Counted from the stretch's first letter, positions 1 to 64,000 are shown. The stretch: DNA of 64,000 nucleotides from Gammaproteobacteria bacterium (GCA_965221955.1 CBDCTA010000029.1:448001-512000), one strand, 5' to 3'. Numbers and translations are program-made. Notes: generated by a model not told the origin, from the sequence alone.

Positions 1-457
1 TAGAAGGGTCGCGTTTAATTACATAATGTATTAAATTTTTTCCTCTATCAAAAGTGATGAGCCCTTTCATATAATAGGCATAGTCAATACTTGGGTGCTG
101 AGGGTTTAATTGTATAAAACGATTGACCGTGTTTAATGCTTGTTCAATATTATTTTGTTTATAGTAAGCAAAGGTGAGTTCAAGTAAGCCTTGTTGCGCA
201 TAGCGTCCAAATGGGTAGCGGCTTTGCAATTGTTCGAATTGATCTACCGCAGTAGTGAAATCTGCAGAAACGAGTGATTGATGGGCTTTTTTATATAATT
301 TTGCGGCTGATTCATCGGCTGCAATTTCAGGATCTTTCTCTTCATCATCTTTCCCGAACGGCCATAAAGACGAGCAGCTACTGATTGATACAGCAAGCAC
401 TAATATTAATAAAATCTGCCAAATGGATCTTTTTGAGTGAAATGTATAGTCTTCCAT
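1..457 (-). CDS. bamD: Outer membrane protein assembly factor BamD (3' part runs off the window)
   Basis: Manual translation from ATG at 457: MEDYTF...LAVSISSC (lipobox)...LQSRYPFGRYAQQGLLELTFAYYK...FIQLNPQHPSIDYAYYMKGL; divergent from rluD as in the conserved bamD-rluD arrangement. Confidence 0.93.
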   Translation of the reverse strand, partial: MEDYTFHSKRSIWQILLILVLAVSISSCSSLWPFGKDDEEKDPEIAADESAAKLYKKAHQSLVSADFTTAVDQFEQLQSRYPFGRYAQQGLLELTFAYYKQNNIEQALNTVNRFIQLNPQHPSIDYAYYMKGLITFDRGKNLIHYVIKRDPS

Positions 458-522
458 ATGATTGAAAGTATAACCATTTTTGTTGTGAATCCGAACAAAA
501 AATACTCCTTAGCAAATTAAAT

Positions 523-1473
523 ATGGGTGAGAGAGAGAAAATAATTGGGGTGATACCTGATGAATACCAAGGGTTACGATTGGACTATGCTCTGGCGAAA
601 ATGTATCCAGATTACTCACGTGCACGTCTGCAAAAGTGGATTAAATCAGGTGAAATAACAGTAGATGGAAACATTTCCCGTTCTAAAGACGCTATCAAGG
701 GAGGAGAGAAAATACAGATAGCGGTCATTCTAGATGATGAAGTATTGCTCGAACCCGAAGCCATCGCACTAAATATTATTCACGAAGATAACAACATCAT
801 TGTTGTGAATAAGCCTGCGGGTTTGGTGGTTCACCCAGGTGCTGGAAATTCGAATGGCACCTTAGCCAATGCCTTATTACACCATTTCCCAGAAATTCGC
901 ACAGTGCCTAGAGTGGGCATTGTCCATCGACTTGATAAAGATACTACTGGTTTATTAGTGGTCGCTAAAAATATTAAAACGCACACTGCTTTAGTCGAAC
1001 AACTGCAGCAACGTACTGTTTCTCGAAATTATATTGCGCTTGTTCATGGTGAAATCATTTCAGGTGGAACGTTTGTTGATCCAATAGGCCGGCATTCAGT
1101 GGATCGAAAAAAGATGGCAGTGAAACCTACGATAGGAAGAGAAGCGATCACGCATTATCGAATCAGAAAAAAGTTTAAGGGCTTTACCTTATTAGATGTA
1201 AGTTTAGAAACGGGAAGAACGCATCAAATACGCGTACACATGTCTTACCATAAACATCCAATTGTAGGTGATAAAGTATATGGTCGAAAAATGAATCCTG
1301 GGAATAGAGCGATGCTCAATTTGCTTGCAAAATTTCCACGACAAGCCTTACATGCGGCTGAGTTATCTTTTATTCATCCTAAAACTAACGAACAAGTTTT
1401 ATTTAAAGCGTCAGTCCCTAATGATTTTCAAACATTGATTGATGCACTAGAGGGTGAAGATCGTGAAACTTGA
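523..1473 (+). CDS. rluD: 23S rRNA pseudouridine synthase RluD
   Basis: N-terminal S4 domain, VNKPAGLVVHP, HRLDKDTTG catalytic motif, TGRTHQIRVH. Confidence 0.96.
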   Translation: MGEREKIIGVIPDEYQGLRLDYALAKMYPDYSRARLQKWIKSGEITVDGNISRSKDAIKGGEKIQIAVILDDEVLLEPEAIALNIIHEDNNIIVVNKPAGLVVHPGAGNSNGTLANALLHHFPEIRTVPRVGIVHRLDKDTTGLLVVAKNIKTHTALVEQLQQRTVSRNYIALVHGEIISGGTFVDPIGRHSVDRKKMAVKPTIGREAITHYRIRKKFKGFTLLDVSLETGRTHQIRVHMSYHKHPIVGDKVYGRKMNPGNRAMLNLLAKFPRQALHAAELSFIHPKTNEQVLFKASVPNDFQTLIDALEGEDRET

Positions 1474-2200
1474 ATATATTGTTCCTGATTGGCCTGCCCC
1501 AAAAAATATAATGTGTGCAACCACTACGCGTGTAGGGGGTGGAAGTCAAAATGAATATTCATCTTTAAATTTAGGTGATCATGTAAAAGATGACCTCATT
1601 AAGGTTAAGCAAAATCGAAAATTGTTGTTGGAAGATCTCAAGCTTCCAAATAATCCTGTTTGGTTAGAGCAAATACATAGTTCAATTGTGCTGGAGCTGG
1701 ATAATATGTTGCTAAGCAGCAATATAGCGGACGCAGCTTATACTAAGCATAAAAGGGTTGTTTGTGCTGTATTGACAGCAGATTGTTTGCCTGTCGTATT
1801 GTGTGATCGAAAAGGTGAGCACATTGCTGTAGCTCACTGTGGTTGGCGTGGATTAATTGCTGGTGTGCTCGAAAATACTTTACAAGCATTGCCAGTTGAA
1901 AATGAAAGGCTCATGTGTTGGTTAGGTCCTGCAATTGGTCCAAATAAATTCGAAGTAGGAAAAGAAGTTGTTGAGCAGTTTTTGACTAAAGATAATGCGC
2001 ATAATAATGCGTTTAAAGCACAAGAAGATGGAAAATATTTAGCTAATATTTATCAATTAGCTAAAAACATCCTTATTAAAAATAATGTCTCAAAAATCTA
2101 TGGTGGTGAACACTGTACATTTAGTGAAAGCGAAAAGTTTTATTCCTATCGAAGAGATGGGCAGACAGGGAGAATGGCAACAGTCATCTGGAAAACTTAA
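1454..2200 (+). CDS. pgeF: Peptidoglycan editing factor PgeF (YfiH)
   Basis: SLNLGDHV, TADCLPV, AHCGWRG, FYSYRRDG motifs; between rluD and clpB. Confidence 0.95.
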   Translation: MKIVKLEYIVPDWPAPKNIMCATTTRVGGGSQNEYSSLNLGDHVKDDLIKVKQNRKLLLEDLKLPNNPVWLEQIHSSIVLELDNMLLSSNIADAAYTKHKRVVCAVLTADCLPVVLCDRKGEHIAVAHCGWRGLIAGVLENTLQALPVENERLMCWLGPAIGPNKFEVGKEVVEQFLTKDNAHNNAFKAQEDGKYLANIYQLAKNILIKNNVSKIYGGEHCTFSESEKFYSYRRDGQTGRMATVIWKT

Positions 2201-2351
2201 AGAGCGCATAGACACATATAATAAGACTTTCAGAGAGGGCAGTGCATTTCTGATTCGTAATTTTCTAGCTACAAAATGATCTATGAGCCTATGCCATTGT
2301 AGAATTTTATCATCTGCCGATGAATAATATCTAAGATTTGACCCCTCAGGC

Positions 2352-2377
2352 CTTGAAATAGCAAGTGCTGCCCCCAC
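2352..2377 (+). promoter_or_regulatory. Putative sigma32 heat-shock promoter of clpB
   Basis: CTTGAA (2352-2357) N14 CCCCAC (2372-2377), close to the RpoH consensus CTTGAA-N13-14-CCCCAT, upstream of a heat-shock gene. Confidence 0.7.
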
Positions 2378-2413
2378 CTCAAGGGCATAACTTATTAATA
2401 CGGAGTTGCCATT

Positions 2414-4996
2414 ATGCGCATGGATAAATTAACCACCAATTTCCAGCTTGCATTGCAAGAAGCGCAATCTATGGCGGTAGGGCAGGATCATCAATTCATC
2501 GAGCCTGTTCATTTGATGTTGGCCATGTTGAATCAAGAAAATAGTGCTGTGGCTTCTCTTTATTTGAGTGCAGGTGCGGATGTAAACGCGATTAAACAAA
2601 AATCACAGGAAATGATCGAACGCTTACCACGAGTTTCAGGTACAGCAGGTGAGGTACATGTCTCCAATAGTCTTGGTAACTTATTAAATATAACAGACAA
2701 ACTAGCACAGCAAAGTGGTGATGATTATATCGCTTCTGAAATGTTTGCAGTTGCTGCCATTGAAGATAAAGGTGAACTTGGTAGTTTGCTGAATCAGTCT
2801 GGTTTAAATAAACCGCAGTTAATGTCGGCACTGGAAAAAATGAGAGCAGGTGAAAATGTGAGTGATCCAAACGCAGAAGAAACGCGGCAAGCGTTAGATA
2901 AATATACGATAGATTTAACGGAACGTGCGGAACAAGGCAAACTTGATCCAGTCATTGGTCGTGATGATGAGATTCGCCGTGCAATTCAAGTATTGCAGCG
3001 TCGCACAAAAAATAATCCAGTGCTGATAGGTGAACCAGGGGTAGGTAAAACAGCGATTGTAGAAGGTTTAGCGTTGCGCATTGTAAATGGTGAAGTGCCT
3101 GAAGGAATAAAAAACAAAAAATTATTATCGCTAGATTTAAGTGCACTTATTGCTGGAGCAAAATTTCGCGGTGAATTTGAAGAACGACTTAAAGCAGTTT
3201 TAAAAGAACTTTCTAAGCAGGAAGGTCAAATCATTTTATTTATTGATGAGCTACATACCATGGTAGGTGCAGGTAAAGCTGAAGGCGCAATGGATGCAGG
3301 TAACATGTTGAAACCTGCGCTAGCACGTGGTGAGTTACATTGTTTGGGAGCAACGACTCTAGATGAGTATCGACAATATATTGAAAAAGATGCGGCACTT
3401 GAGCGCCGTTTTCAGAAGATTATAGTGGATGAACCCAGTGTAGAAGACACCATTGCGATATTACGTGGACTAAAAGAACGTTACGAGGTGCATCATGGTG
3501 TAGATATAACGGACCCGGCTATTGTAAGTGCAGCAACACTTTCCCACCGCTATATTTCAGATCGACAATTACCAGATAAAGCCATAGACCTGATTGATGA
3601 GGCAGCTTCTCGTATTCGTATGGAAATTGATTCGAAGCCGGAAGCTATGGATAAACTTGACCGTAAGCTTATTCAACTAAAAATTGAACGAGAAGCATTA
3701 AAGAAAGAATCAGATGATGCGTCTAAAAAACATTTAGATGAACTAGAAACTGAGATTCAAAACCTTGAAAGGGAATATGCCGATTTAGAAGAAATTTGGC
3801 GCGCGGAAAAAAATACTTTGCAAGGTTCGCAGGAAGTAAAAGAGGCGCTCGAGCAAGCACGAATTGATTTAGATGCAGCACACCGTGCGGGGGATTTAGC
3901 TAAAATGTCTGAATTGCAATATGGAAAGATTCCGGAATTAGAAAAGCAATTACAGTCTACTAGTGAAGTCAAAAGCTCTGAAAACAAGCTGCTTAGAAAT
4001 AAAGTAACTGATTCCGAAGTAGCTGAAATTGTTTCGCATTGGACGGGTATTCCCGTATCTAAAATGCTTGCTGGTGAACGCGAAAAATTATTGGAAATGG
4101 AATCTGTACTACGTAAGCGAGTAGTAGGGCAAGATGAAGCGGTACAAGTTGTATCAGATGCGGTACGCCGGTCACGTGCTGGAATATCTGATCCAAGACG
4201 ACCGAATGGTTCTTTCTTATTTCTTGGGCCTACAGGTGTGGGTAAAACCGAACTTACTAAAGCATTAACTGAATTTTTATTTGATAGTGAAGATGCACTC
4301 ATACGTGTGGATATGTCTGAGTTTATGGAAAAGCATTCTGTTGCACGGTTAATCGGTGCACCTCCAGGTTATGTGGGTTATGAAGAGGGCGGGTACTTAA
4401 CTGAGGCCGTAAGACGTAAACCATATAGTGTTGTGTTGCTAGACGAAATTGAAAAAGCACATCCAGACGTTTTTAATATTTTGTTGCAAGTATTAGACGA
4501 TGGACGACTCACGGATGGGCATGGTCGTACGGTAGACTTTAAAAATACTGTCGTCATTATGACTTCAAATTTAGGAAGCGATGTCATCCAGGAATTATCT
4601 TCTGAAGCAGAATATGAAAAAATGAAATCTGCAGTGATGGAAGTTGTAGCAGCTAGATTTAGACCAGAATTTATCAATCGGATTGATGATGCAATTGTAT
4701 TCCACCCGCTTGCACAAGAGCATATTCGAGCTATAACCGAAATTCAGTTGCATCAATTACAAAAGAGATTAAGTGATCGTGATATCACATTATCATTCTC
4801 AGATGCAGCTTTAGATAAGTTATCTGAGGCAGGGTTTGATCCGGTCTATGGTGCACGACCACTTAAACGAGCGATTCAAGAGCTTGTTGAAAATCCCTTG
4901 GCCCAAGCATTGTTATCGGGTGATATTAAAACAGGTGAAGAAATTAGTGTGGACATTAGTAGAGATAACTTCACTTTCACATCGAAAACTTCTTAA
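2414..4996 (+). CDS. clpB: ATP-dependent disaggregase ClpB
   Basis: Two AAA+ modules ([16 protein letters not shown]), coiled-coil middle domain, 860 aa. Confidence 0.98.
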
Positions 4997-5004
4997 AACT
5001 TAAC

Positions 5005-5031
5005 ATAGGAGCAACCTTATGTTGCTCCTAT
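5005..5031. terminator. Hairpin between convergent clpB and the repeat-protein gene
   Basis: ATAGGAGCAAC-cttat-GTTGCTCCTAT perfect 11-bp stem. Confidence 0.65.
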
Positions 5032-5048
5032 ACACCACATTGCCAGTA

Positions 5049-5507
5049 TTAATGATGTCGATTAAAACGTTGACCTTTACGATCTAGACGACGATCAATA
5101 CGGTCACCTTTACGATCTAATCTACGATCGACTCGATCACCTTTGCGATCAAGACGGCGATCTGCTATATCTCCTTTTCGATCGAGTCGACGATCAATAC
5201 GATCTCCTTTGCGATCTAAATGATCAGCAAGTCCGTCTTTACCCGCAGCGCGAGCGCGATCCGCTTTTCGATCAAGTCGATGGTCAATACGGTCACCCTT
5301 GCGATCTAATCTGTGATCAATACGATCACCCTTGCGATCTAGTCTATAATCTACTCTGTCTCCTTTACGATCCAAGCGGTGCTCAATGCGATCACCTTTA
5401 CGATCAAGATAATGTTCAACTTTATCTCCTTTGTCTGCACTCGCGATAGAGGCTCCACTAAGCGATAAAATTGCCATGATAAAAATTGTTAATTTTTTTG
5501 TTTTCAT
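5049..5507 (-). CDS. Secreted hypothetical protein built of 11-residue DRKGDRIDRRL repeats
   Basis: Likely start MKTKK (5507), signal peptide ending ASA, about 10 hendecad repeats with synonymous variation at DNA level. Confidence 0.85.
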   Translation of the reverse strand: MKTKKLTIFIMAILSLSGASIASADKGDKVEHYLDRKGDRIEHRLDRKGDRVDYRLDRKGDRIDHRLDRKGDRIDHRLDRKADRARAAGKDGLADHLDRKGDRIDRRLDRKGDIADRRLDRKGDRVDRRLDRKGDRIDRRLDRKGQRFNRHH

Positions 5508-5630
5508 GATCTTTTCTCCAGTTGCATGATTCACAATCAATACAACGTATAACCAAAGATTTGGTTTACAATTGTTAAGCCGTTTTAAGATGGTTTTAGA
5601 GAAAAAATACTATTTTCACAGAAAATTTAG

Positions 5631-6476
5631 TCACTTACTTTCGATTTTCGATGACTTTCCAAGTAACTTATCAAGCATATTGATGGGAAGAAATCTCTTT
5701 AAGTATGCAAATAAATAAGTAGGAATTGTTACAAAATATCTAGGTTTCGGATTTTTGCTTTGTAGTGCGTGTAAAACTTTTTTTGTTACGGCTTCTGGTT
5801 CTAAGGTAAAGGGGACTGCAGGGCCTTCGGTTTTGAGACGAGAAATGGTAGCCTGGTATTGGTCATGAAAACGGCTTTTTTTACTATCAATATGTTTATT
5901 AAAAAGCACTAAACTATTTTGTCGGAAACGACTGGTAATAGGACCAGGTTCAATTATTGATACATGAATATTGGTGTTTTTTAGTTCCAATCGTAATGTA
6001 TCGCTGATACCTTCTAAGGCAAATTTTGAAGCGATGTATGCGCCACGAAATGGCATGGCTACAAGCCCTAATACTGAGCTAATTTGAATAATTCTCCCAT
6101 GTCCATGTTGATGCATGCTGGGAAGAATGGCGTTGGTGAGTTCAACTAATCCAAATAAATTAGTTTCAAACTGGTCTCGTAATACACCTCGTTTTAAGTC
6201 TTCAACTGCCCCAGGTTGTCCAAAGCCTGCATTATTGATGATTGCATAAAGTTTTCCATCTGTTTCTTCTAATAATGTATTAACTGCAGATTGAATTGAG
6301 TCGGAACAAGCGACGTCCAAATGTAAACATCGCAAGCCTATCTGAGTTAGTTTTTCAACATCCTCAGTTTTTCTTGCGGATGCATAAACTTGGTAACCAC
6401 ATTCTTTTAACGATTGTGCGAGATGTAACCCAATACCAGAAGAGCAACCAGTGATTAAAATGTTTTTATCTGCCAT
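5631..6476 (-). CDS. Short-chain dehydrogenase/reductase (YbbO-like)
   Basis: TGCSSGIG, NNAG, YxxxK (YIASK). Confidence 0.92.
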   Translation of the reverse strand: MADKNILITGCSSGIGLHLAQSLKECGYQVYASARKTEDVEKLTQIGLRCLHLDVACSDSIQSAVNTLLEETDGKLYAIINNAGFGQPGAVEDLKRGVLRDQFETNLFGLVELTNAILPSMHQHGHGRIIQISSVLGLVAMPFRGAYIASKFALEGISDTLRLELKNTNIHVSIIEPGPITSRFRQNSLVLFNKHIDSKKSRFHDQYQATISRLKTEGPAVPFTLEPEAVTKKVLHALQSKNPKPRYFVTIPTYLFAYLKRFLPINMLDKLLGKSSKIESK

Positions 6477-6526
6477 CTTAAAATGTAAACATAAAAGTTA
6501 TAGGCCTATTATTAATGGTTAGGCAT

Positions 6527-6559
6527 AAAAAAACCGGGCTTCTTTCGAAGCCCGGTTTT
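6527..6559 (-). terminator. Rho-independent terminator of the SBP gene
   Basis: CCGGGCTTC-tttc-GAAGCCCGG stem with a T-run on the minus strand. Confidence 0.85.
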
Positions 6560-6587
6560 AATAACGTTAATGCGTAATGACTAAATC

Positions 6588-7937
6588 TTACAAGTCAAAG
6601 TCATCATCATTATTGTCAGCGGTGCAAGGACGTGCTGCGATTTTGTTATCCGTTGCATACTGCTCTGCACCTGCATCGATGATCGCTTGTGATAGAGGTA
6701 CATCGCCCTCAATCCAATCCGATACGATGTTCCACTGACGCTTGCCTGCATCCCATTGTTGGAATTTCGCAAGGTGACCGCCTACGTGGTCAAGGCAAGT
6801 AAGGTTCAACTCAGGTACAAGCCCAGTTGCTCCTAGCTCTTCAATGCGCGCTGCATCAAGACGTAGGTTCTCAAAGCCCCAACGTGCTTCAGCAGAGGTC
6901 AATGGACGGTTGCCAAAACGAGCTTGAGCAATACGGAGTGCTTCTGTATGCACCACACCCGCTAATACACCTAGGTTCCAGTACACAGAGCCTAAACGTG
7001 ACTTGTCTTGTAAGTCGCCGTTGCCTGCACCGTATACGGTCTTGATGATTTCTTGTACCACTGCGAAGTCGGTACCTGCAGGGTGGGTGGTAATGGCTTG
7101 GTAGCCATCTGCCGCTTTACCCGCTGGGATGACGTCTTCGTCTGAGTTGGACCAGATGTTGCCGATGAGACGGCTTACTGGGTATCCGGTACGTACTGCG
7201 GTCTGCATCGCTACGGGGTTCATTACGCCCCAGCCTCTTAGTAGTACATAGTCAGGCTTTAATTTACGAATGTTCAACCATTGTGATTGTTGTTCGTTAC
7301 CTGGATGAGGGACTTCTAGAGGGTGGTGGGTGCAACCGTGCTTTTCACACATGCTGTCCATGAAGTCGATCGCTTCACGACCGTATGGAGAGCCGTGGTA
7401 TAACATGGCAATTTTCTTGCCTTTTAGGTTGTCACGTCCGCCTTCGAGTACGTCACCAATGAAGTGCACCATAATGGAGTGTTCGTCATAGGTGTTGATA
7501 CCTGGCATAAAGTAGTAAGGGAAGATGTCGCCGCGTTGGCCCGCTGTCTTACCGTGGTTGACCGCAATGATGGGCATCTTGTCTTTACGACCAGTCTCAA
7601 TCAATGCTGTGGAGATCCCTACTGATAATGGGTCAAAAAATACTGCACCACCTTCACGATCTTTTAGTCGCTTGTAGCACTCTACTCCGCGCTCTACTGA
7701 GTACTCAGTTTCGCACTCTGACCAGATGAGCTTCACGCCATTGACGCCGCCATCTCTTTCGTTCAATAGGTTGTAGTAGTCTAGGATGCCACCAAAGTAG
7801 CCCGTTCCACCCGCCGCATATGGTCCTACACGGTAGCTCGGAATCGGTACGTACATGGTGTCTTCTGCTTGTACCGCGGTACTCACAGCTAGCATCGATC
7901 CTAATGCTACCACTAACGTTAGTAGTTTTTTCTTCAT
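6588..7937 (-). CDS. ABC transporter substrate-binding protein (branched-chain amino acid / PBP1 type)
   Basis: Signal peptide, YRVGPYAAGG, ECETEYSVERGVECYKRLK, PHPGNEQQSQW motifs; start MKKK with AGGAGG RBS. Confidence 0.88.
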   Translation of the reverse strand: MKKKLLTLVVALGSMLAVSTAVQAEDTMYVPIPSYRVGPYAAGGTGYFGGILDYYNLLNERDGGVNGVKLIWSECETEYSVERGVECYKRLKDREGGAVFFDPLSVGISTALIETGRKDKMPIIAVNHGKTAGQRGDIFPYYFMPGINTYDEHSIMVHFIGDVLEGGRDNLKGKKIAMLYHGSPYGREAIDFMDSMCEKHGCTHHPLEVPHPGNEQQSQWLNIRKLKPDYVLLRGWGVMNPVAMQTAVRTGYPVSRLIGNIWSNSDEDVIPAGKAADGYQAITTHPAGTDFAVVQEIIKTVYGAGNGDLQDKSRLGSVYWNLGVLAGVVHTEALRIAQARFGNRPLTSAEARWGFENLRLDAARIEELGATGLVPELNLTCLDHVGGHLAKFQQWDAGKRQWNIVSDWIEGDVPLSQAIIDAGAEQYATDNKIAARPCTADNNDDDFDL

Positions 7938-8304
7938 GTGTACTCCTCCTATCCTTAAGTACATGGGTCAAATAAATAACCACAAGTCTTAAAACAAGGG
8001 TTGATTTTGAATCGTGAAATGTCTTTTCACGTCTTGTAAAAAATAACTTGTAGCAGTTATTTTCTTTAGACCACATAAGCTAATAGAAGTTTTAGCCATA
8101 TATGCCTTGGATCAGTGTAGCCATTGCGTGATGGAATGCAAGGCTAATGTGTTTAATTAAGAAGCTCTTAAAACAGAAGATAAGTATATTTTAAAATACT
8201 AAAACAAGAGTATTACCCATATAAAAATACGGTTAGCTATGTTTACTTATAAATTACTTTAGTTATTTCCAGTAGAGAAAGTTGCGCGTTATGAATTTGA
8301 CGTT

Positions 8305-8625
8305 TCAAGGAATACAACGATAAACCGCAAAGGTTTGTTGACCGTTATCAATTTTAGAGATTGCAGTAACGGTATCACCACCCATATTTACCGAGCTATT
8401 GCGGGCTAAAATTTGTAGTTCTTTGGCAATTACTGTTGGCTGTCGAGGCACGGTTAAAAGTGTGGGTTTAACTTTAACAGTAGTTGCACCACGCTTTTGG
8501 CAGTTAGCGACTTCACCCGCACTTAACACACGTGCTTTTTCGCCACCATGCGTGAGTTTTACACTAGCGCATGCACTAAGGGTGAAAATAATAATAAAAG
8601 ATAAAACAAAAAGTTTATTAAACAT
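8305..8625 (-). CDS. Small lipoprotein, DUF4156-like
   Basis: Lipobox LSAC, ARNSSVNMGGDTV, C-terminal YRC. Confidence 0.8.
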   Translation of the reverse strand: MFNKLFVLSFIIIFTLSACASVKLTHGGEKARVLSAGEVANCQKRGATTVKVKPTLLTVPRQPTVIAKELQILARNSSVNMGGDTVTAISKIDNGQQTFAVYRCIP

Positions 8626-8706
8626 ACGGAAACCTAAAATGTGAATGTTTTAAATTATACCTGCTATTCGAAAATTCGCAGCATGACTTTAGGATAGTAA
8701 AAACGA

Positions 8707-10440
8707 TTAAATAGTTTCAAAATAACTAATTTTATCAGCAAGAAATGCAATTGCATCATCAATGGATACTTTTTGAGGATTTGTATCCGTGCGACCTTTG
8801 TATTCGATCATTCCTTCATCTAATCCCCGATCGCTGATAACGATACGGTGTGGAATGCCAATCAGCTCGTGATCTTTAAACATTAAGCCAACTCTGAGAT
8901 CGCGATCATCGAAGAATATCTCAATACCTGCATTAGTTATCTCAGAATATAAACGTTCACAAGCAGTTTGTACTTGTGTCGATTTTTTCATGTTGATAGG
9001 AATTAATGAAAGTTCAAAAGGTGCGATGGATTGTGGCCAGATAATGCCATGGTCATCAAAATTTTGTTCGATTGCAGCCGCTACAACACGGGTGACACCA
9101 ATGCCATAGCAGCCCATGGTAAGAATTTGTTCTTTACTATCATTGCCTAACACACTTGCTTTAAGGGCTTGGCTATATTTATCACCCAATTGGAAAATGT
9201 GCCCGACTTCGATACCGCGTTTAATCGATACAGTGCCTTTGCCATCAGGGCTCGGGTCACCTTCTAAAATTTTACGAATATCAACGCTTTCGGTGTAGTT
9301 AAAATTTTCTACGTCTCGTATCCAGTTCACGCCTTGCATATGAAAGCCGTCTTTATTGGCTCCGCAGACAAAATTTACTAGGTCAGCCGCGGCATGATCA
9401 ATCAATACGGGGCAATTCAAATTTAAAGGGCCGATTGAACCAGGTTTGCAACCCAGTTGAGTTTGAATTTCTTTTTCGCTAGCAAACTCAAGAGGGTCTG
9501 CAATAGCTTCTAATTTTTGTGCTTTGATCGCATTAAGCTCGTGGTCGCCACGTAACACGAGTGCTATTAATGAGTCGCTTGTTCCTTTAACAATAAGCGT
9601 TTTAACAACTTGATCAGCTTCAATATTTAAAAACGTACACACCTCTTCGATGCTGTGTTGATTGGGTGTGGCAACTTCTTCTAACTCGCTTTTTGTTTGG
9701 GTTTCAGGAATAGAACTAGATTTATGAACCGGAGCGAGTTCAACATTTGCTGCATAATCACTATGATCTGAGAATGCAATCGCATCTTCACCAGACTCGG
9801 CAAGTACATGAAATTCATGCGAAGCATTGCCGCCAATACTGCCGGTATCAGCTTCTACTGCACGAAACTCAAGACCTAAACGAGTAAAAATATTCTGATA
9901 GGTATCAAACATGACTTGATAAGTGCGCTGTAAACATTCTTTATTCATATGAAAAGAGTAGGCGTCTTTCATACTGAATTCACGTGCGCGCATGACACCG
10001 AAGCGTGGTCGAATTTCATCACGGAATTTAGTTTGTATTTGGTAAAAATTAACAGGCAGCTGTTTATAGCTACGTACTTCTTTGCGCACAAAATCGGTAA
10101 TCACTTCTTCATGTGTTGGGCCATAACAAAATTCACGGTTATGTCGATCATGTAAGCGCAATAATTCAGGTCCATACTGATCCCAACGTTCAGATTCTTG
10201 CCACAGTTCTGCCGGCTGTATAGATGGCATAAGTACTTCAATCGCGCCCGACTTATTCATTTCTTCACGAATAATATTTTCAACTTTACGCAAAGTACGT
10301 AGCCCCATCGGCATCCAGGTATACAACCCTGCAGCTAAGCGACGGATCATGCCGGCACGCAACATTAATTGGTGGCTGATGACTTCGGCGTCGGCAGGGG
10401 ATTCTTTAAGGGTGGATAAAAAGAACTGACTTACACGCAT
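8707..10440 (-). CDS. proS: Proline--tRNA ligase
   Basis: [23 protein letters not shown], editing domain, MGCYGIG. Confidence 0.98.
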
Positions 10441-10577
10441 AAAGATAAAAAGGGCTCAAATATAGTACTAGCTTAAAATTTTAGGCCACATAGTAACAAG
10501 AAGTTACTATGATCTATACAACGAGATCTATATCGTGGATATAGAAATTATTATTTAGATTTAGGAATGAAAGAGTG

Positions 10578-11030
10578 TTAGCTACAAAATTCAGAAACTT
10601 GTTCTTTTGTTTCTTGAATTTTAGCTTGGCGTTCTTCTTCAGTCAGCTTGCGATAGATGTCGCCATCTTTTACGGTCACTTGACCACGACTGGTTAGAGA
10701 CTCCATGTTCTTGGTTGCAATTGCGCAATTCTCTGCTTTAATTCTATTGCTTTCTTCCTGAACTTTCTTATCCGCTTCAGTTTGTTTGCGTTGCTCGCGA
10801 CGTTCTTCGAATGTACTGTCAGAATCACTAGGGTCCGCTTTTGCTACAGAAGTTGATTTACCAATATTCTCCTCAAACACAATTTCAAACTTCACGCCTG
10901 ACGCAGGAGGGGTTTGACTATAAATAACTCGACCATCTTCATTCCACTTATATACTGGCCCAGCATAGGCTGCAGTAACGAGTAAGAGCGAAAAACTGAT
11001 GGTAAATAGCGTTTTAGCAATCATTGGCAA
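10578..11030 (-). CDS. DUF4124-like secreted protein
   Basis: Signal peptide followed by VYKWNEDGRVIYSQTPP; terminal Cys pair. Confidence 0.8.
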   Translation of the reverse strand: MPMIAKTLFTISFSLLLVTAAYAGPVYKWNEDGRVIYSQTPPASGVKFEIVFEENIGKSTSVAKADPSDSDSTFEERREQRKQTEADKKVQEESNRIKAENCAIATKNMESLTSRGQVTVKDGDIYRKLTEEERQAKIQETKEQVSEFCS

Positions 11031-11301
11031 TCTATATAGAGTTAATTCGAACCCTTCCAGTCTAACAAAAATAAGCTCAATTATGTGGCATAGCGAATTT
11101 TATAAAGGCTGGGCGGGGTCATTCTAACGATGAAACAAAGTACTATATCTATCCAATTCCAGAAGTGTGAACTGCGTAGGTGCTTGTTTTATAACCATTG
11201 TGGGCCTAAATAATGAATTAAATTTCATGAGGCTTCACACGGGCTTCTGGTGCTATACTGTTGCTCATAAAAAAAATCAATTGGACTTCAAAGAGGTCTC
11301 C

Positions 11302-12201
11302 ATGGCGGATCGACGTTTACAGGTATTTTATACCGTTGCAAAGTTGCTCAGTTTCACTAAGGCAGCTGAAACCTTACACATGACACAACCAGCGGTGACC
11401 TTTCAGGTGCGACAGCTTGAGGAGCACTTTAATACTCGGTTATTCGATCGTACTCATAATCGCGTAACCTTGACTGAAGCAGGACGTAAATCTTACGAAT
11501 ATGCAGAAGAGATTTTTGAGCTCTATGCAGAAATGGAAAACTCGATTAAAGAGTTAACCGGTGATGTAAGTGGCGTATTGACCTTGGGCGCAAGTACTAC
11601 CATTGCAGAATACATGCTGCCTAGTTTATTAAGTGGCTTTACTAAACAATATCCTGATATTCAATTACGTCTCAAAGTTTCGAATACTGAAGGTATTGTT
11701 TCGATGATAGAAAACAGCATGATCGATTTAGGGATCGTCGAAGGACCGGTTACCAACAAAAATTTACTCGTCGAAGAGTGCCGTAAAGATTCCCTGGTTG
11801 TCATTGTTCCAAAAGATCATGAGTTGGCAAGCAAAAGCTCTATCAGTATGGACGAACTCATGCATCATCCCTTTATCTGTCGCGAAGAAGGGTCAGGTAC
11901 ACGAGAAGTCATTATGGACTACCTGATAAGTCAAGGTTTGGATCGAAATAACTTAAACATTAGTTTGGAGCTGGGGAGTCCCGAATCTGTGAAGGGTGCG
12001 GTTGAAGCTGGGATGGGTGTTTCGATTGTTTCTAACGTAACGATAGAAAAAGAGCTTAAGCTTGATAGCCTCTATAAACTTGATTTAACCCCCGCGCTCG
12101 AAAGACCATTTTCATTTGTGCGCCAAAGGCAAAAATTCCGACTACATGCAATGGAACAGTTGTTAGATTATGCGCGAGGGTACTGTAGCCCTGAAAAGTA
12201 A
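11302..12201 (+). CDS. LysR-family transcriptional regulator (CysL-like substrate domain)
   Basis: Start MADRRLQVF with GAGG RBS; HTH SFTKAAETLHMTQPAVT; REEGSGTR. Confidence 0.92.
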   Translation: MADRRLQVFYTVAKLLSFTKAAETLHMTQPAVTFQVRQLEEHFNTRLFDRTHNRVTLTEAGRKSYEYAEEIFELYAEMENSIKELTGDVSGVLTLGASTTIAEYMLPSLLSGFTKQYPDIQLRLKVSNTEGIVSMIENSMIDLGIVEGPVTNKNLLVEECRKDSLVVIVPKDHELASKSSISMDELMHHPFICREEGSGTREVIMDYLISQGLDRNNLNISLELGSPESVKGAVEAGMGVSIVSNVTIEKELKLDSLYKLDLTPALERPFSFVRQRQKFRLHAMEQLLDYARGYCSPEK

Positions 12202-12368
12202 CTTTCGTTTCGAAATTTGCTGTAAGAAAATTCTAATCACTAGTGGCTGAACTAATTGCTAAATTGTCATGCTTCTTTATGTGTAGATAACATCCATATA
12301 AGGGTGTTGCAGAAGAGAACTGTTCATTAAAATGTGTAGTCTGAACAGTATTCCTAGATCTTAAATAC

Positions 12369-13487
12369 ATGATTGAATACATAAGAAACTGGTATCAGCG
12401 ACATTTTTCTGACCCGCAAGTAGTCATACTTGCGTTATTTTTGATTGTTGGCTTTGCGGTCGTTTTATTAGCGGGTGATTTGCTTGCGCCCATATTAGCT
12501 AGCATTGTGATTGCGTATGTGTTGGATGGTGCAGTTGAGATCCTGCGGCGCGGGAAAATTCCCAGATTTCTAGCGTTAGGACTTGTGTTTTTTGCCTTTA
12601 TTACCTTGCTTTTGGTTATCATCTTTGCGTTGGTACCAAAGTTGTCGCAACAGTTAACGCAATTCTTTCGTGAATTGCCGAATATGATTTCTCAAGGTCA
12701 AAATCTGTTGATGCAATTACCGGAGCGCTATCCGAGCATTGCGCAAATATTTACTGAAGAGCAAGTCAACGAGCTTATATGGTCTATTCGGTCGCAACTT
12801 ATTTCTGCGGGACATAATTTTATTAGCCAACCGCTAGAGTCTGTAGTGGGTTTGTTGACTATTATGGTGTACTTAATTTTAGTGCCTTTGCTAGTGTTCT
12901 TTTTCCTAAAAGATAAAGAAAAAATATTAAATTGGTTAGAGGGTTTTTTGCCGAAGAATCGTGAATTAACCAATGAGGTTTGGTTTGAAGTAAATCAAAA
13001 AATTGCCAGCTATATTCGAGGCAAGTTTCTAGAAATATTTTTAATTTGGTTGGTTACCTACGTAACTTTTGTTTTTTTGGGTTTACAGTATGCAATGTTA
13101 CTTTCATTTTTAGTTGGTATTTCTGTAATTGTTCCTTACGTGGGTGCTGCAGTAGTCACGATACCGATTGCTTTTGTAGCATATTTTCAGTGGGGCTTCG
13201 GTGCAGAGTTTGCATATGTACTCATTGCTTATGCGGTAATTCAATTTTTAGACGGGAATATATTAGTACCGTTGTTGTTTTCTGAAGTCGTTAATTTGCA
13301 TCCAGTGGCAATTATTGCTGCAGTATTAGTATTTGGCGGGATTTGGGGTTTGTGGGGAGTGTTTTTTGCAATTCCACTTGCAACGCTCGTAAATGCTGTA
13401 ATTAAAGCTTGGCCTACTCAAAAAAATCTGGAAAAAATGCAAAAAGAAAATAAGAGTAAAGAAGCGCAAGAAACAAATCCAGTATAA
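12369..13487 (+). CDS. perM: AI-2E family transporter (PerM)
   Basis: Multi-pass membrane protein, LDGNILVPLLFSEVVNLHPV; synteny with bcp-dapA. Confidence 0.88.
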   Translation: MIEYIRNWYQRHFSDPQVVILALFLIVGFAVVLLAGDLLAPILASIVIAYVLDGAVEILRRGKIPRFLALGLVFFAFITLLLVIIFALVPKLSQQLTQFFRELPNMISQGQNLLMQLPERYPSIAQIFTEEQVNELIWSIRSQLISAGHNFISQPLESVVGLLTIMVYLILVPLLVFFFLKDKEKILNWLEGFLPKNRELTNEVWFEVNQKIASYIRGKFLEIFLIWLVTYVTFVFLGLQYAMLLSFLVGISVIVPYVGAAVVTIPIAFVAYFQWGFGAEFAYVLIAYAVIQFLDGNILVPLLFSEVVNLHPVAIIAAVLVFGGIWGLWGVFFAIPLATLVNAVIKAWPTQKNLEKMQKENKSKEAQETNPV

Positions 13488-13492
13488 TATTT

Positions 13493-13990
13493 TTAAAGTT
13501 GTTTGGTCGCAGTAAATACTTCCTCTACATGCTCCTTAACTTTTACTTTTCTCCATTCTTTTCGAAGTACTCCTTTTTCATCAATTAGAAACGTGCTGCG
13601 TTCAATGCCACGCACTTTTTTGCCATACATATTTTTCATTTTTATTACATCAAATAATTTGCACAGTGCTTCATCAGGGTCTGAAATCAATTCAAATTTA
13701 AAGTTAAATTTTTCTTTGAATTTATTGTGAGAGCTCAGTGAATCACGCGATACGCCAAAAACGATTGCTCCCGCACGTTTGAATTTTGTTAATGTAGCCT
13801 GAAAATCTTGTCCTTCGGTAGTGCAGCCAGGAGTATTGTCTTTAGGATAAAAATATAGAATCAACTTTTTGCCCTTGAAATCAGATAATTTAATTTTTTG
13901 TTCTGGTGTGCAAAGGCAGCTGAAGGCAGGTACCTTCTTGTTTAGTGTAACTGTATTGCTTTTTTTGCTTGGGTTTTTGGTGGTAGTCAC
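13493..13990 (-). CDS. bcp: Peroxiredoxin Bcp
   Basis: YFYPKDNTPGCTTE, ERSTFLID. Confidence 0.93.
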   Translation of the reverse strand: MTTTKNPSKKSNTVTLNKKVPAFSCLCTPEQKIKLSDFKGKKLILYFYPKDNTPGCTTEGQDFQATLTKFKRAGAIVFGVSRDSLSSHNKFKEKFNFKFELISDPDEALCKLFDVIKMKNMYGKKVRGIERSTFLIDEKGVLRKEWRKVKVKEHVEEVFTATKQL

Positions 13991-14100
13991 AAATATGTCC
14001 TTGATTTAATTAGGTGTTCAGCGCCGGATTCCTTGTAATAGTCTGTTTTCATTTGTAATATCGCTCGCTTCATCGTTCAACCATCCAATTGAGGTAGCCA

Positions 14101-14976
14101 GTGTTCAAAGGCAGCATGGTTGCAATTGCAACCCCCATGCATGAAGGCGGTGCGGTCGACTATGACTCACTAGCTAAATATGTTGAGTTTCATATAGAAA
14201 ATGAAACGGATGCGTTAGTCCCTGCAGGTACAACAGGAGAATCTGCAACCTTGGATCATACCGAACATTGCGAGGTGATTAAATTCGTTGTTGATCAAGT
14301 AAAAGGCCGTATTCCGATTATCGCGGGGACCGGTGCAAATTCCACTCAAGAAGCCATTGCGTTAACTCAATGCGCAAAAGATGCAGGTGCAGATGCTTGC
14401 TTGTTAGTTTCTCCTTATTACAACAAGCCTACTCAAGAAGGCTTAGTACTGCATCACCAGGCAATTGCTAAAGCAGTGGCGATCCCACAAATTCTTTATA
14501 ATGTTCCTGGACGTACAGCATGTGATTTGTTACCAGAGACTGCAATTCGACTTTCTAAAGTTGAGAATATTGTGGGTATCAAAGAAGCTACAGGTGAAAT
14601 CAAACGATGCACACAAATTTTAGAAGGTAGTCCAGAAGGTTTTATGCTAATTAGCGGAGATGATGACACCGCTATGGAATTTCTATTAGCAGGTGGTTGT
14701 GGTGTAATCACGGTTACAGGAAATGTCGCACCAAAATTATTTCATGATATGTGTATGGCCTGTCTTGAAGGTGATCGAAACAAAGCCCAGGAAATTAACG
14801 CTAAATTGGATAAATTGAACAAGGACTTATTTGTTGAGTCTAATCCTATACCGGTGAAATGGTGTTTGACCGAGATGGGTCTTTTCCCAACAGGTATGCG
14901 GTTACCGATGACTACATTATCAAGTCAATATCATGAAACCCTGCGACAAGCATTGTCTGCTGCAGGTTCTATCTAA
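14101..14976 (+). CDS. dapA: 4-hydroxy-tetrahydrodipicolinate synthase
   Basis: GTTGESATL, YNVPGRT, GIKEA. Confidence 0.97.
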   Translation: MFKGSMVAIATPMHEGGAVDYDSLAKYVEFHIENETDALVPAGTTGESATLDHTEHCEVIKFVVDQVKGRIPIIAGTGANSTQEAIALTQCAKDAGADACLLVSPYYNKPTQEGLVLHHQAIAKAVAIPQILYNVPGRTACDLLPETAIRLSKVENIVGIKEATGEIKRCTQILEGSPEGFMLISGDDDTAMEFLLAGGCGVITVTGNVAPKLFHDMCMACLEGDRNKAQEINAKLDKLNKDLFVESNPIPVKWCLTEMGLFPTGMRLPMTTLSSQYHETLRQALSAAGSI

Positions 14977-14992
14977 ACTGGATACGGATTAA

Positions 14993-16054
14993 GTGCAAAA
15001 AATATTTTCCAACTTCTTTCTTATATGCGTTTTTGTAATTTTGCTATTGCTAAGTGGTTGTGCATTTTTAAAATTTGGTTCGGACTACACAGATGCAGGA
15101 TCTACTAACCCATTAGAAGCTCCGCCTGATTTAGTCACGCCTCAATGGGAAGAGAGTTTGGAAATCCCTAAGACTGCAAATGATCGAGTAAGTGCTTTAG
15201 AAACCCAAGGGCCAGCACTCGGTGCGGCGGTATTACCTGAGTTTGTTGATGTACGTGTGCGTCGTGAAGGGCCTACAACCTGGTTAGAAGTGGATAGTGA
15301 TCCAGTTTCTTTATGGCCAGCCATCCGTAGATTTTGGCAAGATGAAGGCTATCCTATCGGTGCCGATGAACCATTGCTTGGATATATAGAAACCGAATGG
15401 AAGCAACACACGGATCGTTCATTAAGTAGTGAAACCAAGCAAGAAAGCTACGATGTGACGGGTGAAAAATTTCGCACACGTCTTGAGCGTCAGCCGAATG
15501 CGGTAACAAATATATTTTTAACCCATCGCGGTGCAGAAGTTGCAGCGATCAATAAACAAAATCAAATTCTTTGGAAGCCGCAACCACCTAATGGTGAGCG
15601 TGAAACCGAAATGATGATTCGTTTAATGGAGTTTTTAGGAAATACTAGGCAAGAAGCGCAACAAAAATTAGTAGGTGCAGATGCGCAATTTTTATATTTA
15701 GATATAAAAGATATTGGTGGTGTACCTGTTTTAGTAGTGGGAGATATTTTTTCTCGTGTATGGAGGCGTACAGGTGTTGCACTGGATCGCTCGGGTTTAG
15801 TAGTCGAAGATCATGACCGTAATAAGGGCACCTATTATGTAGCGGTAGATTTTGCGCCCGTAGGTGTACCTACGCAGGAAAAAGAAAATATACAAAAGGC
15901 CTTTTACGAAATTCATTTGTTAGGCCAAGGAAAGCAAACGCTCATCACAGTTCACCAAGTTAATAAAGAAGCAGGAGTGATAGATCCTAAAACTGCGAAG
16001 CAATTGTTGAAGAGGGTGGTTGCGGCATATCCGGGGAGTTATCCTAACTCGTAA
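14993..16054 (+). CDS. bamC: Outer membrane protein assembly factor BamC
   Basis: Lipobox LSGC, PLEAPPDL, WRRTGVALDRSG; directly after dapA. Confidence 0.88.
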   Translation: MQKIFSNFFLICVFVILLLLSGCAFLKFGSDYTDAGSTNPLEAPPDLVTPQWEESLEIPKTANDRVSALETQGPALGAAVLPEFVDVRVRREGPTTWLEVDSDPVSLWPAIRRFWQDEGYPIGADEPLLGYIETEWKQHTDRSLSSETKQESYDVTGEKFRTRLERQPNAVTNIFLTHRGAEVAAINKQNQILWKPQPPNGERETEMMIRLMEFLGNTRQEAQQKLVGADAQFLYLDIKDIGGVPVLVVGDIFSRVWRRTGVALDRSGLVVEDHDRNKGTYYVAVDFAPVGVPTQEKENIQKAFYEIHLLGQGKQTLITVHQVNKEAGVIDPKTAKQLLKRVVAAYPGSYPNS

Positions 16055-16128
16055 GTTCGATCGTAACTTTTCCGCTCTCTTTGTAAATAAAAGTTTTTTT
16101 CTTAAGCACTTGTTCTTAGAGAGCAAGC

Positions 16129-16285
16129 TACTTTTGTTACGCCAAAAGTACCCAAAAGCATTGCGCTAACATCACTCAATTCTTCGAATGCTCGATATTT
16201 TCAGCGGCTCGCAAACTCGCTTCACTCAGACACTGCTCGCCTTCACCTGAAAATATCTTACGCTTCTCAGCGTGATGAATGCGCG
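16129..16285. repeat. Nested-hairpin intergenic element
   Basis: TACTTTTG/CAAAAGTA hairpin, GATATTTTCAG/CTGAAAATATC stem, ATCAC/GTGAT outer stem, internal AACTCGCTTCACTCAGACA. Confidence 0.55.
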
Positions 16286-16311
16286 ATTAAGAGTAAGAAT
16301 GTTTTGAGTAT

Positions 16312-16341
16312 AATAATTGCCAACGACCCAAAGCGGACATT
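16312..16341 (-). repeat. 30-bp palindromic site A (one arm degenerate)
   Basis: Reverse complement reads AATGTCCGCT-TTGGGTCGTT-GGCAATTATT. Confidence 0.8.
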
Positions 16342-16365
16342 CTAGAAATTAACATGGAGACAAAT

Positions 16366-16737
16366 ATGAATGATAAAACACTATACGAGCGATTAGGTGG
16401 GTATGAAGGCATCATTACTTTTGTGGAGGACCTGCTTCCACGCTTAGAAGCCGATTCTCAACTGGGCCGATTTTGGCAGCATCGAGGTGATGACGGCGTG
16501 GCAAGAGAGAAGCAACTATTGATTGACTATTTATGTGCTAATGCTGGTGGACCCATGTATTACACAGGGCGTGATATGAAAACATCACATGTAGGTATGA
16601 AAATAAGTGAAGAAGATTGGTCCATATTCATGGGGCATGCAGGGGACACTATGAAAGCATTAAATGTCCCAGAGCAAGAATGTAATGAAATTGCTGCCTT
16701 TGTAACGAGTTTAAAATCAGATATTGTCGAAGTTTAA
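16366..16737 (+). CDS. Group I truncated (2/2) hemoglobin
   Basis: LYERLGG, GGPMYYTGRDMKTSH (proximal His), GGAGA RBS before MNDK. Confidence 0.92.
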   Translation: MNDKTLYERLGGYEGIITFVEDLLPRLEADSQLGRFWQHRGDDGVAREKQLLIDYLCANAGGPMYYTGRDMKTSHVGMKISEEDWSIFMGHAGDTMKALNVPEQECNEIAAFVTSLKSDIVEV

Positions 16738-16809
16738 TGACAACTTATAACACTGAATTGGATTCCATATATCTACAAATATTGTATTGAGTCTTTAAGG
16801 GGTTTAGAG

Positions 16810-17601
16810 ATGGAAAGAAACACTACATTGTATTCAAGACTTGGTGAGCGAGACACTATATCCCGCCTCACTAACACGTTATTTTCACACATCATGGCTG
16901 ACAATCAATTAGGTAAATATTGGGAATCAATGTGTGATGATGGAATTAATAAAAACAGACAGTATCTTCTTGACTATTTATGTGCAAATACAGGTGGACC
17001 AGAACTTTATTCCGGCCGTGATAATAAAACTGCGCATAAGGGAATGGACATTACTGAACAAGACTGGACTAAGTTTATTACCCATTTAACAAATACGTTA
17101 GATGGTCATGGAATAATAAATCCAGAAAAAGATGAGGTGTTGAAGTTATTTGCTAATACAAAAAATGACATTGTAGAAGTAAAGCCAACAGTTAAGAGAG
17201 AATCACTGTTTGAAAGAATTGGAAGTTTATCTAAAGTGCAAGAGCTAGCGAGTGAATTTTACGATGTAATGGATAAAGAATCCTTTGCAAAAGATCTGCG
17301 TGAAATTCATCCAGAAAACTTATTTATGTCAAAAAAATCACTAGCTAAATTCATCGCTCAATGGTTGGGTGGGCCAAAATTATTTGGTGATCAGTATGTA
17401 AACGTTACATGGTTAGAGCTACGGCATCGAAGATTTGAGCTGAGCGAAAAAAACAAACAACAATGGCTATATTGCATGGATATGGCGATGACGAATGTAG
17501 GAATTGAAGATGGCTTAAAACGTGAACTACACCGAAAATTTGAAGGCATGATAAATTCAATGCAACTGCAAAGAGACAGAATCAAAAACAAAAATATTTA
17601 G
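16810..17601 (+). CDS. Two-domain truncated hemoglobin (group I + group II-like)
   Basis: N-domain GGPELYSGRDNKTAHKGM; C-domain LFERIG...EFYDVM...QWLGGPKLF...LRHRRF...QQWLYCM. Confidence 0.85.
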   Translation: MERNTTLYSRLGERDTISRLTNTLFSHIMADNQLGKYWESMCDDGINKNRQYLLDYLCANTGGPELYSGRDNKTAHKGMDITEQDWTKFITHLTNTLDGHGIINPEKDEVLKLFANTKNDIVEVKPTVKRESLFERIGSLSKVQELASEFYDVMDKESFAKDLREIHPENLFMSKKSLAKFIAQWLGGPKLFGDQYVNVTWLELRHRRFELSEKNKQQWLYCMDMAMTNVGIEDGLKRELHRKFEGMINSMQLQRDRIKNKNI

Positions 17602-17607
17602 TTGGGG

Positions 17608-17637
17608 AATGTCCGCTATTGGCCAAAGGCGGACATT
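17608..17637. repeat. 30-bp palindromic site B
   Basis: AATGTCCGCT-ATTGGCCAAA-GGCGGACATT, 6 bp after the globin stop. Confidence 0.85.
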
Positions 17638-17700
17638 TTTAGCTCAGTTGTCTCTAATCTGTTGCATCGTCCCTGATGGACATCATATTCGCATATCCAT

Positions 17701-17730
17701 GTGCTCACTAAGTGCCCGAAAGCGGACATT
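17701..17730 (-). repeat. 30-bp palindromic site C (one arm degenerate)
   Basis: Reverse complement AATGTCCGCT-TTCGGGCACT-TAGTGAGCAC; 4 bp from the dxs stop. Confidence 0.75.
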
Positions 17731-17734
17731 TTAT

Positions 17735-19603
17735 TCAAGAAATTTTTACAGTATTAGTTTTTGTAAACTCTTGAATCGATTTCAAAATCGATTTTGCATC
17801 GAGTCCGGCTTCTTCTAGAAGTTCTTCGCGGGAGGCATGGTCTTGATAGATGTCAGGTAGGCCTAAGTTTTTAATTTTTATTTTAGTATTATTTGTTAAT
17901 ACTTCGTTTACTGCGCTGCCAGCGCCGCCTGCAACAACATTGTCTTCAACAGTAGCGATGAATTCATGCTGCTGAGCTATTTTTCCAACTAAAGCGGAAT
18001 CAATCGGTTTAACAAAGCGCATATTTACAACGGTTGCATCGAGCTCTTCGCCCGCTTGGAGTGCATCATAAACAGTGCTTCCGAAAGCCAATATTGCAAC
18101 ATCCTTTCCTTCACGAAGAACTTCGGCTTTGCCGATTTGAACTTCACGCATTTCAGGAGACACGGGAGCGCCTGGTCCGCTTCCACGCGGATAACGCACA
18201 GCAGTAGGGCAGTCTTGTAGGTGTGCGGTGTAAAGCATGCGTCGAGTTTCGTTTTCATTTGCGGGTGTCATGACAATCATGTTGGGAATGCAGCGTAAAT
18301 AAGTTAAGTCGAAACTGCCGGCATGCGTTTGTCCATCGGGGCCAACAACGCCTGCACGATCGATGGCAAAAACAACCGGTAAGTTTTGTACTGCGACATC
18401 GTGAATGAGTTGATCGTATGCGCGTTGTAAAAACGTTGAGTAAATTGCAACGACGGGTTTTAATTTTTCACATGCCATACCTGCTGCAAGGGTAACGGCA
18501 TGTTGTTCTGCAATCGCAACGTCGAAATATCGATTGGGGAATTTCTTTTCAAACTCTACTAGACCAGAACCTTCGCGCATTGCGGGAGTGATGGCGACAA
18601 CACGATCATCTTGTTCAGCAATATCACAAATCCAGTCGCTAAAAACTTTTGTATAGGTGGTTTTAGGTTTTTTATTTGATTTAACTACGCCCACATTTGG
18701 GTCAAATGAAGGTACCGCATGATAACCAACAGGGTCAGACTCGGCTTTTTCGTAACCTTTACCTTTGCGAGTTACAATGTGTAAAAGACGGGGGCCTTCT
18801 AAGCGTTTTAAATTTTGTAATGTTTTAGCTAAACCTGAAACATCGTGGCCATCGACAGGGCCAAAATAATTTACACCCATTTCTTCAAACAATGTGCCGG
18901 GTGCAATCATACCTTTAACATGTTCTTCAGCACGTTTAGCCAATTCATGAATGGGTGGGAGAGGTTCGAGTAATTTCTTACTGCCTTCACGCATGCTAGA
19001 CATCACACGACCCGATAAAATGCGTGTTAGATAATTTGTCATTGCACCTACGTTTGGTGAAATAGACATTTCGTTGTCATTTAGAATAACAAGTAAATCG
19101 GCTCTACAAGCGCCAAGATGGTTTAAGGCTTCATAAGCCAGTCCTGCAGTGAGTCCGCCATCGCCGATTACAGCTACAACTTTACGTTTCTCAGTTTGTT
19201 GGCTGGCAATCGCCATACCTAATGCTGCACTGATAGAAGTGCTAGAGTGACCTACACCGAAATGATCGTATTCACTTTCATTGCGTTTCGGGAAAGGTGC
19301 TAATCCATCTTTGGTGCGAATGGTAGTGATTTGATTTTTACGACCCGTAAGAATTTTATGTGGGTAACATTGGTGCCCAACATCCCACACAACTCGATCA
19401 TGCGGGGTATTAAATACATAATGCAATGCGGTAGTAATTTCGATTGCACCTAATCCTGCAGCAAAGTGCCCACCACTTGTTGCGACCGAGTCTAATAAAT
19501 AAGCGCGTAATTCTTGTGCTACTGCAGGCAAATGTTTGGCATCCAAGGCACGTAAGTCTGCGGGATACTCAATGTTGCTTAGTAATGGATATTGTTGGGT
19601 CAT
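17735..19603 (-). CDS. dxs: 1-deoxy-D-xylulose-5-phosphate synthase
   Basis: [31 protein letters not shown]. Confidence 0.98.
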
Positions 19604-19605
19604 TG

Positions 19606-20544
19606 TTACGAATTTCGATTGACCATATAGTTACTGATCATTCTTAAATTGTCAGCACGCTCATCTAGGTCTTGTAGCTCATTTAATGCCTCTTGCAACA
19701 AATTATTCGCGGTATTTTTGGCTTGTTCTACCCCCACAATGCTAGGGTAGGTAGGCTTATTTTGTGCCACATCTGAGCCCTGCGGTTTACCTAAGGTCTC
19801 GGTATCAGCCTGAATATCGAGGATATCGTCACGGATCTGAAAAGCGAGGCCTACTTTTTCTGCAAAATGTGCAAAGTGCGCAAAGGTTTTGGGGGTATTC
19901 ATATCACTGGCAACCACTGCCATAAGTACACTTGCTTGGATTAAAGCCGCAGTTTTAAGTGTATGCATGGTAGTAATTTGTGTTTCATCCAGCTGTTTAT
20001 TGACTGAGGCAAGGTCAATCGCTTGGCCTCCTGCCATGCCTAATGAGCCTGAAGCATTTGCGAGTAACTGAATCATTTTGACACGCTGGTCATTAGGTAC
20101 TTCTGCATTTGCAAGAATGGCAAATGCCAATGCTTGAATCGCATCACCTGCAAGAATGGCTGTCGCCTCGTCAAATGCTTTATGGCATGTAGGTTGGCCA
20201 CGACGTAAATCATCATCATCCATAGCAGGAAGATCGTCGTGAATGAGTGAGTAACTGTGCATCAGTTCGACAGCACAAGCAGCCGAATGTAAATGTTCTA
20301 TATTCGTATCTAGCGCTTCTCCCGTTGCGTATACAAGTGCAGGGCGAATACGTTTGCCGCCGCTCACGACAGAGTATCGCATGGCTTGATGCAATCTTTT
20401 AGGGGCGTCAGTTTCGTTAGGGAGTTTGTTTTCTAGTTGTTGGTTAACTTGATTTGCATATAGTGTAATTAATTCATCAACAGTGAGTTGTTGCATCAAT
20501 GTTTCACTATCCATTTCATTAGTCTTTGAGGTCTTCACTATCAT
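19606..20544 (-). CDS. ispA: Farnesyl diphosphate synthase (true start probably a downstream Met)
   Basis: [30 protein letters not shown]. Confidence 0.95.
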
Positions 20545-20773
20545 CGAGATCCTTCTCTATCCATTCTTGATCTTCTTTGCTCAAAACAGAAATTTTTTGT
20601 TCTGCTGTTTGCAAAGCTTGTCGGCATTCGCGCGTAAGTTTTACGCCTTGCTCAAAATTTTTAAGTGAGTCCTCTAATGAAAGGTCACCTTTTTCTAGTT
20701 TATCGACTAAGCTTTCTAATTGTTTTAGCGATTTTTCAAAATCTATAGTCTTTGTAGAGGGTTTACGCGCCAA
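20519..20773 (-). CDS. xseB: Exodeoxyribonuclease VII small subunit
   Basis: FEKSLKQLESLVDKLEKGDLSLEDSL; xseB-ispA-dxs synteny. Confidence 0.95.
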   Translation of the reverse strand: MARKPSTKTIDFEKSLKQLESLVDKLEKGDLSLEDSLKNFEQGVKLTRECRQALQTAEQKISVLSKEDQEWIEKDLDDSEDLKD

Positions 20774-20837
20774 AATTTTTTCCTATTTATATTTGATATA
20801 AGTCATAAAAGATCGTTTTGAATTTGATCGATTCAGG

Positions 20838-20892
20838 TTGACATGTTTTTAGACCTAGTCTAGAGTTTCACACAGTTTAGACTAAGTCTAAA
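20838..20892 (+). promoter_or_regulatory. Sigma70 promoter of the rubrerythrin operon with two palindromic operators
   Basis: TTGACA (20838) N17 TAGAGT (20861); TTTAGACCTAGTCTAGA (20848-20864) and perfect TTTAGACT-A-AGTCTAAA (20876-20892). Confidence 0.8.
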
Positions 20893-20955
20893 TCATACAA
20901 AACCGGCAAATTCATTATGACTTTGCTGTAATCATAATAGCTGGAGGTAGCGATA

Positions 20956-21372
20956 ATGTCTCTAAAAGGCAGTAAAACTGAAGAAAATTTAAAAGCCGCA
21001 TTTGCGGGTGAATCACAAGCTAACCGTCGATATCTATATTTCGCTGCGAAAGCAGACGTAGAAGGTTACAACGACGTATCTGCAGTATTTCGCTCAACTG
21101 CGGAAGGCGAGACAGGTCATGCGCACGGCCACTTAGAATACTTAGAAGAGTGTGGTGATCCTGCTACAGGTCTACCAATTGGTGGCACGAGCGATAACTT
21201 GAAAGCAGCTATCGCAGGTGAAACGCATGAGTATACAGATATGTATCCAGGCATGGCGAAAACCGCTCGCGAAGAAAACTTTGACGAAGTTGCAGACTGG
21301 TTTGAAACGCTAGCGAAAGCAGAGCGTTCGCACGCAAACCGTTTCCAAAAAGCTTTAGACACTTTAGATTAA
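20956..21372 (+). CDS. Rubrerythrin lacking the rubredoxin domain (aerobic type)
   Basis: [40 protein letters not shown] di-iron ExxH motifs. Confidence 0.95.
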
Positions 21373-21411
21373 GTTTTCAACTAGTCTAGGTGACTGAACA
21401 AAATCACCGAA

Positions 21412-21466
21412 AAGATTTTGCATAGTACAAACCGTAACAATGCGGTTTGTGCCTTGCAAAAATCTT
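21412..21466 (+). terminator. Long intra-operon hairpin after rubrerythrin
   Basis: AAGATTTTGCA..ACAAACCG/CGGTTTGT..TGCAAAAATCTT. Confidence 0.5.
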
Positions 21467-21491
21467 CCACGACGCAACAGGATAATCTTTT

Positions 21492-22820
21492 ATGAGAGAA
21501 GGTAGCTTAGAAGCACCTACACGGCATTCTATTGATTGGCAAGATCCAAAGTTTTATGACGAGGACGACCTTAATAAAGAATTAGAGCGTGTATACGATA
21601 TCTGCCATGGTTGCAGACGTTGCGTAAGCTTATGTAATTCTTTTCCAACCCTATTTGATTTGGTGGATGAATCAGAAACCATGGAAGTAGATGGTATTGC
21701 AAAGGAAGATTACATCAAAGTGGTTGATCATTGTTATTTATGTGATCTTTGTTTTCTAACTAAATGCCCCTATGTGCCTCCACATGAATGGAACGTAGAT
21801 TTCCCCCATCTAATGTTGCGCGCCAAAGCCATTAAATTTAAAAAGCAGGGTGCATCCAAGCGTGACAACATGCTGAGCAACACGGATAAAAACGGCAGGT
21901 TTTACGGTATTCCAATAATCACGCAAATGGTTAACGCCGTTAATAAAAACACTTTTGCGCGTAAACAGATTAAGAAGTCACTAGGAATTCATCCTGATGC
22001 TTATTTGCCCGCTTACGTAAGTAAGTCAGCAAAAAAACAGTTTGGTAAGCGCCAATCGGCAGTAAATAATCCCACTGCTGTAGGCAGCACAACAGGCAAA
22101 GTAGCCATTTATGCTACGTGTTACGGGAATCATAATGAACCCGGTTTAGTGGAAGGTCTCATTAAAATTTTTGAGCACAACAGCATTGAGACTAAACTTA
22201 TTACTCAAGACAAGTGTTGCAGCATGCCAAAGTTAGAGCTGGGTGATCTCGAATCTGTAGCGACCAATAAAGAGCACAATGTTCCTATCATGTTGGGTGT
22301 CATTGAAGATGGTTGGGATATTATTGCTCCGATACCTTCTTGTGTGTTGATGTTTAAGCAAGAGTTGCCACTGATGTTTCCAAAAGATGAGGCGTTAAAA
22401 AAAGTTCAACAATCCATTTTTGATCCGTTTGAATATTTAGCATTACGCCATAAAGAAGAGTTGCTCAATACGGACTTTAAAACTTCACTGGGTAAAATTT
22501 CTTATCACGCGCCGTGCCATTTGCGTGTACAAAACATGGGAAACAAAACGCGTGATATTTTGAATCTCGTGCCTGATACAGAAATTGAACTGATTGAACG
22601 ATGTGCCGGACATGATGGAACCTATGCAGTCAAAGAAGAATTTCATGAAGTATCGATGAAAATTGCACGCCCTGTTGTGAATAAAATTAAGAAAAACGAA
22701 CCTAATTACTTTTCTAGTGACTGCCCGTTAGCAGGTCATCATTTAGCAAATGGTATTGATCAAAATAAAACATCCCCCACACACCCTATAACATTACTAC
22801 GCATGGCCTACGGTATTTGA
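21492..22820 (+). CDS. Rubrerythrin-associated Fe-S oxidoreductase (GlpC/HdrD-like)
   Basis: CHGCRRCVSLC, CYLCDLCFLTKCP, CCG-type domains. Confidence 0.92.
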   Translation: MREGSLEAPTRHSIDWQDPKFYDEDDLNKELERVYDICHGCRRCVSLCNSFPTLFDLVDESETMEVDGIAKEDYIKVVDHCYLCDLCFLTKCPYVPPHEWNVDFPHLMLRAKAIKFKKQGASKRDNMLSNTDKNGRFYGIPIITQMVNAVNKNTFARKQIKKSLGIHPDAYLPAYVSKSAKKQFGKRQSAVNNPTAVGSTTGKVAIYATCYGNHNEPGLVEGLIKIFEHNSIETKLITQDKCCSMPKLELGDLESVATNKEHNVPIMLGVIEDGWDIIAPIPSCVLMFKQELPLMFPKDEALKKVQQSIFDPFEYLALRHKEELLNTDFKTSLGKISYHAPCHLRVQNMGNKTRDILNLVPDTEIELIERCAGHDGTYAVKEEFHEVSMKIARPVVNKIKKNEPNYFSSDCPLAGHHLANGIDQNKTSPTHPITLLRMAYGI

Positions 22821-22821
22821 T

Positions 22822-23406
22822 ATGCAAAAGTTAGCGCGACAAGATTTACATTCTTTAGAAGATTATTCTGCCATGCGCGATGAATTTCGCGCACAAGTAA
22901 TTCAACATAAAAAAAACCGTGTGTTGCAAGTAGGCCCCAATGTCACCATGCATTTTGAAGACAGACTCATCATGCAGTACCAAATACAAGAAATGCTACG
23001 TGCGGAAAAAATATTTGAAAGTGATGGGATTCAAGAAGAGCTCGATGCCTACAATCCAATGATTCCAGATGGGAGTAATTGGAAAGTTACCTTTATGATT
23101 GAATTTCCAGATCCAGATGAACGTGCTATTAGGTTAAGAGAAATGCTAGGCATTGAAGATGCAACCTATATACAAGTTTCAGGGCACGACAAAGTGAACC
23201 CTATCAGTGATGAAGATTTGCCACGTGAAACCGAGGAAAAAACCTCATCTGTACACTTTATGCGTTTTGAACTTACTGATGAAATGATAAGTGACCTTAA
23301 GAGCGGAGCGGCATTAAGTGTGGGGATTGATCACCCGAAATATCAGCATGCGATTGAAGCATTACCTGCTTCGGTGAGAGATTCTTTGATAGCAGATCTA
23401 GATTAG
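22822..23406 (+). CDS. DUF3501 family protein
   Basis: YQIQEMLRAE, ELDAYNPMIP, KTSSVHFMRF; cluster context. Confidence 0.9.
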   Translation: MQKLARQDLHSLEDYSAMRDEFRAQVIQHKKNRVLQVGPNVTMHFEDRLIMQYQIQEMLRAEKIFESDGIQEELDAYNPMIPDGSNWKVTFMIEFPDPDERAIRLREMLGIEDATYIQVSGHDKVNPISDEDLPRETEEKTSSVHFMRFELTDEMISDLKSGAALSVGIDHPKYQHAIEALPASVRDSLIADLD

Positions 23407-23699
23407 ATATGGATTTCCTGTTTAAAGATCTTTTGGAACCAAGCGTATGCGTAGAGAAAGTATCTTTCTATCCTTGAAATTTCATTGGGACAAAGCCAGT
23501 GAAATAAAACTTTAGTTTATAAATAACCTTCTCTACAACATACTTAACATATCCACATAGGCGAGGATAGCATTCATTAGTTTTTGAGTACCTGATTGTG
23601 ATCAGTCAGATTGCACTTTTAATAAGTATTTATATGACAGACAGGTGTTACAGGGCTAACTAATAAAATTAAATATTGGGATTATTTTGATATTTAGTT

Positions 23700-24473
23700 T
23701 TAGTGGAATAGGCTTAAATCATATTCAGAAAAACTGCGTAGTGTTTCATAGCTTAAAATTTTAATACTTTTTCTTTCTGCCTCAATAAGCTGGTGTTCAC
23801 GAAGCTTTGAAAATGCTCTACTTATTGTTTCATCGGCCAAGCCTAAATAACTACCAATGTCATATCGGCTCATCGACAAGTTAAAATTAATCGGACAATG
23901 TCCTCGTTCTTTACGTCTATCAGATATATTTACTATAAATGAAGCTAATCGTTGTTCAGGATTCTTGTTTGCAAGCAGTGCTAACATGAAGTGTGTTTTT
24001 GTAGTTTCATCGCGCATAAGATTTATTAAGCGACTATGTAATTTTAGACTTTTTAAACATAAACTATTTAATTCATTAAATGGGAAGGCGCAAATAACAG
24101 AATTTTCCAATGCGATACCTGAACAGTTATGAATTTTATCATCTAACCCGTAAAATCCAGTCAATTCACCAGGTAAGTGAAACCCTATGATCTTCTCTAT
24201 ACCATTTTTTAATGGTATTTGTGTTTTCACAGAGCCTGATTGAACAGCATAAATACAACCAGATTTTTCTTTATATTGAAAAATCAATTCTCCTTTTCGT
24301 ACTAATTTTCGATGCTTTATTGCTTGATCTAAAACATCAACATCAGATTGTTCGAGCCCTCTAGGTAGACAGATATCACTAATCAAACAATTACTACAAT
24401 TGGATTTAATAGATTTATTATTTGGGTCTTTTGAATGCCAAGGTAGTATTTGCTCGTCTAAGACAGTTTTCAT
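23700..24473 (-). CDS. FNR-like Crp/Fnr regulator
   Basis: N-terminal CSNCLISDIC cluster plus central Cys, HTH MSRYDIGSYLGLADETISR. Confidence 0.9.
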   Translation of the reverse strand: MKTVLDEQILPWHSKDPNNKSIKSNCSNCLISDICLPRGLEQSDVDVLDQAIKHRKLVRKGELIFQYKEKSGCIYAVQSGSVKTQIPLKNGIEKIIGFHLPGELTGFYGLDDKIHNCSGIALENSVICAFPFNELNSLCLKSLKLHSRLINLMRDETTKTHFMLALLANKNPEQRLASFIVNISDRRKERGHCPINFNLSMSRYDIGSYLGLADETISRAFSKLREHQLIEAERKSIKILSYETLRSFSEYDLSLFH

Positions 24474-24514
24474 AATGAGGTCTTTGAATTATGTTTATTG
24501 CTAACACTGAACTA

Positions 24515-24530
24515 AGCAATTAGCAGGCCA
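24515..24530 (-). promoter_or_regulatory. Putative sigma54 (-24/-12) promoter of the fnr paralogue
   Basis: Minus strand TGGCCTGCTAATTGCT matches TGGCAC-N5-TTGCW spacing, about 40 bp upstream of the start codon. Confidence 0.65.
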
Positions 24531-24959
24531 AATGTGTTTGGCTTTAATAAGTCTCTGAATTTTATATAGATAATTTAAATATTAAGTTATGAAATTTTTT
24601 CAGATGTTTCATTTCCTTAAACTCAATTACAAATAATGAAACAAATAAATATTTTAGAAAGAATCTACCGTTTCATTATGAAACTGGCTTTATTCATTGA
24701 GTATAGGATTTTAACTTAAATAAGTTTTCTGAATTGTTAGTTTCAACGACAAAAAATACGCTTATCTCAATCTTGAGAGCTTGAGCCAAACCACCAAAAC
24801 CTATCACCAGTCTTACTACTAGATGGTTCATAAATTATGATCTTTACAAGAAAAAGTAAAATAACAGATCAGCTGAAATAGTTTTAATTTTTATTTCAAA
24901 CCCACAAAAAACCCTCATTTTATAAACAATAAGTATTTTAATTTTTTCTTATTTATTTA

Positions 24960-25002
24960 ACTGATCAGAATCAGTGTAATAAATGGTCATAATTTTTAGA
25001 AT
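24960..25002 (+). promoter_or_regulatory. FNR-type box with class II promoter geometry
   Basis: ACTGAT-CAGA-ATCAGT (24960-24975) and a -10-like TAGAAT at 24997-25002. Confidence 0.6.
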
Positions 25003-25139
25003 AAAGTTCTATGAATGATTAGGAAGAGAGATTAATTGAAGTATTTATTTGTAAATCAACATTTATAAATACATGGATATATTCTTACTATTAGCAATGG
25101 AAATTATATGCTAGTAAATAAATTAGTAGAGTTAAATTA

Positions 25140-25457
25140 GTGGCGCAGATTCACCCAAAATATAAAATATTGGTGTTGCATACTGACACTGGCATTATTC
25201 GCACTGATACCTCTACATTACTTGCTGCTGATCAAGAAAATAATAAATTATTATTTCGGGCTTTAAATTCAGAGTATTTTGTACAAGATGACTGTAACGA
25301 AAGTATAACGATTGTTGAAATAGAACAAGCAGAAGAGATATGGCGCACTATGCCTATAAAAATAGTATCTGACTTGATTTCAGCTATACCTAATTATTGT
25401 GTAGGGACAAGACAAAATTTTTATAAAAGAACAAAACTTGTCGGAAATTCTTACTAA
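25140..25457 (+). CDS. Hypothetical protein
   Basis: 105-aa open frame in AT-rich island, no family recognised. Confidence 0.45.
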   Translation: MAQIHPKYKILVLHTDTGIIRTDTSTLLAADQENNKLLFRALNSEYFVQDDCNESITIVEIEQAEEIWRTMPIKIVSDLISAIPNYCVGTRQNFYKRTKLVGNSY

Positions 25458-25591
25458 ATACATTGCTCAAAAATTTCAATATTTTTAGTTGTAGAGATTG
25501 TATTGATCAAAAGTTCAATTGTATTAAATCACTAAAGATAAAACGAAGACCAATAATTAATAACAGATAGTAAAATGGAGAAGTTCTAATT

Positions 25592-27061
25592 ATGAATGAT
25601 GATAGTAATCAAAGTGGGAAAAAACGCATTATTTTAAACTGTTTTGATATGACATGCGTCAGTCACCAGTCGTCTGGAATGTGGCGTCATCCAAATAGTC
25701 AGGCTGGGCGATACAATGATATTGAATATTGGACTAATTTGGCGATTGAGCTAGAGCGTGGCTTCTTTGATTGTATGTTTATAGCAGATGTTGTTGGGGT
25801 TTATGATGTATATCGTGGCACTGCAGCAGCAGCACTTAAAGATGCTGCTCAAGTGCCTGTAAATGACCCCTTTGCACAAATAGCAGCGATGTCTGCAGTT
25901 ACTAAGAATGTGGGTTTTGGGTGTACTGCTGCCGTGACGTTTGAACATCCCTACCTGCTAGCTAGTCGACTCACTACTCTTGATCACCTAACCAAAGGCC
26001 GAGTTGCGTGGAATGTTGTGTCTTCATATTTAAATAGTGCTGCACTTAATATCGGCATGGATCGGCAAATGGAGCACGATGAGCGCTATGACTTTGCGGA
26101 TGAGTACATGGAAGTGATGTATAAACTTTGGGAAGCATCATGGGAAGAGGGTGCAGTGCACAGAAACAAAGAAACTGGAATCTTTACAGATCCTAAAAAA
26201 GTGCACCCCATCAAGCATGAAGGTAAATACTTTAAGGTACCAGGTTTTCATTTAGGCGAGCCATCCCCACAGCGCACCCCTGTAATTTTCCAGGCAGGAG
26301 CTTCGGGTCGTGGTAGAAGGTTTGCGGCTGAGCATTGTGAAGCCATGTTTATTTTGACTACTAGCCCAGATCATGCCCATAAAGTTACAAATGAGATACG
26401 AGATGTTGTTGAAAAAGCGGGTCGTCCACGAGATTCAATTAAAATCTTTACACTTTTAACAGTGGTTACAGGCTCTACAAATGCTCAAGCTGAGCAAAAG
26501 TATGAAGATTACTTACAATATGCGAGTCCTGAAGGCATGTTGGCTCTTTATGGTGGTTGGACTGGTATCGATTTCTCTAAACTTGATCCCGATGAACCAT
26601 TGCAAGCAATGGATAATGATAGTCTACGTACTACACTTGAATCGCTTACAGAGGATGGTGGCAAAAATGTTTCAGTACGAGATGTGATTAAAGAGCGCTG
26701 CATTGGTGGGCTTGGTCCAGTGCTTGTAGGTGGACCAGAAAAAGTCGCTGATGAGCTAGAACGTTGGGTTGATCATGGCGGCGTCGATGGCTTTAACCTT
26801 GCCTATGCAATTACACCTGGGTCTGTGACAGATTTTATAGATTATGTCAGGCCTGAGCTTGTGAAACGTGGTCGTGCGCAGACGTCATATGCACCAGGTA
26901 CGTTACGCGAGAAACTAGTGGCACGAGCAAATGGTAGATATACTGCTGACGATCACCCAGCAACTCAATACCGTGGATCGTTAGCGGGTAAAGAGAGTGT
27001 TGATGACGATACTACTGAATCTCCATGGGCAGAAGCCGATACTCCGTTTCATGCGCACTAA
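25592..27061 (+). CDS. LLM-class flavin-dependent monooxygenase (NtaA/DszA/DmoA family)
   Basis: GMWRHP, FIADVVGVYDVY, TLDHLTKGRVAWNVVSS, PSPQRTPVIFQAGAS. Confidence 0.93.
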   Translation: MNDDSNQSGKKRIILNCFDMTCVSHQSSGMWRHPNSQAGRYNDIEYWTNLAIELERGFFDCMFIADVVGVYDVYRGTAAAALKDAAQVPVNDPFAQIAAMSAVTKNVGFGCTAAVTFEHPYLLASRLTTLDHLTKGRVAWNVVSSYLNSAALNIGMDRQMEHDERYDFADEYMEVMYKLWEASWEEGAVHRNKETGIFTDPKKVHPIKHEGKYFKVPGFHLGEPSPQRTPVIFQAGASGRGRRFAAEHCEAMFILTTSPDHAHKVTNEIRDVVEKAGRPRDSIKIFTLLTVVTGSTNAQAEQKYEDYLQYASPEGMLALYGGWTGIDFSKLDPDEPLQAMDNDSLRTTLESLTEDGGKNVSVRDVIKERCIGGLGPVLVGGPEKVADELERWVDHGGVDGFNLAYAITPGSVTDFIDYVRPELVKRGRAQTSYAPGTLREKLVARANGRYTADDHPATQYRGSLAGKESVDDDTTESPWAEADTPFHAH

Positions 27062-27339
27062 AAATTAATTACAAGTTTAAATGCTTAACAATGTATAGCT
27101 AGCAAGCCCTGCATTGTTGAATTGATTAATTTATGGCAGCAAAGTTGTTATTTTATATTTACTTCCAATGCGGGCAAGTAAAAGTAGGCTAAAGTTTTGC
27201 GGCCATTCATTAATCAGTTAAGCAATATAAGTTTTTAACCCGCTAAATTTTTTATGAAAGAAATAATTAAGACTTATTACGAAAATTACTTTTAAAAGAT
27301 TAATGTAAAAGTTAAAAACAAGTAAACTAGGAGGATGTT

Positions 27340-27549
27340 ATGAATGATCCAACTTATAAGTATATTGACCTTGTAGGCACTTCTGGCGAAGGTATGGATG
27401 CTGCTATACGCAATGCTATTAAAAAAGCTTCACAAACTGTAAAGCATATACATTGGTTTTATATACATGACACACGTGGAACCGTTAAAGATGGTGAAGT
27501 GACATGTTTTCAGGTTACTATAAGAGCTGGTTTTAAAATCGAAGATTAA
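27340..27549 (+). CDS. Dodecin (flavin-binding)
   Basis: YKYIDLVGTS...AAIRNAIKKASQT..IHWF...FQVTIRAGFKIE; GGAGG RBS. Confidence 0.92.
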   Translation: MNDPTYKYIDLVGTSGEGMDAAIRNAIKKASQTVKHIHWFYIHDTRGTVKDGEVTCFQVTIRAGFKIED

Positions 27550-27679
27550 GGTTATTATTAAGCGCACTTGCAGCTAAGGCTAAAGGTTAAAATGCTGATT
27601 TAACTTTAACCAGAATGGTTTAGCCATAAATTTAATTAAAATAAAACTAATGCTCCCCTCTTACACAGGAGAATAAACT

Positions 27680-27943
27680 ATGCCTATTTATGCTGTTCAA
27701 CGTAAATTATCAGGGATAACAATGGAAGAACTTGGAAATGCTCAAAGAGCAGCTATTGATACCAGTAGCAAGTTTACTGAGCAAGGTACTCCGGTTAATT
27801 ATATACGCAGTAATTTTTATCCTAAAGATTGTAAATGTACTTGTTTATTTGAAGCGAATAGTGCTAGTGATGTACAAAAAGTTAATGAAGAGGCTTCATT
27901 ACCGTTTGAGACCATTGAAGAGGTTTTAGATTTAAATCCTTAG
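27680..27943 (+). CDS. DUF4242-like small protein
   Basis: CTCLFEANSASDVQKVNEEASLPFETI; AGGAG RBS. Confidence 0.8.
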   Translation: MPIYAVQRKLSGITMEELGNAQRAAIDTSSKFTEQGTPVNYIRSNFYPKDCKCTCLFEANSASDVQKVNEEASLPFETIEEVLDLNP

Positions 27944-27961
27944 TAAAAGGTTTTTAACTTA

Positions 27962-27992
27962 AATGTGTACTTTGGGTCGTTAGCAGTTCATT
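27962..27992 (+). repeat. 30-bp palindromic site D overlapping the fdhD stop codon
   Basis: AATGTGTACT-TTGGGTCGTT-AGCAGTTCATT. Confidence 0.75.
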
Positions 27993-28833
27993 CTGTAGGC
28001 GGCTTTTTCGGGGTTTCATTAAATTCAATTTGTTCCTCACCATTGTAAACAAGGAATGCTTTGCCTTTTGCACGGGCGATCATTACTATCCCTAAGTCCC
28101 GTGCGAGTTCAAGGCCCATGTTGGTCACACCAGAGCGTGAAAGTAAAACAGGAATGCCCATGTTGGCGGACTTCATTACCATTTCTGAAGTTAAACGCCC
28201 GGTAGTGTAAAATATTTTATCGCCACCTTGCTGGTGTTCCAGCCACATCCAACCTGAAATGGCATCTGCAGCATTATGTCGACCTACATCTTCGACAAAT
28301 TTTAATATTTCTGTGTCTTTGCAAAGTGCACAGCCATGCACTGCACCGGCTTTTTTATAAATTTCGTTGTATTTTGTAATTGCTGCCAACAATTCATAAA
28401 TTTTGGATTGCTTGAGTAAAACTTTAGGAAGTTTTGCATCGTACAACTTATCTAAAGTACAGCTGAATACTGTACCTTGTCCGCAGCCTGAAGTGACAGT
28501 GCGTTTGCTAAGTTTTTCTTCCCAATCTGTGATTTCTTTTCCAGGTACGAGTTGCACATCCACGAGTTCTTTGTCCCAATCCACATTGACTGATTCAATA
28601 TCGGTAATATCTTCTAACAAACGTTGGTTGCGTAAATAGCCCAAAGCCAATTCTTCTGGGTGAGTGCCCAGCGTCATTAAGGTCACAATCTCTCGATCAT
28701 TCACTTTTAGAGTAAGGGGTGATTCTCCTGCAACGTGTACTTCTTTGTTTTCACCAAACTGATTTATGGCTTGCACAGCATGAGTAGGGGATAAACCCTG
28801 TTGTGAAAGTTTGGGTCGGTATGCTTTATCCAT
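27988..28833 (-). CDS. fdhD: Formate dehydrogenase accessory sulfurtransferase FdhD
   Basis: TSGCGQG, GAVHGCAL, EDVGRHNAAD, TTGRLTSEM. Confidence 0.94.
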   Translation of the reverse strand: MDKAYRPKLSQQGLSPTHAVQAINQFGENKEVHVAGESPLTLKVNDREIVTLMTLGTHPEELALGYLRNQRLLEDITDIESVNVDWDKELVDVQLVPGKEITDWEEKLSKRTVTSGCGQGTVFSCTLDKLYDAKLPKVLLKQSKIYELLAAITKYNEIYKKAGAVHGCALCKDTEILKFVEDVGRHNAADAISGWMWLEHQQGGDKIFYTTGRLTSEMVMKSANMGIPVLLSRSGVTNMGLELARDLGIVMIARAKGKAFLVYNGEEQIEFNETPKKPPTE

Positions 28834-28849
28834 GTTTGCTTATCTATTT

Positions 28850-30202
28850 TTACAAGGCCTTTTCAATGGCTTCGCTTAGCTTATCTACAGCAATAATTTC
28901 TAAACCAGCAATTTTTTCTTTGGGTTTGTTTGCGCTTGGGATGATGGCTTTTTTAAACCCATGTTCTTTAGCTTCTTTTAAACGGGAGATACCATTAAAC
29001 ACAGGGCGAATTTCACCGGTTAGACCGACCTCACCAAAAACAATTAAGTTGCGGTCCAAAGCTTGGTCTCTGAAACTGGAATAGGCAGCGAGTAAAACAG
29101 CGAGGTCTGCACCGGTTTCTTTAAGTGAGACACCACCCACGATATTTACAAAGACATCTTTGTCATAAATGGCGATGCCACCATGCCGATGCAAAATAGC
29201 CAACAACATGGTTAAACGATTTTGTTCAATGCCAACCGTGACTCTACGAGCATGACCTGTAGGGTTGTCGTCCACGAGTGATTGGACTTCTAAAAGTAAA
29301 GGTCGCGTGGCTTCGCAGGTAACTGTAATTACACTTCCTGGTGTGTGTTCACTGCGCTGAGAAAGAAAAATCGCTGAAGGATTTTTTACACCTTTAAGCC
29401 CTGTGTCTTGCATAGCAAATACACCGAGTTCATTTACAGCGCCGAAGCGATTTTTGACTGCACGCAATACGCGGTAGCGTCCACCTTCATCTCCTTCAAA
29501 ATATAAAACGGTATCTACAACATGTTCGAGTACTCTTGGGCCTGCAATGGACCCATCTTTGGTAACGTGCCCTACAACAAACACTGTTGTGTTGGTTTGT
29601 TTGGCAAATTGCGTAATTTGATTGGCGCATTCGCGCACCTGTGAAACAGAACCAGCAGCAGAGGGTGTTTTTTCAGATGATAAAGTTTGAATGGAATCAA
29701 TTACCATAATGTTGGGGCGTTCTCGCATCGCATTCGCTAGAATTTCTTCTAAATTATTCGATGCGATGACACGCAATTTAGAATCTTTATAACCTAAGCG
29801 CTCTGCACGAAGTGCGACTTGTTGTAATGACTCCTCACCCGTTACATACAATGCGCGCTCACGATCCAGTGCGCTCAAGACTTGAAGTAATAAAGTGGAT
29901 TTTCCAATACCTGGATTACCGCCAACTAAAATAACCGAACCTGGAACGATTCCCCCGCCTAGAACACGATCGAGTTCAGAAAGAGGAGTTTTTACACGAA
30001 CATGTGTTTCGTATGTAATTTCATTAATACTTTGCACTTCGTTTTCTGCACCTGCCAGTGCAAAGGAACTGGATTTTTGTTTTTGAAAAACAGCGGCTTG
30101 TTTTTCAATGGAGTTCCATGCGCCACAGTCTGAGCACTGACCCATCCATTTAGAGAATAGGGCGGCACACTCTGTACACACATAGCTGAGTTCTTTTGCC
30201 AT
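28850..30202 (-). CDS. radA: DNA repair protein RadA/Sms
   Basis: Zn finger CTEC...CSDC, GNPGIGKST, KNRFG. Confidence 0.97.
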   Translation of the reverse strand: MAKELSYVCTECAALFSKWMGQCSDCGAWNSIEKQAAVFQKQKSSSFALAGAENEVQSINEITYETHVRVKTPLSELDRVLGGGIVPGSVILVGGNPGIGKSTLLLQVLSALDRERALYVTGEESLQQVALRAERLGYKDSKLRVIASNNLEEILANAMRERPNIMVIDSIQTLSSEKTPSAAGSVSQVRECANQITQFAKQTNTTVFVVGHVTKDGSIAGPRVLEHVVDTVLYFEGDEGGRYRVLRAVKNRFGAVNELGVFAMQDTGLKGVKNPSAIFLSQRSEHTPGSVITVTCEATRPLLLEVQSLVDDNPTGHARRVTVGIEQNRLTMLLAILHRHGGIAIYDKDVFVNIVGGVSLKETGADLAVLLAAYSSFRDQALDRNLIVFGEVGLTGEIRPVFNGISRLKEAKEHGFKKAIIPSANKPKEKIAGLEIIAVDKLSEAIEKAL

Positions 30203-30260
30203 GAGTCTATTGTACTAGATCATGGAATTCGCTTGCGTTGCTCGAATGGGAGATCAGAAA

Positions 30261-31542
30261 TTAAGCAATTTGCTCATTATGTTGAGGTAATCTTGGGCTC
30301 ATGCGGACAGTGCGTACCGCATTATTTTGAATTTGTACGACTTCGATAGGATATCCATCAATGAGGACACTGGTGCCAGGTTCAGGGATGGATTGAAAGT
30401 GCTCTAAGATCAAGCCATTGATGGTTTTTGGTCCGTCTGCATGTAATTGCCAGGTTAAGGCTTTATTAATATCACGCACGTGCGCACCACCGTCTACAAC
30501 ATAGGTACCATCTTTTTGTGGATGTATTTCTACATCATAGGTTGCTGGGTCGTTGGTAAATTCACCCACAATCTCTTCTAATAAATCTTCTAGGGTGACC
30601 ATGCCTTGAATGTCTCCAAACTCGTCTACCACTAAACTTAAACGGCGTTTCTTGCCCTGGAATTCAAACAGTAATTTTTTTAAGTTCGTACCTTCGGGAA
30701 TAAAGTAAGGTTCACGAATTACTTTTTCTAAATCTTCCCGTTCTAAATCTTTATCAAGGATTTTTAATATGAACTTGCGTAAATGTAAAAATCCAACAAC
30801 ATTGTCGATGTTGTTGCGGTATACCGGCACGCGCGTATAAGAAATATTTTTTAATTGTGTGACGATATCATCCCAATCATCTTCTAAATCAATCCCGATA
30901 ATTTCATTTTTAGGGAATCATAATGTCTTCGGCGGTAATTTTTTCAAGATCAAGCACACCTAGTAACATTTGTTGATGTTCACTAGAGATTGTAGTGCCT
31001 TCATCGTTTACTGCAGTGCGCAATTCTTCATGTGATAAAGTTGTTAATACGTTTTCTTTTACATCAATTCCAAATAAGCGCAGTAGAGAATTGGAAAAGA
31101 AGTTTGTTATCCAAACGAATGGATACATGATATCTAGCAATGGCTTGTAAATTCGTGCAGCAGGCAGCGCTAATTTTTCAGAGTGTAAGGCTGCCAATGT
31201 TTTGGGTGTAAGTTCAGCAAAAATTAATATCGCAAATATTAAAATAAACGTTGCAATGGCAATTCCTACTTCGCCATGTAAACGATAACCAATGTATGCA
31301 GATAATTGAGCAATCAATATATTGACAATATTATTGCCAAGTAAAATTAAACCTATGAGTCGGTCAGGTTTTTCTAAAAGTTTTTGTGCTTGTTTGGCAC
31401 CATGATGACCATCATTTGCTAAATGTCGTAAGCGATAACGGTTCAAAGCCATTAACGCAGTTTCTGAGCCAGAGAAAAATGCGGAGAGAATAAATAAAAT
31501 GAACAACGCTATAAATAGCGTTCCTATCGAGTATTCGTCCAA
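30261..31542 (-). pseudogene. HlyC/CorC (CNNM-CBS) family transporter split by a +1 frameshift near 30913
   Basis: N-part FFSGSETA...EDIMIP and C-part CBS/CorC; removing one base from the GGG run at 30913-30915 restores MIPKNEIIGIDL...YTRVPVY; may be an assembly error. Confidence 0.85.
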
Positions 31543-31602
31543 GGTCGGGTTGACCCTCCTGTAATAAAGATACGTCTATTAACTGCCGCAAGGAGGATTT
31601 TG

Positions 31603-32436
31603 TCAAGAGAGGGGTATGCTATCGACCCTATGCAGTAGTATTTCCTGGACAAACTTACTGCCTAAATAGGCCAAAATCAGAAACCCAAAGCCGCCAAGTG
31701 TCCAGCGGATGGCCATTTGTCCACGCCAGCCGTATTTCCAACGTCCCCAAAGTAGTGCTGCAAAAAGTATCCAGGCCAAAATAGATAATATGGTTTTATG
31801 TGCTATATGTTGTTCGAACATATTTTCTAAAAATAAGAAACCAGTAATCAGAGCAACTGAAAGCAGTATGAAACCAATGGTTATAGTTTGGAATAAAAAC
31901 TTTTCTGTTTCATGTAAGGGGGGTAGTGAACGTGTTAATCCTTCGAGCTCAGCATTGCGAAGATGTCGGTCTTGATTAAATAATAAAATTGATTGTATTG
32001 CCGAAATAGTAAGCACGCTGAATGCGAATAGTGAAAACACGATATGTAACTGCAATCCGCGTAGATTAGATGCGGCAACTGAAATTTCGGGTCTGATTAT
32101 CGTCAATGCAATTCCTGCGATAACAATCGGGAATAAAAACAAGCCTAAATACTCATGTTTTTTGGTTATGGACAAAACTAGAACGAGTGCAGAAATGATA
32201 AACAGTACTAAAGAAACAGCGTTATAGAATGTAAGGTTTAATCCTTGGGGTGTAAAGGTTTGTGGGTATAGGTGTAATGCATGTGTGAGGCATGCAATTC
32301 CCCAAAGTGTCAGCATCAAACCACGTTTGTCATTACTTTGACTGTCTGGAACACGATGACAACGCCATAGCAGCACAAAAAAAGTAAGTGCATAAAGCAG
32401 TATTGTGCTGTATTTCAGTATGCTTGACATTTGCAA
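31603..32436 (-). CDS. Cytochrome c assembly family inner membrane protein (YpjD/CcsA-like)
   Basis: LPPL..EK.LFQ, HKTILSILAW, GWRG, YLGSKFV; usual neighbour of ffh. Confidence 0.88.
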   Translation of the reverse strand: MQMSSILKYSTILLYALTFFVLLWRCHRVPDSQSNDKRGLMLTLWGIACLTHALHLYPQTFTPQGLNLTFYNAVSLVLFIISALVLVLSITKKHEYLGLFLFPIVIAGIALTIIRPEISVAASNLRGLQLHIVFSLFAFSVLTISAIQSILLFNQDRHLRNAELEGLTRSLPPLHETEKFLFQTITIGFILLSVALITGFLFLENMFEQHIAHKTILSILAWILFAALLWGRWKYGWRGQMAIRWTLGGFGFLILAYLGSKFVQEILLHRVDSIPLS

Positions 32437-32626
32437 ACAAAAATTTTGCTATGGCTTCTTATATTGAATGAGAGTGTTGTCACAAGAAATTAATAACTAC
32501 GTGATAAACATCTTTAGTTATAAGCCATTTTCTCAGACAATTGCATTTAAATGAATTGAGAAAGGCTAGACATTTCTGCACTGTTGGCAATGATAGCATT
32601 ATTCAGATTCTGAATGATTAATAACC

Positions 32627-33394
32627 ATGAATATACGTATCCTCGGCTGTAGTGGAGGCATTGGTTTAGGCCATAAGACCACCTCATTACTATTAGATGA
32701 TTCTGTGCTGATAGATTGTGGCACAGGACTTGGTGAGCTATCGCTTGATGAAATGTCTAAGTTGCAGCATGTATTCATTACACACAGTCATCTCGACCAC
32801 ATTGCCTTATTGCCGATGCTGTTGGACACTGCATATGAACACCTTGTCGACCATCCGCTTACACTGCACTGTAAGCAGGAAACTTATGATGTGTTAGCGA
32901 AGAATATCTTTAACTGGGATGTATGGCCGAATTTTTTTGAGTTGCCAAATAAAGACACTCCGGTAATTGTGTATGAATCCATGCAGCCAGGTGATTGTAT
33001 TGAGTTTGGCGATAAAATCGTGAAGATGGTTGAAGTGAATCATGCAGTGCCGGCTGCGGCTTATATCATCAATAATGGCACAGGTAGCATCGCGTTTAGT
33101 GGCGATACATATATCAATGACACTTTTTGGCAAGCGTTGAATGAAGAACCGCGTATGGATATGGTAGTCATTGAGTGCGGGTTTACAAATGAAGAAGAAC
33201 ATATTGGCCGCGACGCAAAACATTATTATCCTAATGCATTGGCAGAAGACTTAAAAAAATTAAATCATCGACCCGATCTTTATATTACCCACCTACAGCC
33301 AGGTAGAGAAGAAAAGATTATCGAACAGCTTAATTCTGCTATTACAGATTTTAAAATCTACCAACTCTCCAGTGGCCAAATAATTTCGATCTAA
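32627..33394 (+). CDS. MBL-fold 3',5'-cyclic nucleotide phosphodiesterase (class II-like)
   Basis: LGCSGG, THSHLDHI, FSGDT, THLQPG. Confidence 0.85.
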   Translation: MNIRILGCSGGIGLGHKTTSLLLDDSVLIDCGTGLGELSLDEMSKLQHVFITHSHLDHIALLPMLLDTAYEHLVDHPLTLHCKQETYDVLAKNIFNWDVWPNFFELPNKDTPVIVYESMQPGDCIEFGDKIVKMVEVNHAVPAAAYIINNGTGSIAFSGDTYINDTFWQALNEEPRMDMVVIECGFTNEEEHIGRDAKHYYPNALAEDLKKLNHRPDLYITHLQPGREEKIIEQLNSAITDFKIYQLSSGQIISI

Positions 33395-33451
33395 TTTCGT
33401 TATAATCCGCTCCACTTTTTAATTCTGCTCCAGGTTAGGGGCGCATAATCT

Positions 33452-34810
33452 ATGTTTGATAATTTATCCTCCCGTTTAGCGGGTACTGTGCAAAAGTTGC
33501 GCGGTCAAGCACGCTTAAGCGAAGACAATATTCAAGAGACCTTACGTGAAGTGCGCATGGCTTTATTAGAGGCCGACGTTGCACTACCAGTGGTTAAAGA
33601 CTTTATTGCAAGTGTTAAAGAAAAAGCGCTCGGGCAAGAAGTACTGACAAGTCTGTCTCCTGGGCAAGCGCTGATTAAAATTGTCAATGATGAGCTCGTG
33701 CATCTCATGGGTGATGCGAATGAGACACTTAGCTTATCCGCTCAACCCCCTGTTGTTATTTTAATTGCAGGTTTGCAGGGTGCAGGTAAAACCACAAGCA
33801 TCGGCAAACTCTCTAGATTTCTAACTGAAAAACAAAAGAAAAGTGTCGCGGTAGTCAGCTGCGACGTCTATCGACCTGCAGCGATACAGCAGCTACAAAC
33901 CTTGGCAAATGAAGTAGGGGTAGAGTTTGTGCCAAGTGACACTAGCCAAGCCCCCATTGATATTGCTAATCGAGCGGTTGAGCATGCGAAAACACAATTT
34001 AAAGATGTGCTCATCATTGATACTGCGGGACGTTTGCATGTTGATGAAGAAATGATGCAGGAAATTATTTCTTTGCATCAGGCAGTGCAGCCGACAGAGA
34101 CTTTATTTGTTGTCGATAGTATGAGCGGTCAAGATGCTGCAAATTCTGCTCAAGCATTTAATAACGCTTTGCCATTAACCGGCGTCATTCTGACAAAAAC
34201 CGATGGTGATGCGCGTGGTGGTGCAGCGCTTTCCGTTCGACACATTACCGGTAAGCCGATTAAATTTTTAGGTATAGGCGAAAAAACCACTGCACTTGAA
34301 CCTTTCCATCCTGATCGTGTGGCCTCACGCATTTTAGGTATGGGTGATGTGGTGAGTTTGGTTGAGGAAGTAGAACAAAAAGTTGATAAAGATAAAGCGC
34401 AAAAACTTGCCAAGAAAATTAAAAAAGGTAAGAGCTTTAATATGGTTGATCTTAAAAGTCAGTTAGAGCAGATGATGAATATGGGTGGCTTGGCAGGAAT
34501 TATGGATAAAATTCCAGGAGCCGCAGGGATGCCTAAAAATGTTCCGGGTATGGGAGATGACAAAGCGATTCATCAGATGATCGCGATTATAAATTCCATG
34601 ACACCTCATGAGCGGCGTTTTCCAGATGTAATTAAAAATACACGTAAACGACGCATTGCGGCGGGATCGGGTACTCAAGTGCAGGATGTGAATCGCCTTC
34701 TTAAACAGCACCTTCAAATGAAGAAAATGATGAAGAAGATGTCTAAGAAAGGTGGCATGCAGCGCATGATGCAAGGTTTGAAGGGAGGCCTACCACCGGG
34801 TCTTCAATAA
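33452..34810 (+). CDS. ffh: Signal recognition particle protein
   Basis: GLQGAGKTT, DTAGRLH, TKTDGDARGG, Met-rich M domain. Confidence 0.98.
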   Translation: MFDNLSSRLAGTVQKLRGQARLSEDNIQETLREVRMALLEADVALPVVKDFIASVKEKALGQEVLTSLSPGQALIKIVNDELVHLMGDANETLSLSAQPPVVILIAGLQGAGKTTSIGKLSRFLTEKQKKSVAVVSCDVYRPAAIQQLQTLANEVGVEFVPSDTSQAPIDIANRAVEHAKTQFKDVLIIDTAGRLHVDEEMMQEIISLHQAVQPTETLFVVDSMSGQDAANSAQAFNNALPLTGVILTKTDGDARGGAALSVRHITGKPIKFLGIGEKTTALEPFHPDRVASRILGMGDVVSLVEEVEQKVDKDKAQKLAKKIKKGKSFNMVDLKSQLEQMMNMGGLAGIMDKIPGAAGMPKNVPGMGDDKAIHQMIAIINSMTPHERRFPDVIKNTRKRRIAAGSGTQVQDVNRLLKQHLQMKKMMKKMSKKGGMQRMMQGLKGGLPPGLQ

Positions 34811-34958
34811 GTGTGTTATTTAGGTCTATACCAATAGCGCTACACCAGGCTTTCAATGAGCGCATTACTTTAAGTCTATACAGTTCCCTACCGCCGGGGC
34901 TTCAATAAGTACGTTATTTAGGTCTATACCAATTACGCTACCACCAGGATTACGCTAG
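34790..34958 (+). repeat. Tandem ~50-bp units repeating the ffh 3' end
   Basis: Units start at 34790, 34840, 34888 and 34938 (last one partial), each beginning CTAC(C)RCCRGG; the three full units contain AAGTCTATAC or AGGTCTATAC. Confidence 0.85.
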
Positions 34959-35085
34959 ACAGTTAAAATTTTCAATTCATATCCCTTAATCCCCCTGTTC
35001 AAACACCTGATCTAACTTTATTTTCAGGCAAATTTGCGTACAATGCCCAGCTCGATTTATCGGCATTAACTCAATACAGAATTCT

Positions 35086-35338
35086 ATGGTCACAATTCGA
35101 TTAGCCAGAGGCGGAGCTAAAAAACGTCCTTTCTACCACATCGTTGTTACGGATTCTCGTAAACGCCGTGATAGTAGCTATATTGAGCGTATTGGCTTTT
35201 TCAATCCAAGCGCAAAAGGCCAGGAAGTAAGGCTGAATATTGAGATGGAGCGTTTTGAGCATTGGTGTGGACATGGTGCGCAACCCTCTGACCGTGTAGC
35301 ATCATTGGTCAAAACAGCATCAAAAGCAAGCTGCTTAA
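35086..35338 (+). CDS. rpsP: 30S ribosomal protein S16 (apparent +1 base near 35328 extends the ORF to 35442)
   Basis: [25 protein letters not shown]; removing one A in GCAAGCTGCTTAA gives KAAA-stop at a normal S16 length. Confidence 0.93.
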
Positions 35339-35363
35339 ATAAGCTAAATTCTCTTGCCCAAGC

Positions 35364-35891
35364 TTGGGCCAAATCTTGGTTCAAGATTCACACATTCAAG
35401 TTGGCCATATCCAAGGTGTCTTTGGCATCAAAGGTTGGTTAAAGATCTTTTCTCACTGTCGTCCAAAAGAACAAATTCTTGATTACATAAATTGGGATTT
35501 GCACATGCCACAAGGTGTGCAAACGCATGAGTTACAAGAAGGTAAATGTCATGGAAACGGCATTATCGCCAAGCTGAAAAATGTAGACGATCGTACTCAT
35601 GCTGAAACACTTAAAGGTGCAGAGATATGGGTAGCAAAAGCAGAATTATCCGTACTAGCTGAAGATGAATATTATTGGTTTGAGTTAAAAGGTTTAAAAG
35701 TTGAGAATCTTGAAGGAGAAGCGCTAGGACAAGTGACAAAGTTAATGGAGACCGGCGCTAATGATGTCCTAGTTGTTATGGATGAATTAGATAAACAAGA
35801 GATTCTTATCCCTTATATTAAAGAGCAAGTGATTAAGCGAGTAGACTTAGAAGAAAAAACGATCATTGTGGATTGGCAAAAAGACTATTAG
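35364..35891 (+). CDS. rimM: Ribosome maturation factor RimM
   Basis: [30 protein letters not shown]. Confidence 0.95.
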
Positions 35892-35894
35892 CAC

Positions 35895-36632
35895 ATGAAT
35901 TTTACAGTCATCACATTATTCCCTGAAATGGTGCTGAACTTGTCAAAGTTTGGAGTTGTTGGGCGTGCATTAGAAAGTAATTTAGCCAGTTTGGGAGTGT
36001 TAAATCCAAGAGATTTTTCTGATGATCCAAATCGTCGCGTGGATGACCGTCCCTATGGGGGTGGTCCTGGGATGGTGATGCAATTTGAGCCATTACAAAA
36101 AACCATACATAAAGCACGAGAACAGGCAGAGCAATCTCGGGTGATTTATTTATCCGCGCAGGGTAATCCGTTGAAGCATGCCGATGTAACTCGATTGAGT
36201 ACTTATGAGAATTTGATCTTGCTTACAGGGCGCTATGAGGGGATTGACGAGAGAATTATTGAAGTAGAGGTGGATGAGGAGATATCAATAGGAGATATCG
36301 TCGTCAGTGGCGGGGAATTGCCTGCTATGCTAATGATCGATGCACTAATCCGCCATATACCGGGTGCTCTGGGCCATGATGAGTCTGCGCATCAAGATTC
36401 ATTTGTTGACGGACTACTCGATTGCCCGCATTATACGCGGCCGGAAAGTATCCAGGATCTGAGTGTGCCAAAGGTATTGCTTGGGGGTGATCATCAAGCT
36501 ATACAGAAATGGCGTGAAAAACAATCACTTGGACGCACTTTTCAGCGTAGGCCAGAGTTATTAGACCAGCTCGATCTCAGTGATGAGCAAAAGGCCTTGC
36601 TAGAGGAATATATACAAGAGCAGCAAAATTAA
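35895..36632 (+). CDS. trmD: tRNA (guanine-N1)-methyltransferase
   Basis: [33 protein letters not shown]. Confidence 0.97.
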
Positions 36633-36646
36633 AGTACGTTACAAAT

Positions 36647-36991
36647 ATGTCAAATATTATCCAAGAAATTAATCAGCAACAGCTCAAGCAAGATCTGCCA
36701 GATTTCAGTCCTGGTGATACTGTGGTTGTACAAGTAAAAGTTAAAGAAGGTAACCGTGAGCGATTACAAGCCTTTGAAGGTGTTGTGATTGGCAAGCGCA
36801 ATCGTGGCTTGAATTCAGCCTTTACTGTGAGAAAGCTTTCCCATGGAGAAGGTGTGGAAAGAGTGTTCCAAACTCACAGCCCATTAATTGACAACATTAA
36901 AGTGAAACGTAAAGGTGATGTTCGTCGTGCCAAGCTTTACTACTTACGTGGGCGAACTGGAAAGGCAGCAAGAATCAAAGAAAAAATATAA
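36647..36991 (+). CDS. rplS: 50S ribosomal protein L19
   Basis: [27 protein letters not shown]. Confidence 0.98.
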
Positions 36992-37014
36992 ATTTAATAT
37001 TACATCTTCTTTCC

Positions 37015-37043
37015 AAAACGCCTCGATTTATCGAGGCGTTTTT
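37015..37043 (+). terminator. Rho-independent terminator after rplS
   Basis: AAAACGCCTCGAT-tt-ATCGAGGCGTTTTT. Confidence 0.88.
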
Positions 37044-37077
37044 ATTTCGGCTGTGACTAAAAGAGTTACAATTCGCT

Positions 37078-37542
37078 ATGGCTCAAATTATTATTAAAAC
37101 ACCTATCGGCAAAATAGCGGTGGACTACGAAAATGACTTTGTCACTGAAGTGCAACAGGTCGCACCTCAAACACGCGCAGTATCTAACAAAGATCCATTT
37201 GCCATAGAGATACAAAAACAGTTTGAGGATTATTTTTCTGGGAAATTGCAAGAGTTTGATTTGCCATTTTTATTCAAACACGGAACGGATTATCAACTAA
37301 AAGTTTGGGATCAGATTAGAAAAATTTCATTCGGTAAAACCAAAACGTATGGAGAGATTGCAAAGAAAATAAAATCAGGGCCACGTGCAGTAGGTAATGC
37401 ATGTCGGCGTAATCAGTTATTGTTGCTTGTTCCTTGTCATCGTGTGGTTAGTGCTACGGGATTGGGCGGATTTATGGGAGATGCAGACGGAAGTTTAGTG
37501 CGAAGAAAGCAATGGTTATTGGAGCATGAGCAAGTTTCTTAG
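37078..37542 (+). CDS. ogt: Methylated-DNA--protein-cysteine methyltransferase
   Basis: RAVGNAC, VPCHRVV active site. Confidence 0.92.
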   Translation: MAQIIIKTPIGKIAVDYENDFVTEVQQVAPQTRAVSNKDPFAIEIQKQFEDYFSGKLQEFDLPFLFKHGTDYQLKVWDQIRKISFGKTKTYGEIAKKIKSGPRAVGNACRRNQLLLLVPCHRVVSATGLGGFMGDADGSLVRRKQWLLEHEQVS

Positions 37543-37602
37543 TATCGAAGAATGTTAAAAGTACATTATCTTATGCATGAGTCGTTTTGGCGGTAAGTAA
37601 AA

Positions 37603-38305
37603 ATGCATGTTCATTATCTTAAACACGTCACTTTTGAAGGACTTGGGTTCTATGGAGAACATCTTTGTGGAGCGAGGTTGTACATTATCGCGCACATGTA
37701 TGTATGAAGACCAATCGTTACCTTCCATTCATGATATCGATGCATTAGTTGTAATGGGCGGGCCAATGGGAGTGCATGATGATGATAGTTATCCTTGGCT
37801 TACGTTAGAGAAAGAGTTTATCGAATCTGTAATCAAGCTTGATATTCCAGTGCTGGGAGTTTGTTTAGGTGCACAGCTGATTGCCAATGTGCTGGGTGCT
37901 GAGGTGACTAAAAATGTACATGAAGAAATCGGTTGGTTTCCAGTGAGTTTTGTTAAGGAAATGGAAGGTGATAGGGTCAATGTGCTGCCTAACAAATTTG
38001 ATGCACTGCATTGGCATGGCGATACCTTTGCTATTCCAACGGGAGGAAGCCATTTTCTCGCCAGTGAAGGGTGTGCACACCAAGGTTTTGTATATGGGCA
38101 TGCCACCTTGGCGTTACAGTTTCATCTGGAAATGTTGCCGAGTAACGTAGAGGCCATTTATCACGAATGCGGAAACCCAAAAAAAACAGGTACTTATATA
38201 CAGAGTTTGGATGAAATGCTTGCTCCAGCAGAAAATTTTCAACACGCCTATAAAGTACTAGAAAATGTGCTAGAGGCCTTTGTTTTTCAAAAAGTGGCCC
38301 AATAA
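37603..38305 (+). CDS. Type 1 glutamine amidotransferase-like protein (+1 frameshift near 37645)
   Basis: The frame from 37603 gives the family-like N-terminus MHVHYLKHVTFEGLG; the other frame continues with MGGPMG, GVCLGAQL, WHGD, LQFHLE. Confidence 0.85.
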
Positions 38306-38335
38306 TTATCAACTAGTCATCCTTGGAGGATCGAA

Positions 38336-38539
38336 ATGGAAGACAACAGTAGAAAAGACATCAGAGCCTTGCTCAAGACATTTGGGGTAAAAGCGGATGA
38401 AGCTATTGTGGGGCATTTGGCAAAACATCCCGATGTCAAGCAACTGCGCTTAAAGATAACGCTAGAAGATGAAACGGACTATGCAAACAATGCTGTCGAG
38501 CCGATTACATTAGTGATTGAAGGTAATATTAATCGCTAA
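38336..38539 (+). CDS. Small hypothetical protein
   Basis: 67 aa, strong GGAGG RBS. Confidence 0.75.
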   Translation: MEDNSRKDIRALLKTFGVKADEAIVGHLAKHPDVKQLRLKITLEDETDYANNAVEPITLVIEGNINR

Positions 38540-38576
38540 TTTTTTATTAACTATATAGAAATTGATATTAAGAGAA

Positions 38577-40484
38577 ATGAGCACTGAGACCGATAAAACC
38601 GCACATAAAAAAGAAACATTGCAATTTGAAACAGAAGTAGCACAACTTCTGCATTTAATGATTCATTCTTTATATTCGAATAAAGAAATATTTTTGCGTG
38701 AACTAATCTCAAATGCATCCGACGCCTGTGACAAGTTGCGTTTTGAAGCCGTGTCGGATGATTCCTTACTAAGCGATGATGCAGAATTAAAAATTCAAGT
38801 CGAATTTGATAAAGATGAAAAGACAATAACGATTCGTGACAACGGCATCGGTATGAATCGTGAGGAAGTGGTGAATAATATTGGCACCATTGCTAAGTCT
38901 GGAACCAAAGAATTCTTATCACAGCTTACGGGCGATCAAAGTAAAGATTCTCATTTGATTGGTCAGTTTGGTGTTGGCTTTTACTCCGCGTTTATTGTTG
39001 CAGATAAGGTCACCTTGAAAACGCGTCGTGCAGGTTTGGATAAAGCACAAGGTGTGCAGTGGGAATCAGAAGGGACAGGCTCTTATACATTAGAAGAAAT
39101 TGAAAAAGACAAGCGTGGCACGGAAGTGATTTTGCATCTTAAAAAAGATGAAGAGGACTTGCTCAATGGTTGGCGTCTACGTTCCATAATTACGAAATAT
39201 TCTGATCACGTACCTTTACCTATCGAAATGCGTGAAGAAAATGAGAAAGGTGAAATCACTGCGAAGTGGGAAACAATTAATAAGGCATCTGCCTTATGGG
39301 CAAGACCAAAAACTGAAATTACAGACGATGAATATAAAGAATTTTATAAACATGTCGGCCATGATTTTGCTGACCCACTGCTGTGGACGCATAATCGAGT
39401 GGAAGGTAAAACCGAATATACGTCTTTATTATATATCCCGTCTCAAGCACCTTTTGATTTATTCGATCAGAACCCTAAACACGGAGTAAAACTTTATGTG
39501 CAACGTGTTTTCATCATGGATGATGCGGAAAAATTATTGCCTCGATATCTGAGATTTGTTCGAGGCGTAATTGATTCAAATGATTTACCTCTTAATATTT
39601 CGCGAGAAATCTTGCAGAGCAATAAAGTCATCGACAACATCCGCTCAGGGTCTGTTAAGAAAGTGTTAGGGCTATTAGAGAAGCTTGCAAAGAATGAAAC
39701 TGATAAATATCAAGAATTCTGGAATGTATTTGGCAAAGTCTTGAAAGAAGGTCCCGGAGAAGACTTTGCAAACAAAGAAAATATTGCAAAGTTACTGCGC
39801 TTTGCGTCCACTCACAAAGATGGTGATGCACAAAATGTATCTTTAGATGATTACATTTCACGCATGAAGCCTGAGCAGGAAAAAATTTACTACATCACTG
39901 CGGATAACTACGCTGCAGCAAAGAACAGTCCGCACTTGGAAATTTTTAAAGATAAAGGTATCGAAGTGTTATTGCTGTTTGATCGTGTGGATGAATGGTT
40001 GATGAGTCACCTTGCTGAATACGAAGAAAAATCCTTTGCTTCAGTGGCAAAAGGCGAGCTTGATCTTGATAAGCTGAGTAGTGAAGAAGATAAAGAAGAA
40101 CGTAAAAAAGCTGAAAAAGAAGCCAAAGGTCTAATTAAGCGCATCAAGAAAGTTCTGGATGAAAAAGTAGAAGATGTGCGTGTATCACACCGTCTAACCA
40201 GTTCTCCTGCTTGCATTGTATTAAGTGAGCAGGATATGGCGTTATATATGCAGCATCTGATGAAACAAGCGGGTCATGATATGCCATCTACGAAACCCGT
40301 TTTAGAAATAAACCCTACTCATGCGTTAGTACAGCGAATGGAGAATGAGCAAGCAGAAGATCGCTTTGAAGACTGGGCGAATATCTTGTTTGATCAAGCC
40401 ATTCTTGCAGAAGGTGGGCAGCTTGAAGATCCTGCTTCATTTGTTAATCGACTCAATCAAATGATTAACGAAATTGCCAAATAA
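38577..40484 (+). CDS. htpG: Molecular chaperone HtpG (Hsp90)
   Basis: [34 protein letters not shown]. Confidence 0.98.
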
Positions 40485-40604
40485 AGACAAACAATTCTGG
40501 ATAACCAAAGCACTCGCTAAGATGTCTCAAGAAGAATAGGTGAGACAGGGCTGTGTGAATAAGAGTTGCAACATGGGTGTTGCATCAAATTCGAGTTAAT
40601 CATA

Positions 40605-41042
40605 GTGAAACAATCAAGTAAATTTTGGGAAACCAAATCTCTTAAAGAGATGAGTAAGAGTGAATGGGAGTCCTTATGCGATGGGTGTGGAAAATGTTGT
40701 TTAATCAAACTAGAAGATGCGGATACAAAAGAGTTGTTTTATACCGATGTAGCTTGTCATCTTTTGGATCATAAAACTTGCCAATGTAAAGACTATTCCA
40801 ACCGTAAAAAATTAGTTGATGATTGTTTGCAATTAGAAGTGGATGATGTAGAAGATTTTAAATGGCTGCCAAAAACCTGTGCCTATCGGCTAGTGTATGA
40901 AGACAAAGATCTTCCAGATTGGCATTATTTAGTTTCTGGGGATAAAAAAATGGTGCATAAGAAAAAGATGTCTGTACAAAATCGTATAGTCAGTGAAACC
41001 GAAGTGATGGAAGTGGCCGAACACATTGTGCATTGGGTTTGA
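40605..41042 (+). CDS. YcgN family cysteine-cluster protein
   Basis: WESLCDGCGKCC, WLPKTCAYR; GTG start at 40605 is likely. Confidence 0.9.
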   Translation: MKQSSKFWETKSLKEMSKSEWESLCDGCGKCCLIKLEDADTKELFYTDVACHLLDHKTCQCKDYSNRKKLVDDCLQLEVDDVEDFKWLPKTCAYRLVYEDKDLPDWHYLVSGDKKMVHKKKMSVQNRIVSETEVMEVAEHIVHWV

Positions 41043-41152
41043 GAGCATGGTTGTCTTATAGAATATCCGTCAAAAATGATGCAACTATATTGATGAAATG
41101 AGCTCTTATGTATATATAAATACTATTTGAAAAAAACTAATAGAGTAAACGT

Positions 41153-41689
41153 ATGAAAATTAAAACGGCAATAATATTTTTAGTATTCCTACATCTATCA
41201 TTAATGTCTTCCCTGTTGGCCGAAAGTGCTGGTGAACATATTGATGATGCTACAATTGCATCTAAGACCAAGACTGCACTCATCAGTGATAAAACGGTTA
41301 AAGCAAGAAAGATTAATGTTGAGGTTTCAAAAGGGGTTTTACAGCTTTCTGGATTTGTCGATAGTGAAACCGAAGAGTCAACTGCTATAAATATTGCAAA
41401 CGGAGTGGCAGGTGTTAAAAAAGTCTTGGATGCGCTTATTGTTTCTCCTGGTTCGAGAAGTGCTGGTGAAGTTTTGGACGATACAACTATTTCTACAAAG
41501 TTAAAAGCAAAGCTCACTGCTAACACAGGCTTGGGTGATGCAACTGCAATAACAACTGAAGTAAAGCATAAACAAATTATACTTGCTGGGTTCGTTGGTT
41601 CTGAGAGCGTTAGAAATGAAGCAGTAGAAATTGCAAGAAATATAAAAGGTGTTAAAAAAGTTTATAACTTGATTGCAATTAAAGAATGA
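41153..41689 (+). CDS. Secreted double BON-domain protein (OsmY-like)
   Basis: Signal peptide, two DD(A/T)TI...L.GFV...GVKKV repeats. Confidence 0.9.
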   Translation: MKIKTAIIFLVFLHLSLMSSLLAESAGEHIDDATIASKTKTALISDKTVKARKINVEVSKGVLQLSGFVDSETEESTAINIANGVAGVKKVLDALIVSPGSRSAGEVLDDTTISTKLKAKLTANTGLGDATAITTEVKHKQIILAGFVGSESVRNEAVEIARNIKGVKKVYNLIAIKE

Positions 41690-41734
41690 GAATTTAAATA
41701 TAGTGCTGGTCTAACTTATATTCAAAGAATACGT

Positions 41735-42391
41735 TTATAGCACACTAGCAAAAAATCCGTTCTGTCCTTTAATTTTATTGGTGTAATGCAGATTAAAGTT
41801 ATCAATTATTGATTTTTGTACAGCATCAAGATCTAATAAATTGTTTCGCCATTTTTTTAGTTTAGGAAAACTATCCCAGTCTAAAAAACTTAACTTTTCA
41901 TTCATAAAATCTAAACGGATGAGTAAGGGGGCATAAGCAGCATCAATTAGTGAAATTTCTTCACCATTAAAAAAAGTTGAGTCACCTAATATATCTTCCA
42001 CTCTTTGTAAACGAGTTTTGCATTCGCTCATTTGATTGCGCATGTCAGTTTCTTCGTTATGATCAGCAATCATATAAAGGTCAGCTAAACAGGTGCCACC
42101 ATATTCAATCCAGGCACGGTTCTTGGCAAGCACGAGAGGGTCTGATGGTTTGAGTGATCCTGGTGTAACATCATCAATAAATTCATTGATTACTGCAGAT
42201 TCAAATAGGATTTCTTTGTCATCTACTTTTAGTACCGGCACTTTCCCAAGTGGCGAGATTTCTAAAAACCATTCTGGTGGATTATTTAAATCAATAAACG
42301 TGATGTCATAATCACATTTTTTGTGGTTAAGTGTAATCACACTGCGTTGCACATAAGGGCAAACATTAAAACTGATAAGCTCTAATTTCAT
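41735..42391 (-). CDS. Glutathione S-transferase
   Basis: CPYVQR, SPLGKVPVL, FESAVINEFI. Confidence 0.92.
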   Translation of the reverse strand: MKLELISFNVCPYVQRSVITLNHKKCDYDITFIDLNNPPEWFLEISPLGKVPVLKVDDKEILFESAVINEFIDDVTPGSLKPSDPLVLAKNRAWIEYGGTCLADLYMIADHNEETDMRNQMSECKTRLQRVEDILGDSTFFNGEEISLIDAAYAPLLIRLDFMNEKLSFLDWDSFPKLKKWRNNLLDLDAVQKSIIDNFNLHYTNKIKGQNGFFASVL

Positions 42392-42448
42392 AATTATATT
42401 TTGATTGATTAAAAGCAGCGCATTATACGTACCAAACAGCAAAATCTC

Positions 42449-42838
42449 ATGTCTGAAAAGGAAAAAATTCGTATTGATAAATGGCTTTGGGCGGCACGCT
42501 TTTTCAAAACACGTGCATTAGCATCAAAAGCCGTAGATGGTGGCAAAGTGCACCTGAATGGTCATCGGGTTAAATCATCACGTCCCATTCAAATTGGTGA
42601 CCAACTTGAAGTTACACGTTCACAAATAAAAACGATAGTTGAGGTAATAGGATTAAGTGATAAGAGGGGTCCTGCCAAAGAAGCTCAACTTTTGTACGAA
42701 GAAACAATCGAAAGTATCCAACAACGTGAGCTTAATTCTCAGCAAAGAAAAATTTTAAATGCCAGCATGCCACGATCAAAAGGCAAACCAGATAAACACC
42801 AACGCAAACAAATTCGTAAAGTTTCTGGGAAGCTGTAA
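42449..42838 (+). CDS. hslR: Ribosome-associated heat shock protein Hsp15
   Basis: RIDKWLWAARFFKTR S4 domain, RGPAKEAQLLYEET. Confidence 0.93.
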   Translation: MSEKEKIRIDKWLWAARFFKTRALASKAVDGGKVHLNGHRVKSSRPIQIGDQLEVTRSQIKTIVEVIGLSDKRGPAKEAQLLYEETIESIQQRELNSQQRKILNASMPRSKGKPDKHQRKQIRKVSGKL

Positions 42839-42987
42839 GTTATACTTATGAACAGCTTGTGGAATATGAAAAGGCGGCGCAAGCCAGGAAACGTGGCACT
42901 GTGCTTTTACCAGATGACCCTTATTTTCAAGATCCAGATATGATGGTTTCCACCAACACACTACAGTAAGTGTATATAAAAAAGTAG

Positions 42988-43158
42988 TTAGAGTTTATTT
43001 TCTTGGTAGTTTTGAAAATACTGCTCGAATTCTTCTTTCGACATGTTGGATTCGGAAATATCCAAGCCATCATGTTTTTGCGTACGCTCAAACTTTTTAG
43101 TTATTTCGTCAGTTTGGTTGGAATGGTTGTTTCCCTCAACCTTCTTTTGGTTAGACAT
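42988..43158 (-). CDS. 56-aa hypothetical protein (not in the ORF track)
   Basis: MSNQKKVEGNNHSNQTDEITKKFERTQKHDGLDISESNMSKEEFEQYFQNYQENKL; purine-rich AAGGAAGACAGG before ATG. Confidence 0.55.
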   Translation of the reverse strand: MSNQKKVEGNNHSNQTDEITKKFERTQKHDGLDISESNMSKEEFEQYFQNYQENKL

Positions 43159-43332
43159 CCTGTCTTCCTTTTTGATTAAAAATATTATTTGTTAGCCTAA
43201 CAAAGAAATTTGCTGTAAGTGCCAATCAGTTGTATTACAGCTTACCGTTTATGCAGAATTATTCTGCATTGGTACAGGTGCGTAATAGCTAAAAAAATGG
43301 GAGATTAGCTGAGCGAGAAACTCAATATTTTT

Positions 43333-44139
43333 CTATTGATTAATCTTGAATGAGATCACAGATTTTGATTTATCATCAACAGGCTTGCCCATGCTCATTA
43401 CGCCGTTCGCAACGAGAGTTTGCTCGTCTTTAGAAACATGAATTTTTTGACCATTATCAAATTTGATATAGGTGCCGTTGAAGCTATTATCTTCTAAAAA
43501 GAATTTACCTTTTTTGAATACAATTTTGGCATGTGCACGAGATACGAATTTGCCTTGTACAATAATATCGCAACTGGGGTCACGCCCTACTTGGCAACTT
43601 TCTTTATTGTCCCCTGTGACAACATGTTTTTCGCCTTTTAAAAATAGCTCAATTGAGGTTTCTGGTTCTTTGCTATTTGCTGCAAGAGTAGGTTCCGGTA
43701 GTTCTGGCTGTGGTGCTTGAGGCTCCAGTTCTTCAGGGGTAAATTCTATTTCGGCGGATTCATCCATTTCCTCAATATCTTGAATTTTATTATTGGCAAC
43801 GGCTTCAGTATTCGTTGCATCCAGAATCTCTTCTTCTAAATCTTTAATTGAAGATGCAATATTTGATGAAGCAGGGTCATCGTCTTGAAGGGCTTCTTCT
43901 AATTCAAGTACTCTTGAGTCACTTAAATCAACGGAAGTGTTTTTAACTTCTTGTGATTCTTTTGCAGCAACAGGCGCTGGACTTTGCTTGTCTTGGGCAA
44001 CTTCCTCTTCTTCGCTTACTTCTCTGCGGTCTACTTTTCTGCGTCGGTTTTTAGTAACTAAAACACCATCACTATCAATAAAAGGATAAGTGACTTTGCG
44101 GCCCCAACGCCGACGTTCATTTTTTCTGCGTTCTTTCAT
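43333..44139 (-). CDS. FHA-domain protein with Arg-rich N-terminus and acidic linker
   Basis: GR...SRAHA...NGT FHA motifs; likely start MKERR. Confidence 0.85.
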   Translation of the reverse strand: MKERRKNERRRWGRKVTYPFIDSDGVLVTKNRRRKVDRREVSEEEEVAQDKQSPAPVAAKESQEVKNTSVDLSDSRVLELEEALQDDDPASSNIASSIKDLEEEILDATNTEAVANNKIQDIEEMDESAEIEFTPEELEPQAPQPELPEPTLAANSKEPETSIELFLKGEKHVVTGDNKESCQVGRDPSCDIIVQGKFVSRAHAKIVFKKGKFFLEDNSFNGTYIKFDNGQKIHVSKDEQTLVANGVMSMGKPVDDKSKSVISFKINQ

Positions 44140-44292
44140 GTAAAAGGAGGATAAACGAATCAACCTCAAAGTATGCGGAAATAGCTAACACTTTGAATAC
44201 CTTAAGACTATCCTACAGCCGGGTGGTAGAAATCGGCCGATTAATGAAGCTGGATATCAGCCTTATTTGTACAAGATGCGAGAATCAGCTTG

Positions 44293-44793
44293 CTAAGGGC
44301 AGAAGTAGTGAATGACGTCTTTTTCGACGTATTCGATTGGGGTGCCGAGACTTACAATTCCGCTGCCATGTAGTTCCATTTTCTCACCCATTAGAAACAT
44401 CTCACCTTCATCATTTTTGATATAGGTGCCATTGGTGCTGTGATCAGTAATCGTGAATTCACCATTGTCGAATTCGAATCTGGCATGTTGGCGAGAGGTG
44501 TAACGGTTTTGAATAATGACGCCACAAGATTGCGAACGACCTACGATAACTCTTTCAGACTCTGGAAAAATTTCACAGACTTCATCTTTGTGCCAAAGGA
44601 ATAATCTTGTGGCTTCTCGTTCAGGTGCTTCGTTATTATGAATTTCAATATTATTGATTCTTCGATCAGGTATTCTTCGCCTGTCTTCTCGAACTAATGT
44701 TTGGTCACTGTCGAAAAAAGGAAAGGGTGGGCTGTCGTTAGCAATTCGACGATCACCAAGTTTTCTTCGCTCGTTGATAAATTCAGTGGCCAT
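44293..44793 (-). CDS. FHA-domain protein with Arg-rich N-terminus
   Basis: VGRS...SRQHA...STNGT FHA motifs. Confidence 0.85.
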   Translation of the reverse strand: MATEFINERRKLGDRRIANDSPPFPFFDSDQTLVREDRRRIPDRRINNIEIHNNEAPEREATRLFLWHKDEVCEIFPESERVIVGRSQSCGVIIQNRYTSRQHARFEFDNGEFTITDHSTNGTYIKNDEGEMFLMGEKMELHGSGIVSLGTPIEYVEKDVIHYFCP

Positions 44794-45324
44794 ATTTATT
44801 TACGGTGAAAAGTATTTTACTCACATGAATTTTCATGTAAGTGTTTTTGGCAACACACGCTTTGTGTTGAGTGTTGCTTTATCTTTATGTAGCAATCAAT
44901 AGTGATTGCGTCAATTGCGGAGCCCAGATTTTAAACATGGCATATCCGTAGGTAGCAAGACCTAAAAATAACCAAATTGCGAGTAAAGTAACTGGGGAAA
45001 CTCGTTGTTCCTCAAAGATTGGAAGACTTGCGTTCTCTACAAGTTGTGTCATCGATGTACCTCAAAGACTAGATGTGTGGTTTCTAGGCGTGAATTTTAA
45101 CATGATGGCTGTTAAGTTGGTATGAAGTGATGATATTTTTTCGTCCACAATTACAAATATATTTTTGTGGAATTTATAGCCAAAACGGGTCTTTAAGGCT
45201 ATGCATATAGGCATAATTTTGGCTATAAAATAGCGGTTATAAAACAAAGATTTTACGTTTAGATGTTAAGATAACTTAAAGAATTTACTAGTGATTTAAG
45301 CCTAATAAATAGATTTAAAACTTC

Positions 45325-46620
45325 ATGAAAAAAATAGATCAAAGAAACTCTAGTTTGACAAATTCAAGTTTTGTTAAGCGTCCGATCGACTCAAATTCGA
45401 TCAGCCAGGGGGCGCTTGATGTCATTTCCAAGCTGCATGCCGCGGGGTTTCAGGCCTATATTGTCGGTGGTGGAGTGCGTGATTTGTTGCTGGATTTGCA
45501 CCCCAAAGATTTTGATATTGCTACCAATGCCACTCCTGAAGATGTGCGAAGACTATTCGATAATAGTCGCATCATTGGCCGGCGTTTTCGTATTGTGCAT
45601 GTTTATTTTGAAGGTGGAATGGTTGAAGTTGCTACTTTCCGTGCTGCAAATACGGCTAGTACGAATAAAGAAGGACGCATTATTGCAGACAATACATTTG
45701 GCAGCATTGAAGAAGATGCGTTTCGCCGTGACTTTACCGTCAATGCATTATTTTATGATTCGGAACACGGCCAAATTCTAGATTTAGTAAATGGTTTGCA
45801 AGATGTTGATGCCAAGCTATTGCGTGTAATAGGCGATCCCGATTTGCGTTTTCGTGAAGATCCTGTGCGGATGTTGCGTGCAGTAAGGCTGGCAACAAAA
45901 TTAAATTTTGAAATCGAAGATAGTGCTAAAGAAGCTATTTATCGTTTAGGTTGTTTATTATCTGAAGTGCCTTCTGCACGTTTGTTTGATGAAATGATTA
46001 AGCTATTCCATAGTGGCTTTGCGTTACAGACCTATCACGGTTTGCGTGAGTTTGATTTATTTCGTCATATGTTCCCGTTAACCGAACAGGTGCTCGAGCA
46101 AGAGGCCGTTGATGAAGAACTTACGTTTACACATCTAGTTCGAATTGCTTTGGAAAATACCGATGAGCGTATACGTTCAGGAAAATCTGTTACACCTGCA
46201 TTTTTATATGCAGTGTTTTTGTGGGGACCTATGCGTAAGCTAAGCAAGCAATTAGAGTTAGATGGTCTCTCGCCACGAGTAGCGCATGATGCGGCAGCCA
46301 AAGACACTATTCTTTCGCAACTCCCGTATACCTCAATTCCAAAACGCTTTTCTTACCCAATGCGCGACATTTGGGATTTGCAATATCGTTTTTATCGTCG
46401 ACGTGGCAAACAAGCCTATAAACTTTTTGAGCATGATCGGTTTCGTGCAGCTTATGATTTTTTATGTTTGCGTGCCAGTGCAGGTGAGCCCGTAGATGAG
46501 CTTTGTGAATGGTGGACGGTATTTCAAGATGTGGATGATGCAACGAGGAGTAGAATGTTGCGTGGCCCTAAGAATAGAAAAGCAAAAACAGGCCGAACTA
46601 AAAATAAAACCTATCACTAA
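45325..46620 (+). CDS. pcnB: Poly(A) polymerase I
   Basis: GGGVRDLL, PKDFDIAT, IIGRRFRIVHV, RRDFTVN, FRAAYDFL. Confidence 0.96.
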   Translation: MKKIDQRNSSLTNSSFVKRPIDSNSISQGALDVISKLHAAGFQAYIVGGGVRDLLLDLHPKDFDIATNATPEDVRRLFDNSRIIGRRFRIVHVYFEGGMVEVATFRAANTASTNKEGRIIADNTFGSIEEDAFRRDFTVNALFYDSEHGQILDLVNGLQDVDAKLLRVIGDPDLRFREDPVRMLRAVRLATKLNFEIEDSAKEAIYRLGCLLSEVPSARLFDEMIKLFHSGFALQTYHGLREFDLFRHMFPLTEQVLEQEAVDEELTFTHLVRIALENTDERIRSGKSVTPAFLYAVFLWGPMRKLSKQLELDGLSPRVAHDAAAKDTILSQLPYTSIPKRFSYPMRDIWDLQYRFYRRRGKQAYKLFEHDRFRAAYDFLCLRASAGEPVDELCEWWTVFQDVDDATRSRMLRGPKNRKAKTGRTKNKTYH

Positions 46621-46637
46621 TCCTATTTTTTAATGTC

Positions 46638-47138
46638 ATGTCAGTCGTTGATGCCTATATTGGTTTAGGAAGTAATCTGTCTGGCCCTCAATTGCAAGTC
46701 ACCCAGGCTTTGCGGGAGCTGGATGCCATAAAAGAAACCCAGTTGATAAAGGCCTCTAGTTTATACATCAGCAAGCCTATGGGGCCTTCCGACCAGCCAG
46801 ACTATATTAATGCAGTGGCAAAAATTGCTACGCTCTTATCACCAGAAGGCTTGTTGAGAGAGTTACAAGATATTGAGCAAAATCACCAGCGTGACCGTAA
46901 AGACCATCGCTGGGGGCCAAGAACGTTGGATTTAGATATCATTCTATATGGGGATGTGCAGATGAACACCAAGAAGCTGCAAATTCCACATTATGGTGTG
47001 GCAGAGCGAGAATTTGTACTTATCCCTTTACAAGAGCTGCAAGCGGACCTCATTATTCCAGGCAAGGGGTCGGTAGCAGAACTAATTGGCCAATTACCAC
47101 CATATAGTTTAGAAAAGCTGAACAACAATAATGAATAG
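46638..47138 (+). CDS. folK: 2-amino-4-hydroxy-6-hydroxymethyldihydropteridine diphosphokinase
   Basis: GLGSNL, WGPRTLDLDI. Confidence 0.96.
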   Translation: MSVVDAYIGLGSNLSGPQLQVTQALRELDAIKETQLIKASSLYISKPMGPSDQPDYINAVAKIATLLSPEGLLRELQDIEQNHQRDRKDHRWGPRTLDLDIILYGDVQMNTKKLQIPHYGVAEREFVLIPLQELQADLIIPGKGSVAELIGQLPPYSLEKLNNNNE

Positions 47139-47781
47139 TCATAACCTTAAATATATCGTCGTTGAAGGGCCAATTGGTGTGGGTAAGACTAGCTTGGCTC
47201 AGCGCTTAGCAGATGAATTTGGTTCGACTTTATTGTTGGAGCATGTTGAAGATAATCCATTCCTTGAGCGTTTCTATCAAAACCCGCGTGAAGCAGCTTT
47301 GTCTACGCAATTGCATTTTTTGCTGCAACGCACCAAACAATTACAAGAGTTCAAGCAAGCGGATATTTTTTCGCCTGTAAGAGTGGCTGACTTTCTGATT
47401 GAAAAAGATCGTTTGTTTGCACAAGTCACTTTGAATGTAAGTGAGTATGAACTCTATGAGCAGGTGTATTCGCATTTGACTATTGACGCACCAAAACCTG
47501 ATTTAGTGGTGTATTTACAGGCACCGGTGGAAGTTTTAATTCAACGCATTCGTAAACGGGGCCGAGGTTATGAGCGTTTAATCGAAACCTCATATTTAGA
47601 ACAGCTAAATGAAGCGTATGCAAAATTCTTTTACGACTATGAAGAAGCGCCTTGCTTAATTGTTAACGCAAGTGATATCGACTTTATTAGCAACGAAAAA
47701 GACTACCAACAACTATTGCATGAAATATTAAATACTGAAGCGGGTAAACGCTACTTTAATCCTCTACCTTTTGCTGGTTAG
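47131..47781 (+). CDS. Deoxynucleoside kinase
   Basis: EGPIGVGKTS, NPFLERFY, PDLVVYL, RIRKRGR. Confidence 0.92.
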   Translation: MNSHNLKYIVVEGPIGVGKTSLAQRLADEFGSTLLLEHVEDNPFLERFYQNPREAALSTQLHFLLQRTKQLQEFKQADIFSPVRVADFLIEKDRLFAQVTLNVSEYELYEQVYSHLTIDAPKPDLVVYLQAPVEVLIQRIRKRGRGYERLIETSYLEQLNEAYAKFFYDYEEAPCLIVNASDIDFISNEKDYQQLLHEILNTEAGKRYFNPLPFAG

Positions 47782-47927
47782 AAAGCTCTGATTTATCCTC
47801 ATACTTCGTTAAAAAAATATCTCAAATGCTCATTTACTTACAAGTAAACTCCGCTTCCTCGATATTTTTTTGCCTCGTCTGAGTCGTAAATTTAGTAATA
47901 TGTCACTAATAAATCAGAGCTTTCTAA
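47778..47927 (+). mobile_element. MITE-like palindromic element, copy 1
   Basis: Perfect 19-bp TIR TTAGAAAGCTCTGATTTAT/ATAAATCAGAGCTTTCTAA; overlaps the upstream stop codon. Confidence 0.8.
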
Positions 47928-47937
47928 TTTAAATAAG

Positions 47938-48735
47938 ATGAGCATTCATAAACCACATAAAAATATAACGCTTAGTCGTTTGCAAGAGATGAAGGCGAAT
48001 AATGAAAAGATTGCTTGCTTGACGGCTTACGATGCAAGTTTTGCAGCTATTCTTGATCAAGTTGGAATGGATGTCATCCTTGTGGGAGATTCACTCGGCA
48101 TGGTTGTGCAGGGACAAGACAGTACTGTATCTGTGACGATGGAAGATATGATTTATCACAGCCAATGTGTAAGTGCTGCTGTAAAGCAGGCCTTTGTGAT
48201 TGCGGATATGCCGTTTATGTCTTATACCAATGTTGAACAAGCGTTAGCGAATGCCACGGATTTAATTCAGTTAGGTGGTGCGCAAATGGTGAAGCTTGAA
48301 GCTTCTAGTAGACAGGTAAGTATTGTGCAAGAGCTAAGCGAATGCGGAATTCCTATTTGTGCGCATTTGGGTTTGCGCCCACAATACATTCATAAGCTTG
48401 GTGGCTATGCCATGCAAGGCAAAGATGAAGCCAGTGCTAAAGAACTAACTCAAAGTGCACAAAGTCTGCAAGCAGCAGGTGCTGATATGTTGTTACTGGA
48501 ATGTGTGCCGGATGCGTTAGCGAAAAAGATTACACAAAAATCAGCTATACCTGTGATAGGGATAGGTGCAGGTAAAGAATGTGACGGACAAATTCTTGTA
48601 TTGCATGATGTTATTGGAATTACCCATGGCGTAACACCAAAGTTTGCAAAAAACTTTCTTGTTGAGGCTGATGATATTCCATCTGCTATTGGTCAATACG
48701 TTAAAGATGTGAAAAATCTTACCTTCCCATCTTAA
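47938..48735 (+). CDS. panB: 3-methyl-2-oxobutanoate hydroxymethyltransferase
   Basis: LTAYDA, LVGDSLG, ADMPF, IGIGAG..CDGQILV. Confidence 0.96.
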   Translation: MSIHKPHKNITLSRLQEMKANNEKIACLTAYDASFAAILDQVGMDVILVGDSLGMVVQGQDSTVSVTMEDMIYHSQCVSAAVKQAFVIADMPFMSYTNVEQALANATDLIQLGGAQMVKLEASSRQVSIVQELSECGIPICAHLGLRPQYIHKLGGYAMQGKDEASAKELTQSAQSLQAAGADMLLLECVPDALAKKITQKSAIPVIGIGAGKECDGQILVLHDVIGITHGVTPKFAKNFLVEADDIPSAIGQYVKDVKNLTFPS

Positions 48736-48860
48736 AGAAGCTCTGATTGAACTTAATACTTCGTTAAAAAAATAATCTCAAATTCGCTCATGTATATATC
48801 AATACACTTCGCTCTTTTCGATATTTTTTGCCTCGTCTTAAAGTAAATCAAAACTTCCTA
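48733..48860 (+). mobile_element. MITE-like palindromic element, copy 2
   Basis: GAAGCTCTGATT...AATCAAAACTTC ends, same CTTCGTTAAAAAA / GCTCATGTAT / TTTTTTGCCTCG core. Confidence 0.8.
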
Positions 48861-48868
48861 CACTCCGC

Positions 48869-49720
48869 ATGTTTACGGTAAATACTGTTGCAGAACTACG
48901 CAAGAAAATAAGCGCTTGGAAATCTCAAGGTAAAAAAATCGTATTCGTTCCCACGATGGGAAACTTACATATTGGGCATATGGCATTGGTTAAACATGCG
49001 CATCGCTGTGGAGATAAAGTTGTTTGTAGTATTTTCGTCAACGCACTGCAGTTTGATCGCAATGAAGATTTAAATGCTTACCCACGCACGCCAGATCAAG
49101 ATCTTGCTGCATTAGAAAATGAAAATGTAGACTTAGTTTTTATGCCTACGCATGAAGAAGTATATGCAGAAGAAAACAAGCCGAAAAAAGTAATTCCAAA
49201 GCATCCGCTCAACCAAGAGCTATGTGGCGAATATCGTCCAGGTTTTTTTGATGGCATCGTTGAAGTGGTTGCAAGATTATTTAATATGGTTACACCTGAT
49301 GTGGCGGTGTTTGGTGAGAAGGATTATCAACAGTTAATCATTATTAAATTATTAGTTGCGAATTTAGGCTTGCCTATAAAAATTGAATCCGTTGCAACTC
49401 AAAGAGAAGAAGATGGATTGGCATATAGCTCACGGAATTCATATTTGAGTGCAGAAGAAAGAGCAAAAGCTAAGCATTTGCATGCAGCATTAATGAGTGT
49501 AAAGACTCAAATTAAATCCGGTTTTAAAAACTTTGAGGCATTGGAAGATCAAGCGATGGGACAGCTTTCTTTGGCCGGATTTCGGCCTGATTATGTAGCT
49601 ATTCGGGATGCTGAAGATCTTGCTAATCCTGCATATGCTACTGATTCTATTGTAATTTTAGCAGCTGCGTGGCTAGGGAAAGCGCGCTTGATCGACAACC
49701 TACTGTTACAAATGCGCTAA
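48869..49720 (+). CDS. panC: Pantoate--beta-alanine ligase
   Basis: PTMGNLHIGH, FGEKDYQQ, SSRNSYL, RLIDN. Confidence 0.96.
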   Translation: MFTVNTVAELRKKISAWKSQGKKIVFVPTMGNLHIGHMALVKHAHRCGDKVVCSIFVNALQFDRNEDLNAYPRTPDQDLAALENENVDLVFMPTHEEVYAEENKPKKVIPKHPLNQELCGEYRPGFFDGIVEVVARLFNMVTPDVAVFGEKDYQQLIIIKLLVANLGLPIKIESVATQREEDGLAYSSRNSYLSAEERAKAKHLHAALMSVKTQIKSGFKNFEALEDQAMGQLSLAGFRPDYVAIRDAEDLANPAYATDSIVILAAAWLGKARLIDNLLLQMR

Positions 49721-49774
49721 ATCAGTATACTTTACTTATACAGATTCTATGCGATTTTAAATTAGGAGTTAATT

Positions 49775-49873
49775 ATGTGGATGTTGGTTGTTTTATGTGT
49801 TGTATTAACAGTAGCAATAAACCTTGCAGCACAATTGAATTTATTCAGTCATCTTAAGAATGGTACTTATTAA
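49775..49873 (+). CDS. 32-aa hydrophobic small protein (not in the ORF track)
   Basis: AGGAG RBS, MWMLVVLCVVLTVAINLAAQLNLFSHLKNGTY, followed by a terminator. Confidence 0.55.
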   Translation: MWMLVVLCVVLTVAINLAAQLNLFSHLKNGTY

Positions 49874-49909
49874 TAGTTGCTAATTCTTTTAAGGAAATTG
49901 AGAATTCTA

Positions 49910-49937
49910 GGGGCGCATGTTGCGCCCTTATTTTTTT
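49910..49937 (+). terminator. Rho-independent terminator
   Basis: GGGCGCA-tgt-TGCGCCC followed by TTATTTTTTT. Confidence 0.8.
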
Positions 49938-49941
49938 GTCC

Positions 49942-50068
49942 TGAAGAAGCATTGATTTGTTCTGGCTACTTCGTTAAAAATCATTTCTATTTCATTAATG
50001 TATAGATCAATACACATCACTCATTTCAATGATTTTTGTCTCGTCTCAAAATAAATCAATGTTTCTTT
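49942..50068 (+). mobile_element. MITE-like palindromic element, copy 3
   Basis: AAGAAGCATTGATTT/AAATCAATGTTTCTT ends, conserved core. Confidence 0.75.
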
Positions 50069-50073
50069 GAGAT

Positions 50074-51636
50074 ATGGGTAGATCATTAACAAAGTTATCT
50101 TCTTACCAAGCGCTCGCTTCACACTTTGACGAAATAAAATCGCAAACTTTGCGCCAAATGTTTGCGCAAGATGTAAATCGTTTTTCTAATTTTTCTGTGC
50201 AGCTCAATGGCTTGCTGTTTGACTACTCAAAAAATCGCATTACACAAGATACCATCAAAGAGCTCGTTACTTTGTTTGATGAATGTGATGTTTCTATGTG
50301 GCGAGACAAAATGTTTGCTGGTGAAAAGATTAATTCAACAGAAAATCGAGCAGTACAGCATGTGGCTTTGCGTGATTTGGAGAATAAAGATTCTGATATT
50401 GCAAGTAAGCAACTAGATGTATTAGAAAAAATTGAATCTTTTGTTTCTAATTTGTATGCATCAAATATAACAGATGTCGTGAATATTGGTATTGGCGGCT
50501 CACATCTTGGCCCACAGTTTGTGTGTGATGCATTGCAAGAGTTTTCAAAGCCAAATATTAATATTCATTTTGTATCAAACGTGGACGCGGAAGAAAGTAA
50601 ACGCGTGTTACAAAAGCTTAAACCAGAAACTACCATATTTATTGTTACTTCCAAGAGTTTTACCACGCAAGAAACGCTTACTAATGCTTTGGCTGCAAGA
50701 ATTTGGTTAGCAGATGGCCAGAACTTAAAAAACCAAGATCATTTTGTTGCGGTCACTGCAAATGTAGACAAAGCCATTGAGTTCGGCATTACAAAAGATA
50801 ATATTTTCCCGATGTGGGATGAAATTGGAGGGCGTTATTCGCTTTGGTCGGCTGTAGGCTTATCGATTGTAATAGCGATAGGTATGGATGCGTTTAAAGA
50901 ATTACTTGAAGGCGCGCATACGATGGATGAGCATTTTGTTTCTACGCCCGCGAATAAAAACATTCCTGTGTTAATGGCATTGTTAGATATTTGGAATCAA
51001 CATTTTATCGGTGCTACTGCACACGCTATTTTGCCTTACGATGTACGCTTAACGTATTTGCCTGCTTATTTACAGCAATTAGTAATGGAGAGTAATGGTA
51101 AATCGGTTGATCGTGAAGGGCAGCTGTTAGCAGTACCAAGTTCTGCAGTTTTATTTGGTGATGTAGGTACAAATGCGCAACATAGTTTTTTCCAATTACT
51201 GCATCAAGGTACACAAGAAGTTTGTTGTGATTTCATTGGAGTAGTAAAACCTGCTCACAAAAATAAAGAGCAGCATGATATTTTATTAGCTAATATGATT
51301 GGTCAAACTCAAGCTTTGATGATGGGGCAAACACTTGAAGAGGTTGGGGCTAATGAATTTGCAGAGCATAAAGTGTTTTCCGGCAATCGAGTCAGCAATA
51401 CAATTTTTTTAAACGAACTAACGCCTCACTCGTTAGGGATGCTACTTGCCATGTATGAACATAAAACGTTTGCACACGGTGTATTGCTCAATATTAATTC
51501 CTTTGATCAGATGGGGGTTGAGTTAGGTAAAAAACTAGCTAATAACTTACTCGACAAAATTAAAAGCACGAATGCTGTGGAGGATGAAGACTCATCAACT
51601 AATGCATTGATAAATTTTTATAAGAAATTTAAATAA
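50074..51636 (+). CDS. pgi: Glucose-6-phosphate isomerase
   Basis: IGIGGSHLGP, SKSFTTQET, GGRYSLWS, FDQMGVELGK. Confidence 0.96.
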   Translation: MGRSLTKLSSYQALASHFDEIKSQTLRQMFAQDVNRFSNFSVQLNGLLFDYSKNRITQDTIKELVTLFDECDVSMWRDKMFAGEKINSTENRAVQHVALRDLENKDSDIASKQLDVLEKIESFVSNLYASNITDVVNIGIGGSHLGPQFVCDALQEFSKPNINIHFVSNVDAEESKRVLQKLKPETTIFIVTSKSFTTQETLTNALAARIWLADGQNLKNQDHFVAVTANVDKAIEFGITKDNIFPMWDEIGGRYSLWSAVGLSIVIAIGMDAFKELLEGAHTMDEHFVSTPANKNIPVLMALLDIWNQHFIGATAHAILPYDVRLTYLPAYLQQLVMESNGKSVDREGQLLAVPSSAVLFGDVGTNAQHSFFQLLHQGTQEVCCDFIGVVKPAHKNKEQHDILLANMIGQTQALMMGQTLEEVGANEFAEHKVFSGNRVSNTIFLNELTPHSLGMLLAMYEHKTFAHGVLLNINSFDQMGVELGKKLANNLLDKIKSTNAVEDEDSSTNALINFYKKFK

Positions 51637-52710
51637 CTAGTTTAGTGTATGTTGTTGTAATGCCCATGCAACATGTTCTCTGACTAATTCGCTTGCATGG
51701 TTTCGTTTTTCTTGTAATGCGCGAAGTATTTTCGGTGAGCTGGATGCATTGCCTAGTGCTACCGCAATATTCCTCAGCCAGCATTCGTAGCCAACTCGCC
51801 TTATGGCAGAGCCTTCAGTATTTTTTAGGAAATCCTCTTCGCTCCAATTAAATAAATCAATTAACTGCGGTGCATCTAAATTATTACGCACAGCAAAATC
51901 TGCCAGCTCACTTTTTTGTTCAAAGCGATTCCAGGGGCAATATAGTTGGCAGTCATCACAGCCATAGATGCGGTTACCCATCGCTTTTCTAAATTCAACA
52001 GGAATGGAGGTTTTTAATTCAATCGTGTGGTAAGAAATGCAACGTCGTGCATCAAGTTTATACGGTGCAATGATTGCCTGAGTTGGACAAACTTCTATGC
52101 AGGTTTGACAGGTTCCGCAATGATTTTCGACACGCGAATCTATAGGTAATGGTAAATCGGTATATAGCTCACCAAGAAAAAACCATGAACCACATTCTTT
52201 GTTAATTAAATTGGTGTGTTTGCCTATCCAACCGAGACCGGCTTTTTCTGCTAAGGCTTTCTCAAGCACGGGGGCGCTATCGGTAAATGCTCGATAACCA
52301 AATGGCCCTACTGTATTCGCTATTTTATCTGCAAGTTTTTGTAAGCGTTTGCGAATCACTTTGTGATAGTCGCGCCCTAATGCATAGCGAGAAATATAAG
52401 CTTGTTCATAATTAGCTAATACTTCTTCTTCGCTTACTGCGTCTGGAGTTTGATAGTTAATACGTGTGGAGATGATACGAATAGTTCCAGGCACGAGTTT
52501 TTCTGGACGTGTGCGCTTCGTACCATGCTCACCCATGTAATACATTTCTCCGTGATAACCTGCATCTAGCCAATTCATTAAATGCGTTTCATGATCATTT
52601 AATTCAGTATTGCTGATACCGATTTCATCAAAGCCTAATTCTTTTCCCCAGTCTTTTATATCTTGAGCAAGCTTTGAAAAATCTATAGTTGGGTTATTCA
52701 TTGCTAACAT
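51637..52710 (-). CDS. queG: tRNA epoxyqueuosine reductase QueG
   Basis: RYALGRDYH, DSAPVLEK, two 4Fe-4S motifs. Confidence 0.96.
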   Translation of the reverse strand: MLAMNNPTIDFSKLAQDIKDWGKELGFDEIGISNTELNDHETHLMNWLDAGYHGEMYYMGEHGTKRTRPEKLVPGTIRIISTRINYQTPDAVSEEEVLANYEQAYISRYALGRDYHKVIRKRLQKLADKIANTVGPFGYRAFTDSAPVLEKALAEKAGLGWIGKHTNLINKECGSWFFLGELYTDLPLPIDSRVENHCGTCQTCIEVCPTQAIIAPYKLDARRCISYHTIELKTSIPVEFRKAMGNRIYGCDDCQLYCPWNRFEQKSELADFAVRNNLDAPQLIDLFNWSEEDFLKNTEGSAIRRVGYECWLRNIAVALGNASSSPKILRALQEKRNHASELVREHVAWALQQHTLN

Positions 52711-52714
52711 ATAA

Positions 52715-52865
52715 TAAAGGAAACTTTGATTTATACTGTCATGTTAATTTTTATGGTCGTTAAATTGATTACTTAAAATGCTCATGTATAGTTAATACAC
52801 TCCGCTTTCTCGTAATCAATTTGCCTCATCTCAATCATTTCATTAGTAAATCAAAGCTTCCTTTA
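52715..52865 (+). mobile_element. MITE-like palindromic element, copy 4
   Basis: TAAAGGAAACTTTGATTTA/TAAATCAAAGCTTCCTTTA (18/19 TIR), fills the queG-nnr divergent gap. Confidence 0.78.
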
Positions 52866-52869
52866 AGTT

Positions 52870-54345
52870 ATGAGTGAATTAGCGAATCAAATTTACTTAG
52901 CACATCAAGTACGCGAGCTTGATCGTATTGCCATAGAAGAATTTAACATACCCAGTTTTACTTTAATGCAACGTGCTGCAGAAGCAGCATTTAAAGAAAT
53001 ACAGCAATCATGGCCGAATGTTAGTCGTATTATCGTATTGGTGGGTACGGGCAACAATGGTGGAGATGGCTATGTGATTGCAAGTCTTGCTTTGACTGCA
53101 AATATTGCGACCCAAGTCATTCAGGTGGGTGATCATACGAAATTGCAAGGTGATGCGAAAAAAGCCCACGACTTATTTGTTGAGAAGGGTGGAAAATGTG
53201 AGGTTTTTGACGACCTTGCATATTCAGATTGTGATGTGATTGTAGATGCTTTATTGGGTACTGGTTTGACACGAATGGTTGAAGGCAATTATGCAAAAGC
53301 AATTGGTAGAGCCAATCAGCATTCAGCGCCAATATTAAGTGTTGATATTCCATCAGGCCTTAATGCCGACAATGGTCTTGCAATGGGTATTGCAGCGGTT
53401 GCTCAGGTGACAGTGACCTTTGTAGGTATGAAGCTTGGTTTATTAACTGCAGCGGGGCGTGAGTATTCAGGTAAAATCATTTTTAATCATTTGGAAATTT
53501 CAGAAAAAGTTTATCAATCCATGCCAGCTACTTGTCAATCGATTCAATTAAGTGATTTTCAAACCTTGCTTGGTGCACGTAAAGCAGATGCGCATAAAGG
53601 TGATTTTGGTCATGTGTTGATTATTGGTGGCAATGCAGGCATGGCAGGTTCCGTGATGTTAAGTGCTGAAGCTGCGGCTAGAACGGGTGCAGGTTTGGTT
53701 TCTGTTGCTACCATTCCGCAACATGCAACAGCTGCATTGTCTTCATGTAGAGAAATCATGGTGCATGGAATAGAAGGAGTTTCACAATTAAATACCTTAC
53801 TGCAACAATGTAGCGTCGTAGCAGTGGGCCCTGGGCTTGGGAAAGATGATTGGGCGAAAACTTTATTTGCTCGGGTGATGGAGTTTGAAATTCCCATGGT
53901 TGTGGATGCGGATGGGTTAAATCTTTTAGCTGGTGAGCCAATGCAAAAACCATCGTGGGTGATTACACCGCATCCTGGTGAAGCAGCACGCTTGTTAGAT
54001 TGCTCAACAAAACAAGTACAAGAAGATCGTTTGCAATCCGTGCAGGCATTACAAAAAAAATTTGGTGGAGTAAGTGTATTGAAAGGAAGTGGAACTTTAG
54101 TAGCATCTGAAACCGATGTTTCAATTTGCACTGCAGGTAATCCGGGAATGGCAAGTGGTGGTATGGGGGATGTACTAACCGGAATTATTGCTGGTTTGTT
54201 AGCACAAGGCTTGAATATCTATGATGCTGCTCGTTTTGGTGTGCAGTTGCATGCACAAAGTGCAGATCTTGCTGCGAAAGAGGGTATGCGTGGCATGATT
54301 GCCAGTGATTTATTTATACCACTGCGAAATTTAGTCAACGCTTAA
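52870..54345 (+). CDS. nnr: Bifunctional NAD(P)H-hydrate epimerase/dehydratase
   Basis: GNNGGDG, DIPSG, HKGDFG, TPHPGEAARL, GGMGDVLTG. Confidence 0.95.
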   Translation: MSELANQIYLAHQVRELDRIAIEEFNIPSFTLMQRAAEAAFKEIQQSWPNVSRIIVLVGTGNNGGDGYVIASLALTANIATQVIQVGDHTKLQGDAKKAHDLFVEKGGKCEVFDDLAYSDCDVIVDALLGTGLTRMVEGNYAKAIGRANQHSAPILSVDIPSGLNADNGLAMGIAAVAQVTVTFVGMKLGLLTAAGREYSGKIIFNHLEISEKVYQSMPATCQSIQLSDFQTLLGARKADAHKGDFGHVLIIGGNAGMAGSVMLSAEAAARTGAGLVSVATIPQHATAALSSCREIMVHGIEGVSQLNTLLQQCSVVAVGPGLGKDDWAKTLFARVMEFEIPMVVDADGLNLLAGEPMQKPSWVITPHPGEAARLLDCSTKQVQEDRLQSVQALQKKFGGVSVLKGSGTLVASETDVSICTAGNPGMASGGMGDVLTGIIAGLLAQGLNIYDAARFGVQLHAQSADLAAKEGMRGMIASDLFIPLRNLVNA

Positions 54346-54354
54346 AGATTCCCT

Positions 54355-54801
54355 ATGACGACACTCGTAGGCGAATCTGCCACATTAGAGTTTTCTGCAA
54401 AATTTGCATCCTTATGTAAGCCACCATTAGTGATTTATTTGCAAGGTGATTTGGGTAGCGGCAAAACGACTTTTGCACGTGGATTGATCGGAGCCTTAGG
54501 GTATTGCGGCAATGTGAAGAGTCCAACATTCTCTCTAGTAGAAATCTATGATTTTGAAGGGATGCGCCTTTACCATTTCGACCTATATCGTTTAAAAGAT
54601 CCGCTTGAATTGGAGTACACCGGTATACGAGATTTGGTAGGAGAAGATGAAGTAGTGTGTCTAATCGAGTGGCCAGAGCGAGGTGGAGAAGAGTTACCGC
54701 CAGCAGATTTAGTCATAAAACTGGAATATCAAGGCGATGCTCGCAAAGTAGCTTGGCAGGCTGAATCAACAAAAGGTCAAGCGATTATCGATAAATTATG
54801 A
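54355..54801 (+). CDS. tsaE: tRNA threonylcarbamoyladenosine biosynthesis ATPase TsaE
   Basis: GDLGSGKT, VKSPTF, HFDLYRL, IEWPE. Confidence 0.96.
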   Translation: MTTLVGESATLEFSAKFASLCKPPLVIYLQGDLGSGKTTFARGLIGALGYCGNVKSPTFSLVEIYDFEGMRLYHFDLYRLKDPLELEYTGIRDLVGEDEVVCLIEWPERGGEELPPADLVIKLEYQGDARKVAWQAESTKGQAIIDKL

Positions 54802-54919
54802 GATCAGGCTCTAATAAATTGGCATAGGCCATTAGTTTTAATAGAGTTTTTGCTTGCAATTTCGTTTATATTTGTCACACTTTAAGTCCGGTTTCATGTT
54901 GTAAGGACTACAGCCCCAC

Positions 54920-56359
54920 GTGCAGCAGCATTTTCATACTGGTAATCCGTTAAAAATACAGGCATCAAGATTAGCTCAAATTCTAATCTATTCCATTTCT
55001 GTGTTAGTAGGTTCAGTGTTTTTCATGCTGAGCACTTCCAGTTTTGCTGCCAACAATATTGCTCAAATCAGTGATCTTCGAATTGCCGATCGCAAGACAG
55101 AAACACGAATAGTTTTCGATTTAAACGCACCTGTAAAGCACAGTATTTTTGTACTAAAAAATCCAGACCGTGTAGTGTTGGATATCGGGCAATGCGATGC
55201 GAATGGCAAGCTCAAAGTGGGTCGCGTGGGTGGCACACTGGTTAAAGATTTGCGTTATGCACAAAAGACGAATGAAAAATTACGCGTCGTATTTGATTTA
55301 AATTCACCGGTATCCCCAAAAAGCTTTTTGTTGCCACCACAAAGTGGCAAGGCCTATCGATTAGTCATCGATCTGACTGCGACAACTGCGCTTACAACGG
55401 CTCCAAGTGAAACAAAAAAGCCGCACGCTGAACCTGTAGTAGCTATGAAAGATGCACCTGTAAGCCGTCGTGATGTCGTCATCGCAATTGATGCAGGTCA
55501 TGGAGGTAAAGACCCGGGTGCAATTGGTCGTGGAGGCACGCGTGAAAAAGATATTGTGCTTTCTATTTCTAAAAGACTTAAAAATCTAATTGATAAAGAA
55601 CCTGGAATGAAAGCAGTGTTAATTCGAGATCGTGATACTTTTGTTCCGTTAAGAGGAAGAATTAAAAAAGCCAGCAAGTTAAATGCTGATATTTTTCTTT
55701 CTATTCATGCGGATGCTGCAGTAAATCGTCGTGCTAAGGGTTCTTCGGTATATGTGCTATCGCAACATGGTGCAACCAGTGAGGCCGCGCGTATCTTAGC
55801 GCAACGCGAAAATGCGTCAGATAAAATTGGTGGGGTTAGCCTAGAAGACAAAGATGATGTGTTGAAATCGGTATTGGTCGATTTATCACAAACCGCGACC
55901 ATTGATGCCAGTATCGACTTAGCAGAAGACATTCTTAACGAGCTCGCTAAAGTTGGAAATATATTACGAGACGAAGTAGAACAAGCGGGTTTTGCAGTGT
56001 TGAAATCGCCCGACATTCCATCTGTTTTAGTTGAGACTGCATTTATTTCAAACCCTGCAGAAGAAAAGCGTTTAAAAACAACAACGCATCAACAAAAACT
56101 TGCTACCGCAATTCTTAAGGGTTTACGTCGTTATGCAAAAGATCATGCTCCTGCAAATGCAATTTTGGCGAGTGCTCCGACTCCTACACCACTGACTAGA
56201 TACACCATAAAACGTGGCGATACCTTGTCTGGCATTGCGGTACGTTACAAAGTCAGCATTAGAGATTTACGCAAAGCGAATGGATTGCGTTCAGATGTAC
56301 TTAAAGTAGGGCAAGTATTAACCATTCCAACATCACCTATGGTTACTGCTGGCGCGTAA
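54920..56359 (+). CDS. amiB: N-acetylmuramoyl-L-alanine amidase (AMIN + Amidase_3 + LysM)
   Basis: IDAGHGGKDPGA, SIHAD, LVETAFISN, C-terminal LysM; follows tsaE. Confidence 0.9.
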   Translation: MQQHFHTGNPLKIQASRLAQILIYSISVLVGSVFFMLSTSSFAANNIAQISDLRIADRKTETRIVFDLNAPVKHSIFVLKNPDRVVLDIGQCDANGKLKVGRVGGTLVKDLRYAQKTNEKLRVVFDLNSPVSPKSFLLPPQSGKAYRLVIDLTATTALTTAPSETKKPHAEPVVAMKDAPVSRRDVVIAIDAGHGGKDPGAIGRGGTREKDIVLSISKRLKNLIDKEPGMKAVLIRDRDTFVPLRGRIKKASKLNADIFLSIHADAAVNRRAKGSSVYVLSQHGATSEAARILAQRENASDKIGGVSLEDKDDVLKSVLVDLSQTATIDASIDLAEDILNELAKVGNILRDEVEQAGFAVLKSPDIPSVLVETAFISNPAEEKRLKTTTHQQKLATAILKGLRRYAKDHAPANAILASAPTPTPLTRYTIKRGDTLSGIAVRYKVSIRDLRKANGLRSDVLKVGQVLTIPTSPMVTAGA

Positions 56360-56379
56360 TTTAAAAAGTTTGATTTGAA

Positions 56380-56556
56380 GGGAGAGCTGCGCACGGATGC
56401 GCAATTATATTGTGAGTCTAGGGGTATGCGAATATGATTCGCAGAGAGGGCGACCTACAGAGATGTTGGAAGTGCTAGAAAGCAGGATGCAGTTTCTAGT
56501 GAGACGCAACTGATTAAAGTCCAGTGATTTTAATTAAGCGCAGGTTGGGGAGCTCA
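56380..56556. repeat. Multi-hairpin intergenic element
   Basis: TGCGCA-cgga-TGCGCA, TGCGAAT/ATTCGCA, CTAGAAA...TTTCTAG, closing GAGCT/AGCTC. Confidence 0.55.
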
Positions 56557-56570
56557 AAGCATATTTTCAA

Positions 56571-56600
56571 AAAGTCAGCTTTCGGTCAATAGCAGACATT
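56571..56600 (+). repeat. 30-bp palindromic site E
   Basis: AAAGTCAGCT-TTCGGTCAAT-AGCAGACATT, 14 bp from the sigma-factor stop. Confidence 0.8.
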
Positions 56601-56614
56601 CAATGTATCACTTA

Positions 56615-57181
56615 CTAGCAACATTGATCCTTATTTAAGCTGTTTTTTTGCTTATACTCGATCACCTTTCCAAAACGATCCTTTTCAATTTCACAACAAG
56701 CTAGAAGTTCTTCTTTTAATTTAATGCGTCCTCGCTGTATACGTGACTTCATTCCTGAAACCGAAATACCTATTCGCTCTGCGGCATCAGCTTGCTTAAT
56801 TTCATTGAAGTCTGCTAATAGCAGAGCTTCCTTGTATTTCGGTTCCAGCTTGTTTGTAAGTGGTCTCAAACATTTGGCAAATTCACTATCTACGTTGTCA
56901 GGCATACTTTCATAATCAGCTATTGTAGTTTCAAGGTCATTAACATCATTTGATGCATTTATATTCGAGTGTTTTCGGTAATAGTCTGTAATTCTATTTT
57001 TGGCAACGATGTAAATCCATGCAAGTGGATTTTCAGCATCAGTTAACGCGCCCTCATTTTGTAGTACGCTTAAGAGAATGTCGTGTACTAAATCCTCAGA
57101 TACATCGACATCCACTTTGGTACGAATATACTTGGTTAATAAGGATCGCAACTCATCCCAAGTTGTATTTAATTCGGACAT
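56615..57181 (-). CDS. ECF sigma factor, SigZ-like
   Basis: EDLVHDI, AWIYIVAKN, SVSGMKSRIQRGR..LK..LLACC. Confidence 0.88.
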   Translation of the reverse strand: MSELNTTWDELRSLLTKYIRTKVDVDVSEDLVHDILLSVLQNEGALTDAENPLAWIYIVAKNRITDYYRKHSNINASNDVNDLETTIADYESMPDNVDSEFAKCLRPLTNKLEPKYKEALLLADFNEIKQADAAERIGISVSGMKSRIQRGRIKLKEELLACCEIEKDRFGKVIEYKQKNSLNKDQCC

Positions 57182-57586
57182 TTATGCACAACACGCACTT
57201 GATTTTGAGGCATTGGCTTCATCGGGATTATCGTTGGTTATGGTGTACCACTCCCAATTTAGTCCTTGCGGCTCGGTTGACCACACTTTGTCTTGTGTCG
57301 CAAAGCAGCATGTTGTTTGATCTTCAATTTTGTTTGCGATGTCATCACGTTCGAGTCGCTTTATTACCTCACCCAAATCATCATTTTGATCTACTTCCAC
57401 TCCAAGATGATTGATTCTGTCATTCGCATTGGGATCTTCAATCAGAACCAGCTTCAATGGTGGATTATCAATCACAAAGTTTGCGTATCCCTTTCTTCGT
57501 TTATGTGGCTTAGTATCGAAGAGTTTTGTGTAATAGCTTACAGCTTCGTCAATATTCCTTACGTTTAAGGCTAATTGTAGTCTCAT
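57182..57586 (-). CDS. ArsI/CadI family VOC-fold metalloenzyme
   Basis: LQLALNV, GYANF, NHLGVEV, TTCCFATQDKVW, terminal CC. Confidence 0.92.
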   Translation of the reverse strand: MRLQLALNVRNIDEAVSYYTKLFDTKPHKRRKGYANFVIDNPPLKLVLIEDPNANDRINHLGVEVDQNDDLGEVIKRLERDDIANKIEDQTTCCFATQDKVWSTEPQGLNWEWYTITNDNPDEANASKSSACCA

Positions 57587-57670
57587 AGTACTTGCTCCAA
57601 ATTCATTAATTGAGTTAGTAGTAAAAGACGTTTCAAAAAGGAAAAGGACGCAAAAATTAGTTAACTGGGG

Positions 57671-57700
57671 AATGCCCGCTTTGGGTCGTTAGCGGACATT
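57671..57700 (+). repeat. 30-bp palindromic site F (closest to consensus)
   Basis: AATGCCCGCT-TTGGGTCGTT-AGCGGACATT. Confidence 0.9.
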
Positions 57701-57743
57701 TTAAGATTGTAAATTACTGATTCCAACACATTGCGTCCCATAA

Positions 57744-57774
57744 TTTGTCTGCATTCGGCTCAGAAGTGTCCATT
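57744..57774 (+). repeat. 30-bp palindromic site G (degenerate)
   Basis: TTTGTCTGCA-TTCGGCTCAGA-AGTGTCCATT. Confidence 0.55.
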
Positions 57775-57842
57775 TGCTCGTATCTTGATTGAGTGCTTGT
57801 TAGCGACTGTATAACTTATTCAATAATACAATGAGCAATTTC

Positions 57843-58034
57843 TTAGCGTTCGATTCGAACCTCATCCATCTTGGACATCCTTCTTTTAAGTTCTTTCTCA
57901 AGGATATTTCTTGCATACGGTTTCATTCTCTTCCATTTCTCACATTCCTGTTCAGTTCGACCGCAACCCAGGCACCAGCCTTTGGGTCCTTTGAACTGAC
58001 ACACATCGATACAAGGACTTTTTTGCCGTTTCAC
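57843..58034 (-). CDS. DUF1289 family protein
   Basis: SPCIDVC...WCLGCGRTEQE..KW. Confidence 0.88.
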   Translation of the reverse strand: MKRQKSPCIDVCQFKGPKGWCLGCGRTEQECEKWKRMKPYARNILEKELKRRMSKMDEVRIER

Positions 58035-58080
58035 TGTTTATTGCACCATTTAAACGCTTGTGCTTTTTTATCAACTCAAG

Positions 58081-58521
58081 CTAGGTTTGCACTAGACTCA
58101 GTGCTTGTTCTATACCTTTTTCCAGCTGTCGAAGTCTGTTGAACTCTTCGAGTAGCCGTTGTTCCAAATTCTTAAAATTGAGAGGGAGCGTTCTTTTACA
58201 AATGCTGTATCCTTCACCGATCTGATAACCCTTCCAATTTTTTATACGATCGCTTTCTAGGGCTAGAAATTCTTGAATGAATTCCTGCTGTGAAGGGCAA
58301 TCTTCTTCTGCATGCATACAGATTGGGAAGGCTTTTTGTTTAATTTCTCTGGCTTCTATGAAAGTTTCAAAATGTATTCCTCCTTGATTATGATTGTGCC
58401 AGTTATATTTGTAGAGTTGCAGATAAACACCGCGGTTGTAAATTTCCCAACCACTATCAAACCAACTTGATTGATTAATTTTTCTTTCAAGGTTTCGAAA
58501 AACTTTTTTTATATCTTTCAT
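58081..58521 (-). CDS. Hypothetical protein
   Basis: Likely start MKDIKK; Trp/His-rich segment WHNHNQGGIHFETFIE; no family recognised. Confidence 0.75.
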   Translation of the reverse strand: MKDIKKVFRNLERKINQSSWFDSGWEIYNRGVYLQLYKYNWHNHNQGGIHFETFIEAREIKQKAFPICMHAEEDCPSQQEFIQEFLALESDRIKNWKGYQIGEGYSICKRTLPLNFKNLEQRLLEEFNRLRQLEKGIEQALSLVQT

Positions 58522-58629
58522 GTTTAGGATATTTCTTAATTTAAAGTCGGTAGACAAAAGCTAATAGTTACGAAACTTTGATGAAATATGGAAAAGTGCA
58601 AATACGAATCTTATTATCATAAATTAATT

Positions 58630-58659
58630 AATGTCTGCTTTGGGTCGTTAGCGGCCATT
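58630..58659 (+). repeat. 30-bp palindromic site H touching the sohB stop codon
   Basis: AATGTCTGCT-TTGGGTCGTT-AGCGGCCATT. Confidence 0.88.
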
Positions 58660-59684
58660 CAATTAAACAATTTCGAGTCTTGTTCTTTTTGCCACCAAGA
58701 AAAAAATAATTTATCTATGGTCATCTGCATGGAGGTTGCAAAACGTTCGCTGATGGTTTTAGGCACTTCATATTTAATTTCATAAATGTCTGCCTCGTTG
58801 CTCGCGTTTAATAAGTAATCGTCACTGGTAATCAGTTCATCTACGAGTTTGAGCTCAAGTCCGCGTGTGGCAAGCCAATGTTCACCTGTAGCGACTTTAT
58901 CGATTTCAAGAATAGGACGATTCTCTTTTACAAACTCTTTGAATAAGTCGTGAGTGTCTTCTAATTGCTCGTTAAAATGCGCACGATCTTCATCGGTGTT
59001 TTTACCAAACATGGTGACTGTGCGCTTGAGCTCACCTGCCTTCATCAATTCAAAGTCCACACCATGCTTATCTAGAAAGCGATTGAAGTTTGGTAATTGT
59101 GCTAGTACGCCAATGGAGCCAACGATGGCAAAAGGAGCAGCAATAATTTTGTCGGCTACGCATGCCATCATATAGCCACCGCTTGCGGCTACCTTGTCGA
59201 CTGCAACAGTGAGTGGAATACCTTTTTGTTTTATGCGTAAAAGTTGCGAAGAAGCGAAACCATGTTCATGTACTAATCCGCCAGCATTTTCTAAACAAAC
59301 CACCACCTCATCTGAGCTATCCGCTACTGATAAAATTGCTGTGATCTCTTTTCTGAGATGGCGTACAGCAGAAGCTTTTATGTTGCCTAAGAAATTAAGT
59401 ACAAAAATACGTTTTTTATCTGTATCAGGATGTTTCTTTTCTTTTTTACGTTCTTTCTTATTTTCTTTTTTTACCTTTTTTAAATCTTTTTTAGATAACA
59501 AAGCAAAACGTAGTCGATCAGACATATTCTTATACTTTTTATTTAGATGAGTGATCTCAAAATGATCATGGCTACGTGCTTTTTTCGAAAAGGAAAATGC
59601 CAGCATCATAAGTACCCAAATAAAAATCAGGGCGGTGATTGCCTTGGCAAAAAATAATCCGTATTCGGTTAAAAATTCGATCAT
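58659..59684 (-). CDS. sohB: S49 family protease SohB
   Basis: DKVAASGGYMMAC, GSIGV..Q.PNF, KRTVTMFG, ATGEHW. Confidence 0.95.
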   Translation of the reverse strand: MIEFLTEYGLFFAKAITALIFIWVLMMLAFSFSKKARSHDHFEITHLNKKYKNMSDRLRFALLSKKDLKKVKKENKKERKKEKKHPDTDKKRIFVLNFLGNIKASAVRHLRKEITAILSVADSSDEVVVCLENAGGLVHEHGFASSQLLRIKQKGIPLTVAVDKVAASGGYMMACVADKIIAAPFAIVGSIGVLAQLPNFNRFLDKHGVDFELMKAGELKRTVTMFGKNTDEDRAHFNEQLEDTHDLFKEFVKENRPILEIDKVATGEHWLATRGLELKLVDELITSDDYLLNASNEADIYEIKYEVPKTISERFATSMQMTIDKLFFSWWQKEQDSKLFN

Positions 59685-59708
59685 GGGCTGATTTCCTAGT
59701 TTATTTTG

Positions 59709-60545
59709 TTATTCCTGATATAGGCATTCGTAGCTGCTGAAGAATTGTCCATGTGCATTCTCTGAGGAATCATCGTAGAACAACGACTTCAATTGTAATC
59801 GGGGTGTGTTTAGAATAGATCCGTCAATAATGGTTCTGAAGATTTCGCTGCCTAACAATTGATGTGAAGTACTTAAGTAAATTTTGCTGAGTTGTTGATC
59901 TTCAACCATGGTATGCAGCATTTTAGGTCCAGCGATTAAATAAAAATGTTTATAGTTTTTACGAATAAGTGCATCTATTAAAGGTTTGCCTTCTACCAAA
60001 CTAGATTCTCCCGTGATGAGCACTTCAAATCCTTCTTCTTGCCACTGCTTAATTTTATTTTCATCGGCGTTTTGTCCAGTAGCAATATAAACTTGTTGAG
60101 TATTTTCTTTCAGTGATGGATGCATGGGAAAATCGAGGCTAGCGCTTGCAATAACCAAGGCTGGATGTGGCGACAATCCTTGTAGCGTTCGCCAGTTATA
60201 TAAATCTTCACAGTCTCTTTCATCAGGTAGTTGTAGGATATTACCTAGTTTTTTTTCAGCTAAAGCGCGCATATAACCACCGTGGGTGATTAAACAATCT
60301 GCTTGCGCGTGGAGTTCTAAAAATAATCGAAAATCTTCATCACTCGTAAGTGATTTGGGGAGTTCAGCAGCTTGGATGTTGCTTGAGCTTATGGCGATGC
60401 GCCCATCAAGACTGCTTAGAAAATTAGCAACTACAGTAGCTTGTTCTGAGTTGGATGAATACCAGCCATGTTTGTATAGATATAGATTTTTTAATTCAAT
60501 TGTTTCAGAGGACTGAGGATAAAGTTGTAAAAGCTTCTTAGCCAT
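59709..60545 (-). CDS. RibD C-terminal (DHFR-like) reductase domain protein
   Basis: NFLSSLDGRIA, DFRLFLELHAQAD, AGPKMLH. Confidence 0.8.
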   Translation of the reverse strand: MAKKLLQLYPQSSETIELKNLYLYKHGWYSSNSEQATVVANFLSSLDGRIAISSSNIQAAELPKSLTSDEDFRLFLELHAQADCLITHGGYMRALAEKKLGNILQLPDERDCEDLYNWRTLQGLSPHPALVIASASLDFPMHPSLKENTQQVYIATGQNADENKIKQWQEEGFEVLITGESSLVEGKPLIDALIRKNYKHFYLIAGPKMLHTMVEDQQLSKIYLSTSHQLLGSEIFRTIIDGSILNTPRLQLKSLFYDDSSENAHGQFFSSYECLYQE

Positions 60546-60624
60546 AACAGCTGGATTAAAAATTCTGGGTTATAGGATTGTTATGATTATCATTGGATAA
60601 TTTTGCATTATCCTAGCACGACCT

Positions 60625-61005
60625 TTGTATAAATTTATGCAAAAACCAAACATTTCCATCGCAATTCCAAAGCAGCGCTATAAGTTTGGCGCATATACGA
60701 TTGTTGTACTTGAAGAAATTGAATCTAAGGGTGAAATTGAATTCCTCTATTTGCTTGCAGGTATTAAAGACGGGCACAATGAGCCTGAAATTTACATCAC
60801 ATGTGAAAAAGCACAGCCAGATTCAATTGAAAAAGGCTCTCACATTATTAGAGTATTTGCCCAACAATTAGACTCCGAGCAATCGGGTAGTGTTATCGAT
60901 CAATCCAATTCATGGAGCGATCGAGACGCTTTTGTTTCCTATGGTCTTTCGGGTTTTAAACAGATGTTGGGTTTAGAAGATGAAGAGCCTTATTTATTAG
61001 TGTAG
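60625..61005 (+). CDS. Hypothetical protein
   Basis: 126-aa ORF directly upstream of mutL; start may be MQKP at 60637. Confidence 0.7.
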   Translation: MYKFMQKPNISIAIPKQRYKFGAYTIVVLEEIESKGEIEFLYLLAGIKDGHNEPEIYITCEKAQPDSIEKGSHIIRVFAQQLDSEQSGSVIDQSNSWSDRDAFVSYGLSGFKQMLGLEDEEPYLLV

Positions 61006-61014
61006 CCAACTATT

Positions 61015-62826
61015 ATGAATTCTATTCAACAGCTTCCTCCACAGTTAGTAAATCAAATTGCAGCCGGTGAAGTGATCGAACGGCCTGCTTCAGTTTTAAA
61101 AGAGTTACTGGAAAATGCTTTGGATGCAGGTGCGACAAAAATTATTATTGAATTGGAACAAGGGGGTATGCAATCTATTCGAGTAAGTGATAACGGTCTA
61201 GGTATCCCTAAAGATGAAATTCATATGGCGGTACAACGCCATGCGACCAGCAAAATTGCTTCCATGGATGATCTTGAGCACATCGCTACCTTGGGATTTC
61301 GAGGTGAAGCCTTACCAAGCATCGCATCGGTTTCAAAGTTTAGTTTAGCTTCTAATAATAGTGAAGAAGGCAATGCAGGTTGGGTAATCAGTTCAGACGG
61401 TAGAGAATTCAACGAAGAAGTTATGCCGGTGCGACAAACACGTGGCACGACAGTTGAGGTAAAAGATTTATTTTTTAACGTGCCCGCGAGAAAAAAATTC
61501 TTACGCACTGAGAAAACTGAGCTTAAGCACTGTGACAATGTATTACGTAAAATCGCATTAAGTCGCTTTGATGTAACCGTGATCGCGAAACACAATGGGC
61601 GCAATGTGTTTGAGGTAAGTGCATGCGACTTTTTTGAAAAGGGCTCGGATCGAGTAGGTCAAATCAGTGGTAAGCAATTTGCCGAGCAAAGCATTTACTT
61701 AGAAAACGCTGCTCAAGATATTCAAATACAAGGTTGGATTAGCTTACCTACTTTTTCTCGTAGCCAAGCTGACTTGCAATATTTTTATGTAAACGGACGT
61801 GTGATTCGAGACAAAGTGATTTCGCATGCTATCAAACAAGCGTATCAAGATGTGTTGTATCACGGTCGTTTCCCCGCGTTTGTATTGTTTTTAGAAATGG
61901 ATCCGGTACAGGTAGATGTAAATGCGCACCCAACCAAGCACGAGGTTCGGTTTCGCCAAAGTCGTTATGTACACGACTTTATTCGACACACGGTGGGTAA
62001 AGCGATTGCAGAAACAATGCCCAAGCAAGAACAACAAGGGGCAGAACAATACCGAGAAATTGTTGATGATTATATTCGTGCGGCACAAAGCCAAAGTGCA
62101 GTAAAAGATCATTCTTATTCACATGCGAGCTCAACCTCGCAGCATGTGCGTGAACCTGTGCATAGTTATGCTACGCAAACCGCTAATGAATATGATTTGT
62201 TGTTAAGAATGCCCCCTGAAGAAGCGCATACTACAGAAGAAGCGCCACCTCTAGGTTATGCCATTGAACAATTACACGGTATTTATATCTTGGCTCAAAA
62301 CGCAAAGGGATTGGTGATTGTAGACATGCACGCAGCACATGAACGCATTGTGTATGAAAAGCTAAAAACTTCTTATCAACAAGGTGAGCTTGCTACACAA
62401 CCATTACTGATGCCGTTAACCATCAATGTAAGTCCGCAAGAAGCAGTATTGGCCGAACAACATAGTGAAGCGTTTTTAAAATTTGGTTTTCATATAGAGC
62501 GTTTTGGTGAAGATAGTATTGTGGTGCGAGAAATTCCTTCTTTGCTGCAGCAAGCAGATGTCAATACATTGGTGCTAGATGTGCTAGCCGATTTAAATAT
62601 GTTTGGTAGTTCAGAAAAATTAGAGCAAGCGAATAATGAATTATTGTCAACGATGGCATGCTACGGTTCGGTACGTGCACACAGAAAACTTACGCTTGCA
62701 GAAATGAATGCCTTGTTACGTGAAATGGAAGCCACAGAAAGAAGTTCGCAATGCAATCATGGAAGGCCAACTTGGGTGCAATTGAGTATTGATCAGCTCG
62801 ATAAACTCTTCAAGCGCGGCCAATAG
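61015..62826 (+). CDS. mutL: DNA mismatch repair endonuclease MutL
   Basis: IAAGEVIERP, GFRGEAL, DMHAAHERIVYE endonuclease motif, CNHGRP. Confidence 0.98.
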   Translation: MNSIQQLPPQLVNQIAAGEVIERPASVLKELLENALDAGATKIIIELEQGGMQSIRVSDNGLGIPKDEIHMAVQRHATSKIASMDDLEHIATLGFRGEALPSIASVSKFSLASNNSEEGNAGWVISSDGREFNEEVMPVRQTRGTTVEVKDLFFNVPARKKFLRTEKTELKHCDNVLRKIALSRFDVTVIAKHNGRNVFEVSACDFFEKGSDRVGQISGKQFAEQSIYLENAAQDIQIQGWISLPTFSRSQADLQYFYVNGRVIRDKVISHAIKQAYQDVLYHGRFPAFVLFLEMDPVQVDVNAHPTKHEVRFRQSRYVHDFIRHTVGKAIAETMPKQEQQGAEQYREIVDDYIRAAQSQSAVKDHSYSHASSTSQHVREPVHSYATQTANEYDLLLRMPPEEAHTTEEAPPLGYAIEQLHGIYILAQNAKGLVIVDMHAAHERIVYEKLKTSYQQGELATQPLLMPLTINVSPQEAVLAEQHSEAFLKFGFHIERFGEDSIVVREIPSLLQQADVNTLVLDVLADLNMFGSSEKLEQANNELLSTMACYGSVRAHRKLTLAEMNALLREMEATERSSQCNHGRPTWVQLSIDQLDKLFKRGQ

Positions 62827-62952
62827 AAGCCCCTGAATTTGTTTTCTGCTTCGTTAAAAAAATGATCTCAATAGTGCTCATGTATTAGCATATACACTTC
62901 GCTTATTTCGACATTTTTTTGCCTCACATAAAATCAAATCAGAGCCTTCTAT
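62823..62952 (+). mobile_element. MITE-like palindromic element, copy 5
   Basis: ATAGAAG..CTGA.TTT/AAATCAGAGCCTTCTAT ends; overlaps the mutL stop; conserved core. Confidence 0.78.
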
Positions 62953-62960
62953 AAATTGAA

Positions 62961-63890
62961 GTGAATACCTCTCCTGTTATTTGTGTGATGGGTCCTACCG
63001 CTAGTGGTAAGACAGATCTTGCGCTTGCCATTGCAGATGAATTTCCGTGTGAAATTATTAGTGTAGATTCGGTGATGGTGTACCGGGATTTGAATATCGG
63101 ATCTGCTAAACCAAATCAAAAAGTTTTACAACGATATCCGCATCAATTGGTGGATATTATAAATCCCGAAGAAAGTTATTCGGTTGCCAATTTTTGTAGT
63201 GATGCTTTGCGATGCATTGAGCAGGCACATAGTAATCATAAAGTTCCATTGTTAGTGGGTGGCACCATGCTGTATTTCAATGCCTTGCTACATGGATTGT
63301 CCGATATGCCAAGTGCGGATGAAGGGGTAAGAAAAAAGATTACCGAACTTGCAGAAGAAAAGAGCTGGGAGTTTGTGCATGCGCAACTCGCAAAAGTAGA
63401 TCCACAAGCCGCAAAGCGTATCCACCCAAATGATCCGCAGCGCATTCAGCGCGCTTTGGAAGTTTATGAGCTAACCGGAACACCTCTTAGCGAATGGCAT
63501 GCAGATACGGAACCTACTCAGTTTCCTTTTAAAGTTTTAAAGCTAGCATTAATTCCTGAAGATCGTGGGCTTTTGCATAAGCGAATCGAAAATAGATTCG
63601 ATCAAATGCTGCAAACAGGTTTCATGGATGAGATGCGGCAACTTTATCAACGTGATTCTCTACACGAAAATCTACCTTCGATGCGTTCGGTTGGTTACCG
63701 GCAGGCTTGGAAATTTTTAGCGGGTGAATATGATGAAATCATGATGCGCGAAAAAGCAATTATCGCCACTAGGCAGTTCGCAAAACGCCAGCTTACCTGG
63801 CTGCGCAGTGAGTCATCTTTATGCGTTATTCCTGCTGAAAAGCATGATATTCATGATGTTCGTCAACAAATTCACAGTCATTTGGCATAG
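62961..63890 (+). CDS. miaA: tRNA dimethylallyltransferase
   Basis: GPTASGKT, SVDS, VGGTMLY, TRQFAKRQLTW. Confidence 0.97.
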   Translation: MNTSPVICVMGPTASGKTDLALAIADEFPCEIISVDSVMVYRDLNIGSAKPNQKVLQRYPHQLVDIINPEESYSVANFCSDALRCIEQAHSNHKVPLLVGGTMLYFNALLHGLSDMPSADEGVRKKITELAEEKSWEFVHAQLAKVDPQAAKRIHPNDPQRIQRALEVYELTGTPLSEWHADTEPTQFPFKVLKLALIPEDRGLLHKRIENRFDQMLQTGFMDEMRQLYQRDSLHENLPSMRSVGYRQAWKFLAGEYDEIMMREKAIIATRQFAKRQLTWLRSESSLCVIPAEKHDIHDVRQQIHSHLA

Positions 63891-63994
63891 CTGAAAGGGT
63901 GTTGAAACTGCTACACTATAGATATGGTGGGAGTCAAGCTTTCTTGAATGCCCACTAGATAATAACAATAACAAAAACTAGAGGTGTTATAGCA

Positions 63995-64000
63995 ATGTCA
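63995..64000 (+). CDS. Start of a gene after miaA, probably hfq (only 2 codons visible)
   Basis: GAGGTG RBS, ATG TCA, A-rich AATAACAATAACAA leader; identity inferred only from miaA-hfq synteny. Confidence 0.45.

Follow-up and report, generated by a model that had tools for sequence, protein, structure and literature searches.

A conserved 30-base palindrome borders small accessory gene units in co-oriented arrays of a marine sulfur bacterium

Introduction

Several accessory genes in a 64-kb stretch of DNA (the window) from a marine sulfur bacterium, whose genome is labelled G000 here, are bordered by copies of a 30-base palindrome. What does this palindrome do there, and does it delimit units that are gained, lost or exchanged? 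The original prediction for this DNA was an integron- or pdif-like cassette system using sites that are neither attC nor dif. To our knowledge, integrons are the only well-understood route by which bacteria file single genes into expressed arrays and, as far as we know, they are reported to be missing from the Alphaproteobacteria. In the pdif modules of Acinetobacter plasmids, which depend on XerC/XerD, short two-armed sites lie inverted, in alternating orientation, and the modules are shuffled between replicons. In the neisserial intergenic mosaic elements (NIMEs), arrays are formed by short non-coding modules of 50–150 bp, each between 20-bp palindromic dRS3 repeats that are thought to promote exchange of neighbouring DNA.

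Results

Palindromes and cargo in the window

The palindrome, referred to as P, has a 10-10-10 core in which two 10-bp stem arms enclose a 10-nt loop, and in the genome as a whole it occurs with two types of loop, T1 and T2. A scan of the window with a pattern allowing up to 3 mismatches returned four good copies, at 17608 (1 mismatch), 56571 (3), 57671 (1) and 58630 (2), and zero matches in 100 shuffles of the window. Eight copies had been predicted; the four weaker ones (16312, 17701, 27962 and 57744), which were graded by reading the sequence, are half sites or degenerate. The spacer said to be shared, TTGGGTCGTT, was confirmed at 57671, 58630 and 27962 and is present as its reverse complement at 16312.

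The gene labels given to the loci of the window were borne out by Pfam. NlpB/BamC, two globin ORFs and Dxs were recognized at the bamC-dxs locus, while the amiB locus contains Amidase_3/LysM (AmiB), an ECF sigma factor with a glyoxalase-family protein, a 158-aa ORF without a family and an S49 peptidase (Table 1). Co-orientation of the sites and a fixed polarity to their cargo, both predicted, were observed at these two tested loci. The polarity rule failed at 27962, whose small ORF neighbours (dodecin and SCO4226-like) are encoded on the strand opposite to that expected. Rfam gave nothing at gathering score within the window, and a scan of 44 kb of arrays at E<=0.1 yielded no relevant match.

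Other repeats accompany P. The ~290-bp repeat upstream of the globin genes has further copies at C2:219964, C29:70725, C17:56069 and C18:29344. It is missing from the bamC-dxs spacer in 10 of 12 relatives examined and present in G011, which has an intact T1 at the place matching site A. Another hairpin, located inside this repeat, fits the features of CGTC-tagged REPs better than P does. Hairpins with a GGA loop, counted with strict 4-bp stems, numbered 646 against 570 in a reversed control, which is no clear excess.

Table 1. Sites, cargo and other repeats in the two tested loci and at 27962 of the window.
Feature	Position	Strand	Remarks
Dispersed repeat, ~290 bp	16051..16341	+	Between the bamC stop and site A; belongs to the inserted segment
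Site A, T1-type P	16312..16341	-	Spacer and right arm intact, left arm degenerate; 5' joint of globin cassette
Globin cargo, two ORFs (16354-16737, 16810-17601)	16354..17601	+	Bac_globin by Pfam
Site B, T2-type P, 1 mismatch	17608..17637	-	3' joint of globin cassette
Small non-coding element, GGA-loop hairpins	17638..17700	-	In the T2 loop relative to G011
Site C, half site (part of spacer and right arm)	17701..17730	-	Remnant of the 17638..17700 insertion; G011 has one intact T2 there
Degenerate T1-type P, T1 spacer, degenerate arms, 1-base indel	27962..27992	+	Polarity to adjoining ORFs breaks the rule
GGA-loop hairpin run at array border, 3' of amiB	56380..56540	+	Fold no better than shuffles (z -1.2)
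T2-type P, 3 mismatches, joint	56571..56600	+	Cassette 1 homology in G014, G003 and G010 begins here
Cassette 1 cargo: ECF sigma factor and glyoxalase-family protein	56615..57586	-	Pfam
Doublet joint: T1 57671-57700, 43-nt linker with conserved TCCAAC, degenerate T2 57744-57773	57671..57773	+	Scan and reading
Cassette 2 cargo: 158-aa ORF, no Pfam family	58081..58557	-	Pfam
T1-type P, 2 mismatches, final joint ahead of S49 peptidase gene	58630..58659	+	Pattern scan

Arrays of P in the genome

Genome-wide, 87 sites are found with <=2 mismatches; allowing <=4 arm mismatches raises the number to 157, as compared with 0 for a reversed control pattern. Although ~89% of the genome is ORF, 152 of the 157 sites are intergenic, and 134 lie less than 2 kb from another P (random mean 32, maximum 53). 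Fifteen arrays of 3–23 sites each are almost wholly co-oriented, which extends the co-orientation noticed in the window to the arrays of the genome. The polarity of site to gene extends likewise, with 98 sites following the rule, 11 opposite and 25 without an ORF nearby. T2 sites lie just 3' of stop codons in a fixed orientation (46 vs 2). The 72 cassette-like intervals have a median length of 524 bp and a GC content of 34.3%, compared with 38.6% for the genome, and the arrays carry small, low-GC genes whose products are mostly unknown or related to stress. As an example, 10 same-strand ORFs of the C5 array are set between the 11 doublets of a run, and 7 of the 10 have no Pfam family. Scattering over the genome had been named as evidence against a cassette system, and this proved half true: P is genome-wide, intergenic and hairpin-forming, as REPs are, yet it is strongly clustered here in cassette arrays. 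As in integrons, co-oriented ORF-plus-site units were found to vary as units.

Single and double joints

T1 and T2 are often paired as a ~105–115-bp doublet composed of T1, a linker of 43 or 53 nt and T2, and the linker carries an invariant TCCAAC at a fixed distance. In 29 aligned doublets, 8.97 of the 10 positions are paired in the outer arms, compared with 7.07 of 10 in the inner ones. Loops and outer arms are conserved and inner arms are decayed, leaving arms that are unequal, with the consensus next to the cargo and the variant next to the linker. The doublet folds into one long imperfect hairpin, with energies of -18.8 and -19.7 kcal/mol on the two strands of a well-kept copy (z -4.6 and -4.1). 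No compensatory changes were detected at the paired positions of single P, the 25 double changes being no more than expected. The sequences read had no U run after T2 in the sense direction, and a promoter scan of the C5 array gave 20 sites against 26.1 in shuffles.

Turnover of the units

Two contigs of the same assembly, C14 and C23, are 99% identical over flanks of 3.6 kb and 4.3 kb, and cassettes are their only difference; they could represent two strains or a true duplication. A 1,035-bp unit between two direct copies of P in C14 has one P as its counterpart in C23. This joint is a hybrid: its spacer end matches the left copy and its right arm the right copy, and it places the crossover within a 5–6-base span, an outcome that general recombination could also give. 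The two remaining breakpoints between these contigs are also at P.

Comparison with relatives gave a similar picture at both loci of the window. Of the 12 relatives examined, 10 have a short, P-free bamC-dxs spacer, and in G011 the same T1 and T2 frame another cassette. The globin cargo is missing from this locus in all 12, and globin 1 occurs at other loci in G001 and G007 with 79–82% identity. At the amiB locus the gap measures ~277 bp or less in 7 of 14 relatives. Cassette 1 occupies other loci in G010 and G003; in G014 it sits at the amiB locus but flipped. Homologues of cassette 2 occupy other loci in 7 of 14 genus relatives. Where the two cassettes sit at other loci in other species, homology stops at P; a single cassette-2 homologue, in G010, lies more than 5 kb from any P. 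These comparisons, together with C14 and C23, confirm that the sites bound accessory modules, each either wholly present or wholly absent, and that the breakpoints fall in the site. Units turn over with breakpoints inside P, a hybrid site is left behind, and cassettes are replaced and relocated between species. The joints seen in low-depth Logan contigs were other copies of the repeat.

Distribution of P

Within the genus, 13 of 14 members have the arms with both loop types. Outside it they were found in 5 of 10 further genera of the family, in 1 of 16 further families sampled and in 28 of 400 additional Pseudomonadota, and the sequence of P is kept nearly identical across classes of very different GC content. 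Among the related genomes, G013, G016–G018, G020 and G023 are P-free. Dense clusters resembling arrays are also present in other Proteobacteria. An alphaproteobacterial genome (G438) has 98 P sites in clustered arrays. The polarity of T2 is kept there (17 vs 1), while that of T1 fails (4 by rule vs 14 opposite). Its hairpins occupy most intergenic gaps of long regions, as REPs do, and alphaproteobacterial loci include tandem hairpin sets with a 45–46-nt period. Near P in 117 loci of other taxa, the ORFs that recur belong to ordinary families (ABC binding proteins, TPR, PAS kinases).

Search for an enzyme

The prediction that a tyrosine recombinase or HUH nuclease would co-occur with P was not borne out by any of the candidates tested. 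Its other part, that no recombinase is encoded beside the sites, agrees with the scanned array neighbourhoods, as none recurred among 89 ORFs within ~6 kb of 14 array regions. The 64 ORFs of the arrays of G438 and of the gammaproteobacterial G439 contained no recombinase except IS30-like copies in G439. IS110, Transposase_31 and rve were discarded, since neither G000 nor the complete P-rich genomes have them. A MITE or mobile insertion cassette would have terminal inverted repeats matching a transposase-bearing IS of the genome, and target-site duplications; IS110, rve, Y1 and Transposase_31 are all missing from G000, and the 75–80% identity between species is too low to recognise target duplications. 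A large serine recombinase was set aside since it sits in a prophage module (terminase, DUF2924, ParB-methylase) and is missing from G001. So was the 431-aa phage-type integrase of G000, present in only 5 of 40 relatives at E<=1e-20 and without a counterpart in G010 or most other P-bearing genomes. The complete, P-rich G010 encodes XerC, XerD and one phage-type integrase only. An apparent ISL3 domain beside P is part of a conserved fatty-acid desaturase found in 34 of 40 relatives, including P-free ones, and was not retained.

Discussion

The P family of G000 is clustered, co-oriented and of fixed polarity to its genes. Of the original reading as an integron- or pdif-like cassette system, the bounded units, the co-orientation, the polarity and the distinctness from attC and dif stood, and the co-occurring recombinase did not. 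We consider the chances about even that P is the joint core of a gene-cassette array system, recombined in trans by an enzyme encoded away from the arrays. In such a system each joint would be a single P or a doublet, and the doublet, once single-stranded, would form one long imperfect hairpin, a logic like that of folded attC. Cassettes of ~0.2–2.8 kb would lie between joints in one reading direction, each having a T2 hairpin just past its stop codon and a T1 hairpin ahead of the next start. Recombination between like-oriented copies of P would remove or add one cassette and one joint and leave a hybrid P, and exchange at the same joints would swap cargo, with P serving as the recombination site of the trans-acting enzyme. 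We infer site-specific rather than general exchange, a folded single strand as the active form and the existence of such an enzyme, but general recombination at repeats may give the same outcomes.

It is possible, though we think it rather doubtful, that P is a REP/BIME-like extragenic hairpin selected for expression, its 3' hairpin stabilising or ending the transcript and its linker being promoter-like, and that cassette turnover is a by-product of general recombination (RecA, slippage, foreign DNA uptake). This would suit the intergenic position of 152 of 157 P, the place of T2 just past stop codons in both G000 and the alphaproteobacterial genome, the tandem hairpin sets in most intergenic gaps of alphaproteobacterial loci, the invariant TCCAAC at fixed distance and the search that found no dedicated recombinase. 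Published REPs, moreover, lie mainly downstream of genes, and one superfamily has no known transposase (PMC3733652). However, the arms lack the compensatory changes that would preserve an RNA stem, no U run follows T2 in the sense direction, and the C5 promoter scan fell below shuffles. Selection for expression also leaves unexplained why unrelated small genes are framed one by one in co-oriented rows, and why arms and loops are nearly identical across classes of different GC.

The known recombination systems offer three other explanations. An action of XerC/XerD on P as on plasmid pdif, where modules lie between inverted sites of alternating orientation with one conserved and one variant arm, would account for the unequal arms of the doublet. 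No recombinases other than XerC and XerD were found in all of the complete P-bearing genomes tested, and arrays lie ~1 kb from xerD in G000 and G010. We nevertheless regard it as improbable, as the canonical dif-like site that the genome has at C4:59807 does not resemble P, no P lies within 10 kb of xerD in G001 and G019, and Xer proteins are also encoded by P-free relatives. The layout is integron-like and the doublet has an attC-like fold, so the arrays might be integron remnants (CALINs) with a diverged attC served by IntI, which does exist in the family. It occurs there only in G013, which has 0 P sites, and in G015, where no P at <=5 mismatches was found in 16 kb around IntI, including ~7 kb of upstream small ORFs. 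Neither G000 nor any of the complete P-rich genomes G001, G010, G014 and G019 has an IntI above the cut-off; the best matches of G000 are Xer-type (83 bits against the TIGR02249 cut-off of 265), and IntI was dropped as a candidate. No R-box core, inverse or otherwise, was seen by eye at the ends of the 29 aligned doublets, and a CALIN origin appears very improbable. We give as little credence to REPINs moved by a RAYT (Y1 transposase). The two palindromes and the ~110-bp length of the doublet are REPIN-like, but Y1_Tnp (PF01797) was dropped, being absent from G000 and from the complete P-rich G010, G014 and G019, and the 4 of 24 family genomes that have it include G018, with 0 sites.

P is neither attC, RAYT-REP nor dif. 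Like integrons and CALINs, the arrays are rows of small, co-oriented, mostly unknown genes inserted between core genes, each with a conserved imperfect palindrome 3' of it (~60–140 bp) that folds as a single strand. Unit-wise presence or absence and unit size (here a median of 524 bp) are also similar. They differ in having no IntI, no R-box core and no attI/Pc beside an integrase, in a 10-10-10 core with two loop types, in many joints that are single 30-bp sites and in their number, ~15 per genome; the true integron of G015 does not use P. With pdif they share gene modules bounded by short two-armed sites, whereas P is unlike the dif-like site of the genome, is chromosomal and occurs in many arrays, and a role of Xer in P is only hypothetical. 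NIMEs are also arrays of short modules flanked by a palindromic repeat, but the modules here are genes and the repeat sequences are unrelated.

A literature search with the sequence string of P returned primer lists only, and keyword searches brought up nothing that describes arrays of this kind. The P hairpin might be listed in the REP tables of PMC3733652, and a word search of PMC6501319 met no such repeat. As described by Di Nocera et al. 2013 (PMC3733652), CGTC-tagged REPs are extragenic palindromes with an unpaired CGTC/TGTC head, an 8–9-bp stem starting with AT, a 4–5-nt loop and a CCA tail, and dRS3 is named there as a CGTC-1 REP. P differs in its 10-bp stem, its 10-nt loop, a TGTC inside the stem and the lack of a CCA tail. 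REPs, BIMEs and REPINs resemble P as numerous short extragenic palindromes of Alpha- and Gammaproteobacteria, often paired, mostly downstream of genes and in some cases without a dedicated transposase (PMC3733652). P differs from them in having no RAYT, in being clustered in cassette arrays instead of evenly spread, and in a sequence conserved across classes.

Returning to P as the joint core of a cassette system, we tentatively suggest that these arrays may reflect a widespread, IntI-independent form of cassette capture in Proteobacteria. Its core would be a conserved 30-bp palindrome that has two loop types and stands alone or in a foldable doublet. Recombination in trans would fall either to an enzyme family so far without links to cassette arrays or to a housekeeping recombinase acting on a non-canonical site, and would build many small arrays per chromosome. 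Here an integron-like layout rests on another site, itself strongly conserved, and recurs in many arrays of each genome in free-living marine and soil Proteobacteria, without an integron integrase. If a dedicated enzyme exists, this would be a second cassette system, whose 30-bp site might serve as a new tool for recombination. If no enzyme exists, the arrays show that a flexible pool of genes can be organised by nothing more than a REP-like repeat. In both cases P is a simple marker for locating the flexible genes of these genomes.

Palindromes and genes in the window

The window was searched with the pattern AATGTCCGCT-N10-AGCGGACATT at up to 3 mismatches. Four of the eight copies of the original prediction were recovered, and the other four are half or degenerate sites (Table); 100 shuffles of the window gave no match. 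The gene labels assigned beside these sites were confirmed by Pfam: BamC, two globin ORFs and Dxs at bamC-dxs; AmiB, an ECF sigma factor with a glyoxalase-family protein (cassette 1), an unknown ORF (cassette 2) and an S49 peptidase at amiB; and a luciferase-like monooxygenase, dodecin, a SCO4226-like protein and FdhD around 27962.

Small elements with at least two short GGA-loop hairpins lie at array borders, some copies within the loop of a palindrome. About 40 related copies are found among 51 genome pattern matches, and their stems covary (e.g. CCATC..GATG versus GCAAC..GTTGC). In this they resemble CsrA/RsmA binding hairpins. A strict genome-wide count of GGA hairpins gave no clear excess. 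The globin cassette is preceded by a dispersed repeat of about 290 bp. Its other copies open with a hairpin whose stem starts with AT and whose tail is CCA, the CGTC-REP type of PMC3733652.

Coordinates of palindromes, associated elements and candidate genes (G000, source genome; C, contig; L, stretch of DNA; other G numbers, compared genomes)
Feature	Location	Remarks
Palindromes, up to 3 mismatches	window 17608, 56571, 57671, 58630	
Palindrome copy	window 16312	left arm degenerate
Palindrome copy	window 17701	half site
Palindrome copy	window 27962	site with indel
Palindrome copy	window 57744	decayed partner hairpin
GGA-hairpin elements	window 56380-56540, 17638-17700	
~290-bp repeat	window 16051-16341; C2:219964; C29:70725; C17:56069; C18:29344	
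Globin cargo	window 16354-17601	
Globin cargo	L019:1907-2398	C23 array
Globin cargo	L202:5691-6257	alphaproteobacterial MAG
Doublet array	C5:675-6331	
dsbC-xerD locus, two versions	G000 C14:1-12000; C23:7228-27587	99% identical
Palindrome at return of homology	C23:23275	
Dif-like site	C4:59807	canonical
Small palindrome cluster	C4:63576-65747	4-6 kb from dif-like site
True integron integrases	G013:C20:40615-41559; G015:C29:6942-8018	
Prophage-like module	G000 C26:85300-90600 (L155:7305-12596)	large serine recombinase, DUF2924, terminase large subunit, DUF5681, ParB-domain DNA methylase
ISL3 lead	G000 C29:67714-68889	rejected
IS30-like transposase genes	L204:9532-10182; L205:5052-6011	G439; HTH_38 + rve

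A genome-wide family of palindromes and their doublets

The source assembly (2.69 Mb, 29 contigs, 96.6% complete, 4.3% contamination), of which the window is C29:448001-512000, contains 87 palindromes at ≤2 mismatches and 157 at ≤4 arm mismatches, against none for a reversed control pattern at the latter threshold, so that the proposed whole-genome scan reveals a genome-wide family. Although crude ORF calls span 89% of the genome, 152 of the 157 sites are intergenic, and for 134 the nearest other site is no more than 2 kb away (random placement: mean 32, maximum 53, 200 trials). The loop is either T1 (TTGGGTCGTT and close variants) or T2 (TTCGGCCAAT and variants). Genes for SoxY and DsrC are also present.

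In 29 doublets (T1, linker, T2), the gene-side arms are near-perfect and the linker-side arms decayed, L1:R2 pairing at 8.97 and R1:L2 at 7.07 of 10 positions (n = 29), while the two loops are partly complementary (5.1 Watson-Crick and 1.2 wobble pairs per 10). The linker measures 43 nt in 14 doublets and 53 nt in 10, a bimodal distribution whose gap equals one helical turn, and carries an invariant TCCAAC 22 nt from T1. Folded as single-stranded DNA, a well-kept doublet forms one long imperfect hairpin (-18.8 and -19.7 kcal/mol for the two strands; z -4.6 and -4.1), for which the window's own doublet is too decayed. Within single palindromes, 25 double changes were counted at paired positions, 13 of them complementary and none above expectation; a stem of RNA or DNA inside one palindrome is therefore not visibly under compensatory selection. 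The systematic feature is the arm asymmetry, not compensatory pairing.

Arrays and their cargo

Sites chained at ≤3 kb spacing fall into 45 groups, of which 19 are singletons, 11 are pairs and 15 are arrays with 3-23 sites each. The co-orientation expected within arrays is almost uniform by loop (C5, 23/23 minus; C11, 10/10; C23, 22 plus and one undecided), and the expected fixed polarity towards cargo was borne out, the cargo-side gene lying on the strand predicted from type and orientation at 52 of 61 T1 and 46 of 48 T2 sites (25 sites had no ORF within 120 nt). The 72 intervals of more than 120 bp between successive sites have a median length of 524 bp (range 205-2,792) and a GC content of 34.3% versus 38.6% for the genome.

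On contig C5, between a glutamate-synthase gene and prc, eleven doublets are separated by same-strand ORFs of 70-234 aa. Their starts lie 15-40 nt past a T1 and their ends at a T2 or within it, and seven of the ten ORFs lack a Pfam family. Among the cargo of other arrays are globin, OsmC, Hsp20, M48 and M23 peptidases, GNAT acetyltransferases, SbtA, cyanase, isochorismatase and cation transporters. Bacterial-type globin genes recur as cargo: three separate arrays have them in palindrome-bounded units, and two of these arrays belong to different bacterial classes.

Turnover of cassettes

The bamC-dxs comparison covers the 12 of 14 genus relatives in which a single contig carries both flanks; G009 and G012 were left out. 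In ten of them the spacer is 42-273 bp long and bears neither palindrome nor globins. G007 has a different 941-bp insert. G011 shares the ~290-bp repeat and the T1 with the source genome; another cassette, with one gene (416 bp), and an intact T2 follow. Globin 1 is found elsewhere in two relatives: G001 carries it in another array, G007 on a different contig. At amiB the gap is at most about 277 bp in 7 of 14 relatives; six carry 1.1-1.6 kb of DNA with no match to the source cassettes, and G014 has cassette 1 reversed, without cassette 2. Both cassettes also turn up at other loci, cassette 1 in G010 and G003 and cassette 2 in seven relatives, with matches that extend from palindrome to palindrome. 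In three of five copies checked, the end coincides with a palindrome or lies no more than 150 nt from one, and a fourth has a decayed T2 only. The G010 copy of the cassette-2 gene has no palindrome within 5 kb.

In the source assembly, the dsbC-xerD locus exists in two versions, which probably represent two co-assembled strains, the alternative being a true duplication; the duplicate locus is most likely part of the contamination estimate. C14 (reverse strand) matches C23 at 99.3% identity over a 3.6-kb flank (dsbC-xerD-RDD side) and at 99.0% over the other flank, of 4.3 kb, and one 1.46-kb cassette is common to both (98.7% identity). C14 bears an extra 1,035-bp unit between two direct T2 where C23 has a single palindrome, as predicted for segments present or absent as units with breakpoints inside the site. 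This single site is a hybrid, its spacer end being that of the left C14 copy and its right arm that of the right copy, which places the crossover where spacer and arm meet, in a span of 5-6 bases. Both versions have the same left flank at the next joint, the spacer is inverted between them and the content then differs (1.5 kb in C14, 11 kb in C23), until homology returns at the left edge of a C23 palindrome.

Distribution in other taxa

At ≤2 mismatches, the palindrome was found in all but one of the 14 genus members (13). Beyond the genus, 5 of 10 further genera of the family have it, and in the class sample 1 of 16 further families. Of 400 other Pseudomonadota, 28 have it, mostly in 1-8 copies (maximum 24). 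An exact-arm scan of species genomes gave at least 117 stretches, in Alphaproteobacteria, Enterobacterales, Xanthomonadales and a few MAGs that carry the labels of other phyla. In four genomes traced from these stretches, the counts were 98 in G438, a closed alphaproteobacterial MAG (about ten clustered regions), 64 in G439, a gammaproteobacterial MAG, and 35 in a Dyella genome; Agrobacterium vitis has one. T1 and T2 loops are both found again in G438 and G439. In G438, doublets and triplets with a 45-nt period lie between most genes of 20-35-kb regions, whose cargo includes regulators, cyclases and a globin; no recombinase was found among it. T2 still follows stop codons there (17 to 1), whereas the T1 polarity rule fails (4 by rule, 14 opposite). 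In G439, IS30-like transposase genes lie among the sites, and these transposases may use the palindrome as target.

Nature of the palindrome

The recombinase expected to co-occur with the motif did not emerge: none of IntI, Y1_Tnp and the tyrosine recombinases found tracks it. IntI exceeded the cut-off in 6 of 41 genomes, and only two of these belong to the family: G013, which alone in the genus lacks the palindrome, and G015 (72 sites). The closed genomes G001, G010, G014 and G019 (39, 73, 32 and 122 sites) have no such gene, and no palindrome lies in the 16 kb around the G015 gene. We consider action by IntI very improbable. The canonical dif-like site is unlike the palindrome, in line with the prediction that it is neither attC nor dif. 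The tyrosine recombinases of G010 number three in all: XerC, XerD and a phage-type integrase. We consider Xer action quite unlikely. Movement by RAYT is similarly remote, since Y1_Tnp, present in 4 of 24 family genomes, is unrelated to palindrome presence. The ISL3 lead proved to be a partial Pfam match on a conserved fatty-acid desaturase that also occurs in palindrome-free relatives.

The closest known kinds are integron/CALIN arrays, REP/BIME/REPIN elements, pdif modules and neisserial dRS3-bounded mosaics. The palindrome fails the defining tests of the first three, and the mosaics differ in content. PMC3733652 describes CGTC-type REPs as without transposase and common in Alphaproteobacteria, and the geometry it gives does not fit the palindrome. 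Supplementary tables aside, the literature searched gave no prior account of the palindrome or such arrays.

A REP-type expression element, with cassettes exchanged by general recombination, is the less probable reading, yet a serious one because no co-occurring enzyme was found, the alphaproteobacterial copies behave like REPs and T2 is fixed at the 3' end of genes. A recombination site used in trans fits the array layout, turnover by whole units with breakpoints in the palindrome, the hybrid joint, and arms and loops that are conserved between classes, and we put the chances about even that the palindrome is a site for trans-acting site-specific exchange.
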